This document shows positions 1-64,000 of a DNA stretch of 64,000 bases, piece after piece. Origin of the DNA: Minutocellus sp. GHC0000111 (taxonomy: Eukaryota). Each line of letters begins with the position of its first letter. Positions within the stretch are counted from its first letter, which is position 1. A program made the translations under genes and the position numbers. The notes under the pieces were generated by a model, which was not told where the DNA came from, did no database searches, and saw nothing but the letters and a program-made list of their open reading frames with translations. The stretch lies in NCBI GenBank assembly GCA_977018835.1, contig OZ361258.1, forward strand, positions 992,001-1,056,000. The letters run 5' to 3'.

Positions 1-572
1 GCCATGGCCGATGATACCAGCTCGGGGGTGAGGCTCTTGTAGGCCTCGTTGAGCTCGTCCATCCTCTTGGCCGCCTCCCGGTCCTTGATGGCTTCGAGTT
101 TGGTCACCTTGGCAAAGTCCTCGGCGGAATCCTGACCGCGGGCAATCTGATTGAGCAAATTTTGCGATTCATTGTCACCGTCGCTGCCATTGCCTGAAAA
201 GCGAGTGTCCAATTTGGGATTGGTGGAGAAATCGAACGTCTCCCACGACAGCTCGCCGTCGGTGGCCTCGCTGGGTTCGGCCGACACCTTGTCGAGCTTG
301 CGGGGATGGTTGACTGTATTTTTTTTCGACGACGACGAAGAAAAGAGGCGAGTGCTGGTGCTGCTCTGCATCTGACTCAGGTGCGAGCTCATCATGGAGG
401 AGGAGGAAGCAGGCATGAAAGCCGCCGCGACGCAGTGACCTCCTCCTCGTCTGATCGCCGCACAAGCATGTAGGGTTGCCATGGTGAATGTGAATGTCTT
501 TGCGTGCATCTGCGATATGAATGGCGGCTGTTGGTGCTGGGAGCGGCGGAGGCGGTTGCTGCTCGTCGTCAT
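1..572 (-). CDS. 5' part of a gene running off the window; probable organelle-targeted protein (possibly SpoU/TrmH-like RNA methyltransferase, weak)
   Basis: Own translation from ATG 572, open to base 1: MTTSSNRLRR...CVAAAFMPASSSSMMSS...TSTRLFSSSSS...LSWETFDFSTNPKLDTRF...DREAAKRMDELNEAYKSLTPELVSSAM. The AAAF-MP motif plus Ser/Thr-rich tract resembles an ASAFAP-type leader. Absent from the ORF track because no stop lies in the window. Confidence 0.6.
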   Translation of the reverse strand, partial: MTTSSNRLRRSQHQQPPFISQMHAKTFTFTMATLHACAAIRRGGGHCVAAAFMPASSSSMMSSHLSQMQSSTSTRLFSSSSSKKNTVNHPRKLDKVSAEPSEATDGELSWETFDFSTNPKLDTRFSGNGSDGDNESQNLLNQIARGQDSAEDFAKVTKLEAIKDREAAKRMDELNEAYKSLTPELVSSAM

Positions 573-3334
573 CTTGCTTGGGGGCTGGAGACACTCTCAC
601 GGAGGTGGAGGAGGTGGACATCACCACCATCATCATCATGGTCATGGACACCACGGCCACGGGCAGCGTCACAAGGCCCACCCCTCCGAACGCTACGTCG
701 ACGGGCCGTTGCTGTGCGAGTACCTGTGGAACGAGGAGGTCAAGGGAAGTGACAATAAGGACCACGGCAAGGAGGACAATACGGAGGAGAAGAAGGTAGA
801 TGATGCCGCCGAAGACGGTGATGATGACGACAAGAAGGAACATGACGATGGTGGTGATGACAAGCCCAAGGATGAGAATGAGGATTCTGCCAATGCCAAT
901 AATAGTGCCGACGAGGCCAAGAAGGAGAACGACGCTGAAAACGACAATGGCGGCACCGACGAGGACGAAGCGGCAACCATCACCACCACCACCTACTCCA
1001 ACTACGTCTCCACGTACTGCCTGTCGTACGTGCGCACCTTCTTCAACGACCATCTCGACGATGCCTGGTTCCGCAATCGGTACTCACCCCTCGAACGGCG
1101 GAGGGTGGCGCAGACCGAGCGCGATCGCAAGGCGTACGAGGCCAGGATCATGATTGCCGGTGCCACGGAAAGTCTGGAGAAGCAGAATTCCGCTACCATC
1201 ACCAAGAAGGAGGAGGAAGGCGATGCTGATGGGGGTGGGGGTGGTAGTGAGGAGGACAAGCCCTGTGACTTTGTCCTTGCCGCACGTCTTTCGGGTGGGA
1301 AAAAGCCCGGTGCGGGTGGTACCGCCGGTGCCGGTGGCGGCAGCGCTGAGGGCGTTGGGATGGACGCTGCTCTTCCCTCCTCTCGCGGCGGCGATGCAGG
1401 TGGTACCCGCGACAAGAAGAGGGGTGGCAGCACTGCTGCTGCTCCCTCGGATGTCCCCCAGACCCATGTCCATGCCTCGGTATCGTCCAACCGCACCCTT
1501 CGCGTCCTCGACGTGCCGTGTCACGTCACCGACAAGCAGCTGTCAGATGCCCTGGCCGATCATGTCGATCTGCCCGCCGCCAGCGGCAAGGGCAGCAACG
1601 GCGGCATCGTTGCGGTCTATTCCACCACGGTCGGAGGTGATTCGCACGGTTCTGCCTCGGGCGTTGGCACACATGATCATTGGAAGCGCCGCGATGGTGG
1701 TTCAGGAGGTGGCGGCTTTCTGGATCGCAGTTGCTTTGTTGTCATGGAGAGTGTGGAGGCGAGGGTAAGTGAACTGTTGTTTCGTTTTATTCATTTATTT
1801 GTGGCACCTGTTATTTGGCTGTCAATGGCTAAACCTTGTTGCATTCATTACTTGTTCTCTTGTTCGTGTGCCGCAGGAAAATCTCCTTGAGAATCTAACC
1901 AAGGCCAACGAGGATTCTCACCGTCGCCGCCACCGAGGAGACAAGGACAAGGGCAAAGGGCCGGCTGCATTCCTAGAGCTCGACGTCGACTGCACGGATC
2001 CCTACGGACGGTATGATATCGACGCAGATGGCAAGGGAAGTGGCCCCGCCAATGCCGATGAATTTGGCCCAGATGATGAGGACAATCCTGGCAAGTTGCC
2101 GATCCGCCGGGCCACGGTGTTCGTTGCGACTGCATCTCCGTTCTCCGAGCAGCCCACTTCCGTCCTAAGCGCTGCTGTGTCAAGCTCGGCCCGTATTGGC
2201 AGGGACGGTGCTCAGGCCATCACTATTTCCAGAGCTTTGGATGTTGCTGCCGCTATCCCCCGAGGTACGAGGCTCGATGATCTGCTTGAGCTCCTCTTTC
2301 CTGCTGGAACCGGGGCACTGGAGAGCGCCTCCTCCAGCCCCGATCGCTGCCAGGAAGCCGAGGATATCCTCGACGTTACCATTGCCTACCTTCGCCGTGT
2401 CCACCTTTTCTCCTTCTACAATGGATGCACGTCAGCCGATAATCTTGGCGATGTGCTTGGTGGGAAGCATCCCTCCGGGACTATCCACCTTCGACTTTCT
2501 GGGGCAGACGAAATTCTGAAGAAAGCCGAGGAGGAGGCCGAGGCACCTTTCGATGAAGAAAAGCCCGAGTCTGATCCTGCGGGGGGCACTGCCGAGGACG
2601 GTGGTGCCTCAGTGACAAAGGATCTCTTGGTGAGACGGCTCGATGAAAGCATATCCAAAGCGTTGGAGGAGATGACGTCCAGCGTCATCGCGGCTTCCTC
2701 GGATGATTGTCCCGTCGACGACAAAACGAATGCTCTCGCCAAGGAGATTGAAGCTGCCGAGGAGGCTGTGACTCCTACCTGGATCAACGACCACGCCCTC
2801 GTCGACGAAGATGGCAGAGCTCGTTGCTCTTTCCACTTTTGCCGCAAGCTGTTCAAGGATCGCAAATTCCTCGAGAAGCATCTCGTGAAGAAGCACTCCG
2901 AGCACCTACGCGCTGAGAAGGCCAAGTGCCACGATGGCCACATGATGAAAGCGTGGGATGCCGAAGAAGTTCGGCCGGTACCTCCCGTCCTAGTCGACTG
3001 TGGATCGCGTTTCGGTATGGTCCCAAGCAATGTCGTCGGGGCTGAACCCGTCGCGGAAGACCCTGAGCCCGGCCTCTGGGCAAAGGAAGAGGAACGACGT
3101 GCAAAGATCGAGGAGGAGCAGAGACAACGCCGAGAGAGAAGGGCAGCTGCCGCTGAAGCGGATGGTGAGATGGACAATGGTCTTGGTGCAGGCTCCAAGC
3201 GTCCTCGAGGAGCTAGCGGCAACTTCGTCGACGTTGATGACATGCAAGATGAGAAGGTGGAGTTGTCCTTCGAGGCCGTCGAGGTTCCAGTCCCTCAACC
3301 CAAGAAGAAAAAGAAGAAGAGGAAGCTGCTGTAA
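481..3334 (+). CDS. SRRT: SERRATE/Ars2 (SRRT) homolog; 2 exons, intron 1765-1876; true 5' end uncertain
   Basis: Motifs YVRTFFNDHLDDAWFRNRYSP, LDVTIAYLRRVHLFSFY and C2H2 finger CSFHFCRKLFKDRKFLEKHLVKKH; basic C-terminal NLS. GTAAGT at 1765 and CAG at 1876 join the two ORFs in frame (EAR|ENLL). Confidence 0.85.
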
Positions 3335-3563
3335 TGGGCTTGTATAGCCATTACCGCCCTTTGTTCATGTTCCGGGAAATATTCATTTGTTCTGTGCCTT
3401 TAAGTCTTTTGCATTCCGTCTAGCAGCTACCATTGCACAGTTGCTCGCCGTACCAGGTACATCCGTTAGTAATCTAAGCATAACATACTGTTGAAGATCA
3501 TATCATACATGTATGTGTAGCTTTCTTGTTTTATGTAGCTGCTTACCCGTGTGTCTATCTTGT

Positions 3564-6217
3564 TTAATCAACCTCCTCTACCTCGGGCCCGCCCCCATCA
3601 ACATCTTCACCCTCCCAACCATCTTCCGGAGGGCCATCGTCACCCGCTCCACCAGCGGATCCCTCGTAAGCCTTCTTCATGATGGGGTTGACAACGCCCT
3701 CGACCTCCTTTTGCTTTTCGTCGTACTCCTCCTTCTCGGCGGCAGGCGAATCCTCCATCCAGGTGAGCGCCTCGTCGATTGTCTTCAGTACGCTCTCCTT
3801 GTCATCTTCATCGACATTGGCCATGTCGCTGATGGAATTCTTTGCATTGTACAAATAGCTCTCGAGTCCATTCCGTGCTTCGATCTTTTCCTTCTCCTTG
3901 GCGTCCTGGTCGGCGAATTCTTCTGCCTCGGCGACCATTCGCTCAATCTCCTCCTCGGAGAGACGTCCCTTCTCACTAGTGATGGTAAGCGACTCCGTCT
4001 TGCCGGAAGCCTGGTCGGATGCAGAAATGCTGAGAATACCGTTGGCATCTACATCAAACGAAACCTCAATCTTGGGGACACCACGAGGAGCGGGCGGAAT
4101 GCCACCGAGCTCGAACTGACCGAGGAGACGGTTCGACTTGGTCATGGATCGCTCGCCCTCAAAGACCTGGATGTTAACTCCAGGCTGATTGTCAGCGTAG
4201 GTAGAGAACACCTGGCTCTTCTTGACGGGGATGGTGGTGCCTCGCTTGATGATGGGCGTCATGACTCCACCAGCAGTCTCGATACCCAACGAGAGCGGGG
4301 CGACGTCCAGAAGGAGCACATCCTTGGTGGCCTCCGATGCATCACCGGAGAGGATACCACCCTGAACGGCGGCACCATACGCCACAGCTTCATCTGGGTT
4401 GATTTCCTGGTTGAGCTTCTTTCCTCCAAAGTATTCGCTGAGCATCTGCTGGACCTTGGGAATGCGAGTGGAACCACCGACGAGGATGATTTCATCAACA
4501 TCGTCCTTGCTCAAGCCAGCATCCTTGAGTACCTGGGTAACAGGCGTCATTGTCTTCTTCAGGAGATCAATGTTGAGCTCTTCGAATTTAGCGCGGCTAA
4601 TGGTGGCGGAAAAGTCCTCGCCGTTGGCAAGAGCCTCGCAGTCAATCATGGCCGAGGTTTGCGTGGAAAGAGTTCGCTTGGCCTGCTCGCACTGCTTTCG
4701 GAGTCTCTGCAGAGCTCGGTTGTCCTTGGAAATGTCAATACCAGACTTGCGCTTGAACTGCGAGATGAAATAGTCCATCATTCGTTGATCAAAGTCTTCT
4801 CCGCCCAAATGAGTGTTTCCACTTGTGGCAAGTACCTCAAATACGCCTGTGGGTAGTATGGATGGAGGAGCAAGTAAATTGTGTGAGAATAACAGATAAA
4901 TATCAGAGCTCATGTATGTTTGCATCTGCTTCAATTGATTGCCACATAACAAAACCAAAATCCAGACGCCATCTGGACTCACCATTGTCGATAGAAAGCA
5001 GCGTCACGTCGAATGTACCGCCGCCAAGATCGAATACCAAAATGGTCTCCTCACGATCCTGCTTATCCAGTCCATACGCAATGGCAGCCGCCGTCGGTTC
5101 GTTGATGACACGTTCAACGGTCAACCCAGCAATGGTTCCTGCATCCTTGGTCGCCTGTCGCTGCGCATCATTGAAGTAAGCCGGCACGGTCACCACGGCC
5201 CTCTTCACTTCCGTGCCGATAAACTTCTCGGCAGTCTCCTTCATCTTGCGCAGGATCATGCCAGATATCTCCTCGGGAGCAAACTTCTTGTCGGATCCCT
5301 TGCCATCGACGTCGGTAATTTTCACGGTGGGTTTGCTCTTGGCATCGGCCACCACGTCAAAGGGAAACAACGTCTTGTCCTTCTGGACTGTGGGATCCGA
5401 AAACTTTCGCCCGATCAATCTCTTGACATCAAACACCGTCCGGGTTGGGTTCTGACTGGCCTGATTCTTGGCCGCATCTCCAATGAGCCGCACACCGTCC
5501 TTCTGGAAGGCCACGTACGAGGGGGTGATGCGATTTCCCTGCTCGTTGGGACAGACCTCCACCCGACCGTTGCGCCAAACCGCCACGCACGAGTAGGTGG
5601 TTCCCAAATCGATGCCAATGCAGGGCCCATCGTCGGCACCACCACGGAGGCTGCAGAGCGCTGCCAAACTGGAGGTTGATGGTTTGCTGTCGGTCGCCTC
5701 TGAATTGATAGCTTTGGTATTGAGAAGCGGACTGTTGCGTCGGAATGTAACAGGTCTTTTGCTACCGAACCTGGATGTGTTGCGAAGTGAGGTGGGATTG
5801 GGTAAGTAAATAGGTGAGAATGAGTGATTGTAAGTACATATATCAATTCAATATCGATTTGAATTGAATTGGTGCGTTGCAATTAGCCACATGCGACATG
5901 CGACCGAGCAAAAAGGAGCACATCTTGAGCTGCCTTTGCTGGTTTCGGCAAGCTACCAATCAAATCGTACCAAACTTTGGGAAAGTTCTCGAACAGTGAC
6001 GCGAACATAACTTGACTTACACTCCCGGTCGGATCGGTGAGGTGGAGGCCTCGACGAGAATGGACGGGCCAGTGCTGGAGGAGGTAGCCGCCGACAGGAC
6101 GGTCGTGGCGGCGAGCGCTACGGCTGCCGCCCTGGGAAGGATACCGCTAGCACCAGTGGACCGGCGATGCCGCCCTTGCTGCTGTTCCCGCGAGACAGAG
6201 CATTCGACTGCCGTCAT
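3564..6217 (-). CDS. HSP70: Hsp70 (BiP-like core, C-terminal EEVD) with bipartite N-terminal leader; exons 6217-6021, 5770-4983, 4846-3564
   Basis: Motifs [55 protein letters not shown]; ends EVEEVD. Introns 5771-6020 and 4847-4982 are both GT-AG and phase-consistent. Confidence 0.93.
5980..5994. promoter_or_regulatory. Canonical 3-unit heat shock element in Hsp70 intron 1
   Basis: gGAAagTTCtcGAAc matches nGAAnnTTCnnGAAn exactly. Confidence 0.55.
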
Positions 6218-6278
6218 CTTTGATTTGTGGTTAGAATTATGATGGTTGATGGTTGATGGTTGGACTCTGCGATCTTCC

Positions 6279-6322
6279 CCTCATCCACCTCCACGTTGAA
6301 CCTCATCCACCTCCACGTTGAA
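6279..6322. repeat. Perfect 22-bp tandem duplication upstream of Hsp70
   Basis: CCTCATCCACCTCCACGTTGAA x2; preceded by (GATGGTT)3 at 6241-6261. Confidence 0.9.
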
Positions 6323-6536
6323 CACGGCTTCTATCTTGCGAACCCTTGTGGCGACGGACGGACCATCGAACAGCGAACCCCAAACGCACGCGCGGCCCGA
6401 GCGAACTACATCTCGCTCGAAACAGAACCGAAGGATACAATCCAAATTATCGAATCTCCGACAAAACATCGCGCGCGACCATGCTACCAACTCGCGTACT
6501 GATCAATGCATCTACAAGAATCGGCAGACTTGCGCA

Positions 6537-7217
6537 ATGACCGCCGCCCATCGCTCGCCCAGCATCATCAGAGGAGCAAGTACAACTTGCATCTGCCGCA
6601 TAGCATCAATCCGAACCCTTGACAACTTTCCATCAATATCCACAACGACGAAACGAAAGTACACTCCAAGCCGATTTCAGCGCCTATCTGATAGCGACAC
6701 TGCAAAAAGTGCCGAACCAACTCGTCTGTACAAGGTAATGTCGCCAAATCAGCATACCGGTCAGTCCTACGAATCATCTGGGGCCAGCCCAACAGAAGCA
6801 GTCCATCACGGTGCTGACACCACTGACACAATAATTTCCACCCCATCCTCCGAATACGAAGACTACGACCTGGACAATCTGGAGATGCCCATATCGGCCA
6901 CGACATCCATGGATTACGAGGATAACAGTGGATGCGATTCGCTGGACATGGACGACGTCATGTCGGTACGAGAGACACGAAGAGTTTGGGATGCGGATCA
7001 CAACGACGACGCGGTTGCTGAAATTGATGATGATGATGATGGTGGTGGTGGTGCAGAATGGTACTCGGATGGGATCGAGGGAGAAGTCAGTGGTAGTGGA
7101 GGATTTGTGGAGATGGAAGAGGATTGGGAGATATTGCACGAACAGGTGAACGCCGACGAAGGAGGGAGTGCTGACGCACAGGCCGAGGAGGACGGCGACG
7201 TCGTCATTGATTGGTGA
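6537..7217 (+). CDS. Hypothetical protein with acidic low-complexity C-terminus
   Basis: First ATG of the 6318-7217 ORF; D/E-rich tail; no family recognised. Confidence 0.4.
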   Translation: MTAAHRSPSIIRGASTTCICRIASIRTLDNFPSISTTTKRKYTPSRFQRLSDSDTAKSAEPTRLYKVMSPNQHTGQSYESSGASPTEAVHHGADTTDTIISTPSSEYEDYDLDNLEMPISATTSMDYEDNSGCDSLDMDDVMSVRETRRVWDADHNDDAVAEIDDDDDGGGGAEWYSDGIEGEVSGSGGFVEMEEDWEILHEQVNADEGGSADAQAEEDGDVVIDW

Positions 7218-7516
7218 AGCTGCAATACTCTAAGAGCTGGTCATTTACTGTAGATCCGGCCTTAGAAACAGAAAGATTTGTTGTGAAAGAGGAGGTGCGA
7301 AGATGGGGGCGATGGGATGGAGTTGATTGATGTAGGCAGATCAGCTGAGCTGACTTTGAGGTAGATCGACATCCGTTGACCAACACCGTGTTGCCTTCCA
7401 CGATTCTTCGCATCGTTGCTCACTGGTACGTAGTTCACCTGTGATCCTTTGGCGTCGCGTTTTTACATTGATGTAGCTAGTTGAAGTCTAAACCCAGTAT
7501 AGCTAGAAATCAAAAC

Positions 7517-9075
7517 ATGGCCCGCAATCCTTTAATTTTGCTCATATGTTGGGTTCTTTTTGCAGCTCAAGCCCACATCGGCGAGGCCCTGCAGTCACAA
7601 TTCCATCTGGCTTCTTTGGGCTTTCGTTCCTCGTCTCGTTCCGTGCCGCGGACCCAACCAGTCAACAGCCGAAGTTATACCGCATTAGACACGAGCCTGC
7701 GTCAGCACAATGGACAATCTACTAGAAGAAGCAAAACGAACACCATCCCGCCGTTTGAGGGTCGCCTTCTGCCACTTCAAAAGAAAATTAAAACCATTAC
7801 TTCCGAGCTCGATCCTCCGATTCCGGCCCTTCAAGACAAAGGCATTCGCTTTGAAGATCGGTTGAATGTGAGGTTCATCGTCGGTGAAATGCTATATGGT
7901 GCATGGTACCAGTGCAGACTCCTGCCCTTACACATATTTGGAGCAATGACTACAAACGCAATCCAGGCTATCTTTGCGCTGTCGACCACCGGAAGTGCGA
8001 TTGTCCCCCTCGTCACCCCGTCAAAAGCCGAGGTGACGCTTTTGGCGTGTCCTTTCATTTCATTAGTCAAAAGATACAGAATGCGATAGCGGGTCCGATT
8101 TCAGCAGCGTCGAAAGGGGCGCTATCGATGCTGGCAATACCTTCTGACCCTACTTCGTTCCAACAACGAATAGTAGATCCTATTCTTGTCGCACCAATCT
8201 CAGAAGAAATTGCCTTTCGGGAAATTTGTCAAAAGCTCGCGCAAACAATCTTCTTTATTAGGCTTCACGTCCGCGCAATGATTGCTCGCCACCTTAGCAT
8301 TCGGTTTGTTATTGCCAGTGAGGTAGCAGCTTACCTAACATGCATTTTTCATACATGGGCAGGGATTGCGAATAAACGACCAAGTATTGGGGGCGTCTGG
8401 TTTGAGCACCTCTTTCCAATCGTTGAGATATCTCTACTTCTCCCCCCACTCGTATCAATAATAGACTTTCTTAGACGCAAAGAATCCTCCAAGAATTGGA
8501 AAAATGAAAGGGTAAGGCCTTGTAGTCTGATCGAAGCGTATGATTGGAATGAAGAGGACATGTATGGACAACCTAGCTCTCGACTTCGAATTGCTTGAAC
8601 GGTAGACAAGTATCGGCGCAGCAAAGATGAAAGGCATTTCCTGTATTACAACTATCAAAGCGTCGCGGATAACTCTGCAAAGAGATATTCTCGTTGGGTT
8701 GGCGCGTCGCTTTTTGCTTCCGCACATGCATTAGGAGGGACGTACTGCCACAATAAGCTTCTTGGTACACTCGCGTCGTCCTTGCTAGTAGAGAGCCGGC
8801 TCTACGCAAATCGCGGCATTGTTGCATCTATCGGAGCGCATATGATGTATAACTTTCTTGTTTTCTTGGTGCCCATGGGATCACTCCCGAACAAGGCGCT
8901 TTACGAAAACCCAAAGATATGGCCACTCACAATTGTGGCGTATCCCTTCTACTGTATGGCTACCCTGATAATTGGCAATGGTATCAGGTGGGCGGAAGGG
9001 AGAGTCAGGGGCTACAACGTAGATACGGAGTCTGTGTATGTCGAGCGAGAGCCAGGCACCTCAAATAAGTCTTAA
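7517..9075 (+). pseudogene. CPBP/Rce1-Abi (type II CAAX protease) family gene, apparently disrupted
   Basis: Signal-peptide-like start. Motifs APISEEIAFR, LFASAH and GAHMMYN lie in one frame, interrupted by in-frame TGA at 8596-8598. There is also a frame change near 8050-8090 relative to the N-terminal ORF. Unrecognised introns cannot be excluded. Confidence 0.6.
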
Positions 9076-9191
9076 ATGCTACGTGCGCCATCTTGTTGGT
9101 AGCATGTCTTCTCTGCGTCAAAATAACAAATCAAATTGTATAGAAATTATTTCTAATTGATAGTTTGATCTACAACGGTATTATGATCTTA

Positions 9192-12100
9192 CTACCTGCC
9201 CAACAGAATCTTAAAGTCGTCTAGGGTCGGCTTGCTGCCGGAAGAAGCATCAGAGCCATCGGTATTGGCGTCAAGAATGTTGTTGGCCATACTCTTCTTC
9301 GTTTGTTGAAGCCGTACAATCTTCTCCTCAACGCTATCGGTGACGACAAATTTTCTGACACGGACGATGGGGGCTTTTTGGCCAATGCGATGAATTCGAT
9401 TGATGCATTGATCCTCGGTCGCGAAATTCCACCACGGATCAAGGATGAAGACACTTGAAGCCGCTACAAGATTAATGCCGACGCCTCCGGCCTTCATCGA
9501 GGCAAGAAAAACCGACCCTCGAACGATTTCCTCCTCTTGGGTATCGCCAGTACAGCGTGTTGAAGTACTCTTGGCTTTATTGAATCGATCGAGAGCTTCG
9601 ACACGTTCCTTTAAACTCATTTGTCCATCAAGGCGAAAGACCGGGATGCCCTCTTTGCGCAGAGAGATTCCGAGGATGTCCAGAAAGCCAAGGTACTGAG
9701 AAAATATCAACACCTTTGAGCCCTTGTCAAGCCTCCAGATCGCATCCAATTCTCGCTTCACGGCCACAAGCTTGGAGCTTTCTCCACCACTTAGCGAAGC
9801 GAGTAACGTCTCGCGAGCAGACATTGCTGTGGGATCCATATTCATATTCAGAGACTCAGCACCCTCGGGCATCGGGATGTCGCCAACGAATTGAGAAGTG
9901 ACATCGCCTGTTTCCTCAGATTTGGAGAACGAAACTATACGAGATGCCTCTACATGGGCACTACAAACGGGACAAGGTCCATCTTTCAGACTCAACGCAT
10001 TTTGGCATTGAGGTGTGGAAGTTTCCCCTCGCTTACTGGTATTTGCACTCTGCTTCAGGACTGGCCGAAGGCAGTCTAAGCACATCGTGTGGGCACAGGG
10101 GGTAAGGACAGCCGACGATATATCTGGACAATCGAGACACAACGGGCATTCTTCTTTGATTTTGCCACCATCATCAACAGACTCGGTAAGAGACTGCACT
10201 ACTTGGGAAATAAAGGCCGAGCTTGGTTCACCGGTCTCAGTAGCCTTACCTGACGATTTCGAGGGAGAGGAAGGGGCTGGCTGTTGGTTTCCGTTGGATT
10301 TGTCCGTCTGCTTTGCAAACATTTGCAGCAGATTCGAGAGGAACTTTTTGTTTATGGCAGTATCGTCCGAGGTAGAGTCTTCTTGATCATCTGAAGTTTC
10401 TGAGGCCGAAGCTGCCGATCCCGAATCTGTAAATCTCGGCTTGACAGTGAGAGCCACGTGATCGCATGATTGCCGAAGCCGTTGGAGGAGGCTAAAGATA
10501 GCAAGCCAAGATTTCGACGCAGTGCCGGCCTTCAGGAGGCCTTCAAACACATGCTGCGACTTGTCGAGGAGGGCAGTGTAGAACTCACGCTCTGGCTCGG
10601 TGAGATGAACAGAAACGACGCTAGAATCGATTGGAGGCAGCGTCAGGATGGGCTTGCCGTCGGCTCCGATCGTCTCTTTGGTTCGCCGAAGTATGAATGG
10701 GTGCAAAATGCGACGGACGCGGTCCATGGCGAGCGACATACCATGTTGTTCGGACGTAGATACAGCTATGCCAGGGCCTGTGCCGTCGGAAGTAGGCTCG
10801 GTTGTTGTGATGGCTGTCTTCCAGAAGGCATTATTACACCAGGGCTCGTGTCTGAGGAACTTCATCAAACCAAATACATCCTGAAGAGAATTCTGTATGG
10901 GCGTGCCCGTTACTGCCCACCTCTTCGCTGCGATGATAGAATAGCAGCTCTTGGACACGGCGGTGCTCGGATTCTTGATTTGGTGAGCCTCATCGACAAT
11001 CACGCGCTCCCATTGATGAGAAAGGAGCGTCGTTGGCTTGACTCCCTTTGGCGATGACGAGGTAGATTGAAGGTATTCTGTCTGTAGCGTCCCATAAGTG
11101 GTCAGAACAACATCAACTCCACGAAAAGACCTAGAAGTCGCATTGCCTCTAGTGTTGCCGTAGTACACAAGACAAGATAAATCAGTTTTGGTCGATATTT
11201 CTTCCTCCCATTGAAGGACGAGAGATAGCGGGGCTACGACAAGCGTTGTATGAACCCCAGAATCAGCACTTCTCGCCTCAAGGGATGTTGTCTTTCGTCG
11301 GCTGTCGGAGGTCGGTTTGTAATCCTCGTCGTCTGCATCATCATTATCGCTCTCGTCGTCAGATGAAATAATGTCGATAGTCTCAATGGGCCCGTCGCTC
11401 TGTTCATCCCGAGAGGTATCGGTTGGTTTACGCTTGATAGTTTGTTCAGTAGACGGCGCTATTCCAATTCTCTTTTCTTTCGACTTCATGATGAGACTCA
11501 AGAGCATTACGGTCTTGCCCAGACCCTATAAACACAATGCAAAATTAGTGAATAGAAAGCGATTAGAGGATAGAGCATGTAAGCAAAGAAAGTATAATAA
11601 TGAAACGAGACATAGCTGAACGAAACTGTACATAGGCCACTTGTATCACTCACCATACTATCGGCCAATATGCCACCAATACACTGCCGAGGAGGATTTG
11701 GTGGTCGAGAGGTCGCAACGCCAAGCACTTCGTTGACATAAAAACATACCGCAGAATTGAAGCCGTCGGTAGTCAGGAAGCGGCGTTGCCATAATGGATG
11801 CATCACAGGGTCAATATCCCCGTGGATCGTTACGGACTTGCTTGCCATTTCTTCTGAAACCAAGACGGGACCACAGTCACAAGTGATACCTTTGGATCCT
11901 CCCAACTTGGGCGATGGTGCCAAGCCTCCTGCCGCGGCAGCCGTGCCCGAAGTTGAAGCTAGCTCAGCTAGCAATTCCATTTCCTTTGTCAGATCATTTC
12001 GATCCGGCGAATCATCTTCTCTACGAAGCATCCAGTGCAGTGCCTGTCGCTGGTATGGGCGAAGAGTAATATCTGACCGAAGTCCCTCCGGATCACTCTC

Positions 12101-13381
12101 TTCTGGTAGTTGTGCACCCACCTTCATTGATCTTGACGGCGATAATGGGCCCGTCTGTGAACCACCGGCACCGACACTGTCAATAATCGAGTTGGCCCAA
12201 TCCGGAGCATTCTCCTCCTCGTCTGGCTGAGAGAATTGTTCCTCGTCAACAGAAGTAGCACCCTGGCAATCGTTGTCGTTGCCATCAACGTCATCACTGC
12301 TACTTCCGCTGTCACCGTCTTCTTTGTAAGAATCGCCACTCAAATCAAGTGTGTTGTTCGCTGGTATAAAGCTCGGAACATTACCATATTGGGCCCACTG
12401 CAACAAGCGAAAGGCTGCCGTAGCCAACGGAGGCATCTGCTTCTTCTTGCTAGATATCTTCTTAGATAACCAATCATTTCCACCGGCCCTTGTATCTGCA
12501 GCCGGTGTAGCCGTGGAAAACAAATCAAAGAATTGGACGGGTTGATCAATGTGCACCGATAATGAAAGAGGTACCTCGCTTCCTATGACCAAACCAGTAT
12601 CCTCCATCAATGCCTCCGCCGATATTGATATCAGATTGGTTGGATGCTTGGAACCATCGCAAACATGTCGAAGTAGCGGCGTTAGCATACTGCTCTCATC
12701 TTGTGGCAGTGTTCCCTCCACGTTGCTGCCGCGGAATCGAACAATGGGCGGTCCACTGGACGATGCCGTTAGATGAAACTTCTCGCCATGTCGAACCCGA
12801 CCATTCCTTGAGGTTGACAGGCCCACCATCCATCGGCGGCAGAGAAGGAGATGCTGCTGAGCGGGCGATGACTTGCCGGTGGAACTTTTGCTGGTCAATG
12901 ATGCTGACGCTTTTGCAGCAGATTTGTCACTGTTTCCACTACTGTTGCCACTGATTCGCCGCCTCTTTGACGAATCAGGTGGGGAAGGCGTGACTTTCCT
13001 CCTTCCAGCACTACCACCAGTCGAGGTACCTGAAACCGAGGGTGGCTTCGACGATGCAGATGCAGATGCAGAGGATGGTGCCAAAGATGCCTCAAATGTA
13101 AAAACTCCACCGCCATTGGTCGGGCTGTCCTCCGATTTCCATTGGCCGGTCAACAATTGTTCGGCAGCCGCCTCGACATTCAGGCCCGATCGACGAAGGC
13201 ACGCCGACAGGTCTCGCTCGGAGTACTGATGACCAACACCACAACCGGTGATGAATTCTCTCAAGAGAGTAAGTTTGGACAAGAAATCGCCCGAGGAAGA
13301 TGAGGAAGCAGCGGCAAAGGTCGGCGATGGTGCCTTGCGGCTTCCGCCACTTTTGCTCTTCTTCTTGACGCTCTTCGGCAT
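9192..13381 (-). CDS. RAD5: RAD5/HLTF-like SNF2 helicase and RING ubiquitin ligase; intron 11526-11653
   Basis: Splicing restores GGILADSM|GLGKT. Also DEAH box, TGTPIQN, RING (CPLC..CAHTMCLDC..CPVC) inserted in the helicase, DPWWN/QCINRIHRIGQ, and N-terminal UBA-like and HIRAN-like segments. Confidence 0.9.
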
Positions 13382-13574
13382 ATTATTCAGGCACCCGGCA
13401 ACCCTCGGGCGGCCAAAAGTTTATCAATAACTCAATAATTCCCAGGAATTATGGAGTCAGAACACAATGGCTTTGTTCCTTGGTGGCAACGAGTGGCGTT
13501 TGTTAAGAAAAACGCCGCAAATTCCAGATAAATCACACCGCTTTCAACAGTTGTTCCTGTTGTCTGTTCTGGCA

Positions 13575-13915
13575 CAAAAATTCAAATTAATGAACGCTGG
13601 AACGGTACAGCTTTATCGATATCTCGACAACTCCGGCGAATCGGCCAACCCGAGCACAGCACCACTATCTCTTTGTACTATTTGAGGATGCTTGTAAACA
13701 AAAAGTGCCGTAAGTTTTTGGTATCGTCTCGGCAGACTGGCTCGATCCGACCTTGCAGCTGGCGGTCCCGCCCAAAATTCAAAAATGAGCGGTGGGGAGG
13801 GCGCGCAAGAATTTATCGATATCTCGATATTTCTGATGAATTGGCCGGCCGTACCAAAGTAGAGCCGTCCTCCGATGGCGGATGATGCCGTTTGTAACAA
13901 AAAGTACCGTAAGCT
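13575..13915. repeat. Diverged ~200-bp-period duplication in the RAD5/ClpB divergent intergenic region
   Basis: TTTATCGATATCTCGA at 13612 and 13812; TTGTAA(A)CAAAAAGTRCCGTAAG at ~13692 and ~13892; AAAATTCAAA..ATGARCG upstream of both. Confidence 0.6.
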
Positions 13916-14240
13916 GCTAATGTTTCGTGGACAATACGCCTGGCTGGACCATGGCCGAGATAATGAGGTGGCCGAGCGAGAGGGCGACGAGGGCGAGAGG
14001 CGAGCGAGGCGAGAGGGCGCGGCGCGCGAGGTTGGCGGACTTTTGCAAGCCGGCCGGCCTTCGTCTTATGACTCGATCGACTATATTAGAATAAGGCTCC
14101 GCTTCGATCGTTCTCGGGAGGTGATGAATTTCTTCGAAATTCATTTTTGTGCACGTCCCGCCATCGCATGCTTGCTCGCCGCTGCTGCTGCTGCCGCCTC
14201 TTCTACCGGTAGCATTTTCACTTCAAAACCCTCAGCTCAC

Positions 14241-14388
14241 AACTCAACTCGACAACACAATCGATACACCCATATTCGACCAAACCAACCCCATTTATCC
14301 ATATTACACAAGAACTCAACTCGACAAAACAATCGATACACCCATAATAAATTCAACCAAACCAACCCCATTTATCCATATCACCAAG
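14241..14388. repeat. Imperfect ~72-76 bp tandem duplication immediately 5' of the ClpB ATG
   Basis: AACTCAACTCGACAA.ACAATCGATACACCCATA...CCAAACCAACCCCATTTATCCATAT at 14241 and 14313. Confidence 0.9.
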
Positions 14389-14391
14389 AAA

Positions 14392-16488
14392 ATGATGGAA
14401 CGAAGCATGACCGACGCGGCAATCAATGCCGTCAACGAGACGCTATCACTGGCAAAGGACAATGGCCACTCGCAAGCTGATCCGCTCCATCTGGCGGTCG
14501 TATTGTTTGCCAAGGACGATGGGATGGGAGCCCGTGTCGTGGCTCGGGCCACGGCCGCCAATCCCATTGATCTCAACACCATCCGGAGGGGACTGCAGCG
14601 TCTGCTCCTCAAGAAGCCCAGCCAAACTCCCGCCCCGCTCGAGGCTGGGCTCAGCTCAGCCCTGCAGCAGCTCATCCAGCGGGCGACGCAGGCCGCCAAG
14701 TCCAATGGCGACGCGCTGCTTTCGCTGGACCACCTGCTGATTGGACTGTACGACGACCGTCCAGTCAAGGACGAGTTGATCGGCGCAGGACTTACCAAGA
14801 AGGTGGCGACGAAGTCCATCGAGGACATTCGTGGCGGCAAGAAGATCACGACCGCAGGTGCTGAGGACCAGTTCGAGGCGCTCGAGAAGTACGGCATCGA
14901 CCTGGTCCAGGCGGCCGAGGATGGCAAGTTGGATCCTGTCATCGGTCGCGATGAGGAGATTCGACGAACCATTCAGATTCTGTGCCGACGTACAAAAAAC
15001 AATCCGTGCCTCGTAGGCGAGCCCGGTGTGGGCAAGACCGCGATTGTGGAAGGTCTTGCCCGACGAATTCTTGAGGGCGATGTCCCTGAAACTTTGCAGG
15101 GAGTAGCTTTGAGAACATTGGATATGGGCGCCCTTGTTGCTGGTGCCAAGTACCGTGGAGAATTTGAGGAGCGTTTGCGTGCCGTCCTAGATGAGTGCAA
15201 GGCCGCTGAGGGCAGGATCGTGCTATTCGTTGATGAGGTCCATCTCGTGCTTGGAGCGGGCAAAACGGACGGTGCCATGGATGCAGCCAATATTCTAAAG
15301 CCCATGCTTGCGCGTGGTGAGCTTCGCATGATTGGTGCCACTACATTGGATGAGTATCGTCAGCATATTGAAAAAGATTCGGCATTTGAGCGACGATTCC
15401 AGCAGGTGCGGGTGGACGAGCCCAGTGTCGAGGCGACCATTAGTATTCTCCGTGGATTGACGGACCGCTACGAAGCGCACCATGGCGTTCGCGTGTCAGA
15501 TGCTGCTCTCATTTCGGCTGCTCAGCTTTCGGATCGTTACATTACCACTCGATTCCTGCCTGACAAGGCAATCGATCTGATCGACGAAGCATGCGCGACT
15601 CGGCGTGTCCAGCTCGATTCGCGTCCTGAGGAAATTGATGTGCTGGAGCGCAAGATATTGCAAGCCGAGATCGAGTCGACAGCGCTCGGACGTGAGAAGG
15701 ACAAGGATTCCAAGAAGAGGCGTAAGCTTGTACAGGAGGACATTGCCAATTGGAAGGAAGAACTTGCCCCGCTCAAGGCCAAGTGGGAGGCAGACCGTGG
15801 CCGTGCCGATGAGATCAAGCAGACCAAGGAAAAACTCGCCGGTCTGGAGGCCAAGGCTGCAGCCGCCAAGCGCATTGGAGATTACGAGAAGGCTGCTGAT
15901 CTTGAATATGGTGCCATCCCTGACCTCAAGGCTCACATTGCCAAGATTGAACGTATTGAACAGGAACGTCGGGCATCGGAGGCCGCCAATCCCGACGCTG
16001 AAGAGAGTACAGTCAGCGAGATAGTTTCTCCCAAGCACATTGCCGAGGTTGTTTCGCGATGGACCGGCATTCCCGTTACTAAATTGAGCATGGGCGAGCG
16101 CGAGCGTCTACTCTCACTTGACCGGCGCCTCATGGAGCGTGTGATTGGCCAGGATGAGGCCGTCAGAGAGGTTACTGACTGCATCCTTCGGAGCAAGGCC
16201 GGTCTGGCTCGTGAGGACCAACCCACTGGATCGTTTCTGTTTTTGGGACCAACTGGAGTAGGCAAGACCGAACTGGCCAAGGCCCTCTTCTCAGAACTGT
16301 ACGACGGAGATGAACGCCACCTCACGCGCATAGATATGAGTGAGTACACTGAACAGCATTCGGTGAGTCGCTTGGTCGGAGCTCCGCCCGGCTACATCGG
16401 GCATGACGAGGGCGGTCAGTTGACCGAGGCAGTGCGCAGGAAGCCCTATACCGTCGTGCTATTTGACGAAGTTGAGAAGGCACATCCG
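14392..16488 (+). CDS. clpB: ClpB/Hsp101-Hsp104 disaggregase, 3' end lost in assembly gap
   Basis: Clp N domain, [35 protein letters not shown]-domain coiled coil, [28 protein letters not shown], then Ns. No targeting leader, so cytosolic type. Confidence 0.95.
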
Positions 16489-16688
16489 NNNNNNNNNNNN
16501 NNNNNNNNNNNNNNNNNNNNNNNNNNNNNNNNNNNNNNNNNNNNNNNNNNNNNNNNNNNNNNNNNNNNNNNNNNNNNNNNNNNNNNNNNNNNNNNNNNNN
16601 NNNNNNNNNNNNNNNNNNNNNNNNNNNNNNNNNNNNNNNNNNNNNNNNNNNNNNNNNNNNNNNNNNNNNNNNNNNNNNNNNNNNNNNN
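16489..16688. other. Assembly gap (200 N)
   Basis: Run of exactly 200 N, likely a fixed-size placeholder; true size unknown. Confidence 0.99.
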
Positions 16689-17585
16689 GCCGCGGATGTT
16701 CCGGCGTTTCGTTGGAAGTTTCCTTCTCATGGCGCGAGGGGCTGAATGCAGTCGCCTCGGCGCGTTTCGGTGGACGCGGTGGACTGAAGATGTGTCCCTT
16801 TGGAGTATCCATGAGCATGGAAGCTTCTTGAAGCGCCAGTCGGCAGAAGTTGCCCAGTCTATTTGTGGTAATTGCTTGGTGGTCGGTTGTTGACGGATGT
16901 GTTTTGATTTGCTTGCTTTGCCGCGTGTTTTTCAAGGTGGCGCGCAAACCGCCGTGTCGGAAAGTCCAAAGACCAAAAAACCGGGTCCCCGAAATTGCTG
17001 TCCCGGACCTCGAGGTCGCGGACAGCAGTTTCAGGGACCCGGTTTTCGGGTCTTTGGGCAAAATCTCATAAAAATCAGCACAAACGCACGCAGCAAGCAG
17101 CATTTGTTTGCTATCGTCCTGTCTTCAAGATGGCGGTGACGGCAGTGCCGACGGCATCCGCTTCACGCAAGGGATAAGCGTGGTATCTCCAGAACGGGTT
17201 GGTCCTTGACCTTGGGACCGACTCGGAGACATCGATTTCATCTTCCCATGCCAGCGTCTGGCCGATTCACCCCATCCATCGCCCCTCCCGACTTCTGCCA
17301 GTTTTTCCGATGACAACCGGTCACCTCCTCCACCTCCCGACCCCACCACCACCTCCCAAATGCATTGATTCAAGTAGCCATATGGTTTGAGCTCCGATAT
17401 CGGTCTCCATGGTCCCCATGATGGCGCATCTCATGCGGTCCGGGTGACCCCGCGCCAAAATCGAGCGGGCCAAAAAAATCATCACCCGCCCGGCGCGCCC
17501 GCCACTCAATGAAACCTTCCTCATTTCCAACCCACCCGACATACAAACTGTTGCTCTACTGCCACAAAACACTGCATCCAACACC

Positions 17586-19238
17586 ATGTTAATGCAAATG
17601 GCTGTTGCTGCTGCTGCCGCCACCGCAGCTGATGCGCCAGCATGTCGCCGCTCCCGTCGGTCCGGCAGCTCCATCCCATGCTTTGATTGTTTTGTCCATC
17701 GGAGCGGCACCATCGATGCCTCTACGATTCGTGGCAAGTCTCCTGGGATGATCCAGACCATAGCGAACCGGGCATGGGCGGGCCTCTCACTTCAGAAACA
17801 GCAGGATATTGTGGAGCAAGCCCGAGAGGAGGAGCTGTGCTGTCCGAGCCAGACCGGTCCTGATCCGGCACAAGATGTGCCGATTTCTCAAATTCAAATT
17901 GCTCGGCGCAATTCGTCATCCAATAACGCCGATGCCAGCCCTGAGCCGACGGTCGAGGACAATGCTGGCATCGCTGCTCGTCCTGGTGATGACAATGTCG
18001 AAGCTGGGGGCATCGCCGAGTCCATGGTGGTGGATGGAAGCGGCAACAGTGAAGAATCTGGCAATCCTGCCAGTGTCGGTGTTTCTGCTACCGGCACCGC
18101 CAATTCTGGTGGATCGACCGAGGAGAATTTGGATGTGCTGCTGGTTGAGGCCGAAGCGCAACACAAAGCTGCAGAGGAGGCTTTGAAAGGGCTAAGGGAC
18201 TCCTTGAAACGAGAAAAGCGGAAGGATGAAAAGGCCATGGCCGATGCCGAGAAGAAAAGGAACAAAATGAAGGATGAGAACGGCAATTTACCGAATGGAA
18301 AGAAGCGAGTTCTCCTCGTGCATTACGATGAGAAATGGTTCTGGGGTCTCGTCCTCCGAGCTTTTGCGAAGGCTTGCGAGGAAATCGGCGTGAAAAAGCG
18401 AGATTACGCGGCCTTTCACAGGAGCCACATCAACAAGGTCATGGCCATTGCATTTGTTGCCGCTGTCTTTGACGGTTCTCTTGAGAGTGGGTGCGAGGTT
18501 GTAAAACTGCCACTGGTACGAGCTCAAGCTCCTAAAATAGCGGAGCGAGCTCAGCACGAAGCAGCATCACAGCCTGATGGTTCAACACGGCACCCAAATA
18601 CCAACCCCGATGGGACACCAAAGGAACCTCTTCGCCGGAAAGGAGAGTCGTTTCTTGTTGATTGTTGCGTTACTGGATCGAACGAAGGCACCAAAACGGA
18701 TCCGAAATGCTCTTTGCTCCTCGTATTCAAGGAGACCATTTTCCCAGCGATTCTCAACCTTGTCGGTCCGGGCAAGCAATACGAAGATTGCCATGTTATT
18801 ATCCAGGGCGACCAGGCCGGGCCTCACGAGGACGGAGCCTTCACGCAATTTGTTACTAACTTCTGTGCTGAGCAAGGCTGGACGTGGCAGCCACAGGCAC
18901 CGCAGATGCCTCACGCCAACGTCCTTGACTTGAGCGTGTTCCCCGCGATGAGCCGGCGGCACTCGGAATGGGCACGAAAAATGGTAGGCACCTCCGTCAT
19001 TTCCACCGACCAGATCTGGGACACTGCCGAGGACGTTTACGATAGCATGCCTAACTGCAAAATTGCTTCGGCCTTCATTCAGTGCTGGAGGATAATGGGC
19101 CTGGTGATTAAGGCCGGTGGTAGCAATGAGTTTGTTGGAAGGTTGGGTGACGAAAACTTGCACACTGGAATTAGGATCGACTTCAACGAAACGGCCAAGG
19201 GGATGGAGCCCTCAGCTCGTCATCCTTCTAATAAATAG
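17586..19238 (+). CDS. Mariner-like DD38D transposase (unit 1)
   Basis: VHYDEKWFW, HINKVM, IIQGDQAGPH and QAPQMPHANVLDLSVF parallel the plant-type DD39D mariner motifs HIDEKWF, QQDNA..H and QPPNSPDLNVLDLGFF. 38 residues lie between Asp2 and Asp3. Confidence 0.9.
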   Translation: MLMQMAVAAAAATAADAPACRRSRRSGSSIPCFDCFVHRSGTIDASTIRGKSPGMIQTIANRAWAGLSLQKQQDIVEQAREEELCCPSQTGPDPAQDVPISQIQIARRNSSSNNADASPEPTVEDNAGIAARPGDDNVEAGGIAESMVVDGSGNSEESGNPASVGVSATGTANSGGSTEENLDVLLVEAEAQHKAAEEALKGLRDSLKREKRKDEKAMADAEKKRNKMKDENGNLPNGKKRVLLVHYDEKWFWGLVLRAFAKACEEIGVKKRDYAAFHRSHINKVMAIAFVAAVFDGSLESGCEVVKLPLVRAQAPKIAERAQHEAASQPDGSTRHPNTNPDGTPKEPLRRKGESFLVDCCVTGSNEGTKTDPKCSLLLVFKETIFPAILNLVGPGKQYEDCHVIIQGDQAGPHEDGAFTQFVTNFCAEQGWTWQPQAPQMPHANVLDLSVFPAMSRRHSEWARKMVGTSVISTDQIWDTAEDVYDSMPNCKIASAFIQCWRIMGLVIKAGGSNEFVGRLGDENLHTGIRIDFNETAKGMEPSARHPSNK

Positions 19239-19333
19239 ATAGTGTTAATGTCTTTACACATGTATTAAATAAATGTTACACGTCTACAAATTATTTATAG
19301 ATCTACATGTAAGATGCAGCAGCATTGGTTTGT

Positions 19334-20476
19334 TTATGTCACGGTGGGCTTCTTTGTTCTTCTATTTCTACCGGTGTTCTTTTTTGCCTCCTTGGCCTTC
19401 TTATGATCATTAGAAAGCCACACAGCGTGGAGGGACTGACGAATCTTTCCGCGCTTCACACCATATGCATCGGCAAGTTTGTTGTCAGTGAGGGCAGGGT
19501 GAGCAGTTGGTTGTTTACTCCCATCCTCATATCCCAACTTATATGCATCTAATGCAATCTTGTCAGTAGATAATGCAATAGAGAATTCTATTGTCTTGTT
19601 ATCATACAATCCGAGTTCTCTGCTTCTCCACCCTTTCGGGTAGGCACCACGACCCTCTCTTACTTGGCGATCGACTTCGATCATGCCTAGCACTGTGGTG
19701 ACCGCGACCTCGCTACCCCAACCAGGAACTTGTTTGAAGGGGAGGTAGACCCCTTTCTCTTTTCTTCTTGGTTCGGGCCTCTGACTACATGTGGGTGACT
19801 TGTAGTTCTTTATATCTTGTGGTAGTGGTGCTTCTCCGTACGTCAAAAAGCACACAAGCCTCCGATGTTCCTCAACCTCTCGTTCAATCTGTCGTTCGGT
19901 TGGTTCGGTTGGAGGCAAGGGCTCCAAGATGGTAGGGGATGACAATTGAAGGTTGCTGAACGACGGGCATGAGCGGCTTGGGGTAAGAGCATACTGAGTA
20001 TGAACTGACATTGGACTTGTTACCATGGGCGTGGCGGAGGGAAGGTCGAATGAGCTCACGGGCTTTCTCCTCTCGCCGCTTGGCTTTGCGTCGGCGGTTG
20101 CTATGCTCATCTCTGAGAATGAATCATCTTCATCAGAATGAGATGAAACGGTAGCGGTACCGCGAAAGTCGGCACGCAATATGTCATGATGCAAGTACTT
20201 CCTTGCTTGGGCTTGTTCGGCGGCGAAGCCATCCTCTTCGTTGTACTCGCGTCGATATTTCAACACACGAGGAGATGTGAGGTCTGACGATGCCGGTGGG
20301 ACCCCTTGGTTGTCCTCCTCGTCATCGTTGTCCTTGTTCTCTCGATGCCGCGGATGTTCCGGCGTTTCGTTGGAAGTTTCCTTCTCATGGCGCGAGGGGC
20401 TGAATGCAGTCGCCTCGGCGCGTTTCGGTGGACGCGGTGGACTGAAGATGTGTCCCTTTGGAGTATCCATGAGCAT
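19334..20476 (-). CDS. Transposon ORF2, 380 aa, unknown function (unit 1)
   Basis: First ATG inside the element (MLMDTPK...); open in all 9 units; basic C-terminus. The frame stays open across the TIR junction to an ATG at 20761. Confidence 0.65.
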   Translation of the reverse strand: MLMDTPKGHIFSPPRPPKRAEATAFSPSRHEKETSNETPEHPRHRENKDNDDEEDNQGVPPASSDLTSPRVLKYRREYNEEDGFAAEQAQARKYLHHDILRADFRGTATVSSHSDEDDSFSEMSIATADAKPSGERRKPVSSFDLPSATPMVTSPMSVHTQYALTPSRSCPSFSNLQLSSPTILEPLPPTEPTERQIEREVEEHRRLVCFLTYGEAPLPQDIKNYKSPTCSQRPEPRRKEKGVYLPFKQVPGWGSEVAVTTVLGMIEVDRQVREGRGAYPKGWRSRELGLYDNKTIEFSIALSTDKIALDAYKLGYEDGSKQPTAHPALTDNKLADAYGVKRGKIRQSLHAVWLSNDHKKAKEAKKNTGRNRRTKKPTVT

Positions 20477-20622
20477 GGAAGCTTCTTGAAGCGCCAGTCG
20501 GCAGAAGTTGCCCAGTCTATTTGTGGTAATTGCTTGGTGGTCGGTTGTTGACGGATGTGTTTTGATTTGCTTGCTTTGCCGCGTGTTTTTCAAGGTGCGC
20601 GCAAACCGCCGTGTCGGAAAGT

Positions 20623-20715
20623 CCAAAGACCCAAAAAACCGGGTCCCCGAAATTGCTGTCCCGGACCTCGAGGTCGCGGACAGCAGTTTCAGGGACCCGG
20701 TTTTCGGGTCTTTGG
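20623..20715. repeat. Abutting terminal inverted repeats forming a ~93-bp imperfect palindrome (representative junction)
   Basis: CCAAAGACCCAAAAAACCGGGTCCCCGAAATTGCTGTCCCGGACCT-CG-AGGTCGCGGACAGCAGTTTCAGGGACCCGGTTTTCGGGTCTTTGG. Confidence 0.95.
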
Positions 20716-21242
20716 GCAAAATCTCATAAAAATCAGCACAAACGCACGCAGCAAGCAGCATTTGTTTGCTATCGTCCTGTCTTCAAGATGGCGGTGACGG
20801 CAGTGCCGACGGCATCCGCTTCACGCAAGGGATAAGCGTGGTATCTCCAGAACGGGTTGGTCCTTGACCTTGGACCGACTCGGAGACATCGATTTCATCT
20901 TCCCATGCCAGCGTCTGGCCGATTCACCCCATCCATCGCCCCTCCCGACTTCTGCCAGTTTTTCCGATGACAACCGGTCACCTCCTCCACCTCCCGACCC
21001 CACCACCACCTCCCAAATGCATTGATTCAAGTAGCCATATGGTTTGAGCTCCGATATCGGTCTCCATGGTCCCCATGATGGCGCATCTCATGCGGTCCGG
21101 GTGACCCCGCGCCAAAATCGAGCGGGCCAAAAAAATCATCACCCGCCCGGCGCGCCCGCCACTCAATGAAACCTTCCTCATTTCCAACCCACCCGACATA
21201 CAAACTGTTGCTCTACTGCCACAAAACACTGCATCCAACACC

Positions 21243-22895
21243 ATGTTAATGCAAATGGCTGTTGCTGCTGCTGCCGCCACCGCAGCTGATGCGCCAGCAT
21301 GTCGCCGCTCCCGTCGGTCCGGCAGCTCCATCCCATGCTTTGATTGTTTTGTCCATCGGAGCGGCACCATCGATGCCTCTACGATTCGTGGCAAGTCTCC
21401 TGGGATGATCCAGACCATAGCGAACCGGGCATGGGCGGGCCTCTCACTTCAGAAACAGCAGGATATTGTGGAGCAAGCCCGAGAGGAGGAGCTGTGCTGT
21501 CCGAGCCAGACCGGTCCTGATCCGGCACAAGATGTGCCGATTTCTCAAATTCAAATTGCTCGGCGCAATTCGTCATCCAATAACGCCGATGCCAGCCCTG
21601 AGCCGACGGTCGAGGACAATGCTGGCATCGCTGCTCGTCCTGGTGATGACAATGTCGAAGCTGGGGGCATCGCCGAGTCCATGGTGGTGGATGGAAGCGG
21701 CAACAGTGAAGAATCTGGCAATCCTGCCAGTGTCGGTGTTTCTGCTACCGGCACCGCCAATTCTGGTGGATCGACCGAGGAGAATTTGGATGTGCTGCTG
21801 GTTGAGGCCGAAGCGCAACACAAAGCTGCAGAGGAGGCTTTGAAAGGGCTAAGGGACTCCTTGAAACGAGAAAAGCGGAAGGATGAAAAGGCCATGGCCG
21901 ATGCCGAGAAGAAAAGGAACAAAATGAAGGATGAGAACGGCAATTTACCGAATGGAAAGAAGCGAGTTCTCCTCGTGCATTACGATGAGAAATGGTTCTG
22001 GGGTCTCGTCCTCCGAGCTTTTGCGAAGGCTTGCGAGGAAATCGGCGTGAAAAAGCGAGATTACGCGGCCTTTCACAGGAGCCACATCAACAAGGTCATG
22101 GCCATTGCATTTGTTGCCGCTGTCTTTGACGGTTCTCTTGAGAGTGGGTGCGAGGTTGTAAAACTGCCACTGGTACGAGCTCAAGCTCCTAAAATAGCGG
22201 AGCGAGCTCAGCACGAAGCAGCATCACAGCCTGATGGTTCAACACGGCACCCAAATACCAACCCCGATGGGACACCAAAGGAACCTCTTCGCCGGAAAGG
22301 AGAGTCGTTTCTTGTTGATTGTTGCGTTACTGGATCGAACGAAGGCACCAAAACGGATCCGAAATGCTCTTTGCTCCTCGTATTCAAGGAGACCATTTTC
22401 CCAGCGATTCTCAACCTTGTCGGTCCGGGCAAGCAATACGAAGATTGCCATGTTATTATCCAGGGCGACCAGGCCGGGCCTCACGAGGACGGAGCCTTCA
22501 CGCAATTTGTTACTAACTTCTGTGCTGAGCAAGGCTGGACGTGGCAGCCACAGGCACCGCAGATGCCTCACGCCAACGTCCTTGACTTGAGCGTGTTCCC
22601 CGCGATGAGCCGGCGGCACTCGGAATGGGCACGAAAAATGGTAGGCACCTCCGTCATTTCCACCGACCAGATCTGGGACACTGCCGAGGACGTTTACGAT
22701 AGCATGCCTAACTGCAAAATTGCTTCGGCCTTCATTCAGTGCTGGAGGATAATGGGCCTGGTGATTAAGGCCGGTGGTAGCAATGAGTTTGTTGGAAGGT
22801 TGGGTGACGAAAACTTGCACACTGGAATTAGGATCGACTTCAACGAAACGGCCAAGGGGATGGAGCCCTCAGCTCGTCATCCTTCTAATAAATAG
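21243..22895 (+). CDS. DD38D transposase (unit 2)
   Basis: Protein identical to unit 1. Confidence 0.9.
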   Translation: MLMQMAVAAAAATAADAPACRRSRRSGSSIPCFDCFVHRSGTIDASTIRGKSPGMIQTIANRAWAGLSLQKQQDIVEQAREEELCCPSQTGPDPAQDVPISQIQIARRNSSSNNADASPEPTVEDNAGIAARPGDDNVEAGGIAESMVVDGSGNSEESGNPASVGVSATGTANSGGSTEENLDVLLVEAEAQHKAAEEALKGLRDSLKREKRKDEKAMADAEKKRNKMKDENGNLPNGKKRVLLVHYDEKWFWGLVLRAFAKACEEIGVKKRDYAAFHRSHINKVMAIAFVAAVFDGSLESGCEVVKLPLVRAQAPKIAERAQHEAASQPDGSTRHPNTNPDGTPKEPLRRKGESFLVDCCVTGSNEGTKTDPKCSLLLVFKETIFPAILNLVGPGKQYEDCHVIIQGDQAGPHEDGAFTQFVTNFCAEQGWTWQPQAPQMPHANVLDLSVFPAMSRRHSEWARKMVGTSVISTDQIWDTAEDVYDSMPNCKIASAFIQCWRIMGLVIKAGGSNEFVGRLGDENLHTGIRIDFNETAKGMEPSARHPSNK

Positions 22896-22990
22896 ATAGT
22901 GTTAATGTCTTTACACATGTATTAAATAAATGTTACACGTCTACAAATTATTTATAGATCTACATGTAAGATGCAGCAGCATTGGTTTGT

Positions 22991-24133
22991 TTATGTCACG
23001 GTGGGCTTCTTTGTTCTTCTATTTCTACCGGTGTTCTTTTTTGCCTCCTTGGCCTTCTTATGATCATTAGAAAGCCACACAGCGTGGAGGGACTGACGAA
23101 TCTTTCCGCGCTTCACACCATATGCATCGGCAAGTTTGTTGTCAGTGAGGGCAGGGTGAGCAGTTGGTTGTTTACTCCCATCCTCATATCCCAACTTATA
23201 TGCATCTAATGCAATCTTGTCAGTAGATAATGCAATAGAGAATTCTATTGTCTTGTTATCATACAATCCGAGTTCTCTGCTTCTCCACCCTTTCGGGTAG
23301 GCACCACGACCCTCTCTTACTTGGCGATCGACTTCGATCATGCCTAGCACTGTGGTGACCGCGACCTCGCTACCCCAACCAGGAACTTGTTTGAAGGGGA
23401 GGTAGACCCCTTTCTCTTTTCTTCTTGGTTCGGGCCTCTGACTACATGTGGGTGACTTGTAGTTCTTTATATCTTGTGGTAGTGGTGCTTCTCCGTACGT
23501 CAAAAAGCACACAAGCCTCCGATGTTCCTCAACCTCTCGTTCAATCTGTCGTTCGGTTGGTTCGGTTGGAGGCAAGGGCTCCAAGATGGTAGGGGATGAC
23601 AATTGAAGGTTGCTGAACGACGGGCATGAGCGGCTTGGGGTAAGAGCATACTGAGTATGAACTGACATTGGACTTGTTACCATGGGCGTGGCGGAGGGAA
23701 GGTCGAATGAGCTCACGGGCTTTCTCCTCTCGCCGCTTGGCTTTGCGTCGGCGGTTGCTATGCTCATCTCTGAGAATGAATCATCTTCATCAGAATGAGA
23801 TGAAACGGTAGCGGTACCGCGAAAGTCGGCACGCAATATGTCATGATGCAAGTACTTCCTTGCTTGGGCTTGTTCGGCGGCGAAGCCATCCTCTTCGTTG
23901 TACTCGCGTCGATATTTCAACACACGAGGAGATGTGAGGTCTGACGATGCCGGTGGGACCCCTTGGTTGTCCTCCTCGTCATCGTTGTCCTTGTTCTCTC
24001 GATGCCGCGGATGTTCCGGCGTTTCGTTGGAAGTTTCCTTCTCATGGCGCGAGGGGCTGAATGCAGTCGCCTCGGCGCGTTTCGGTGGACGCGGTGGACT
24101 GAAGATGTGTCCCTTTGGAGTATCCATGAGCAT
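22991..24133 (-). CDS. Transposon ORF2 (unit 2)
   Basis: Identical to unit 1. Confidence 0.65.
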   Translation of the reverse strand: MLMDTPKGHIFSPPRPPKRAEATAFSPSRHEKETSNETPEHPRHRENKDNDDEEDNQGVPPASSDLTSPRVLKYRREYNEEDGFAAEQAQARKYLHHDILRADFRGTATVSSHSDEDDSFSEMSIATADAKPSGERRKPVSSFDLPSATPMVTSPMSVHTQYALTPSRSCPSFSNLQLSSPTILEPLPPTEPTERQIEREVEEHRRLVCFLTYGEAPLPQDIKNYKSPTCSQRPEPRRKEKGVYLPFKQVPGWGSEVAVTTVLGMIEVDRQVREGRGAYPKGWRSRELGLYDNKTIEFSIALSTDKIALDAYKLGYEDGSKQPTAHPALTDNKLADAYGVKRGKIRQSLHAVWLSNDHKKAKEAKKNTGRNRRTKKPTVT

Positions 24134-24899
24134 GGAAGCTTCTTGAAGCGCCAGTCGGCAGAAGTTGCCCAGTCTATTTGTGGTAATTGCTTGGTGGTCG
24201 GTTGTTGACGGATGTGTTTTGATTTGCTTGCTTTGCCGCGTGTTTTTCAAGGTGCGCGCAAACCGCCGTGTCGGAAAGTCCAAAGACCCAAAAAACCGGG
24301 TCCCCGAAATTGCTGTCCCGGACCTCGAGGTCGCGGACAGCAGTTTCAGGGACCCGGTTTTCGGGTCTTTGGGCAAAATCTCATAAAAATCAGCACAAAC
24401 GCACGCAGCAAGCAGCATTTGTTTGCTATCGTCCTGTCTTCAAGATGGCGGTGACGGCAGTGCCGACGGCATCCGCTTCACGCAAGGGATAAGCGTGGTA
24501 TCTCCAGAACGGGTTGGTCCTTGACCTTGGACCGACTCGGAGACATCGATTTCATCTTCCCATGCCAGCGTCTGGCCGATTCACCCCATCCATCGCCCCT
24601 CCCGACTTCTGCCAGTTTTTCCGATGACAACCGGTCACCTCCTCCACCTCCCGACCCCACCACCACCTCCCAAATGCATTGATTCAAGTAGCCATATGGT
24701 TTGAGCTCCGATATCGGTCTCCATGGTCCCCATGATGGCGCATCTCATGCGGTCCGGGTGACCCCGCGCCAAAATCGAGCGGGCCAAAAAAATCATCACC
24801 CGCCCGGCGCGCCCGCCACTCAATGAAACCTTCCTCATTTCCAACCCACCCGACATACAAACTGTTGCTCTACTGCCACAAAACACTGCATCCAACACC

Positions 24900-26552
24900 A
24901 TGTTAATGCAAATGGCTGTTGCTGCTGCTGCCGCCACCGCAGCTGATGCGCCAGCATGTCGCCGCTCCCGTCGGTCCGGCAGCTCCATCCCATGCTTTGA
25001 TTGTTTTGTCCATCGGAGCGGCACCATCGATGCCTCTACGATTCGTGGCAAGTCTCCTGGGATGATCCAGACCATAGCGAACCGGGCATGGGCGGGCCTC
25101 TCACTTCAGAAACAGCAGGATATTGTGGAGCAAGCCCGAGAGGAGGAGCTGTGCTGTCCGAGCCAGACCGGTCCTGATCCGGCACAAGATGTGCCGATTT
25201 CTCAAATTCAAATTGCTCGGCGCAATTCGTCATCCAATAACGCCGATGCCAGCCCTGAGCCGACGGTCGAGGACAATGCTGGCATCGCTGCTCGTCCTGG
25301 TGATGACAATGTCGAAGCTGGGGGCATCGCCGAGTCCATGGTGGTGGATGGAAGCGGCAACAGTGAAGAATCTGGCAATCCTGCCAGTGTCGGTGTTTCT
25401 GCTACCGGCACCGCCAATTCTGGTGGATCGACCGAGGAGAATTTGGATGTGCTGCTGGTTGAGGCCGAAGCGCAACACAAAGCTGCAGAGGAGGCTTTGA
25501 AAGGGCTAAGGGACTCCTTGAAACGAGAAAAGCGGAAGGATGAAAAGGCCATGGCCGATGCCGAGAAGAAAAGGAACAAAATGAAGGATGAGAACGGCAA
25601 TTTACCGAATGGAAAGAAGCGAGTTCTCCTCGTGCATTACGATGAGAAATGGTTCTGGGGTCTCGTCCTCCGAGCTTTTGCGAAGGCTTGCGAGGAAATC
25701 GGCGTGAAAAAGCGAGATTACGCGGCCTTTCACAGGAGCCACATCAACAAGGTCATGGCCATTGCATTTGTTGCCGCTGTCTTTGACGGTTCTCTTGAGA
25801 GTGGGTGCGAGGTTGTAAAACTGCCACTGGTACGAGCTCAAGCTCCTAAAATAGCGGAGCGAGCTCAGCACGAAGCAGCATCACAGCCTGATGGTTCAAC
25901 ACGGCACCCAAATACCAACCCCGATGGGACACCAAAGGAACCTCTTCGCCGGAAAGGAGAGTCGTTTCTTGTTGATTGTTGCGTTACTGGATCGAACGAA
26001 GGCACCAAAACGGATCCGAAATGCTCTTTGCTCCTCGTATTCAAGGAGACCATTTTCCCAGCGATTCTCAACCTTGTCGGTCCGGGCAAGCAATACGAAG
26101 ATTGCCATGTTATTATCCAGGGCGACCAGGCCGGGCCTCACGAGGACGGAGCCTTCACGCAATTTGTTACTAACTTCTGTGCTGAGCAAGGCTGGACGTG
26201 GCAGCCACAGGCACCGCAGATGCCTCACGCCAACGTCCTTGACTTGAGCGTGTTCCCCGCGATGAGCCGGCGGCACTCGGAATGGGCACGAAAAATGGTA
26301 GGCACCTCCGTCATTTCCACCGACCAGATCTGGGACACTGCCGAGGACGTTTACGATAGCATGCCTAACTGCAAAATTGCTTCGGCCTTCATTCAGTGCT
26401 GGAGGATAATGGGCCTGGTGATTAAGGCCGGTGGTAGCAATGAGTTTGTTGGAAGGTTGGGTGACGAAAACTTGCACACTGGAATTAGGATCGACTTCAA
26501 CGAAACGGCCAAGGGGATGGAGCCCTCAGCTCGTCATCCTTCTAATAAATAG
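24900..26552 (+). CDS. DD38D transposase (unit 3)
   Basis: Protein identical to unit 1. Confidence 0.9.
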   Translation: MLMQMAVAAAAATAADAPACRRSRRSGSSIPCFDCFVHRSGTIDASTIRGKSPGMIQTIANRAWAGLSLQKQQDIVEQAREEELCCPSQTGPDPAQDVPISQIQIARRNSSSNNADASPEPTVEDNAGIAARPGDDNVEAGGIAESMVVDGSGNSEESGNPASVGVSATGTANSGGSTEENLDVLLVEAEAQHKAAEEALKGLRDSLKREKRKDEKAMADAEKKRNKMKDENGNLPNGKKRVLLVHYDEKWFWGLVLRAFAKACEEIGVKKRDYAAFHRSHINKVMAIAFVAAVFDGSLESGCEVVKLPLVRAQAPKIAERAQHEAASQPDGSTRHPNTNPDGTPKEPLRRKGESFLVDCCVTGSNEGTKTDPKCSLLLVFKETIFPAILNLVGPGKQYEDCHVIIQGDQAGPHEDGAFTQFVTNFCAEQGWTWQPQAPQMPHANVLDLSVFPAMSRRHSEWARKMVGTSVISTDQIWDTAEDVYDSMPNCKIASAFIQCWRIMGLVIKAGGSNEFVGRLGDENLHTGIRIDFNETAKGMEPSARHPSNK

Positions 26553-26647
26553 ATAGTGTTAATGTCTTTACACATGTATTAAATAAATGTTACACGTCTA
26601 CAAATTATTTATAGATCTACATGTAAGATGCAGCAGCATTGGTTTGT

Positions 26648-27790
26648 TTATGTCACGGTGGGCTTCTTTGTTCTTCTATTTCTACCGGTGTTCTTTTTTG
26701 CCTCCTTGGCCTTCTTATGATCATTAGAAAGCCACACAGCGTGGAGGGACTGACGAATCTTTCCGCGCTTCACACCATATGCATCGGCAAGTTTGTTGTC
26801 AGTGAGGGCAGGGTGAGCAGTTGGTTGTTTACTCCCATCCTCATATCCCAACTTATATGCATCTAATGCAATCTTGTCAGTAGATAATGCAATAGAGAAT
26901 TCTATTGTCTTGTTATCATACAATCCGAGTTCTCTGCTTCTCCACCCTTTCGGGTAGGCACCACGACCCTCTCTTACTTGGCGATCGACTTCGATCATGC
27001 CTAGCACTGTGGTGACCGCGACCTCGCTACCCCAACCAGGAACTTGTTTGAAGGGGAGGTAGACCCCTTTCTCTTTTCTTCTTGGTTCGGGCCTCTGACT
27101 ACATGTGGGTGACTTGTAGTTCTTTATATCTTGTGGTAGTGGTGCTTCTCCGTACGTCAAAAAGCACACAAGCCTCCGATGTTCCTCAACCTCTCGTTCA
27201 ATCTGTCGTTCGGTTGGTTCGGTTGGAGGCAAGGGCTCCAAGATGGTAGGGGATGACAATTGAAGGTTGCTGAACGACGGGCATGAGCGGCTTGGGGTAA
27301 GAGCATACTGAGTATGAACTGACATTGGACTTGTTACCATGGGCGTGGCGGAGGGAAGGTCGAATGAGCTCACGGGCTTTCTCCTCTCGCCGCTTGGCTT
27401 TGCGTCGGCGGTTGCTATGCTCATCTCTGAGAATGAATCATCTTCATCAGAATGAGATGAAACGGTAGCGGTACCGCGAAAGTCGGCACGCAATATGTCA
27501 TGATGCAAGTACTTCCTTGCTTGGGCTTGTTCGGCGGCGAAGCCATCCTCTTCGTTGTACTCGCGTCGATATTTCAACACACGAGGAGATGTGAGGTCTG
27601 ACGATGCCGGTGGGACCCCTTGGTTGTCCTCCTCGTCATCGTTGTCCTTGTTCTCTCGATGCCGCGGATGTTCCGGCGTTTCGTTGGAAGTTTCCTTCTC
27701 ATGGCGCGAGGGGCTGAATGCAGTCGCCTCGGCGCGTTTCGGTGGACGCGGTGGACTGAAGATGTGTCCCTTTGGAGTATCCATGAGCAT
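26648..27790 (-). CDS. Transposon ORF2 (unit 3)
   Basis: Identical to unit 1. Confidence 0.65.
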   Translation of the reverse strand: MLMDTPKGHIFSPPRPPKRAEATAFSPSRHEKETSNETPEHPRHRENKDNDDEEDNQGVPPASSDLTSPRVLKYRREYNEEDGFAAEQAQARKYLHHDILRADFRGTATVSSHSDEDDSFSEMSIATADAKPSGERRKPVSSFDLPSATPMVTSPMSVHTQYALTPSRSCPSFSNLQLSSPTILEPLPPTEPTERQIEREVEEHRRLVCFLTYGEAPLPQDIKNYKSPTCSQRPEPRRKEKGVYLPFKQVPGWGSEVAVTTVLGMIEVDRQVREGRGAYPKGWRSRELGLYDNKTIEFSIALSTDKIALDAYKLGYEDGSKQPTAHPALTDNKLADAYGVKRGKIRQSLHAVWLSNDHKKAKEAKKNTGRNRRTKKPTVT

Positions 27791-28556
27791 GGAAGCTTCT
27801 TGAAGCGCCAGTCGGCAGAAGTTGCCCAGTCTATTTGTGGTAATTGCTTGGTGGTCGGTTGTTGACGGATGTGTTTTGATTTGCTTGCTTTGCCGCGTGT
27901 TTTTCAAGGTGCGCGCAAACCGCCGTGTCGGAAAGTCCAAAGACCCAAAAAACCGGGTCCCCGAAATTGCTGTCCCGGACCTCGAGGTCGCGGACAGCAG
28001 TTTCAGGGACCCGGTTTTCGGGTCTTTGGGCAAAATCTCATAAAAATCAGCACAAACGCACGCAGCAAGCAGCATTTGTTTGCTATCGTCCTGTCTTCAA
28101 GATGGCGGTGACGGCAGTGCCGACGGCATCCGCTTCACGCAAGGGATAAGCGTGGTATCTCCAGAACGGGTTGGTCCTTGACCTTGGACCGACTCGGAGA
28201 CATCGATTTCATCTTCCCATGCCAGCGTCTGGCCGATTCACCCCATCCATCGCCCCTCCCGACTTCTGCCAGTTTTTCCGATGACAACCGGTCACCTCCT
28301 CCACCTCCCGACCCCACCACCACCTCCCAAATGCATTGATTCAAGTAGCCATATGGTTTGAGCTCCGATATCGGTCTCCATGGTCCCCATGATGGCGCAT
28401 CTCATGCGGTCCGGGTGACCCCGCGCCAAAATCGAGCGGGCCAAAAAAATCATCACCCGCCCGGCGCGCCCGCCACTCAATGAAACCTTCCTCATTTCCA
28501 ACCCACCCGACATACAAACTGTTGCTCTACTGCCACAAAACACTGCATCCAACACC

Positions 28557-30204
28557 ATGTTAATGCAAATGGCTGTTGCTGCTGCTGCCGCCACCGCAGC
28601 TGATGCGCCAGCATGTCGCCGCTCCCGTCGGTCCGGCAGCTCCATCCCATGCTTTGATTGTTTTGTCCATCGGAGCGGCACCATCGATGCCTCTACGATT
28701 CGTGGCAAGTCTCCTGGGATGATCCAGACCATAGCGAACCGGGCATGGGCGGGCCTCTCACTTCAGAAACAGCAGGATATTGTGGAGCAAGCCCGAGAGG
28801 AGGAGCTGTGCTGTCCGAGCCAGACCGGTCCTGATCCGGCACAAGATGTGCCGATTTCTCAAATTCAAATTGCTCGGCGCAATTCGTCATCCAATAACGC
28901 CGATGCCAGCCCTGAGCCGACGGTCGAGGACAATGCTGGCATCGCTGCTCGTCCTGGTGATGACAATGTCGAAGCTGGGGGCATCGCCGAGTCCATGGTG
29001 GTGGATGGAAGCGGCAACAGTGAAGAATCTGGCAATCCTGCCAGTGTCGGTGTTTCTGCTACCGGCACCGCCAATTCTGGTGGATCGACCGAGGAGAATT
29101 TGGATGTGCTGCTGGTTGAGGCCGAAGCGCAACACAAAGCTGCAGAGGAGGCTTTGAAAGGGCTAAGGGACTCCATGAAACGAGAAAAGCGGAAGGATGA
29201 AAAGGCCATGGCCGATGCCGAAAAGGAACAAAATGAAGGATGAGAACGGCAATTTACCGAATGGAAAGAAGCGAGTTCTCCTCGTGCATTACGATGAGAA
29301 ATGGTTCTGGGGTCTCGTCCTCCGAGCTTTTGCGAAGGCTTGCGAGGAAATCGGCGTGAAAAAGCGAGATTACGCGGCCTTTCACAGGAGCCACATCAAC
29401 AAGGTCATGGCCATTGCATTTGTTGCCGCTGTCTTTGACGGTTCTCTTGAGAGTGGGTGCGAGGTTGTAAAACTGCCACTGGTACGAGCTCAAGCTCCTA
29501 AAATGGCGGAGCGAGCTCAGCACGAAGCAGCATCACAGCCTGATGGTTCAACACGGCACCCAAATACCAACCCCGATGGGACACCAAAGGAACCTCTTCG
29601 CCGGAAAGGAGAGTCGTTTCTTGTTGATTGTTGCGTTACTGGATCGAACGAAGGCACCAAAACGGATCCGAAATGCTCTTTGCTCCTCGTATTCAAGGAG
29701 ACCATTTTCCCAGCGATTCTCAACCTTGTCGGTCCGGGCAAGCAATACGAAGATTGCCATGTTATTATCCAGGGCGACCAGGCCGGGCCTCACGAGGACG
29801 GAGCCTTCACGCAATTTGTTACTAACTTCTGTGCTGAGCAAGGCTGGACGTGGCAGCCACAGGCACCGCAGATGCCTCACGCCAATGTCCTTGACTTGAG
29901 CGTGTTCCCCGCGATGAGCCGGCGGCACTCGGAATGGGCACGAAAAATGGTAGGCACCTCCGTCATTTCCACCGACCAGATCTGGGACACTGCCGAGGAC
30001 GTTTACGATAGCATGCCTAACTGCAAAATTGCTTCGGCCTTCATTCAGTGCTGGAGGATAATGGGCCTGGTGATTAAGGCCGGTGGTAGCAATGAGTTTG
30101 TTGGAAGGTTGGGTGACGAAAACTTGCACACTGGAATTAGGATCGACTTCAACGAAACGGCCAAGGGGATGGAGCCCTCAGCTCGTCATCCTTCTAATAA
30201 ATAG
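28557..30204 (+). pseudogene. Frameshifted transposase (unit 4)
   Basis: GCCGAAAAGG versus GCCGAGAAGAAAAGG in other units; ORF split into 228 aa and 335 aa pieces. Confidence 0.85.
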
Positions 30205-30299
30205 ATAGTGTTAATGTCTTTACACATGTATTAAATAAATGTTACACGTCTACAAATTATTTATAGATCTACATGTAAGATGCAGCAGCATTGGTTTGT

Positions 30300-31442
30300 T
30301 TATGTCACGGTGGGCTTCTTTGTTCTTCTATTTCTACCGGTGTTCTTTTTTGCCTCCTTGGCCTTCTTATGATCATTAGAAAGCCACACAGCGTGGAGGG
30401 ACTGACGAATCTTTCCGCGCTTCACACCATGTGCATCGGCAAGTTTGTTGTCAGTGAGGGCAGGGTGAGCAGTTGGTTGTTTACTCCCATCCTCATATCC
30501 CAACTTACATGCATCTAATGCAATCTTGTCAGTAGATAATGCAATAGAGAATTCTATTGTCTTGTTATCATACAATCCGAGTTCTCTGCTTCTCCACCCT
30601 TTCGGGTAGGCACCACGACCCTCTCTTACTTGGCGATCGACTTCGATCATGCCTAGCACTGTGGTGACCGCGACCTCGCTACCCCAACCAGGAACTTGTT
30701 TGAAGGGGAGGTAGACCCCTTTCTCTTTTCTTCTTGGTTCGGGCCTCTGACTACATGTGGGTGACTTGTAGTTCTTTATGTCTTGTGGTAGTGGTGCTTC
30801 TCCGTACGTCAAAAAGCACACAAGCCTCCGATGTTCCTCAACCTCTCGTTCAATCTGTCGTTCGGTTGGTTCGGTTGGAGGCAAGGGCTCCAAGATGGTA
30901 GGGGATGACAATTGAAGGTTGCTGAACGACGGGCATGAGCGGCTTGGGGTAAGAGCATACTGAGTATGAACTGACATTGGACTTGTTACCATGGGCGTGG
31001 CGGAGGGAAGGTCGAATGAGCTCACGGGCTTTCTCCTCTCGCCGCTTGGCTTTGCGTCGGCGGTTGCTATGCTCATCTCTGAGAATGAATCATCTTCATC
31101 AGAATGAGATGAAACGGTAGCGGTACCGCGAAAGTCGGCACGCAATATGTCATGATGCAAGTACTTCCTTGCTTGGGCTTGTTCGGCGGCGAAGCCATCC
31201 TCTTCGTTGTACTCGCGTCGATATTTCAACACACGAGGAGATGTGAGGTCTGACGATGCCGGTGGGACCCCTTGGTTGTCCTCCTCGTCATCGTTGTCCT
31301 TGTTCTCTCGATGCCGCGGATGTTCCGGCGTTTCGTTGGAAGTTTCCTTCTCATGGCGCGAGGGGCTGAATGCAGTCGCCTCGGCGCGTTTCGGTGGACG
31401 CGGTGGACTGAAGATGTGCCCCTTTGGAGTATCCATGAGCAT
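30300..31442 (-). CDS. Transposon ORF2 (unit 4; Y->C, Y->H variants)
   Basis: LDACKLG and ADAHGV versus LDAYKLG and ADAYGV. Confidence 0.65.
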   Translation of the reverse strand: MLMDTPKGHIFSPPRPPKRAEATAFSPSRHEKETSNETPEHPRHRENKDNDDEEDNQGVPPASSDLTSPRVLKYRREYNEEDGFAAEQAQARKYLHHDILRADFRGTATVSSHSDEDDSFSEMSIATADAKPSGERRKPVSSFDLPSATPMVTSPMSVHTQYALTPSRSCPSFSNLQLSSPTILEPLPPTEPTERQIEREVEEHRRLVCFLTYGEAPLPQDIKNYKSPTCSQRPEPRRKEKGVYLPFKQVPGWGSEVAVTTVLGMIEVDRQVREGRGAYPKGWRSRELGLYDNKTIEFSIALSTDKIALDACKLGYEDGSKQPTAHPALTDNKLADAHGVKRGKIRQSLHAVWLSNDHKKAKEAKKNTGRNRRTKKPTVT

Positions 31443-32208
31443 GGAAGCTTCTTGAAGCGCCAGTCGGCAGAAGTTGCCCAGTCTATTTGTGGTAATTGCT
31501 TGGAGGTCGGTTGTTGACGGATGTGTTTTGATTTGCTTGCTTTGCCGCGTGTTTTTCAAGGTGCGCGCAAACCGCCGTGTCGGAAAGTCCAAAGACCCAA
31601 AAAACCGGGTCCCCGAAATTGCTGTCCCGGACCTCGAGGTCGCGGACAGCAGTTTCAGGGACCCGGTTTTCGGGTCTTTGGGCAAAATCTCATAAAAATC
31701 AGCACAAACGCACGCAGCAAGCAGCATTTGTTTGCTATCGTCCTGTCTTCAAGATGGCGGTGACGGCAGTGCCGACGGCATCCGCTTCACGCAAGGGATA
31801 AGCGTGGTATCTCCAGAACGGGTTGGTCCTTGACCTTGGACCGACTCGGAGACATCGATTTCATCTTCCCATGCCAGCGTCTGGCCGATTCACCCCATCC
31901 ATCGCCCCTCCCGACTTCTGCCAGTTTTTCCGATGACAACCGGTCACCTCCTCCACCTCCCGACCCCACCACCACCTCCCAAATGCATTGATTCAAGTAG
32001 CCATATGGTTTGAGCTCCGATATCGGTCTCCATGGTCCCCATGATGGCGCATCTCATGCGGTCCGGGTGACCCCGCGCCAAAATCGAGCGGGCCAAAAAA
32101 ATCATCACCCGCCCGGCGCGCCCGCCACTCAATGAAACCTTCCTCATTTCCAACCCACCCGACATACAAACTGTTGCTCTACTGCCACAAAACACTGCAT
32201 CCAACACC

Positions 32209-33861
32209 ATGTTAATGCAAATGGCTGTTGCTGCTGCTGCCGCCACCGCAGCTGATGCGCCAGCATGTCGCCGCTCCCGTCGGTCCGGCAGCTCCATCCC
32301 ATGCTTTGATTGTTTTGTCCATCGGAGCGGCACCATCGATGCCTCTACGATTCGTGGCAAGTCTCCTGGGATGATCCAGACCATAGCGAACCGGGCATGG
32401 GCGGGCCTCTCACTTCAGAAACAGCAGGATATTGTGGAGCAAGCCCGAGAGGAGGAGCTGTGCTGTCCGAGCCAGACCGGTCCTGATCCGGCACAAGATG
32501 TGCCGATTTCTCAAATTCAAATTGCTCGGCGCAATTCGTCATCCAATAACGCCGATGCCAGCCCTGAGCCGACGGTCGAGGACAATGCTGGCATCGCTGC
32601 TCGTCCTGGTGATGACAATGTTGAAGCTGGGGGCATCGCCGAGTCCATGGTGGTGGATGGAAGCGGCAACAGTGAAGAATCTGGCAATCCTGCCAGTGTC
32701 GGTGTTTCTGCTACCGGCACCGCCAATTCTGGTGGATCGACCGAGGAGAATTTGGATGTGCTGCTGGTTGAGGCCGAAGCGCAACACAAAGCTGCAGAGG
32801 AGGCTTTGAAAGGGCTAAGGGACTCCTTGAAACGAGAAAAGCGGAAGGATGAAAAGGCCATGGCCGATGCCGAGAAGAAAAGGAACAAAATGAAGGATGA
32901 GAACGGCAATTTACCGAATGGAAAGAAGCGAGTTCTCCTCGTGCATTGCGATGAGAAATGGTTCTGGGGTCTCGTCCTCCGAGCTTTTGCGAAGGCTTGC
33001 GAGGAAATCGGCGTGAAAAAGCGAGATTACGCGGCCTTTCACAGGAGCCACATCAACAAGGTCATGGCCATTGCATTTGTTGCCGCTGTCTTTGACGGTT
33101 CTCTTGAGAGTGGGTGCGAGGTTGTAAAACTGCCACTGGTACGAGCTCAAGCTCCTAAAATAGCGGAGCGAGCTCAGCACGAAGCAGCATCACAGCCTGA
33201 TGGTTCAACACGGCACCCAAATACCAACCCCGATGGGACACCAAAGGAACCTCTTCGCCGGAAAGGAGAGTCGTTTCTTGTTGATTGTTGCGTTACTGGA
33301 TCGAACGAAGGCACCAAAACGGATCCGAAATGCTCTTTGCTCCTCGTATTCAAGGAGACCATTTTCCCAGCGATTCTCAACCTTGTCGGTCCGGGCAAGC
33401 AATACGAAGATTGCCATGTTATTATCCAGGGCGACCAGGCCGGGCCTCACGAGGACGGAGCCTTCACGCAATTTGTTACTAACTTCTGTGCTGAGCAAGG
33501 CTGGACGTGGCAGCCACAGGCACCGCAGATGCCTCACGCCAACGTCCTTGACTTGAGCGTGTTCCCCGCGATGAGCCGGCGGCACTCGGAATGGGCACGA
33601 AAAATGGTAGGCACCTCCGTCATTTCCACCGACCAGATCTGGGACACTGCCGAGGACGTTTACGATAGCATGCCTAACTGCAAAATTGCTTCGGCCTTCA
33701 TTCAGTGCTGGAGGATAATGGGCCTGGTGATTAAGGCCGGTGGTAGCAATGAGTTTGTTGGAAGGTTGGGTGACGAAAACTTGCACACTGGAATTAGGAT
33801 CGACTTCAACGAAACGGCCAAGGGGATGGAGCCCTCAGCTCGTCATCCTTCTAATAAATAG
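32209..33861 (+). CDS. DD38D transposase (unit 5; HCDEKWF)
   Basis: TAC->TGC at 32948, next to the first catalytic Asp. Confidence 0.9.
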   Translation: MLMQMAVAAAAATAADAPACRRSRRSGSSIPCFDCFVHRSGTIDASTIRGKSPGMIQTIANRAWAGLSLQKQQDIVEQAREEELCCPSQTGPDPAQDVPISQIQIARRNSSSNNADASPEPTVEDNAGIAARPGDDNVEAGGIAESMVVDGSGNSEESGNPASVGVSATGTANSGGSTEENLDVLLVEAEAQHKAAEEALKGLRDSLKREKRKDEKAMADAEKKRNKMKDENGNLPNGKKRVLLVHCDEKWFWGLVLRAFAKACEEIGVKKRDYAAFHRSHINKVMAIAFVAAVFDGSLESGCEVVKLPLVRAQAPKIAERAQHEAASQPDGSTRHPNTNPDGTPKEPLRRKGESFLVDCCVTGSNEGTKTDPKCSLLLVFKETIFPAILNLVGPGKQYEDCHVIIQGDQAGPHEDGAFTQFVTNFCAEQGWTWQPQAPQMPHANVLDLSVFPAMSRRHSEWARKMVGTSVISTDQIWDTAEDVYDSMPNCKIASAFIQCWRIMGLVIKAGGSNEFVGRLGDENLHTGIRIDFNETAKGMEPSARHPSNK

Positions 33862-33956
33862 ATAGTGTTAATGTCTTTACACATGTATTAAATAAATGTT
33901 ACACGTCTACAAATTATTTATAGATCTACATGTAAGATGCAGCAGCATTGGTTTGT

Positions 33957-35099
33957 TTATGTCACGGTGGGCTTCTTTGTTCTTCTATTTCTACCGGTGT
34001 TCTTTTTTGCCTCCTTGGCCTTCTTATGATCATTAGAAAGCCACACAGCGTGGAGGGACTGACGAATCTTTCCGCGCTTCACACCATGTGCATCGGCAAG
34101 TTTGTTGTCAGTGAGGGCAGGGTGAGCAGTTGGTTGTTTACTCCCATCCTCATATCCCAACTTACATGCATCTAATGCAATCTTGTCAGTAGATAATGCA
34201 ATAGAGAATTCTATTGTCTTGTTATCATACAATCCGAGTTCTCTGCTTCTCCACCCTTTCGGGTAGGCACCACGACCCTCTCTTACTTGGCGATCGACTT
34301 CGATCATGCCTAGCACTGTGGTGACCGCGACCTCGCTACCCCAACCAGGAACTTGTTTGAAGGGGAGGTAGACCCCTTTCTCTTTTCTTCTTGGTTCGGG
34401 CCTCTGACTACATGTGGGTGACTTGTAGTTCTTTATGTCTTGTGGTAGTGGTGCTTCTCCGTACGTCAAAAAGCACACAAGCCTCCGATGTTCCTCAACC
34501 TCTCGTTCAATCTGTCGTTCGGTTGGTTCGGTTGGAGGCAAGGGCTCCAAGATGGTAGGGGATGACAATTGAAGGTTGCTGAACGACGGGCATGAGCGGC
34601 TTGGGGTAAGAGCATACTGAGTATGAACTGACATTGGACTTGTTACCATGGGCGTGGCGGAGGGAAGGTCGAATGAGCTCACGGGCTTTCTCCTCTCGCC
34701 GCTTGGCTTTGCGTCGGCGGTTGCTATGCTCATCTCTGAGAATGAATCATCTTCATCAGAATGAGATGAAACGGTAGCGGTACCGCGAAAGTCGGCACGC
34801 AATATGTCATGATGCAAGTACTTCCTTGCTTGGGCTTGTTCGGCGGCGAAGCCATCCTCTTCGTTGTACTCGCGTCGATATTTCAACACACGAGGAGATG
34901 TGAGGTCTGACGATGCCGGTGGGACCCCTTGGTTGTCCTCCTCGTCATCGTTGTCCTTGTTCTCTCGATGCCGCGGATGTTCCGGCGTTTCGTTGGAAGT
35001 TTCCTTCTCATGGCGCGAGGGGCTGAATGCAGTCGCCTCGGCGCGTTTCGGTGGACGCGGTGGACTGAAGATGTGCCCCTTTGGAGTATCCATGAGCAT
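33957..35099 (-). CDS. Transposon ORF2 (unit 5)
   Basis: As unit 4. Confidence 0.65.
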   Translation of the reverse strand: MLMDTPKGHIFSPPRPPKRAEATAFSPSRHEKETSNETPEHPRHRENKDNDDEEDNQGVPPASSDLTSPRVLKYRREYNEEDGFAAEQAQARKYLHHDILRADFRGTATVSSHSDEDDSFSEMSIATADAKPSGERRKPVSSFDLPSATPMVTSPMSVHTQYALTPSRSCPSFSNLQLSSPTILEPLPPTEPTERQIEREVEEHRRLVCFLTYGEAPLPQDIKNYKSPTCSQRPEPRRKEKGVYLPFKQVPGWGSEVAVTTVLGMIEVDRQVREGRGAYPKGWRSRELGLYDNKTIEFSIALSTDKIALDACKLGYEDGSKQPTAHPALTDNKLADAHGVKRGKIRQSLHAVWLSNDHKKAKEAKKNTGRNRRTKKPTVT

Positions 35100-35865
35100 G
35101 GAAGCTTCTTGAAGCGCCAGTCGGCAGAAGTTGCCCAGTCTATTTGTGGTAATTGCTTGGAGGTCGGTTGTTGACGGATGTGTTTTGATTTGCTTGCTTT
35201 GCCGCGTGTTTTTCAAGGTGCGCGCAAACCGCCGTGTCGGAAAGTCCAAAGACCCAAAAAACCGGGTCCCCGAAATTGCTGTCCCGGACCTCGAGGTCGC
35301 GGACAGCAGTTTCAGGGACCCGGTTTTCGGGTCTTTGGGCAAAATCTCATAAAAATCAGCACAAACGCACGCAGCAAGCAGCATTTGTTTGCTATCGTCC
35401 TGTCTTCAAGATGGCGGTGACGGCAGTGCCGACGGCATCCGCTTCACGCAAGGGATAAGCGTGGTATCTCCAGAACGGGTTGGTCCTTGACCTTGGACCG
35501 ACTCGGAGACATCGATTTCATCTTCCCATGCCAGCGTCTGGCCGATTCACCCCATCCATCGCCCCTCCCGACTTCTGCCAGTTTTTCCGATGACAACCGG
35601 TCACCTCCTCCACCTCCCGACCCCACCACCACCTCCCAAATGCATTGATTCAAGTAGCCATATGGTTTGAGCTCCGATATCGGTCTCCATGGTCCCCATG
35701 ATGGCGCATCTCATGCGGTCCGGGTGACCCCGCGCCAAAATCGAGCGGGCCAAAAAAATCATCACCCGCCCGGCGCGCCCGCCACTCAATGAAACCTTCC
35801 TCATTTCCAACCCACCCGACATACAAACTGTTGCTCTACTGCCACAAAACACTGCATCCAACACC

Positions 35866-37518
35866 ATGTTAATGCAAATGGCTGTTGCTGCTGCTGCCGC
35901 CACCGCAGCTGATGCGCCAGCATGTCGCCGCTCCCGTCGGTCCGGCAGCTCCATCCCATGCTTTGATTGTTTTGTCCATCGGAGCGGCACCATCGATGCC
36001 TCTACGATTCGTGGCAAGTCTCCTGGGATGATCCAGACCATAGCGAACCGGGCATGGGCGGGCCTCTCACTTCAGAAACAGCAGGATATTGTGGAGCAAG
36101 CCCGAGAGGAGGAGCTGTGCTGTCCGAGCCAGACCGGTCCTGATCCGGCACAAGATGTGCCGATTTCTCAAATTCAAATTGCTCGGCGCAATTCGTCATC
36201 CAATAACGCCGATGCCAGCCCTGAGTCGACGGTCGAGGACAATGCTGGCATCGCTGCTCGTCCTGGTGATGACAATGTTGAAGCTGGGGGCATCGCCGAG
36301 TCCATGGTGGTGGATGGAAGCGGCAACAGTGAAGAATCTGGCAATCCTGCCAGTGTCGGTGTTTCTGCTACCGGCACCGCCAATTCTGGTGGATCGACCG
36401 AGGAGAATTTGGATGTGCTGCTGGTTGAGGCCGAAGCGCAACACAAAGCTGCAGAGGAGGCTTTGAAAGGGCTAAGGGACTCCTTGAAACGAGAAAAGCG
36501 GAAGGATGAAAAGGCCATGGCCGATGCCGAGAAGAAAAGGAACAAAATGAAGGATGAGAACGGCAATTTACCGAATGGAAAGAAGCGAGTTCTCCTCGTG
36601 CATTGCGATGAGAAATGGTTCTGGGGTCTCGTCCTCCGAGCTTTTGCGAAGGCTTGCGAGGAAATCGGCGTGAAAAAGCGAGATTACGCGGCCTTTCACA
36701 GGAGCCACATCAACAAGGTCATGGCCATTGCATTTGTTGCCGCTGTCTTTGACGGTTCTCTTGAGAGTGGGTGCGAGGTTGTAAAACTGCCACTGGTACG
36801 AGCTCAAGCTCCTAAAATAGCGGAGCGAGCTCAGCACGAAGCAGCATCACAGCCTGATGGTTCAACACGGCACCCAAATACCAACCCCGATGGGACACCA
36901 AAGGAACCTCTTCGCCGGAAAGGAGAGTCGTTTCTTGTTGATTGTTGCGTTACTGGATCGAACGAAGGCACCAAAACGGATCCGAAATGCTCTTTGCTCC
37001 TCGTATTCAAGGAGACCATTTTCCCAGCGATTCTCAACCTTGTCGGTCCGGGCAAGCAATACGAAGATTGCCATGTTATTATCCAGGGCGACCAGGCCGG
37101 GCCTCACGAGGACGGAGCCTTCACGCAATTTGTTACTAACTTCTGTGCTGAGCAAGGCTGGACGTGGCAGCCACAGGCACCGCAGATGCCTCACGCCAAC
37201 GTCCTTGACTTGAGCGTGTTCCCCGCGATGAGCCGGCGGCACTCGGAATGGGCACGAAAAATGGTAGGCACCTCCGTCATTTCCACCGACCAGATCTGGG
37301 ACACTGCCGAGGACGTTTACGATAGCATGCCTAACTGCAAAATTGCTTCGGCCTTCATTCAGTGCTGGAGGATAATGGGCCTGGTGATTAAGGCCGGTGG
37401 TAGCAATGAGTTTGTTGGAAGGTTGGGTGACGAAAACTTGCACACTGGAATTAGGATCGACTTCAACGAAACGGCCAAGGGGATGGAGCCCTCAGCTCGT
37501 CATCCTTCTAATAAATAG
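35866..37518 (+). CDS. DD38D transposase (unit 6; HCDEKWF, P->S)
   Basis: Variants at 36226 and 36605. Confidence 0.9.
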   Translation: MLMQMAVAAAAATAADAPACRRSRRSGSSIPCFDCFVHRSGTIDASTIRGKSPGMIQTIANRAWAGLSLQKQQDIVEQAREEELCCPSQTGPDPAQDVPISQIQIARRNSSSNNADASPESTVEDNAGIAARPGDDNVEAGGIAESMVVDGSGNSEESGNPASVGVSATGTANSGGSTEENLDVLLVEAEAQHKAAEEALKGLRDSLKREKRKDEKAMADAEKKRNKMKDENGNLPNGKKRVLLVHCDEKWFWGLVLRAFAKACEEIGVKKRDYAAFHRSHINKVMAIAFVAAVFDGSLESGCEVVKLPLVRAQAPKIAERAQHEAASQPDGSTRHPNTNPDGTPKEPLRRKGESFLVDCCVTGSNEGTKTDPKCSLLLVFKETIFPAILNLVGPGKQYEDCHVIIQGDQAGPHEDGAFTQFVTNFCAEQGWTWQPQAPQMPHANVLDLSVFPAMSRRHSEWARKMVGTSVISTDQIWDTAEDVYDSMPNCKIASAFIQCWRIMGLVIKAGGSNEFVGRLGDENLHTGIRIDFNETAKGMEPSARHPSNK

Positions 37519-37613
37519 ATAGTGTTAATGTCTTTACACATGTATTAAATAAATGTTACACGTCTACAAATTATTTATAGATCTACATGTAAGATGCAGC
37601 AGCATTGGTTTGT

Positions 37614-38756
37614 TTATGTCACGGTGGGCTTCTTTGTTCTTCTATTTCTACCGGTGTTCTTTTTTGCCTCCTTGGCCTTCTTATGATCATTAGAAAGCCA
37701 CACAGCGTGGAGGGACTGACGAATCTTTCCGCGCTTCACACCATGTGCATCGGCAAGTTTGTTGTCAGTGAGGGCAGGGTGAGCAGTTGGTTGTTTACTC
37801 CCATCCTCATATCCCAACTTACATGCATCTAATGCAATCTTGTCAGTAGATAATGCAATAGAGAATTCTATTGTCTTGTTATCATACAATCCGAGTTCTC
37901 TGCTTCTCCACCCTTTCGGGTAGGCACCACGACCCTCTCTTACTTGGCGATCGACTTCGATCATGCCTAGCACTGTGGTGACCGCGACCTCGCTACCCCA
38001 ACCAGGAACTTGTTTGAAGGGGAGGTAGACCCCTTTCTCTTTTCTTCTTGGTTCGGGCCTCTGACTACATGTGGGTGACTTGTAGTTCTTTATGTCTTGT
38101 GGTAGTGGTGCTTCTCCGTACGTCAAAAAGCACACAAGCCTCCGATGTTCCTCAACCTCTCGTTCAATCTGTCGTTCGGTTGGTTCGGTTGGAGGCAAGG
38201 GCTCCAAGATGGTAGGGGATGACAATTGAAGGTTGCTGAACGACGGGCATGAGCGGCTTGGGGTAAGAGCATACTGAGTATGAACTGACATTGGACTTGT
38301 TACCATGGGCGTGGCGGAGGGAAGGTCGAATGAGCTCACGGGCTTTCTCCTCTCGCCGCTTGGCTTTGCGTCGGCGGTTGCTATGCTCATCTCTGAGAAT
38401 GAATCATCTTCATCAGAATGAGATGAAACGGTAGCGGTACCGCGAAAGTCGGCACGCAATATGTCATGATGCAAGTACTTCCTTGCTTGGGCTTGTTCGG
38501 CGGCGAAGCCATCCTCTTCGTTGTACTCGCGTCGATATTTCAACACACGAGGAGATGTGAGGTCTGACGATGCCGGTGGGACCCCTTGGTTGTCCTCCTC
38601 GTCATCGTTGTCCTTGTTCTCTCGATGCCGCGGATGTTCCGGCGTTTCGTTGGAAGTTTCCTTCTCATGGCGCGAGGGGCTGAATGCAGTCGCCTCGGCG
38701 CGTTTCGGTGGACGCGGTGGACTGAAGATGTGCCCCTTTGGAGTATCCATGAGCAT
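37614..38756 (-). CDS. Transposon ORF2 (unit 6)
   Basis: As unit 4. Confidence 0.65.
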   Translation of the reverse strand: MLMDTPKGHIFSPPRPPKRAEATAFSPSRHEKETSNETPEHPRHRENKDNDDEEDNQGVPPASSDLTSPRVLKYRREYNEEDGFAAEQAQARKYLHHDILRADFRGTATVSSHSDEDDSFSEMSIATADAKPSGERRKPVSSFDLPSATPMVTSPMSVHTQYALTPSRSCPSFSNLQLSSPTILEPLPPTEPTERQIEREVEEHRRLVCFLTYGEAPLPQDIKNYKSPTCSQRPEPRRKEKGVYLPFKQVPGWGSEVAVTTVLGMIEVDRQVREGRGAYPKGWRSRELGLYDNKTIEFSIALSTDKIALDACKLGYEDGSKQPTAHPALTDNKLADAHGVKRGKIRQSLHAVWLSNDHKKAKEAKKNTGRNRRTKKPTVT

Positions 38757-39522
38757 GGAAGCTTCTTGAAGCGCCAGTCGGCAGAAGTTGCCCAGTCTAT
38801 TTGTGGTAATTGCTTGGAGGTCGGTTGTTGACGGATGTGTTTTGATTTGCTTGCTTTGCCGCGTGTTTTTCAAGGTGCGCGCAAACCGCCGTGTCGGAAA
38901 GTCCAAAGACCCAAAAAACCGGGTCCCCGAAATTGCTGTCCCGGACCTCGAGGTCGCGGACAGCAGTTTCAGGGACCCGGTTTTCGGGTCTTTGGGCAAA
39001 ATCTCATAAAAATCAGCACAAACGCACGCAGCAAGCAGCATTTGTTTGCTATCGTCCTGTCTTCAAGATGGCGGTGACGGCAGTGCCGACGGCATCCGCT
39101 TCACGCAAGGGATAAGCGTGGTATCTCCAGAACGGGTTGGTCCTTGACCTTGGACCGACTCGGAGACATCGATTTCATCTTCCCATGCCAGCGTCTGGCC
39201 GATTCACCCCATCCATCGCCCCTCCCGACTTCTGCCAGTTTTTCCGATGACAACCGGTCACCTCCTCCACCTCCCGACCCCACCACCACCTCCCAAATGC
39301 ATTGATTCAAGTAGCCATATGGTTTGAGCTCCGATATCGGTCTCCATGGTCCCCATGATGGCGCATCTCATGCGGTCCGGGTGACCCCGCGCCAAAATCG
39401 AGCGGGCCAAAAAAATCATCACCCGCCCGGCGCGCCCGCCACTCAATGAAACCTTCCTCATTTCCAACCCACCCGACATACAAACTGTTGCTCTACTGCC
39501 ACAAAACACTGCATCCAACACC

Positions 39523-41175
39523 ATGTTAATGCAAATGGCTGTTGCTGCTGCTGCCGCCACCGCAGCTGATGCGCCAGCATGTCGCCGCTCCCGTCGGTCC
39601 GGCAGCTCCATCCCATGCTTTGATTGTTTTGTCCATCGGAGCGGCACCATCGATGCCTCTACGATTCGTGGCAAGTCTCCTGGGATGATCCAGACCATGG
39701 CGAACCGGGCATGGGCGGGCCTCTCACTTCAGAAACAGCAGGATATTGTGGAGCAAGCCCGAGAGGAGGAGCTGTGCTGTCCGAGCCAGACCGGTCCTGA
39801 TCCGGCACAAGATGTGCCGATTTCTCAAATTCAAATTGCTCGGCGCAATTCGTCATCCAATAACGCCGATGCCAGCCCTGAGCCGACGGTCGAGGACAAT
39901 GCTGGCATCGCTGCTCGTCCTGGTGATGACAATGTCGAAGCTGGGGGCATCGCCGAGTCCATGGTGGTGGATGGAAGCGGCAACAGTGAAGAATCTGGCA
40001 ATCCTGCCAGTGTCGGTGTTTCTGCTACCGGCACCGCCAATTCTGGTGGATCGACCGAGGAGAATTTGGATGTGCTGCTGGTTGAGGCCGAAGCGCAACA
40101 CAAAGCTGCAGAGGAGGCTTTGAAAGGGCTAAGGGACTCCTTGAAACGAGAAAAGCGGAAGGATGAAAAGGCCATGGCCGATGCCGAGAAGAAAAGGAAC
40201 AAAATGAAGGATGAGAACGGCAATTTACCGAATGGAAAGAAGCGAGTTCTCCTCGTGCATTACGATGAGAAATGGTTCTGGGTTCTCGTCCTCCGAGCTT
40301 TTGCGAAGGCTTGCGAGGAAATCGGCGTGAAAAAGCGAGATTACGCGGCCTTTCACAGGAGCCACATCAACAAGGTCATGGCCATTGCATTTGTTGCCGC
40401 TGTCTTTGACGGTTCTCTTGAGAGTGGGTGCGAGGTTGTAAAACTGCCACTGGTACGAGCTCAAGCTCCTAAAATAGCGGAGCGAGCTCAGCACGAAGCA
40501 GCATCACAGCCTGATGGTTCAACACGGCACCCAAATACCAACCCCGATGGGACACCAAAGGAACCTCTTCGCCGGAAAGGAGAGTCGTTTCTTGTTGATT
40601 GTTGCGTTACTGGATCGAACGAAGGCACCAAAACGGATCCGAAATGCTCTTTGCTCCTCGTATTCAAGGAGACCATTTTCCCAGCGATTCTCAACCTTGT
40701 CGGTCCGGGCAAGCAATACGAAGATTGCCATGTTATTATCCAGGGCGACCAGGCCGGGCCTCACGAGGACGGAGCCTTCACGCAATTTGTTACTAACTTC
40801 TGTGCTGAGCAAGGCTGGACGTGGCAGCCACAGGCACCGCAGATGCCTCACGCCAACGTCCTTGACTTGAGCGTGTTCCCCGCGATGAGCCGGCGGCACT
40901 CGGAATGGGCACGAAAAATGGTAGGCACCTCCGTCATTTCCACCGACCAGATCTGGGACACTGCCGAGGACGTTTACGATAGCATGCCTAACTGCAAAAT
41001 TGCTTCGGCCTTCATTCAGTGCTGGAGGATAATGGGCCTGGTGATTAAGGCCGGTGGTAGCAATGAGTTTGTTGGAAGGTTGGGTGACGAAAACTTGCAC
41101 ACTGGAATTAGGATCGACTTCAACGAAACGGCCAAGGGGATGGAGCCCTCAGCTCGTCATCCTTCTAATAAATAG
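39523..41175 (+). CDS. DD38D transposase (unit 7; I->M, G->V)
   Basis: Variants at 39699 and 40283. Confidence 0.9.
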   Translation: MLMQMAVAAAAATAADAPACRRSRRSGSSIPCFDCFVHRSGTIDASTIRGKSPGMIQTMANRAWAGLSLQKQQDIVEQAREEELCCPSQTGPDPAQDVPISQIQIARRNSSSNNADASPEPTVEDNAGIAARPGDDNVEAGGIAESMVVDGSGNSEESGNPASVGVSATGTANSGGSTEENLDVLLVEAEAQHKAAEEALKGLRDSLKREKRKDEKAMADAEKKRNKMKDENGNLPNGKKRVLLVHYDEKWFWVLVLRAFAKACEEIGVKKRDYAAFHRSHINKVMAIAFVAAVFDGSLESGCEVVKLPLVRAQAPKIAERAQHEAASQPDGSTRHPNTNPDGTPKEPLRRKGESFLVDCCVTGSNEGTKTDPKCSLLLVFKETIFPAILNLVGPGKQYEDCHVIIQGDQAGPHEDGAFTQFVTNFCAEQGWTWQPQAPQMPHANVLDLSVFPAMSRRHSEWARKMVGTSVISTDQIWDTAEDVYDSMPNCKIASAFIQCWRIMGLVIKAGGSNEFVGRLGDENLHTGIRIDFNETAKGMEPSARHPSNK

Positions 41176-41270
41176 ATAGTGTTAATGTCTTTACACATGT
41201 ATTAAATAAATGTTACACGTCTACAAATTATTTATAGATCTACATGTAAGATGCAGCAGCATTGGTTTGT

Positions 41271-42413
41271 TTATGTCACGGTGGGCTTCTTTGTTCTTCT
41301 ATTTCTACCGGTGTTCTTTTTTGCCTCCTTGGCCTTCTTATGATCATTAGAAAGCCACACAGCGTGGAGGGACTGACGAATCTTTCCGCGCTTCACACCA
41401 TGTGCATCGGCAAGTTTGTTGTCAGTGAGGGCAGGGTGAGCAGTTGGTTGTTTACTCCCATCCTCATATCCCAACTTACATGCATCTAATGCAATCTTGT
41501 CAGTAGATAATGCAATAGAGAATTCTATTGTCTTGTTATCATACAATCCGAGTTCTCTGCTTCTCCACCCTTTCGGGTAGGCACCACGACCCTCTCTTAC
41601 TTGGCGATCGACTTCGATCATGCCTAGCACTGTGGTGACCGCGACCTCGCTACCCCAACCAGGAACTTGTTTGAAGGGGAGGTAGACCCCTTTCTCTTTT
41701 CTTCTTGGTTCGGGCCTCTGACTACATGTGGGTGACTTGTAGTTCTTTATGTCTTGTGGTAGTGGTGCTTCTCCGTACGTCAAAAAGCACACAAGCCTCC
41801 GATGTTCCTCAACCTCTCGTTCAATCTGTCGTTCGGTTGGTTCGGTTGGAGGCAAGGGCTCCAAGATGGTAGGGGATGACAATTGAAGGTTGCTGAACGA
41901 CGGGCATGAGCGGCTTGGGGTAAGAGCATACTGAGTATGAACTGACATTGGACTTGTTACCATGGGCGTGGCGGAGGGAAGGTCGAATGAGCTCACGGGC
42001 TTTCTCCTCTCGCCGCTTGGCTTTGCGTCGGCGGTTGCTATGCTCATCTCTGAGAATGAATCATCTTCATCAGAATGAGATGAAACGGTAGCGGTACCGC
42101 GAAAGTCGGCACGCAATATGTCATGATGCAAGTACTTCCTTGCTTGGGCTTGTTCGGCGGCGAAGCCATCCTCTTCGTTGTACTCGCGTCGATATTTCAA
42201 CACACGAGGAGATGTGAGGTCTGACGATGCCGGTGGGACCCCTTGGTTGTCCTCCTCGTCATCGTTGTCCTTGTTCTCTCGATGCCGCGGATGTTCCGGC
42301 GTTTCGTTGGAAGTTTCCTTCTCATGGCGCGAGGGGCTGAATGCAGTCGCCTCGGCGCGTTTCGGTGGACGCGGTGGACTGAAGATGTGCCCCTTTGGAG
42401 TATCCATGAGCAT
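41271..42413 (-). CDS. Transposon ORF2 (unit 7)
   Basis: As unit 4. Confidence 0.65.
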   Translation of the reverse strand: MLMDTPKGHIFSPPRPPKRAEATAFSPSRHEKETSNETPEHPRHRENKDNDDEEDNQGVPPASSDLTSPRVLKYRREYNEEDGFAAEQAQARKYLHHDILRADFRGTATVSSHSDEDDSFSEMSIATADAKPSGERRKPVSSFDLPSATPMVTSPMSVHTQYALTPSRSCPSFSNLQLSSPTILEPLPPTEPTERQIEREVEEHRRLVCFLTYGEAPLPQDIKNYKSPTCSQRPEPRRKEKGVYLPFKQVPGWGSEVAVTTVLGMIEVDRQVREGRGAYPKGWRSRELGLYDNKTIEFSIALSTDKIALDACKLGYEDGSKQPTAHPALTDNKLADAHGVKRGKIRQSLHAVWLSNDHKKAKEAKKNTGRNRRTKKPTVT

Positions 42414-43179
42414 GGAAGCTTCTTGAAGCGCCAGTCGGCAGAAGTTGCCCAGTCTATTTGTGGTAATTGCTTGGAGGTCGGTTGTTGACGGATGTGTTTT
42501 GATTTGCTTGCTTTGCCGCGTGTTTTTCAAGGTGCGCGCAAACCGCCGTGTCGGAAAGTCCAAAGACCCAAAAAACCGGGTCCCCGAAATTGCTGTCCCG
42601 GACCTCGAGGTCGCGGACAGCAGTTTCAGGGACCCGGTTTTCGGGTCTTTGGGCAAAATCTCATAAAAATCAGCACAAACGCACGCAGCAAGCAGCATTT
42701 GTTTGCTATCGTCCTGTCTTCAAGATGGCGGTGACGGCAGTGCCGACGGCATCCGCTTCACGCAAGGGATAAGCGTGGTATCTCCAGAACGGGTTGGTCC
42801 TTGACCTTGGACCGACTCGGAGACATCGATTTCATCTTCCCATGCCAGCGTCTGGCCGATTCACCCCATCCATCGCCCCTCCCGACTTCTGCCAGTTTTT
42901 CCGATGACAACCGGTCACCTCCTCCACCTCCCGACCCCACCACCACCTCCCAAATGCATTGATTCAAGTAGCCATATGGTTTGAGCTCCGATATCGGTCT
43001 CCATGGTCCCCATGATGGCGCATCTCATGCGGTCCGGGTGACCCCGCGCCAAAATCGAGCGGGCCAAAAAAATCATCACCCGCCCGGCGCGCCCGCCACT
43101 CAATGAAACCTTCCTCATTTCCAACCCACCCGACATACAAACTGTTGCTCTACTGCCACAAAACACTGCATCCAACACC

Positions 43180-44832
43180 ATGTTAATGCAAATGGCTGTT
43201 GCTGCTGCTGCCGCCACCGCAGCTGATGCGCCAGCATGTCGCCGCTCCCGTCGGTCCGGCAGCTCCATCCCATGCTTTGATTGTTTTGTCCATCGGAGCG
43301 GCACCATCGATGCCTCTACGATTCGTGGCAAGTCTCCTGGGATGATCCAGACCATAGCGAACCGGGCATGGGCGGGCCTCTCACTTCAGAAACAGCAGGA
43401 TATTGTGGAGCAAGCCCGAGAGGAGGAGCTGTGCTGTCCGAGCCAGACCGGTCCTGATCCGGCACAAGATGTGCCGATTTCTCAAATTCAAATTGCTCGG
43501 CGCAATTCGTCATCCAATAACGCCGATGCCAGCCCTGAGCCGACGGTCGAGGACAATGCTGGCATCGCTGCTCGTCCTGGTGATGACAATGTCGAAGCTG
43601 GGGGCATCGCCGAGTCCATGGTGGTGGATGGAAGCGGCAACAGTGAAGAATCTGGCAATCCTGCCAGTGTCGGTGTTTCTGCTACCGGCACCGCCAATTC
43701 TGGTGGATCGACCGAGGAGAATTTGGATGTGCTGCTGGTTGAGGCCGAAGCGCAACACAAAGCTGCAGAGGAGGCTTTGAAAGGGCTAAGGGACTCCTTG
43801 AAACGAGAAAAGCGGAAGGATGAAAAGGCCGTGGCCGATGCCGAGAAGAAAAGGAACAAAATGAAGGATGAGAACGGCAATTTACCGAATGGAAAGAAGC
43901 GAGTTCTCCTCGTGCATTACGATGAGAAATGGTTCTGGGTTCTCGTCCTCCGAGCTTTTGCGAAGGCTTGCGAGGAAATCGGCGTGAAAAAGCGAGATTA
44001 CGCGGCCTTTCACAGGAGCCACATCAACAAGGTCATGGCCATTGCATTTGTTGCCGCTGTCTTTGACGGTTCTCTTGAGAGTGGGTGCGAGGTTGTAAAA
44101 CTGCCACTGGTACGAGCTCAAGCTCCTAAAATAGCGGAGCGAGCTCAGCACGAAGCAGCATCACAGCCTGATGGTTCAACACGGCACCCAAATACCAACC
44201 CCGATGGGACACCAAAGGAACCTCTTCGCCGGAAAGGAGAGTCGTTTCTTGTTGATTGTTGCGTTACTGGATCGAACGAAGGCACCAAAACGGATCCGAA
44301 ATGCTCTTTGCTCCTCGTATTCAAGGAGACCATTTTCCCAGCGATTCTCAACCTTGTCGGTCCGGGCAAGCAATACGAAGATTGCCATGTTATTATCCAG
44401 GGCGACCAGGCCGGGCCTCACGAGGACGGAGCCTTCACGCAATTTGTTACTAACTTCTGTGCTGAGCAAGGCTGGACGTGGCAGCCACAGGCACCGCAGA
44501 TGCCTCACGCCAACGTCCTTGACTTGAGCGTGTTCCCCGCGATGAGCCGGCGGCACTCGGAATGGGCACGAAAAATGGTAGGCACCTCCGTCATTTCCAC
44601 CGACCAGATCTGGGACACTGCCGAGGACGTTTACGATAGCATGCCTAACTGCAAAATTGCTTCGGCCTTCATTCAGTACTGGAGGATAATGGGCCTGGTG
44701 ATTAAGGCCGGTGGTAGCAATGAGTTTGTTGGAAGGTTGGGTGACGAAAACTTGCACACTGGAATTAGGATCGACTTCAACGAAACGGCCAAGGGGATGG
44801 AGCCCTCAGCTCGTCATCCTTCTAATAAATAG
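43180..44832 (+). CDS. DD38D transposase (unit 8; M->V, G->V, QYW)
   Basis: Variants at 43831, 43940 and 44678. Confidence 0.9.
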   Translation: MLMQMAVAAAAATAADAPACRRSRRSGSSIPCFDCFVHRSGTIDASTIRGKSPGMIQTIANRAWAGLSLQKQQDIVEQAREEELCCPSQTGPDPAQDVPISQIQIARRNSSSNNADASPEPTVEDNAGIAARPGDDNVEAGGIAESMVVDGSGNSEESGNPASVGVSATGTANSGGSTEENLDVLLVEAEAQHKAAEEALKGLRDSLKREKRKDEKAVADAEKKRNKMKDENGNLPNGKKRVLLVHYDEKWFWVLVLRAFAKACEEIGVKKRDYAAFHRSHINKVMAIAFVAAVFDGSLESGCEVVKLPLVRAQAPKIAERAQHEAASQPDGSTRHPNTNPDGTPKEPLRRKGESFLVDCCVTGSNEGTKTDPKCSLLLVFKETIFPAILNLVGPGKQYEDCHVIIQGDQAGPHEDGAFTQFVTNFCAEQGWTWQPQAPQMPHANVLDLSVFPAMSRRHSEWARKMVGTSVISTDQIWDTAEDVYDSMPNCKIASAFIQYWRIMGLVIKAGGSNEFVGRLGDENLHTGIRIDFNETAKGMEPSARHPSNK

Positions 44833-44927
44833 ATAGTGTTAATGTCTTTACACATGTATTAAATAAATGTTACACGTCTACAAATTATTTATAGATCTAC
44901 ATGTAAGATGCAGCAGCACTGGTTTGT

Positions 44928-46070
44928 TCATGTCACGGTGGGCTTCTTTGTTCTTCTATTTCTACCGGTGTTCTTTTTTGCCTCCTTGGCCTTCTTATGA
45001 TCATTAGAAAGCCACACAGCGTGGAGGGACTGACGAATCTTTCCGCGCTTCACACCATATGCATCGGCAAGTTTGTTGTCAGTGAGGGCAGGGTGAGCAG
45101 TTGGTTGTTTACTCCCATCCTCATATCCCAACTTATATGCATCTAATGCAATCTTGTCAGTAGATAATGCAATAGAGAATTCTATTGTCTTGTTATCATA
45201 CAATCCGAGTTCTCTGCTTCTCCACCCTTTCGGGTAGGCACCACGACCCTCTCTTACTTGGCGATCGACTTCGATCATGCCTAGCACTGTGGTGACCGCG
45301 ACCTCGCTACCCCAACCAGGAACTTGTTTGAAGGGGAGGTAGACCCCTTTCTCTTTTCTTCTTGGTTCGGGCCTCTGACTACATGTGGGTGACTTGTAGT
45401 TCTTTATGTCTTGTGGTAGTGGTGCTTCTCCGTACGTCAAAAAGCACACAAGCCTCCGATGTTCCTCAACCTCTCGTTCAATCTGTCGTTCGGTTGGTTC
45501 GGTTGGAGGCAAGGGCTCCAAGATGGTAGGGGATGACAATTGAAGGTTGCTGAACGACGGGCATGAGCGGCTTGGGGTAAGAGCATACTGAGTATGAACT
45601 GACATTGGACTTGTTACCATGGGCGTGGCGGAGGGAAGGTCGAATGAGCTCACGGGCTTTCTCCTCTCGCCGCTTGGCTTTGCGTCGGCGGTTGCTATGC
45701 TCATCTCTGAGAATGAATCATCTTCATCAGAATGAGATGAAACGGTAGCGGTACCGCGAAAGTCGGCACGCAATATGTCATGATGCAAGTACTTCCTTGC
45801 TTGGGCTTGTTCGGCGGCGAAGCCATCCTCTTCGTTGTACTCGCGTCGATATTTCAACACACGAGGAGATGTGAGGTCTGACGATGCCGGTGGGACCCCT
45901 TGGTTGTCCTCCTCGTCATCGTTGTCCTTGTTCTCTCGATGCCGCGGATGTTCCGGCGTTTCGTTGGAAGTTTCCTTCTCATGGCGCGAGGGGCTGAATG
46001 CAGTCGCCTCGGCGCGTTTCGGTGGACGCGGTGGACTGAAGATGTGCCCCTTTGGAGTATCCATGAGCAT
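44928..46070 (-). CDS. Transposon ORF2 (unit 8; stop TAA->TGA)
   Basis: Retains both Tyr; T->C at 44929 converts the stop to TGA. Confidence 0.65.
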   Translation of the reverse strand: MLMDTPKGHIFSPPRPPKRAEATAFSPSRHEKETSNETPEHPRHRENKDNDDEEDNQGVPPASSDLTSPRVLKYRREYNEEDGFAAEQAQARKYLHHDILRADFRGTATVSSHSDEDDSFSEMSIATADAKPSGERRKPVSSFDLPSATPMVTSPMSVHTQYALTPSRSCPSFSNLQLSSPTILEPLPPTEPTERQIEREVEEHRRLVCFLTYGEAPLPQDIKNYKSPTCSQRPEPRRKEKGVYLPFKQVPGWGSEVAVTTVLGMIEVDRQVREGRGAYPKGWRSRELGLYDNKTIEFSIALSTDKIALDAYKLGYEDGSKQPTAHPALTDNKLADAYGVKRGKIRQSLHAVWLSNDHKKAKEAKKNTGRNRRTKKPTVT

Positions 46071-46836
46071 GGAAGCTTCTTGAAGCGCCAGTCGGCAGAA
46101 GTTGCCCAGTCTATTTGTGGTAATTGCTTGGAGGTCGGTTGTTGACGGATGTGTTTTGATTTGCTTGCTTTGCCGCGTGTTTTTCAAGGTGCGCGCAAAC
46201 CGCCGTGTCGGAAAGTCCAAAGACCCAAAAAACCGGGTCCCCGAAATTGCTGTCCCGGACCTCGAGGTCGCGGACAGCAGTTTCAGGGACCCGGTTTTCG
46301 GGTCTTTGGGCAAAATCTCATAAAAATCAGCACAAACGCACGCAGCAAGCAGCATTTGTTTGCTATCGTCCTGTCTTCAAGATGGCGGTGACGGCAGTGC
46401 CGACGGCATCCGCTTCACGCAAGGGATAAGCGTGGTATCTCCAGAACGGGTTGGTCCTTGACCTTGGACCGACTCGGAGACATCGATTTCATCTTCCCAT
46501 GCCAGCGTCTGGCCGATTCACCCCATCCATCGCCCCTCCCGACTTCTGCCAGTTTTTCCGATGACAACCGGTCACCTCCTCCACCTCCCGACCCCACCAC
46601 CACCTCCCAAATGCATTGATTCAAGTAGCCATATGGTTTGAGCTCCGATATCGGTCTCCATGGTCCCCATGATGGCGCATCTCATGCGGTCCGGGTGACC
46701 CCGCGCCAAAATCGAGCGGGCCAAAAAAATCATCACCCGCCCGGCGCGCCCGCCACTCAATGAAACCTTCCTCATTTCCAACCCACCCGACATACAAACT
46801 GTTGCTCTACTGCCACAAAACACTGCATCCAACACC

Positions 46837-48489
46837 ATGTTAATGCAAATGGCTGTTGCTGCTGCTGCCGCCACCGCAGCTGATGCGCCAGCATGTCGCC
46901 GCTCCCGTCGGTCCGGCAGCTCCATCCCATGCTTTGATTGTTTTGTCCATCGGAGCGGCACCATCGATGCCTCTACGATTCGTGGCAAGTCTCCTGGGAT
47001 GATCCAGACCATAGCGAACCGGGCATGGGCGGGCCTCTCACTTCAGAAACAGCAGGATATTGTGGAGCAAGCCCGAGAGGAGGAGCTGTGCTGTCCGAGC
47101 CAGACCGGTCCTGATCCGGCACAAGATGTGCCGATTTCTCAAATTCAAATTGCTCGGCGCAATTCGTCATCCAATAACGCCGATGCCAGCCCTGAGCCGA
47201 CGGTCGAGGACAATGCTGGCATCGCTGCTCGTCCTGGTGATGACAATGTTGAAGCTGGGGGCATCGCCGAGTCCATGGTGGTGGATGGAAGCGGCAACAG
47301 TGAAGAATCTGGCAATCCTGCCAGTGTCGGTGTTTCTGCTACCGGCACCGCCAATTCTGGTGGATCGACCGAGGAGAATTTGGATGTGCTGCTGGTTGAG
47401 GCCGAAGCGCAACACAAAGCTGCAGAGGAGGCTTTGAAAGGGCTAAGGGACTCCTTGAAACGAGAAAAGCGGAAGGATGAAAAGGCCATGGCCGATGCCG
47501 AGAAGAAAAGGAACAAAATGAAGGATGAGAACGGCAATTTACCGAATGGAAAGAAGCGAGTTCTCCTCGTGCATTGCGATGAGAAATGGTTCTGGGGTCT
47601 CGTCCTCCGAGCTTTTGCGAAGGCTTGCGAGGAAATCGGCGTGAAAAAGCGAGATTACGCGGCCTTTCACAGGAGCCACATCAACAAGGTCATGGCCATT
47701 GCATTTGTTGCCGCTGTCTTTGACGGTTCTCTTGAGAGTGGGTGCGAGGTTGTAAAACTGCCACTGGTACGAGCTCAAGCTCCTAAAATAGCGGAGCGAG
47801 CTCAGCACGAAGCAGCATCACAGCCTGATGGTTCAACACGGCACCCAAATACCAACCCCGATGGGACACCAAAGGAACCTCTTCGCCGGAAAGGAGAGTC
47901 GTTTCTTGTTGATTGTTGCGTTACTGGATCGAACGAAGGCACCAAAACGGATCCGAAATGCTCTTTGCTCCTCGTATTCAAGGAGACCATTTTCCCAGCG
48001 ATTCTCAACCTTGTCGGTCCGGGCAAGCAATACGAAGATTGCCATGTTATTATCCAGGGCGACCAGGCCGGGCCTCACGAGGACGGAGCCTTCACGCAAT
48101 TTGTTACTAACTTCTGTGCTGAGCAAGGCTGGACGTGGCAGCCACAGGCACCGCAGATGCCTCACGCCAACGTCCTTGACTTGAGCGTGTTCCCCGCGAT
48201 GAGCCGGCGGCACTCGGAATGGGCACGAAAAATGGTAGGCACCTCCGTCATTTCCACCGACCAGATCTGGGACACTGCCGAGGACGTTTACGATAGCATG
48301 CCTAACTGCAAAATTGCTTCGGCCTTCATTCAGTACTGGAGGATAATGGGCCTGGTGATTAAGGCCGGTGGTAGCAATGAGTTTGTTGGAAGGTTGGGTG
48401 ACGAAAACTTGCACACTGGAATTAGGATCGACTTCAACGAAACGGCCAAGGGGATGGAGCCCTCAGCTCGTCATCCTTCTAATAAATAG
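46837..48489 (+). CDS. DD38D transposase (unit 9; HCDEKWF, QYW)
   Basis: Variants at 47576 and 48335. Confidence 0.9.
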   Translation: MLMQMAVAAAAATAADAPACRRSRRSGSSIPCFDCFVHRSGTIDASTIRGKSPGMIQTIANRAWAGLSLQKQQDIVEQAREEELCCPSQTGPDPAQDVPISQIQIARRNSSSNNADASPEPTVEDNAGIAARPGDDNVEAGGIAESMVVDGSGNSEESGNPASVGVSATGTANSGGSTEENLDVLLVEAEAQHKAAEEALKGLRDSLKREKRKDEKAMADAEKKRNKMKDENGNLPNGKKRVLLVHCDEKWFWGLVLRAFAKACEEIGVKKRDYAAFHRSHINKVMAIAFVAAVFDGSLESGCEVVKLPLVRAQAPKIAERAQHEAASQPDGSTRHPNTNPDGTPKEPLRRKGESFLVDCCVTGSNEGTKTDPKCSLLLVFKETIFPAILNLVGPGKQYEDCHVIIQGDQAGPHEDGAFTQFVTNFCAEQGWTWQPQAPQMPHANVLDLSVFPAMSRRHSEWARKMVGTSVISTDQIWDTAEDVYDSMPNCKIASAFIQYWRIMGLVIKAGGSNEFVGRLGDENLHTGIRIDFNETAKGMEPSARHPSNK

Positions 48490-48584
48490 ATAGTGTTAAT
48501 GTCTTTACACATGTATTAAATAAATGTTACACGTCTACAAATTATTTATAGATCTACATGTAAGATGCAGCAGCATTGGTTTGT

Positions 48585-49727
48585 TTATGTCACGGTGGGC
48601 TTCTTTGTTCTTCTATTTCTACCGGTGTTCTTTTTTGCCTCCTTGGCCTTCTTATGATCATTAGAAAGCCACACAGCGTGGAGGGACTGACGAATCTTTC
48701 CGCGCTTCACACCATGTGCATCGGCAAGTTTGTTGTCAGTGAGGGCAGGGTGAGCAGTTGGTTGTTTACTCCCATCCTCATATCCCAACTTACATGCATC
48801 TAATGCAATCTTGTCAGTAGATAATGCAATAGAGAATTCTATTGTCTTGTTATCATACAATCCGAGTTCTCTGCTTCTCCACCCTTTCGGGTAGGCACCA
48901 CGACCCTCTCTTACTTGGCGATCGACTTCGATCATGCCTAGCACTGTGGTGACCGCGACCTCGCTACCCCAACCAGGAACTTGTTTGAAGGGGAGGTAGA
49001 CCCCTTTCTCTTTTCTTCTTGGTTCGGGCCTCTGACTACATGTGGGTGACTTGTAGTTCTTTATGTCTTGTGGTAGTGGTGCTTCTCCGTACGTCAAAAA
49101 GCACACAAGCCTCCGATGTTCCTCAACCTCTCGTTCAATCTGTCGTTCGGTTGGTTCGGTTGGAGGCAAGGGCTCCAAGATGGTAGGGGATGACAATTGA
49201 AGGTTGCTGAACGACGGGCATGAGCGGCTTGGGGTAAGAGCATACTGAGTATGAACTGACATTGGACTTGTTACCATGGGCGTGGCGGAGGGAAGGTCGA
49301 ATGAGCTCACGGGCTTTCTCCTCTCGCCGCTTGGCTTTGCGTCGGCGGTTGCTATGCTCATCTCTGAGAATGAATCATCTTCATCAGAATGAGATGAAAC
49401 GGTAGCGGTACCGCGAAAGTCGGCACGCAATATGTCATGATGCAAGTACTTCCTTGCTTGGGCTTGTTCGGCGGCGAAGCCATCCTCTTCGTTGTACTCG
49501 CGTCGATATTTCAACACACGAGGAGATGTGAGGTCTGACGATGCCGGTGGGACCCCTTGGTTGTCCTCCTCGTCATCGTTGTCCTTGTTCTCTCGATGCC
49601 GCGGATGTTCCGGCGTTTCGTTGGAAGTTTCCTTCTCATGGCGCGAGGGGCTGAATGCAGTCGCCTCGGCGCGTTTCGGTGGACGCGGTGGACTGAAGAT
49701 GTGTCCCTTTGGAGTATCCATGAGCAT
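48585..49727 (-). CDS. Transposon ORF2 (unit 9)
   Basis: As unit 4; in frame with the upstream host ORF (48585-50426). Confidence 0.65.
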   Translation of the reverse strand: MLMDTPKGHIFSPPRPPKRAEATAFSPSRHEKETSNETPEHPRHRENKDNDDEEDNQGVPPASSDLTSPRVLKYRREYNEEDGFAAEQAQARKYLHHDILRADFRGTATVSSHSDEDDSFSEMSIATADAKPSGERRKPVSSFDLPSATPMVTSPMSVHTQYALTPSRSCPSFSNLQLSSPTILEPLPPTEPTERQIEREVEEHRRLVCFLTYGEAPLPQDIKNYKSPTCSQRPEPRRKEKGVYLPFKQVPGWGSEVAVTTVLGMIEVDRQVREGRGAYPKGWRSRELGLYDNKTIEFSIALSTDKIALDACKLGYEDGSKQPTAHPALTDNKLADAHGVKRGKIRQSLHAVWLSNDHKKAKEAKKNTGRNRRTKKPTVT

Positions 49728-49920
49728 GGAAGCTTCTTGAAGCGCCAGTCGGCAGAAGTTGCCCAGTCTATTTGTGGTAATTGCTTGGAGGTCGTTGTTG
49801 ACGGATGTGTTTTGATTTGCTTGCTTTGCCGCGTGTTTTTCAAGGTGCGCGCAAACCGCCGTGTCGGAAAGTCCAAAGACCCAAAAAACCGGGTCCCCAA
49901 AAATGCTGTCCCGGACCTCG

Positions 49921-50620
49921 TAATTCCAACCCTCCTGATCCCCGAAACTAATAACTTCCGTATCTTCTTCTCCAATATCATGGATACTGTCACCGCCACC
50001 AGTAGAAACGCCAGACACAAAGTCAGGCTGAAGAATGGCCACGAACAATGGCAGGGCACAGATGAGAGCCCTCTTGGGAAAGAAGTATGCATGTATGGGT
50101 GTGCGCTGACGAATGACGGGCTGCTGTGGCTTGCCAGCAGGACGCAAAACGACCGTACTTGGAGTTCCTTTCGACTTGGTCGATCTGTCCTGGGCTTGAC
50201 CCACGAACTTGGCGGCGACGATGCAAATGATAATGATAAGCGTTGTACGCCACAGGAAAGACTGTTCGTCGTCGACGTCGTCGTCTGCTCCAAAATCAGG
50301 CAAAGTCAGAAACGATGCTACTTTGGTACTTGCGGCATTTACCATGGTGGAACAAGCTGCTTCAGGAAGAGAACAGGCGCGAGTCGGGCAACCACGAGTT
50401 GGACCATCACCGCTGCCACCGCCCACGACGAGGGTAGCACAAAAGGGGGAGAGACGTGTTCGTCGAGATGAAAGGGACCAGGAGGAGCTGGAATGGAGGC
50501 GGCCATCTGGCCGCCGCTAGCAGCAGCAGCCGCCGCGGCCAGAAGAAGGCCAAGCACCGCTGCTACCGCCGCCGAGGCAAGGGTGTTGCTGCGGAAGGGC
50601 ATGTCTATCGATCGGTTCAA
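49921..50620 (-). pseudogene. 5' portion of a host gene (secreted/membrane-like) interrupted by the array
   Basis: ORF from 50426 with two hydrophobic stretches runs into the TIR at ...QEGWNY; the TA target is part of the Tyr codon. A signal-peptide-like ORF at 50620-50339 lies upstream in another frame. Confidence 0.5.
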
Positions 50621-51481
50621 TGCAAGTTAAGGCGACGGAAGAAGCCGAAAGTTCGAAGAATGAAGAAGAGGCTGCAGGCCCCCACGCGCGCGTAGTACTA
50701 GTAGCTAGGGGCCTACTAGCTAGTAGCTCCTAGCTAGTGCATGCAGCTAAAGTAGGCCTACATGTACACTCATTCATTTTTCACTTTTTCACTTTCCTAC
50801 AGAGGCTGTACTTGTTGGTGTTTCATTTTTTCGATTCATTTTTTCACTTTCAATTCATCATTTTTTCACTTTGCTTCCTCGCATTTACTTCGTTGTGTTT
50901 CAAATTCGAAACGCCACGTCAAATTGTTCCGGGTGTCTTGTTCCCCAGTGTTCTCCAGCATCCGAAATGCTGGCAGGCCGGCCCTACGTGTACGTCTCAA
51001 CGTAATTCACGCCCGAATGAATGGGTCCAGACCGATGCCAATGACATATCTAGCTAGGCCTACCGACAAAGTCAAGGTTGCCGACGAGGACTCTGTGACA
51101 AGGTCCAAAGACCGTGGCGTCAAGGACCGTGGCGTCAAGGACCAAGCTGCTTTACGTCAAGAGAACCAGTCAGTTGTGTCTCTCTGTAAAACTGAACACG
51201 CTTCAACAATGGTGGAGAGCCCAGGAGACGATTTAGATTTTATTATTTTCTTTCATGCATCTTTGTACACACATTGCATTTAATTTAGAACTTCATCTCT
51301 CTTACGTGCATCTGTGCCTCCGATGCTGTGCAGCTAGCTGCTTGCATTGTGTTGTGCATGTAGTTGCCGAATGAATGACTGACTGACTACGCAACGAACT
51401 CCAAAGCAAAGATAGAGATGCTGTTTGTGCACAGTTGTGTGATGCTCTTGTAATTTCCTTTGTATTTTTTGTTACCAACCA

Positions 51482-52052
51482 TTAACGTTTTACACCAATG
51501 CTGGCCTTTTCGACAATGTCCTCACTGTCACCATCACGAGTACTAATCTTGGACTCGCACAATGTCTCGTGGTAAAAGTCTGGTCCAATGTTTGTGGCAG
51601 CATGGACTCTCGGGACAGGCCAGGGAAGCTCCATGCCAATGGGTTCCAGAAAGTCCCCAACGACCTTGAAACCCAGCACACCCTCCGCTCGAAAGTCAAA
51701 CAACCTTTCGCCAGATTCTCCGTACACCTCCAGCTGCGTCGGGGTGATGGCAACGAAGCGGCAGTCATGGTCGTGCCGATGCATGCTGGTCATTGCACCG
51801 GGAGCAAGCGCGCAAAGTTCCACATCCGCACCTCGTCGTCTTCGCACGTGATGGAGGAACCGACGTATCCGTCCACTTGACAGGGTTTGGATTGGTTGAT
51901 ATCATGTGAGGTTGTATCTATCTTGCATTCTGTTGTGTCGCCGAGTTCGCTTGCTAGTTGTCGCTGTTGCTTGCACAGGATGTGTGTCGATGCGAAAAAG
52001 ACACAACGGCAATGAAGAGGAGAAGGAGAGGGTGGACAACGGCTGGCTTCAT
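51482..52052 (-). pseudogene. Secreted cupin-like protein gene, two frameshifts
   Basis: Signal peptide MKPAVVHPLLLLFIAVVSFS; VGSSITCEDDEVRMWNF / LAPGAMTSMHRHDHD (cupin motif 1, HxH) and VPRVHAATNIG (motif 2). Frame changes near 51960-51990 and 51810. Confidence 0.7.
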
Positions 52053-52590
52053 GATTTTGTTTGTTATTATCAAATAAATTATGTGGAAAGTGGGAGGGCG
52101 AGGTAGCATTGGTACATGTAGCACGTATGTGAAGAGATGGGAGAGACACGATCGCGATTCAGGAAGAAAGCAAAAGTGCATGGCAAGGGCAAAGGGTTCG
52201 CACCAGCTGCTGCTGCGAACCGTAACCTTGAGCTTTCAAATTTTCGACGGGAGGTGCCGGCAGGCTTTGCTCCTGGGCGCGCAGCGGCAGCCGTTGATCC
52301 CCACTCATGACAATTGGTGCGCCATCACTATCCGCAAGCACCCGCGGAGCAGGCCCCACTCAACCCACTGCACCTCTCCAGCTGCCCATAGACTTGCCCT
52401 GGTGCATACCTCCAAAGTTTGGTCAACATAGGTGGCGTATCTTGAGCCCTTCACTGTCGGAGCTGCTTGTGCCGTTTTTAAGGCATTCCCACGAAAAACG
52501 AAAAGTAAGCCAAGGCCGCCATCGGCTGTGAAAGGAGCTTGTGGCAAGTCTCCACCACCTGCACCGTATAGTATCACATAGTACTGCAAA

Positions 52591-55398
52591 ATGCCCCTCG
52601 GACTCGGTTGGGAGAATCCAGATCCCGACGCCTCGTCGGGAATCGGCGGTGATGATGAGGCGACTGCCTCCCAGCAAGCATCGGCGCAAGCGGCTCCCGA
52701 GTCGGCACCAGCCAAGACTGCCGCCGCGTCGCCATCACGCAGCAGCAGCGGCAAGAAGAGCAGCGGTGGCAGCGGTACTCGGAGCGATGGGCGCAAGACC
52801 TCGACGACCAAGGGTGGGACCTCCAAACAGCAGAGGAAGAAATCGTCCAGGTCCGAAAAGAACAGCAAAAGCAGACACTCTGCGCCGTCACCTGCGTCAC
52901 CATCGTCCGGCGACGCCGACCGACCCGAACCAGTAGCAGCAATGGGCCCCGAAGCGGCCGAGGACGACGCGCCGAGTCCGCACAAGTCGTCGTCCCGGCG
53001 TCCCAGGAGCAGCGGCAGCAGACATCGGAGCAGTGCGGAGAGAAGCCGGAGCAATAATGCCAAAGAGCAGCAGTCTTCGTCGACTAGTCGAAGGACCAAG
53101 TCGGGAACACGTGCAGGCAGCAGCGGCAAACCTGGAAGGCCATCGTCGTCACCAAGGGCATCGCCGAGGGCATCACCGAATCGGGACCGGAACGGCAGCA
53201 GCAACCACAATACCAGCATGGACTCGGCCGTCGCGGCCGTGGCGGCGGCATCGGCAGCTGCTGCCGGTGGCGGTAGTGACGGACTCGTTGGGTCTCCGAC
53301 CGAAACTAACGAAACGAGGGAGACGTCGTATGATTCCTGGAGGGAGAATGGCAGCAACGAGGGTGGCGATGATATCGAGGCCGGTGGTGCGGCTTCTTCA
53401 CCTCGGCCGTCGTCGTCGCCGGCCAAGCGGTCTTACAAAGACAAGTCGAGCTCTGGAAGAGGTGGTCGTGGTAGCCGGTCCAAGAGTGCTGGCAAAAGCG
53501 GCAGTCCATCCAAGAGTAGCAGCGGTGGAAAGAAGGGCAGTAGCAGCGGCCGCCACCACAGTCGCAGCGGCAGAAGCAGCAGCAACCACCGCAACCATCG
53601 TTCCAGCAGCAGTAGGGGCCGATCGAGTAGCCGGCGTCATACCTCCCGTTCCCGGCGCAAGTATGACTACGTTAGCTGCTGTGGATGGGAGTGGAAGAAG
53701 ACCCACCTGCTGTTCCTGGCGGTGGCCCTCATTTTGCTCGCCGGCGGTGCCGTCGCGGCGCTGCTCTTCACGGGCATATTGGGCACCGGTGGCAGTTCCA
53801 GTCAGACAAGCGACTTCTCCAGCATTACCAACTCGCCGACGGCGGGTCCAACGACGGACGAGTTTCGCATGTCAAGTGGTGACGGTAGCCGACCGACTCC
53901 TCGCCCCACAATGCGTAGCAATGGCGGCAGCCCTTCCACTTCGGACCAGAACCAACCTGCTCCCGCACCCAGACCTACCGGCACTCCGATGCCAACCTCT
54001 TGTACGGAAACGACCGATCTATTCAAATACTTTGACGATTTCTGTGCCGTCGTTACTACCAACTGCAAAAAGGTAGCCCTGAGCACGGAGTCCAATGATG
54101 TGAAATGTCAGCGCACCGTGGTATTTGGTGGTGGATACTCTGTTCGGGATATGTGTCCGATCACCTGCGGTGGGTGTCTGTTCAAGCAGGGAAATGTTGA
54201 TAATGACGGACCGATGCCCACGGACAAACCGACGGCGTTCACTCTGGAGCCTACCCCGGCGCCAAAGCCCGTGGCGGTTCCTACGCTCGCCACTACATCA
54301 AATGGAGGAGCCAATCCCAGTGGAGAGTTTGACGGACACGAAACGTTCAGTTTTTATGTGATGGTGAGTATTCGACTGAGCGTATGATATCTCTATCTTC
54401 TTACCGTTTTTCACACATCACTTTTCATGCACGGCACTAACTGTACTTCTTCCTTCTCTCCCGTTACTTTCCATCGACAGGGGGATATTCCGTATATGTA
54501 TAGGCAGGATCTGACACTGATCGAGCAGCTTAAAGATCAGACGGATACCCTTGATCCCGAGGAGGAGATATTCCAGGTTCACGTTGGTGACATTCAGAAT
54601 CCCAAGCGAACCCAGTGCGCCTCGTCACACTTTGACAAAATTGCAGGCTACTTTAAGACTTATTCCAAGCTTCCCAACCTTATTCTTCCGGGAGATAATG
54701 ATTGGAACGATTGTCCCAATCCCGACCTCGCATGGCAGTACTGGCAATCAAATTTCGTTCCCTTTGAACAATACTGGTCAGATATTAGTGACTTTCCCGG
54801 TACAGTGATGCGACAATCCGGCCAACGAGAGAACTTTGCCTTCCAGAGAGGTGGTGTTTTGTTTTTGGGTCTCAACTTGGTCGGTGGCGCAACTAACGAG
54901 TATGTGACGGAGGAGGATTGGGACCGAAAGATCGACAATGATATCGCTTGGGCACAATTCCACATGGACAGGCTGAACGTGGGTTCTCCAAGAGCCGACC
55001 CAGCGGACAAGGACTATATTCGAGCAGTCATCATTTTCGGCCATTCCCCTCGTGGACGTCGGTTCAACAACTTCCTGATGCAGCGATTGTACAATAGCAA
55101 TCTGCCAGTTGTTTATCTGCATGGAAACGGCCATACGTATGAGGCAGTACAGCCGTTCTTGTCGGATGGATGGTCCAATTATTGGAGAATACAAGTCGAC
55201 CAGGGATTCAATGCTCCACCTGCCAAGGTGACGGTGAGAGGCACCACACGCGACGCCTTGCGCACTTTAATGAGCATCAACGGCGGTAAAATCTTCCCTG
55301 GCGGATTCATCAAGTTGGACCGACGAGGGGGACTTTACGAAGGTGCCGTGGCGACAGATGCCGATGGCAATCCTTTGATCTCCGGTGTGGGTGGTTAG
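52591..55398 (+). CDS. Type II membrane-anchored calcineurin-like metallophosphoesterase; intron 54364-54480
   Basis: Ser/Arg-rich N-terminus, single TM (LLFLAVALILLAGGAVAALLF), PT-rich stalk and Cys module (CPITCGGC), then FYVM|GDIPY, HVGD, PGDNDWND, FGH and HGNGH. Confidence 0.85.
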
Positions 55399-56060
55399 AA
55401 AACAGTGAGTCTGCACCGGCGAATGCCAGTGTTGAGCCTACATGTACCGACGACAAATACTTTTATTAAAGCCTACTGTAGAGCTATGACTGTAATCTTA
55501 TACGTTCTTATAATCTTATAGGAATTCCTATTGGCTCAAAAAGACTATCGTTCGCTACGTACTGGTGCCCTTACAAGGGACGGAATCTCACACTCATCGA
55601 AGCTGAAGAGCAAAAAACGGTGTCGGCGACATTTGTTACCATTTGCGTCACAAAGTCAAACAGCGTCGTCACTTACTTTCGACTGCGCGTCACCGTTTTA
55701 CAGCGCAGCCCTCGAAAGTCATGGTGGACACTGAAAATTTGCGCGCGAGCACAAACAAAAATGAAGTGATTGTAGCTGCGCCACCAAAGCAATTCTGTGA
55801 GTACAACGAAGGTCGTCAACTTTAGCAGCGAACCTCTCCTTTTGGACTTCGATTGATCATCGGCAACAAGCTGTGTCAGCTGTAAAGCGGTCTTTTTCTT
55901 CTTTCTCTGATTTCATACACGTAATCCGAACGCTTATTCTGAAGCCATTCACTCACTTCATTCTTCGTCAACTTCTTCATTTATTCATTTATTGGCTCAC
56001 ACATGCTTTGACTGCATCGTTGAATACCGCCAACCGCTACCGCTACTACTACATTGATAA

Positions 56061-57633
56061 ATGCGTAGCGAAATTCCGTCTTCCGATAGCGTCAGTGCCG
56101 CAGCATACGACGCTGACCAGTCCGTAGTAGCGGAGGAGAACCATCGCGATCGAAGGTCTCGCCGTCACCGTCAGCACAACTACTCACACCACGAAAGTGA
56201 GGAGGAGACCGACGAGTGCTCTTCGAATTCCGACGACTCCTCGTTCAACACCATGTGCCAGGGCCGCACAAGTAACGAGCGATCCGCTCGCGACCGAGAC
56301 GGACACAAGGCAAAGAGCTCCTCATCTTCAAATAAACATCATCCAACGAAAGAAGAAAGTAGCCTCCCATCGGCGAAGAAGAACAATGACGTGGAGAAGG
56401 AGGGCACAGGATTCTGCTGTCAGAAGAAGTACATCGCAGCAGTCATACTGGCAATTGCCCTCGTTGCATGTGCCATTGGGGCCATCCTCCTGTTCACCGG
56501 CGGAGCAAAGGGCGGGAGTGGCTCCTCCCAGTCATCTTCCGCTTTCGACTTTGGTTCGTTGACCGAAAGCCCCACAGCTCAGCCCACAATTTCTCCGAAA
56601 CCGAGCCCTGAACCGACCAAGATGCCTTCTAGGTCTCCAACGCCTCAACCGACTCCAAGTCCCACACCTCGACCGACAAACGAACCAACGCAGTCACCAA
56701 CCAAAAGACCGACAATGAACCCTACCCCAGTTCCTCCCCCGCCCACCGTCCCTCCACCGACCGTCCGTGGACATGATACCTTTTCCTTCTTTGTGATGGG
56801 GGACGTGCCCTACTCTGACGCCGAGGAGAAGATCCTCGAGCAGCAGCTCAGGGATATTGATCGCATCGCCCCGACAGATGATGCACAATTCATTGTCCAT
56901 GTGGGCGATGTGTTCAAGCGCGGCCGGTATGAATGCATTCCAAAAACATACCAAAACGTGGCCGATAAGTTCATTGAGCTCTCACCTATTCCTACCATCG
57001 TCCTGCCAGGTGACAACGACATTTATGACTGCGATGATTGGCGAGAGGCCGAATTTTTGGGAATCGACCTTCCTCAACTTTGAACAGAATTGGAGCCACA
57101 GCAGTAACTTCCCTGAAATTGTTCTTCGACAAGATAGAAGTCAAGAGAATTTCTCCTTCACCTACGCTGACGTGCTCTTCGTTGGAATGAATATCATTGC
57201 TTCCTCTGAAGGGGAAACGAGCGAGAAACAGGACGACCGTTTCGACGCATGTATGGAGTGGATGGAAGATACAATCACCGCCCATGTTAGCAGTACCAGC
57301 GACCTTCGTGCTGTGGTGTTTTTTGGCCATGCTGACAAGTTTAACGATATCTTTGAAAGAGCCGAGGAGCTGTTGGCACACACCAAAGTCCCCGCCCTCT
57401 ACATCCATGGCAATGGACACGAGTGGGAGATGGAGAAGCCCATTGCCGGCTGGGACGAATATCTTCGTATCCAGGTCGACCAGGGTGGGGAAGCGCCACC
57501 TCTCAAGGTAACAATCCGCGGCACCACCGCCGAGGCATTGGCTTCACCGTTTTACGCACCCTTTTCCGACCAGCACATGCATACTTCCACCATCAAGCTA
57601 GATCGCCAGGGAGGCTGCTACTCAGATAACTGA
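56061..57633 (+). CDS. Tandem paralog metallophosphoesterase; one frameshift at the T-run 57054-57058
   Basis: TM, (PTxxPT)n stalk, FFVMGDVPY, HVGD and PGDND in one frame; FWESTFLNFEQNW, FGH, HGNGH and RIQVDQG in the next. Confidence 0.8.
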
Positions 57634-57839
57634 GCCAATACGCGCCCCTGGGAGAACAATTTATTGTTAGAATATATATTTTAGAGAATTCATAATCACA
57701 ATGCTTGCATACCTTACAAAAAATACACTGCCTACGATTACGTGCAGTAGATAAGAGCGTATTGGAACGACATGTGAGAAATATCGCAAAGGATGGTCTA
57801 AAATTAGTACCAATTCGTAGAGCAGGTCATCCGAGACGT

Positions 57840-59621
57840 CTACATGCCACGGCCGGCCTTCTTGAGGGCACGTTCTTTTCGATGATGGTTGCCAATCTTA
57901 GCCTTGTTGGCATCCTTTCGTCGCTTTTGAATCTTTGACATGTTGTCTGTCGACCCCCCGCCTCCGCCCGACCCTGATGCCTTGCCTTGCTGTTTTCCTC
58001 CATTTTGTTGCTTGGACTCATCGCCAGCGTTGTCTTGCTTTGCTGCCTGCTGCTTCTTGCCCTTTTTACCGCCCTTTTTGATGGGGAGGTATCTCCCATC
58101 GGGACCAATGGCACGTCCACCCTTTCCTTTGTCTGGCCCTCGGTACTTCTTCTCCTGCTGATCACCGCCGTCACCCTCACCGCCATCGTCTCCTTCGTCC
58201 TCGGATGAGCGCTTGGCCTTGCCTTTGCCCCCTCGTCTATTGGCTCGGTTGAGATTCCGGCTTTCCTCCCAGAAGGCAGCCTCCTTCTCTTCTTCGCGTC
58301 TGATTCGGTTATAATCTTTCATAGCATCGAGGTCCACATCGTATAATCCACCGTCGGCACCACCGACTTCGCCAGCTGCACCGGCGTCGTCGCCAATACC
58401 GTCGTACTGATCGTCATAGTCATCGTTGTACATGTCATCTCGCTCGATGAGGGCGATGTTGTAAGCCTCCTTCTCGGCCTGTTTTTCCATCTCACGTAAT
58501 CGATTCTTCTGAATTTCTCGCGCCTCGTCGTCGTCACCAGCGTCGTACGTTCCCTTGGACTCCTTCTTCCTCCGACCGAGGGATTTGTCGACTGCCCGCA
58601 ACCTTGGATGGAGAGTGCTGGGATCCGCCTCGGCCTCCAAAAGGGAAGATACTGTCCTGGACGCATCGAGCGAATACACGGCCAAGGCAGTCTCAACATA
58701 CCCTTCTCCCAAATTTGGCAGAACATCCCGTACCTGCGCAATTTGCCGGTCCATGGCATTGGCCGGGGCTGTCCGCTTTTGAGCACCCTTTGGTGTTTGA
58801 TTATTTTTGCGTATGGGCTCTTCCGACGCCAGCTTCTTTTGCTTCGCCGCAAGTGATGCAGATGTAACGCTCGATTCGAGCATCAGAACCAGATAATCGC
58901 GCTGGGCATTGTCGGGTAGATGCTTTTGTACAGCGTGGACCAGTGTCGGTTGTTTTTGCCACTCTTGGAAATCGCCAAGACAGCAGTTGGCATCATCGGC
59001 CGTCAACGCCTGAACGACCTCCATAACTCGTTGTATTTTGCCATCGCCATCGTCCTCGGCCGTTGCATCAGAGGCAATGAGCCCATCCAGTAGCAGATGC
59101 GACAGGGTCGTGAATAAAATCTCCACCAACTCACCGCTGCTCGAACATCGATCGTATAATGTTGCCAGAGCCGAACAAAGCTCGTCGTCTACGCCTAATT
59201 GGCATGCCACTGTGGAATGTGCATAGATGCCAAACAGAGCCTGCATGGCCATCTCGTCTCCACCGTCCACCGAATGTCGACCGGTGAGGTCATCGACCGC
59301 CGCCTGCTGCGTCGCCACGAATGCCGGATTGATTTCATAACGCAGCACATCTTCCAGATGCTGTGGTGGCAGGGTCGATATCAACTCGCTGTACGCATCC
59401 GACAAGGAATTGTACCCGTCCGTTGCTTCTCGCTCGTGCGCCGTCTGCGTCGATGAGCTGGCGGTCGTCGTCACATGTCGTGCGCGACGCCAGGCCGAGT
59501 GGAGGACGGACCCGGAGCGGAAGATGTCGACTGCCGTCGGGAGCTGGCCCTGACCGGCGCTGGACTCCAGCGAGGAGGCCAGGCTAGACGCGTCGACGGG
59601 TGGTTGCTGGTTGGTCGTCAT
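57840..59621 (-). CDS. ASCC2: CUE-domain protein, ASCC2/Cue3-like
   Basis: CUE segment IAQVRDVLPNLGEGYVETAL..VSSLLE; YNDDYDDQYD; C-terminal KDANKAKIGNHHRKERALKK. Confidence 0.75.
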   Translation of the reverse strand: MTTNQQPPVDASSLASSLESSAGQGQLPTAVDIFRSGSVLHSAWRRARHVTTTASSSTQTAHEREATDGYNSLSDAYSELISTLPPQHLEDVLRYEINPAFVATQQAAVDDLTGRHSVDGGDEMAMQALFGIYAHSTVACQLGVDDELCSALATLYDRCSSSGELVEILFTTLSHLLLDGLIASDATAEDDGDGKIQRVMEVVQALTADDANCCLGDFQEWQKQPTLVHAVQKHLPDNAQRDYLVLMLESSVTSASLAAKQKKLASEEPIRKNNQTPKGAQKRTAPANAMDRQIAQVRDVLPNLGEGYVETALAVYSLDASRTVSSLLEAEADPSTLHPRLRAVDKSLGRRKKESKGTYDAGDDDEAREIQKNRLREMEKQAEKEAYNIALIERDDMYNDDYDDQYDGIGDDAGAAGEVGGADGGLYDVDLDAMKDYNRIRREEEKEAAFWEESRNLNRANRRGGKGKAKRSSEDEGDDGGEGDGGDQQEKKYRGPDKGKGGRAIGPDGRYLPIKKGGKKGKKQQAAKQDNAGDESKQQNGGKQQGKASGSGGGGGSTDNMSKIQKRRKDANKAKIGNHHRKERALKKAGRGM

Positions 59622-59924
59622 GGTCGACCGGCACGGCGAGCTATGGAGAAACAAAAAAATAAAGAAAAATGAAAAGATAAGAGGTCCGTCCGTCTACCGG
59701 TATGATCAGATCAGATGTCTGACTCACTCGATTCGATTCGATTCGATTCATTAGAGTCGACTCACTCGACTGAAGGAGACCTCGAGAAAAGATCCGATGC
59801 TTTTTTCAGTCATGCATGCAGTGAAAAGTGAAAGTTGATGAAGTTGTCCGCACAAATTACAAGCAAGTCGCATTCGGACTTGCCTCCGAAGAGCTACATA
59901 CATCCGCAATTCCAGGTAGAAACA

Positions 59925-60446
59925 ATGAGTGAAGACCCAGCCGCCGCCACCACCAAGAAGACCGTCACCACCACGACGATTCCTGCCGCCACGGCTGTTC
60001 CTGTGGGATCTGCCGATGATGGCGCCAAGGATGTCGTCACCGCCCCTCGTTGCCTCGTCATCTCCATCGTGACTCTGGATGCCATTGCCCTTGCGTTCAC
60101 GGTCCTTGCATTTTTCCTCCCACCCCTGGGCTTCATCGGCTTGGTATGTGCCATCGTCGCATCGATCCTGGCCTGCATCGTGCCCTGCCAGGACGCGGAC
60201 GAGGAGTTCCGTCGTTCCATCAAGACGGTGATGGGTGTTCACATTGCCTTTTACGCCACCTACATCCTGTTCATCGCTCTTGCGGCGGCAGCTCTCACCT
60301 CCACGGCCTTTGGAGCAGCGACCGCTGCGACTCCCCTCGGCATCATCGCTCTCTTCTTTGCATTCGTCAATTTGGCTTTGCTGATTACGTGTCTGGTCTT
60401 GGCTAGCATCCTTCTGTGCGAGATCGATGCCGCCAAGAAGCGTTAG
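59925..60446 (+). CDS. Small multi-pass (about 4 TM) membrane protein
   Basis: ACAATG start context; four hydrophobic segments; GC3-rich codons like host genes. Confidence 0.7.
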   Translation: MSEDPAAATTKKTVTTTTIPAATAVPVGSADDGAKDVVTAPRCLVISIVTLDAIALAFTVLAFFLPPLGFIGLVCAIVASILACIVPCQDADEEFRRSIKTVMGVHIAFYATYILFIALAAAALTSTAFGAATAATPLGIIALFFAFVNLALLITCLVLASILLCEIDAAKKR

Positions 60447-60534
60447 GTTGAGGGCGAAATAGAGCCACATGCTGCGATACCATTGTACAAGTGTCTGAAA
60501 TACATGTGTGTATTTTTCAATGTTCGGGGGTATA

Positions 60535-62280
60535 TTAGATACATAAATTCACATAAAAATCGACCATCATCGAATCCCTACAGTAATACTCAAAATAATA
60601 TCGTCTAATGTACATCATCACATAACACATTTGCACAGTACCAATATCCGCTCCAAAGTGTGAGAGACCAGAGCCAGCCGGCCCTTGATAGCCAACGGTT
60701 CCCATTCCATCAGAAGTACCGGCTCCCAGGCTCCTATAACTTCGCTCTCTCCTCGGCGCTTGTTCCTCGAGATCCTGGAAGCTAAGGTCGCTACTGTCGA
60801 TCATTCTACTGCTACTGGGCGCATAATTGAGGCGATGGCCGCTATTATTCGAGGAACGATGGCTGTGCACATGTCGATCGGATCCACCAATCCTATGCTC
60901 GGAGGTTGCATCTAAAAGAGAACGACTGCTCCTTGCCCGTGGCTCTATAAGCCACGGAGGAGTGTCTGAAGGCTCTCGACTGTGTATTCGCCCATCACTG
61001 TAGCCTGTTTGTTTGCTCTGCACCGACGCCTCCATGTTTCGGTGCAGCCCCTTTGGATCACGAGTAGACGTAGACCCCAAGTGCCTACTGCTTTTATTCG
61101 GTAGGTGATATTTCTCCTCCATATATTGTATTCTTGATGGAGCGGTTGACGCGGCAACAACGGAAGCGTGCATCCCATGACGGGCGCTGTGTTGTGAACG
61201 AGGGCCCGGTGTCAAGGAGTGACCATCCAAACCCGCAGTCCCCATCCCAACCGAGCTAAGTGCGCTTGTATAGACACTCTGATCAGTTGTCAATGCAATC
61301 TTCTTCGGTGGCGGCCTAGCGGGGAGCGACGGTGCCCTCGACGATTCTGCGACTGCTTGAAGCTGCGGCCTGTGCTTTTGCATGCGAAAATATTCCCTTC
61401 GATCAATGAAATTTTCAGACGCAGCCATCCCACAGGTGCTGCTGCCACTGACGTTCTTGGACATTCCATCGGAATGCTTGGAATTTCCAACCGATATGCC
61501 CACCGAATGCAAGAAGCTCGGTATTGAGTGCTCGTCCCGATCGTACTCAATCTTGTGGCGGGCGTTGGGTGGTCTCGATAGATGCAGTAGAATGGCGACG
61601 GAAACACCGAGATAGCTCAGGAGAGCAAGCAACGAGGCTGTTGAACCTCGGTCCAGATCGCATTCCGCAGATATGACGTCTTCATATTCCTCGTCACCCG
61701 ACGACCACGCGGTGGATGACATACAATAGTAATTGTTGAAGAATAGACCAAATTTGATACTCTCTGCCAGGAAGGCGCACGTGGTCGCCTGTGCAATCAG
61801 GACCTTGCTCTGCCTCCGCCGTCGTTTCGGTTTGGCTAGTATCATGACCAGCACCACACAGGCGACGACACCGCTAATCATGCCCAGCACGGCAAAAACA
61901 CGGCTTAGCGTCCACGGCCGATCGGTATTGTCGAATGGTTCGTAATATGGCAAGAAGCCACTGGACGTGGTCAGACCGCCGATCGATCGAGCGGTGGAGT
62001 ACGACGCGCACATTCGTTTCCCCGGTGCGGTTGCATACTCGTCTGATGCTGAGCCTTCAAGTAGAATGGAAGGCACCCCAAAGGTCCACAGTCCCAGACC
62101 GATGCCGATAGATTTTGGTCCATTTCCATCTGCTTCTTGTGTCACTGGTATGGTCAGTGTGAGGAACTGGCAGTCCAGCGACGAGAGGAGGGAAAGCAGC
62201 AGAGCCACAACGGTAGAAAAGAGGAGGGGAGACGGTGCAAACCGCACACGGCACTGGCTGGGCTGGATGCAGTATTCCAT
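60535..62280 (-). CDS. Tetraspan/claudin-like membrane protein with long Ser-rich tail
   Basis: TM1, CQF..GLGLW loop, SRVFAVLG..G, Cys-pair second loop, 4 TMs; 3' end uncertain. Confidence 0.6.
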   Translation of the reverse strand: MEYCIQPSQCRVRFAPSPLLFSTVVALLLSLLSSLDCQFLTLTIPVTQEADGNGPKSIGIGLGLWTFGVPSILLEGSASDEYATAPGKRMCASYSTARSIGGLTTSSGFLPYYEPFDNTDRPWTLSRVFAVLGMISGVVACVVLVMILAKPKRRRRQSKVLIAQATTCAFLAESIKFGLFFNNYYCMSSTAWSSGDEEYEDVISAECDLDRGSTASLLALLSYLGVSVAILLHLSRPPNARHKIEYDRDEHSIPSFLHSVGISVGNSKHSDGMSKNVSGSSTCGMAASENFIDRREYFRMQKHRPQLQAVAESSRAPSLPARPPPKKIALTTDQSVYTSALSSVGMGTAGLDGHSLTPGPRSQHSARHGMHASVVAASTAPSRIQYMEEKYHLPNKSSRHLGSTSTRDPKGLHRNMEASVQSKQTGYSDGRIHSREPSDTPPWLIEPRARSSRSLLDATSEHRIGGSDRHVHSHRSSNNSGHRLNYAPSSSRMIDSSDLSFQDLEEQAPRRERSYRSLGAGTSDGMGTVGYQGPAGSGLSHFGADIGTVQMCYVMMYIRRYYFEYYCRDSMMVDFYVNLCI

Positions 62281-62841
62281 CTCGTTCCTTTTTCGTTCGA
62301 ACCCCCGCTATGTAACGGTATTATATCATTGAGGACAACTCATTCGCATTCGTGCGTGGTAACAAGTTGAGTTGAGCTCGGCCTCTTTGTGTGCGTTCGG
62401 GTTTGTGCTTTGACGGGATTTGATTTTGGTTTTGCTCGCAGTGATTTTCATGCAATGGTATTTCCCTCTTGATATTTCGCGCCAGTGTCTTGCAGCCTAA
62501 ACAAACACCAAACGAATGAGAATGAATTGTTCGCCACACCGGCAATGAGTATTATGCACCGTTTCGAGATGCTCTCGTTTCTCGGTGCCGTTTGCCAACT
62601 CTCTGGTGCGGTGGGTCATTTATGGCCAAGTCAGCAAGTGAGCTCGCAAGCAGGAAAATGCTTGCATGCAGCAAGTCAGACATTCAAGGCGCGCACAAGT
62701 TGCGCCAAAAATTTCGCATGCGCACCAGGGGGATCTGTCCGTCGTACCATCGTCCATCGTACCATCGCATCGTCGTCTCTTTAGCTTTGCCTCATTTCCA
62801 GCTCATGCTCAAGATACTGAGACCAGGTCTGAGACGCCAGC

Positions 62842-64000
62842 ATGTCCCACCGCGCCCTTCGAAAGTTGCGAGAGGAGCAGCTCGCCACCGCCGCCGATGC
62901 GCCGTCAGAGTCGGAGGAAGAAGATGACAGCTCATCCGACGGCGGAGGTGGAGTTGGCTTCGCCGGCCTGATGGACTCTGACTCCGAGAGTGAAAGTGAG
63001 AGCGAGAGTGAGTCAGATGCAGAGGAGGAAGATAAGGATGAACCTTCACATGATGGCATCGATGCTGATACGAAGGAGCCAGATCTCAAAGATGAAGAAG
63101 ACGATGGCAAAGACGAAAATGAGGAGGAAGAAGAAGAAGACCTCGACGCAATTTTGTCCGAGTTCCAATCCACGTCGGTATCCGCTGGCAACACAGCCGG
63201 TCCTGCCACCTCATCCATTACAACCACCGCCGCCAACGCCACGGCCGCCTTCCTGACCAATCTGGACAGCCGCGACCTTGACCTCGAACGGAGCATGGGC
63301 AGCCTCCTCGGCGGTGGAGGCGGTATGGGCAACCTCGGCCTCAACAATGCCGCCGCCGAGGACGACGACAATGCCCCCCAGCTCAACCGGATGCACCCGG
63401 CCATGCGGGGTCGGAATCAGCGCGGGATGCGCACGCACGTCATGGGAGGACGATCTTCCGCACCCACCGGCGGGAGGAAATTTGTCTTTGGCAAGCCAGG
63501 AGAGACGTGTGGCCGACCTCCCAGCTATATTGGTGGTGGGCTGGGTATGGACGTCAAGGGTGCCGAGGAGCTGGGTAGGTCGCAGGGGTTGCCGTGGCCT
63601 TATTCCACCCTCGACGATGAGAGCACCATTCATGGACCCAACCTGTACCGATCGGCGCGGTGGCACAGCTTTACCCGATCCGACTCGTATGCCGCCCAGA
63701 GTGCCGAGTACGAGCACGTGGCGGCATCGGGCGATGTCAACGCTCTGGCATTGTTTGTGGCCGACAACCCCTACCATGCCGAGGCATCCTTGCAGCTATG
63801 TTCGGTTCTACAACCGAGAGTCGGCCATGGATTTGCTCAAACGAGTACTGTGGATATATGAATGCGCTGCACCCGCGTCGTTCATGCCCGGTGGTGGGAG
63901 GTTGCAGAAGCAGGAAAACAATTCCACCAACAATAGTCATTCGTCGCCAATTCTCATGGACCAGTCCAAGGAGGAAAATGACGGATTCTTCTCGGCATTG
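62842..64000 (+). CDS. TCF25: TCF25/Rqc1 homolog, partial; frameshift near 63810
   Basis: MSHRALRKL, acidic tract, and GDVNALALFVADNPYHAEASLQL. The next frame continues NRESAMDLLKRVLWIYECAAPASF...EENDGFFSAL to the window end. Confidence 0.8.

Follow-up and report, generated by a model that had tools for sequence, protein, structure and literature searches.

A tandem array of DD38D Tc1/mariner-type transposons joined through a shared CG in Minutocellus sp.

Introduction

How can an element of the cut-and-paste type come to stand in a row of copies that share their terminal letters, with no target dinucleotide between them? This question is raised by a 64-kb stretch of Minutocellus sp. DNA (the window), which contains at least ten transposon copies in tandem, head to tail, with a period of about 3,657 bp. 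Excision by Tc1/mariner elements is reported to leave 2-3 nt 3′ overhangs (PMC6943129, PMC7827188), and the initial annotation read the joints of this array as the signature of a circle closed through cohesive ends and multiplied by rolling-circle copying. It also named Bari1 of Drosophila as a precedent for tandem joints two nucleotides short, which the available text of a 2022 review bears out; there, the organisation of Bari1 is described as having no comparable example and an unresolved origin (PMC8834629).

Results

The features of the array are collected in Table 1. Its start had been placed at 16960; part of a tenth unit, its tail, is already present from 16689 on, and the array therefore starts at the scaffold gap. 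The full units (n = 9) measure 3,654-3,660 bp including both CGs, are 99.6-99.9% identical to U9, and carry imperfect terminal inverted repeats (TIRs) of about 48 bp that are 85-87% alike. In U4, a 5-bp deletion shifts the frame of ORF1. With a period limit of 500, Tandem Repeats Finder missed the array.

Table 1. Positions of the array, its parts and its surroundings in the window
Feature	Position	Strand	Remarks
Host ClpB/Hsp101-type gene	14392..16488	+	Context; truncated by gap; adjacency to array via scaffolding
Scaffold gap, 200 N	16489..16688	.	Hides array left end and further units, if any
U0, 3′ tail of tenth unit, 324 bp	16689..17012	+	Substitution alleles as in U1-U2
Units U1-U8, head to tail	17011..46264	+	Sequence match to U9
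Starts of U1-U8	17011, 20669, 24326, 27983, 31635, 35292, 38949, 42606	+
Starts of shared CG at joints	17011, 20669, 24326, 27983, 31635, 35292, 38949, 42606, 46263
Shared CG, last junction	46263..46264	.	Centre of ~96-bp near-palindrome, -41.5 kcal/mol as DNA; same at other eight
U9, outermost right copy, 3,658 bp	46263..49920	+
Left TIR of U9, ~47 bp	46263..46309	+	Starts CGAGGTC
ORF1, 596 aa stop to stop	46699..48489	+	Truncated transposase; D, D(38)D triad intact; without HTH region
In-frame deletion joint	47523..47525	+	GGA microhomology; from loose ends and comparison with P0006
ORF2, 380 aa	48585..49727	-	Orphan second ORF; matches no known family
Right TIR of U9, ~48 bp	49873..49920	-	Two substitutions private to U9
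TA target dinucleotide	49921..49922	.	Sole visible outer end; element-flank contigs in X1, X2, X4

The sequence GACCTCGAGGTC is present nine times, and all nine internal joints read GGACCT-CG-AGGTC, without a TA and with a CTCGAG (XhoI) site inside each, just as the initial annotation had described them. Among the overlap lengths tried (1-19), the right and left ends fit only at length 2 (CG), in agreement with the exact 2-bp overlap stated there. The outermost right end reads GGACCTCG followed by TA at 49920/49921 (CCTCG/TA, the slash marking the element boundary), and this end, also described at the outset, is backed by the contigs that pass from element to flank. The sequence TACGAGGTC has zero occurrences in the window, and a TA-spaced joint was found neither in the window nor in 15 read-through proteins.

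The CG termini with TA flanks extend beyond the array. Public runs X1, X2, X4 and X15 were used; runs with zero share, and X20 with its small one, were left out. Dispersed copies in these runs, as well as related elements, are bounded TA/CG…CG/TA, the same ends as here rather than different ones, and each array joint is therefore short of a TA and one CG. The consensus of loose ends before 46263 ends in TA (four contigs in X2, three in X4), and loose ends behind the CG start with TA (three in X2, one in X15). Of 15 retrieved proteins whose reading continues through the right end, fourteen are compatible with a TA flank, four showing TAC-GAG outright and ten the compatible A/CG, and one reads the junction. 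Full TIR pairs opening TA/CGA at both ends occur in 7 of 70 related loci (L001, L005, L007, L008, L019, L024 and L016, the last counted after re-reading), a count that leaves out the TA-bounded pairs of L021, L049, L058 and L069. The family has also spread through ordinary TA insertions; these many dispersed copies had been overlooked in the earlier reading, as had the loss of a DNA-binding domain from the unit.

Compared with the full-length copy P0006, the array unit is short of 429 residues (about 1,287 bp), the DNA-binding region included, and X2, X4 and X15 contain the full-length sequence where the unit has its deletion joint. The unit is a deletion derivative without a DNA-binding domain and, its transposase being incomplete, would not be autonomous. 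Full-length transposases of the family have about 745-930 aa, and the DD38D spacing is present in all 40 proteins in which both motifs were found (60 examined). PF01498 (HTH) is found in 36 of 49 aligned family members at E ≤ 0.1 and an HMG box in 2 of the 49; an HMG box at the N terminus of ORF1 itself found no support (E 1.9 against P0044). The catalytic domain has no Pfam match, and a PDB sequence search gave at best a weak match to Tc3 (E 0.6). The model of a close copy, P0005 (mean pLDDT 87), has Mos1, SETMAR and Sleeping Beauty (SB) as top Foldseek matches (E 1.7e-8 to 4e-4). Together, the Mos1/SB-like RNase H-fold DDD, TIRs, a family-level N-terminal HTH and a TA target-site duplication (scored at either end of dispersed copies and of related elements, the array itself having only its right end visible) classify the element as a DD38D Tc1/mariner-type transposon of the IS630-Tc1-mariner superfamily; the original assignment to Tc1/mariner is upheld by PF01498 in the family and the Mos1-like predicted fold. 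PlantMar/DD39D (as described in PMC7325037) and mariner DD34D elements have in common with it the DDD triad, the TA target, short TIRs, a Mos1-like fold and, for full-length members here, a Tc3-type HTH; in a comparison of features, the element differs from both in its DD38D spacing, its ~745-930-aa transposases and the occasional HMG box. The PlantMar/DD39D spacing itself was rejected, the 38 residues being constant.

ORF2 has no Pfam match and is absent from all 70 related loci, for which reason it is probably cargo. Its search returned 16 matches that, besides element copies, comprise only one distant homologue cluster (P0069, 42%; no Atlas match) and a short fragment, P0169. The idea of a Tec-like recombinase found no support in Pfam, Atlas or homologue searches.

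The joint is also present outside the window, in P0068, which has 4-5 differences from every window unit over 233 residues. The P0068 contig may be the same locus as the window array in another assembly, because P0126, which lies on a contig as long as that of P0068, agrees with U8/U9 at all of 282 residues. Alleles of the array type are carried by at least four ENA contigs (P0104, P0110, P0115, P0126), and the family is very high-copy: relative to the flank, single contigs reach depth ratios of 163-270. Record 9 of X15 starts 30 letters before the CG end, presumably the starting point expected of a junction contig at k=31; it has 28 letters left of the joint, fewer than the 31-letter bridging rule, and seven differences in that piece, four of them without a location. 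The 70 related metagenome loci, which are mostly short contigs, yielded no junction; the one locus to pass the junction screen, L005, has a palindrome that was rejected as internal, not terminal. Junction patterns had no matches in genome_contigs or viral_contigs, collections unsuited to a eukaryotic element, and none of 119 candidate stretches of viral_contigs encodes a relative. The right-flank reading frame has no homologue among longer proteins, and the empty site is therefore not predictable.

Among the units there are 22 variant events, nine of them shared. Twelve of 36 site pairs fail the four-gamete test, and neighbouring units are closer than chance (5.1 versus 7.3 differences, p = 0.006); U2 and U3 are identical and U1 is one base off. 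The units are mosaic, neither clonal nor star-like. Alleles common to all nine differ from those of the bulk of copies and therefore point to one founding copy. The mosaicism and the likeness of neighbours favour unequal exchange as the probable growth mode, as the initial annotation had offered in its alternative of a dimer expanded by unequal crossover. Both features could also result if long reads were assembled over nearly identical units, or if exchange followed an origin by rolling circle.

The element copies also carry a partial TA→CA/TG hypermutation, and TA observed/expected is 0.46 in the unit versus 0.56-0.59 in the flanks. TA is the state in both the outgroup and the bulk of copies, and CpG decay was therefore rejected as the source of this pattern. 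The available text of a 2026 preprint on Bigelowiella natans (bioRxiv 10.64898/2026.01.13.699255) describes TpA hypermutation that, as here, turns TpA into TpG/CpA on both strands of foreign-type DNA; there it was measured in integrated viral DNA in mutation-accumulation lines, whereas here it is deduced from DNA-transposon copies.

Discussion

We consider it somewhat probable that the joints arose by ligation between a transposase-cut right end and a likewise cut left end, and that the resulting dimer then grew by unequal exchange. The ends would be cut by full-length transposase supplied in trans. A terminal CG would make the cut ends cohesive, and host end joining could therefore seal right to left without a TA. 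The dimer would be born where a TA site was already occupied: either two sister chromatids would be joined through opposite ends, or a self-ligated circle would recombine into the copy residing there. Expansion and shuffling of the units would follow by unequal exchange and gene conversion. Joints that have no flanking TA would be poor cleavage substrates, so that the array could persist. The sequences show the termini, the joint, the deletion and the full-length relatives, and it is a sound inference from the letters that ligating cut ends that terminate in CG would produce such a joint; of the outer ends of the array, the right one is visible. Of the self-complementary CG-3′ overhang first proposed, the fit to ligation stands, whereas its length of 2 nt is not fixed by the joint: annealing of a 3-nt TCG overhang via CG with subsequent fill-in yields an identical sequence, as does joining at a 2-bp microhomology.

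Known systems resemble this arrangement in part. Bari1 heterochromatic clusters in D. melanogaster, as described in PMC8834629 and PMC5932611, likewise consist of whole Tc1/mariner elements head to tail, with identical joints that have no TA or target-site duplication and lack two nucleotides relative to a pair of complete ends, and for them too both rolling-circle copying and a dimer with unequal exchange have been proposed. Bari1 ends are of the CAG/CTG type in the junction printed in the review, and are not self-complementary, so that one TIR is truncated; here the two lost letters are shared, leaving each TIR complete. Bari1 arrays reportedly terminate in a partial element, whereas the visible end here is clean with TA, and the unit is an internal-deletion derivative with probable cargo. 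In Sleeping Beauty excision circles (PMC6943129, in the text available), ends are, as here, religated via 3′ overhangs with terminal bases shared, an overhang-sharing joint being expected and partly observed; that joint has 3 nt with a central mismatch, is extrachromosomal and comes mainly from mutant transposases, unlike the perfect CG joint multiplied within an assembled array.

That an excised element self-ligated through CG, was copied by rolling circle and inserted as a concatemer through its outer ends seems unlikely. A monomer circle would contain this joint, sister-chromatid joining gives the same letters, and the joint can no longer be read as a signature of such a circle. The founder haplotype common to all units, the near-identity of U1 to U3 and the array-type alleles on several ENA contigs agree with it, and Hermes circles can re-integrate (PMC2803484); yet the units are mosaic rather than star-like. 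Insertion of a multimer through its outer ends is further weakened because Sleeping Beauty circles are reported not to have transposed (PMC6943129) and Sleeping Beauty cleavage requires a flanking TA (PMC5224488). The circle is putative, contigs alone being unable to display one, and no replication protein is evident, since ORF1 and ORF2 have no Pfam match.

Quite unlikely, in our judgement, are two insertions into one TA, with the four palindrome-centre letters lost by slippage between the two CGs or by re-cutting of inner ends and unequal exchange following. Double insertion is described as the common source of Drosophila tandem transposons, and 24 of the 36 hobo dimers had lost sequence at the junction (PMC5932611); the joint region here is a strong hairpin. 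P element, hobo and R1 dimers are also reported to expand by unequal exchange, as we propose here; unlike this array, they keep the target-site duplication or have variable joint deletions. Many alleles shared by all nine units and missing from the bulk of copies are hardly expected from two independent donors unless later homogenised, the TA-spaced joint is absent from the window and the 15 read-through proteins, and the lost letters match the cut geometry exactly.

It is very improbable that the joint is real and the array partly an assembly product, with circles or arrays of other loci or haplotypes stitched beside the gap: the scaffold gap that bounds the array does cut off ClpB as well, and the evidence on this very high-copy family is assembled contigs, not raw reads, but 22 events separate the units, neighbours are more alike, the element-flank boundary appears in contigs of three runs and the joint recurs in P0068.

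Ligation of cut ends thus remains our preferred reading. A broader version, in which the cohesive cut ends of the CG-terminated DD38D family repeatedly form circles and CG multimers that replicate and re-enter the genome, is doubtful. If true, a cut-and-paste element would gain a replicative side route, with TA loss locking the array against re-cutting, and the minus-two joint of Bari1 would be the same ligation with mismatched overhangs.

The element copies provide a polarised case in which TA-erasing hypermutation has acted on a young DNA transposon. The array itself is a second natural case of the Bari1 minus-two joint arithmetic, in an unrelated host and family. Self-complementary ends would explain the two letters, which supports cut-end ligation over later random deletion, and cut-end ligation may be a way for cut-and-paste elements to seed satellite-like arrays.

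Array Layout and the CG Joint

Nine full units (U1 to U9, left to right) and the tail of a tenth (U0) are connected by nine identical joints, GGACCT-CG-AGGTC, within the window, and the single visible outer end of the array reads CCTCG|TA at 49920. The TIRs are imperfect, about 48 bp long, and CG is the sole overlap possible between the right and left element ends. The gap bordering the array also truncates a host ClpB-type gene; it hides the array's left end, and the units in the assembly are the visible part only.

Features of the array and its surroundings
Feature	Position	Strand	Description
Host gene	3564-4985	-	presumably Hsp70/BiP-like, by motifs
Host gene	9192-13381	-	presumably Rad5-like SNF2/RING helicase, by motifs
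200-N gap	16489-16688		array's left border in assembly
U0, tail of tenth unit			324 bp, abuts the gap
U1-U9, full units (n = 9)			3,654-3,660 bp each
U9, outermost right unit	46263-49920
ORF2, second frame (in U9)	48585-49727	-	380 aa
ORF2 plus right flank	48585-50345	-	one 586-aa frame
Two adjacent similar genes	52591-57633		low-complexity N-terminus, hydrophobic segment

Window sequence, whole or partial, is contained in 20 of 24 listed public sequencing runs (8 studies), and the run comparison covered four of them (X1, X2, X4 and X15), as contigs in every case. Among the loose contig ends listed, at least four in X2 and at least three in X4 finish in TA before 46263, while at least three in X2 and at least one in X15 open with TA behind the CG. 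The right end is read through by 15 of 163 fetched proteins; a TA flank fits 14 of these, with 12 distinct flanks, and the other, P0068, carries the joint. Complete TIR pairs with TA|CGA at each end occur in 7 of 70 related metagenome loci, and the closest locus, L001, has a TIR nearly identical to that of the array element. The dispersed copies and relatives thus terminate in TA|CG, and the joint corresponds to two ends minus TA and minus one CG, bearing out the initial annotation, which had described a joint without TA and with one CG shared. A related element at locus L016 lies within a perfect 270-bp inverted repeat (1-270 and 2857-3126) reaching past the TA, possibly through a fold-back during assembly or because the element entered a palindrome.

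P0068 differs from every window unit by 4-5 per 233 residues, and may be the same locus from another assembly. In X15, record 9 starts 30 letters ahead of the CG's end and continues into the element's left end, and record 15 terminates exactly at 49920; both would resemble a junction branch of a k=31 graph, record 9 having just 28 letters left of the joint, under the bridging rule. The element-to-flank boundary is found in contigs of X1, X2 and X4. We conclude that the CG-jointed array is a real feature.

An Abundant DD38D Family

ORF1, the truncated transposase of the array unit, carries a D, D(38)D triad, with the 38 spacing in 40 of 40 scorable proteins, and a structure predicted for P0005, a close copy, finds its matches in Mos1, SETMAR and Sleeping Beauty. 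A Tc3-type HTH is matched by 36 of 49 family members, and the one homologue that bears an organism name is a Nitzschia inconspicua transposase at 42%, suggesting a diatom host. Mariner-like elements are known from the diatom Amphora. An in-frame deletion at a GGA microhomology has removed 429 residues from the array unit, the HTH among them, so the unit would depend on transposase supplied in trans. X2, X4 and X15 contain full-length sequence, and the fetched proteins comprise 36 with the full-length pattern (a few being more distant relatives) versus 15 with the deleted form. With clusters of 150, 35, 35, 74, 22 and 69 members, and at least 44 different contig sizes among 90 members listed, the family is abundant and dispersed. 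Single-contig element depth in X2 and X4 is 163-270x that of the flank, a rough ratio rather than a copy count. In X1, element depth relative to the flank contig (5.8) is far above that in X2 and X4, summed depths being unreliable; artefact, mixed strains or genuine copy-number variation may account for the excess. An N-terminal HMG box (PF00505) is present in P0044 (E 2e-14) and one other family transposase of alignment A2.

ORF2 has a single homologue cluster at 42% (P0069, 7 members); it matches no known family, and none of the 70 related loci carries it. Within the array its frame is open through the joint into the next unit (in U8, 482 aa stop to stop), and at the right edge it runs across the TA. 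A homologue of the 142-aa flank portion was sought and none found; this portion possibly belongs to a host gene that was interrupted, or is open by chance. The downstream gene pair, whose C-termini we take to be metallophosphoesterase-like, is possibly a local duplication. Nine RNA runs (X7-X13, X16 and X17; three studies) contain 57-64% of the window's words.

TA-Erasing Mutation

Transitions within the array involve TA versus CA/TG in 8 of 15 cases (background 0.198, p=0.004), as do 26 of 32 between U9 and run contigs, where sites are non-independent. Three sites are each seen as TA, CA and TG among copies, and at all five TA-type sites that could be aligned the outgroup L001 carries TA. Among protein copies, minus six distant relatives, TA→TG/CA occurs at 26 of 97 possible sites versus 35 of 817 sites for the remaining AT→GC changes. 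Polarised by L001, these patterns point to hypermutation of TA to CA/TG in the element copies, affecting both strands (17011-49920; P0001-P0171), for which a preprint on TpA hypermutation in Bigelowiella natans provides a comparison case (bioRxiv 10.64898/2026.01.13.699255). Such mutation could erode TA flanks possibly needed for cleavage. It leaves the joint unexplained: there TA is missing rather than mutated.

Formation of the Joint

Tc1/mariner excision leaves 3′ overhangs that are mended by end joining (PMC6943129, PMC7827188). With a terminal CG, a 2-nt overhang would be self-complementary and a 3-nt overhang would anneal via the same CG, so ligation of right end to left end would yield the joint sequence. 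Cohesive-end ligation is the likely origin. It could proceed through an element circle closed by self-ligation, through joining of opposite ends of sister chromatids, or through a TA-spaced dimer that was re-cut or slipped, and, judged by its letters alone, the joint would look the same by all three. The CG ends therefore fit the ligation part of the proposed cohesive-end and rolling-circle signature, but the joint, common to three routes, does not single out a circle. Tc1 circles occur in C. elegans. Insertion of a circle or concatemer by transposase is possible: Hermes circles re-integrate (PMC2803484), leaving the route available, whereas Sleeping Beauty circles failed to transpose (PMC6943129) and Sleeping Beauty cleavage requires flanking TA (PMC5224488), both of which count against it. 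Double insertion is argued against by alleles common to all nine units and missing from the bulk of copies, which speak for a single founder.

Growth of the Array and Relation to Known Systems

The nine units show 22 difference events, of which 13 are singletons. The mean difference is 5.1 events between neighbours and 7.3 over all pairs (p=0.006). Of 36 informative site pairs, 12 fail the four-gamete test. Such neighbour similarity and four-gamete failures fit growth by unequal exchange and conversion; they are also compatible with rolling-circle birth followed by exchange, and with mis-assembly among near-identical units, both of which are possible.

Among the matches listed, with subscription papers little covered, titles and abstracts yielded neither a CG-joined mariner array nor the family of the array element, and "DD38D" has 0 occurrences in PMC7325037. 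Other tandem arrays, as described in the available portions of PMC2872659 and PMC9659126, are without the Minutocellus-type CG joint. The minus-two joint is shared with the Bari1 arrays, for which both rolling circle and dimer-plus-deletion have been put forward as origins (PMC8834629, PMC5932611), and a 2022 review knew of no case comparable to them (PMC8834629). The minus-two tandem joint is therefore already known from Bari1, and the CG-joined array of Minutocellus is a novel variant of it.

Follow-up and report, generated by a model that had tools for sequence, protein, structure and literature searches.

Copies of a Tc1/mariner-type transposon in the diatom Minutocellus sp. convert TpA to TG or CA at roughly 25 to 50 times the rate of their other changes. 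The bias was first noticed by eye in the initial annotation of the window (the whole 64,000-nt stretch of DNA analysed here), and closer analysis confirmed and strengthened it. The first three steps of the case, ie the rate excess in two distant families, the ranking of sequence contexts and the layering of the losses, are in our judgement very probably right. That the process is focused on repeats is probable. The full chain, which includes deamination of adenine by a host activity in silenced repeats, has about an even chance of being correct.

Structure of the array

Alignment of the units showed nine head-to-tail copies, 3657 bp long, of an internally deleted element on the forward strand at 17012..49920. 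Unit lengths are 3652-3658 bp, and units U1 to U9 start at 17012, 20670, 24327, 27984, 31636, 35293, 38950, 42607 and 46264. The array had initially been given a start at 27983, which is wrong; U1 begins at 17012, and the 3' end of a partial tenth unit occupies 16689..17011 of the same strand, directly after a 200-N assembly gap (16489-16688). With a partial unit adjoining the gap, the true array may extend beyond its assembled length. The gap also cuts a host HSP101/ClpB gene (14392..16488, forward strand), whose best named relatives are from diatoms (74-76% identity). There are no substitutions among U1-U3, and the remaining units differ by 1-11.

The transposase-derived frame of unit 1 (17448..19238, forward strand, 596 aa from stop to stop) has a DD38D triad, recognised by motif spacing, at residues 294, 455 and 494. 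It lacks the middle part of its full-length relatives and carries a frameshift in U4; the deletion joint lies near 47523 in unit 9, where contigs from public sequencing runs have loose ends (47523-47525). Neither this frame nor a convergent one of 482 aa from stop to stop (19334..20782, reverse strand) had any match in Pfam. The full-length relatives of the transposase contain PF01498 by the same search, and a PDB sequence search with one of them, P0123, gave no relative. The terminal inverted repeats of unit 9 are at 46263..46310 (forward strand), the first two bases being common to the end of unit 8, and at 49871..49922 (reverse strand), with the TA target site at 49921-49922. Other insertions in the public runs are also flanked by TA, as judged from loose ends at 46263/46264, and there is no TA between neighbouring units at the junctions. 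None of the public-run contigs listed bridges a head-to-tail junction, and those entering the right flank hold just 17-26 element bases, below the 31-base rule. With IS630-Tc1-mariner elements the transposon shares terminal inverted repeats, TA target duplication, a DDD triad and, in the full-length relatives, the Tc1-type helix-turn-helix (PF01498). It differs from them in its DD38D spacing, internal deletion, second convergent frame and TA-less head-to-tail junctions.

Variation among the nine units

The alignment contained 27 variable columns, comprising 19 substitutions and 8 indel columns. The substitutions that had been counted by eye were reproduced, with the same 17 sites outside the terminal inverted repeat. 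They include eight TpA-loss columns within 29505..44929, where TA alternates with TG or CA (29505, 30431, 30508, 30780, 32948, 39699, 44678 and 44929), three other A:T/G:C transitions (31419, 43831 and 44919) and two CpG changes (29886 and 32622). The coding consequences proposed for them were also right: HYDEKWF becomes HCDEKWF in U5, U6 and U9, AYK>ACK and AYG>AHG in the convergent frame are carried by U4-U7 and U9, ATA>ATG gives I>M in U4, and TAA>TGA at 44929 retains the stop. The TA toggles make up 8 of the 19 substitution columns and 8 of the 11 A:T/G:C transitions. Unpolarised, they represent 8/15 transitions against 19.9% expected (P = 0.004); TA sites are 5.4% of bases and hold 8/19 substitutions (P = 3e-6 if polarised). 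CpG changes were not enriched among the array transitions (3/15, P = 0.30), and the array copies therefore give no sequence sign of silencing by 5mC.

Shared variants are combined in the units as mosaics, a pattern that conversion or unequal crossing-over would give, and an assembly gap adjoins the array. On these grounds it could be proposed that repeats underwent GC-biased gene conversion or that a collapsed array was wrongly assembled. However, conversion bias predicts no four-base context of the kind described below, and derived alleles were found in dispersed copies of two families and in runs from more than one study. The derived alleles at 46940, 47576, 47842 and 48716 are minor alleles in public-run contigs and so are not assembly errors. 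Context specificity and the public-run alleles largely exclude conversion or misassembly, which we consider very improbable.

Direction and rate of change

Comparison with the public runs, leaving out those with a small share of words, gave 558 differences, of which the 40 listed (17 in the element and 23 in the right flank) are used here. Unit 9 has TG or CA for TA at 13 of its 17 listed differences from the commonest public-run copy. On these listed differences, A:T>G:C changes in unit 9 affect 13 of 214 TA bases compared to 1 of the 1525 remaining A/T bases (P = 1e-11), ie 13 of 14 polarised events are at TA, and TA loss is about 52-fold over all other changes. That the change is a loss of TpA, as originally proposed, is borne out by the commonest public-run copy and the outgroup copies, which mostly carry TA. 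The outgroup copies have TA at 5 of 6 sites compared: loci L001-L003 have it at 47576, 47842 and 48335, and the sites at 46940 and 47059, compared in L001 and L002 only, also have it. At 47059 TA has been lost by the commoner copies and not by the outgroup. At 44678/48335 the ancestral TA is kept by U8 and U9.

The losses in the array are layered. Nine, within 46940..49725, are common to all units, which have TG or CA where the commonest run copy has TA (unit 9 positions 46940, 47842, 47988, 48495, 48501, 48589, 48627, 48732 and 49725); five are found in subsets of units and three in single units. The process was therefore active before, during and after amplification.

Dispersed copies and a second family

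The same bias was apparent in 61 sister-copy proteins. TA-loss paths were seen in 23 of 44 cases, compared to 21/380 for other A:T>G:C paths, and the rates per copy-site were 0.078 and 0.0031, respectively; these carrier counts are not independent, since the proteins share ancestry and may derive from the window's own assembly. CpG paths numbered 11/98, TA-gain paths 4/83 (0.0013 per copy-site, at background) and transversion paths 36/1848. Both strands were hit (A>G 13/26 paths, T>C 10/18), and at the same tyrosines copies differ in whether the change is to Cys or to His, which requires that the two strands were hit independently. A second family, of 46-47% identity and represented by 15 proteins, had 15/38 Y>C/H paths (Y>C 8, Y>H 7) against 6/257 for the control. 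The initial proposals that the change takes place in DNA, affects both strands and is concentrated in transposon copies are supported. Related transposases from other organisms (clusters P0005-P0007) gave 0/52 and 0/14 Y>C/H paths, a null result that says little because their short contigs probably collapse copies.

Sequence context

The sites most prone to change have a purine before and a pyrimidine after TpA (RTAY). At these, 16/17 paths were hit, compared to 7/27 for the others (P = 8e-6), and RTAY accounts for 8 of the ten DNA events that lie outside the frame (P = 0.003), which confirms the preference. Susceptibility falls in the order RTAY >> YTAY > RTAR > YTAR; CAY gives a weak additional signal, and AA and GA give none. 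Sites with TAG are cold (0/5 paths in proteins, 3/17 DNA events), and those with TAC and TAT are equally hot. 6mA at ApT was considered as a cause and is not favoured; in 8/17 DNA events the A is not followed by T, and TAC equals TAT.

The context also bears on error-prone synthesis, in which a Pol eta-like polymerase would put G opposite T during post-excision gap repair, rolling-circle amplification or replication of heterochromatin. The preference of Pol eta is for A preceded by A or T (the WA motif), cut-and-paste elements undergo repair synthesis, and two A>G changes, at 44919 and 48088, are indeed at AA. Against this, only 5/114 AA paths were hit compared to 23/44 at TA (P = 3e-11), and neither transversions nor indels are raised in step, the former as counted above. 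We regard faulty synthesis as quite improbable.

Single-copy host DNA

The right flank (49923..64000), containing host genes, served as the control, with 23 listed differences, 14 of them transitions. Among these transitions 4/14 toggle TA, compared to 14/16 in the element (P = 0.002), and 0/4 are at RTAY. With only 14 transitions, a 25-fold rate is rejected (P = 0.002) and a 10-fold rate is not (P = 0.09). It is therefore supported, on small numbers, that host single-copy DNA is free of the signature at transposon strength; a weaker bias is compatible with the counts.

The scarcity of TpA in the unit had been taken as evidence of the process. Its observed/expected ratio is 0.48, compared to 0.56 in the left flank, 0.59 in the right and 0.45 in the HSP101 coding sequence; the scarcity is not specific to repeats in the window, and we have dropped it as support. 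Nor is the suggestion that TA target sites are being erased upheld, since the host flanks retain 509 and 448 TA steps and the transposon's targets have not been removed.

Low TpA throughout the window (0.45-0.59) is what a genome-wide bias would give, appearing only in transposons because they are free of purifying selection and short of compositional equilibrium. Host genes also avoid TpA about threefold at fourfold sites, where T/(T+C) is 0.23 before A and about 0.5 elsewhere, and the flank control is small. Yet a genome-wide bias of 25-50-fold would nearly empty neutral host sites of TA, whereas seven non-coding host stretches have TpA observed/expected ratios of 0.44-1.14. The flank and element proportions given above oppose it too, as does the share of TA steps that are RTAY, 35-37% in the flanks and 24.5% in unit 1. 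A bias of the whole genome is improbable, if less so than faulty synthesis.

Comparison with known systems

RIP in Neurospora and other ascomycetes is premeiotic, triggered by duplication and dependent on RID; it changes C:G to T:A, mainly at CpA, creating TpA and stop codons. The diatom process resembles it in producing dinucleotide-specific transitions in repeats on both strands, and diatoms, according to the sources consulted, have RID-related DNMT4 enzymes. The direction is opposite, TA gain in the sister proteins being at background. In diatoms DNMT5 methylates DNA, and 5mC in methylated transposons decays at CpG, as described in the literature consulted. TpA loss is like this decay in affecting a self-complementary dinucleotide, in giving transitions in repeats and in the size of the excess; it differs in base pair and direction and, in the array, in the lack of enrichment at CpG.

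Adenosine deaminases give the same A>G outcome. Class II elements have no RNA step, which excludes RNA editing here. According to the sources consulted, the motifs are 5'UAG for ADAR, which like the diatom process favours U/T 5' of the A, and 5'ACG for TadA/ADAT2, with RNA as substrate. These listed motifs match RTAY poorly, which counts against the deaminase explanation; unlike the outcome of ADAR-type hyperediting, the diatom events hit both strands and are rare at TAG.

The closest precedent comes from the rhizarian Bigelowiella natans, in which NCLDV and virophage DNA integrated in the genome is hypermutated at TpA (Mettrop et al., bioRxiv 10.64898/2026.01.13.699255). There, de novo mutations were measured at about 1000-fold over background and in some lines only, genes with DDE endonuclease and reverse transcriptase domains were among those depleted in TpA, and an ADAT2-like deaminase was proposed as a candidate, according to the parts of the preprint consulted (10.64898/2026.01.13.699255). 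Common to both are TpA>TpG and TpA>CpA changes that arise in the DNA itself and on either strand, concentrated in B. natans in foreign DNA and in the diatom probably in mobile DNA; in the diatom, A:T>G:C changes are likewise almost confined to TpA in unit 9 and predominantly at TpA in the array. Both are uneven, between lines in B. natans and between copies in the diatom. The host here is a stramenopile, the targets are multi-copy class II transposons rather than a single-copy viral insert, and the 25-50-fold excess is inferred from copies. The main text of the B. natans preprint does not contain the word 'diatom' and reports no RTAY preference, which its supplementary mutation table could reveal.

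Proposed cause

We suggest that a host activity would deaminate the adenine of TpA at the DNA level in silenced repeats, on both strands and mostly at RTAY. Targeting would be through silent chromatin or recognition of foreign DNA and not through the element's own enzyme. The adenine would become hypoxanthine, to be read as G at replication, and the enzyme would be Tad2/ADAT-like or another candidate with the deaminase fold. The outcome would be a gradual decay of codons for tyrosine, isoleucine and valine and of signals rich in TA; selection for defence may or may not lie behind it. The initial annotation went further on several points. Its term 'adenine-directed' is not established, as TpA is self-complementary, so that A>G after T is, on the opposite strand, a T>C change ahead of A, and lesions of adenine and of thymine leave the same sequence. 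Defence is not established either; stop codons cannot arise in this way, depth in the public runs is about a hundredfold greater for the family than for single-copy DNA, and full-length copies are still present. The likeness to RIP is similarly unproven, given that the precedent in B. natans affects a single-copy insert.

The main alternative to deamination is that the mutations are a side effect of silencing, a base modified by an enzyme at RTAY in repeats (a modified T such as 5-hydroxymethyluracil, or a modified A) mispairing or decaying in the way known for 5mC at CpG. The RTAY motif is self-complementary, like maintained marks, and the losses are gradual and layered. An excess of 25-50-fold is within the range of CpG decay and far below that in B. 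natans, and diatoms have the RID-related DNMT4 enzymes mentioned above. On the other hand, the literature consulted describes no mark in a TpA context, discusses eukaryotic 6mA at ApT, and has 5mC alone in the diatom P. tricornutum. The number of TA losses in a copy is overdispersed (variance 4.1, mean 2.3, P = 0.002, a figure inflated by shared ancestry) and shows no correlation with its other changes (rho -0.04, 42 copies), which fits episodes better than a clock. We consider a mutagenic mark unlikely, though the least so of the alternatives to deamination. Slightly better placed, but still doubtful, is the broadest form of the deamination proposal: that diatoms possess a dedicated double-stranded DNA adenine editor acting at RTAY in transposons, as a genome defence mirroring fungal RIP, with an origin shared with B. 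natans and old within SAR.

Significance

A context-specific A:T>G:C mutator of mobile DNA has, in the literature searched, been described in only one preprint and one rhizarian alga. The diatom transposons extend the pattern to a major lineage of phytoplankton and to ordinary class II elements. The window captures the process part-way, and the polarised events together with the four-base fingerprint provide a direct assay for the enzyme or base mark responsible. Should a deaminase be the cause, it would represent a natural DNA adenine editor; a mark would represent an undescribed epigenetic base. The loss of TA also distorts the age estimates of diatom transposons and, through changes of Tyr to Cys or His, the annotation of their proteins.

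Structure of the array and its flanks

Self-comparison of the window reveals a tandem array with a period of 3657 bp at 16689-49920, immediately preceded by a gap of 200 N. Every unit is bounded by terminal inverted repeats and contains a frame of 596 codons in which a DD38D triad is found; relatives of this transposase contain PF01498 (the Tc1-type helix-turn-helix), and a Cylindrotheca homologue is annotated as a Tc1-like transposase. Compared with the full-length protein (P0123, a relative of 999 aa), the arrayed form has lost the middle part, and contigs from public sequencing runs diverge from the unit at 47523-47525, so the arrayed element is an internal-deletion derivative of a full-length transposon. 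Depth in runs X1 and X4 is about a hundredfold higher over the element than over the flank, a ratio which does not give an exact copy number. A five-base deletion at 29219-29220, in unit 4 only, shifts the transposase frame. Each unit also holds a second, convergent open frame (19334-20782, minus strand), possibly a captured gene, which had no match in a Pfam search and is missing in the aligned parts of the distant outgroup loci L001-L003.

The element terminates in CG, and at other loci it is flanked by TA. Adjacent units have a single CG in common and no TA between them (46255-46272 and every unit junction). This arrangement would fit excised ends joined via self-complementary two-base overhangs, as a circle or concatemer, with amplification after; the junctions as assembled do not fit one copy inserting beside another. 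Sleeping Beauty and mariner, which can form circles, have three-base overhangs (PMC7827188), whereas those suggested by the sequence here have two.

The HSP101/ClpB gene (14392-16688 with the gap included) stops at the gap and does not continue beyond the array; the sequence on the left may therefore not be a true neighbour of the units. The closest named relatives of this HSP101 are from Thalassiosira and other diatoms (73-76% identity, with further matches up to 96%), by which the host is judged to be a diatom. Upstream of the gene is a tandem duplication (14241-14390, about 72-77 bp twice), and a shorter one lies at 6279-6323 (22 bp twice). The minus strand encodes an SNF2-family helicase with a RING finger (9195-13420; RAD5-like by eye). 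On the right, contigs from X1 and X4 link the element end to 50519 and diverge from the window sequence at 50540, which suggests a further insertion or a repeat at 50519-50540. Two adjacent membrane-anchored genes resembling metallophosphoesterases, probably paralogues, follow at 52582-57630 on the plus strand.

Loss of TpA in the array

Comparison of the nine units gives 19 columns with substitutions, and 15 of these are transitions. Eight transitions toggle TA with TG or CA, at exactly the positions picked out in the initial annotation (29505, 30431, 30508, 30780, 32948, 39699, 44678 and 44929); from composition, 19.9% of transitions are expected to do this (P = 0.004). CpG changes were not enriched among the array transitions (3/15, P = 0.30). 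The scarcity of TpA in the unit, also put forward as evidence, turned out not to be distinctive and carries no weight: the unit's observed/expected ratio of 0.48 lies between that of HSP101 coding sequence (0.45) and those of the two flanks (0.56 and 0.59).

Four public runs were compared over 46200-64000, and 40 of the 558 differences, picked by support and not by context, were listed (17 in unit 9, 23 in the flank). At 13 of the 17, unit 9 has TG or CA and the commonest run copy TA; there is one reverse case (47059) and three other changes. TA is found at 47576, 47842 and 48335 in L001-L003 and at 46940 and 47059 in L001 and L002, so in the reverse case too TA was lost, there by the commoner lineage; a sixth compared site, 47988, is diverged in the outgroup and uninformative. 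The direction originally proposed, loss of TpA, is thus borne out, and being opposite to that of RIP it rules out RIP chemistry as the cause. Two sites with TA in unit 9 that is lost in single units (47014, 47791) have no TA in the outgroup and lend polarity no support. Within unit 9, the listed A:T>G:C differences fall on 13 of 214 TA bases compared with 1 of 1525 other A/T bases (P = 1e-11). Nine of the 13 losses are common to all units, and among the variable columns five distinguish groups of units and three mark a single unit each; the process was therefore active before, during and after amplification. The derived alleles at 46940, 47576, 47842 and 48716 recur in the public runs as minor variants, a second sample and a second study among them.

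Dispersed copies and sequence context

Four clusters (of 35, 22, 74 and 69) contributed 15 listed members apiece to the sister set, which with the protein P0077 came to 61; filtering for well-aligned positions with at least 15 copies kept 460 codons. Possible amino-acid-changing single-base changes (paths) were scored as seen or unseen; these counts were weighted above carrier counts because the proteins share ancestry and possibly originate in the window's own assembly. TA-loss paths were seen in 23/44 cases, compared with 21/380 for other A:T>G:C changes (P = 2e-14), 11/98 for CpG, 4/83 for TA gain and 36/1848 for transversions; the TA-loss rate per copy-site among these listed proteins was raised 25-fold. 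Tyrosine varied more than any other residue (in 21% of cells, every other residue in at most 5%), and one and the same tyrosine could be replaced by Cys or by His, depending on the copy. A further family at 46-47% identity, carried on contigs of matching lengths, showed Y>C/H on 15/38 paths against 6/257 control paths (15 listed proteins of 146), so the process is not tied to one element.

On the A>G strand, RTAY paths (R, purine; Y, pyrimidine) were seen in 16/17 cases, YTAY in 5/12, RTAR in 2/9 and YTAR in 0/6 (RTAY against the remainder, P = 8e-6). This pattern was spotted post hoc and then tested on 10 DNA events downstream of the reading frame, where RTAY accounted for 8, with 32% available (P = 0.003). 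By 5' neighbour, paths were seen for TA in 23/44, CA in 12/112, AA in 5/114 and GA in 4/154; the lack of AA changes rules out a Pol eta-type error. The weak CA signal is chiefly CAY (10/48 against 2/64), and subfamily variation could account for part of it. TA loss affects both strands, and this symmetry, with the class II life cycle, rules out RNA editing. In both families the change is thus a transition that occurs on DNA, on either strand and in a specific context.

Comparison with single-copy DNA

The 23 listed flank differences include 14 transitions, of which 4 toggle TA (composition predicts 21%) and none of the 4 is RTAY; in the element 14 of 16 listed transitions toggle TA (P = 0.002). 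This small control rejects a 25-fold rate in the flank (P = 0.002) and is compatible with a 10-fold one (P = 0.09). At fourfold sites of host coding DNA T is avoided before A about threefold, and TA in host non-coding stretches stands at 0.44-1.14 of expectation; a genome-wide 25-50-fold rate would leave far less. The suggested association with repeats accordingly holds for the strong component, which on this small flank control is probably concentrated in transposons; a weak genome-wide TpA bias may exist alongside it.

Possible cause and significance

The remaining candidates would be an enzyme that deaminates A and a base modification, on A or on T, that causes mispairing. Because TpA is self-complementary, these look alike in sequence, and damage to A leaves the same trace as damage to T; the adenine-directed change initially proposed is the reading ranked first. 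In Bigelowiella natans, Mettrop et al. (bioRxiv 10.64898/2026.01.13.699255) used mutation-accumulation lines to measure this same TpA>TpG/CpA signature, located it in integrated viral DNA, rather than in transposon families as here, and proposed an ADAT2-like enzyme. That precedent, the ranking of pyrimidine-A-pyrimidine contexts and the uneven load lead us to place host adenine deamination at TpA first, with about an even chance of being the cause. Among 42 copies the load ranged from 0 to 7 losses, was overdispersed (P = 0.002) and was uncorrelated with other changes (rho -0.04). Counting against deamination, the motifs listed for known enzymes (PMC10661471) fit the context poorly.

A defensive role is unproven: TA loss cannot create any stop codon, the element family is abundant, and the supposed erasure of TA target sites is not seen, TA sites persisting in the host. 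Full-length copies averaged 1.3 losses (n = 19) and deleted copies 2.6 (n = 11, three of them array-like; P = 0.017), with 12 copies unclassifiable; the full-length copies may be younger, or selection may have favoured those that escaped hits.

TA loss here is real and polarised, and has been ongoing over the history of the family. It is a kind of process described once before, in B. natans; a literature search covering few subscription journals found no paper reporting it in diatoms. The window contributes an early-stage case, in which mutation events are visible beyond mere depletion.
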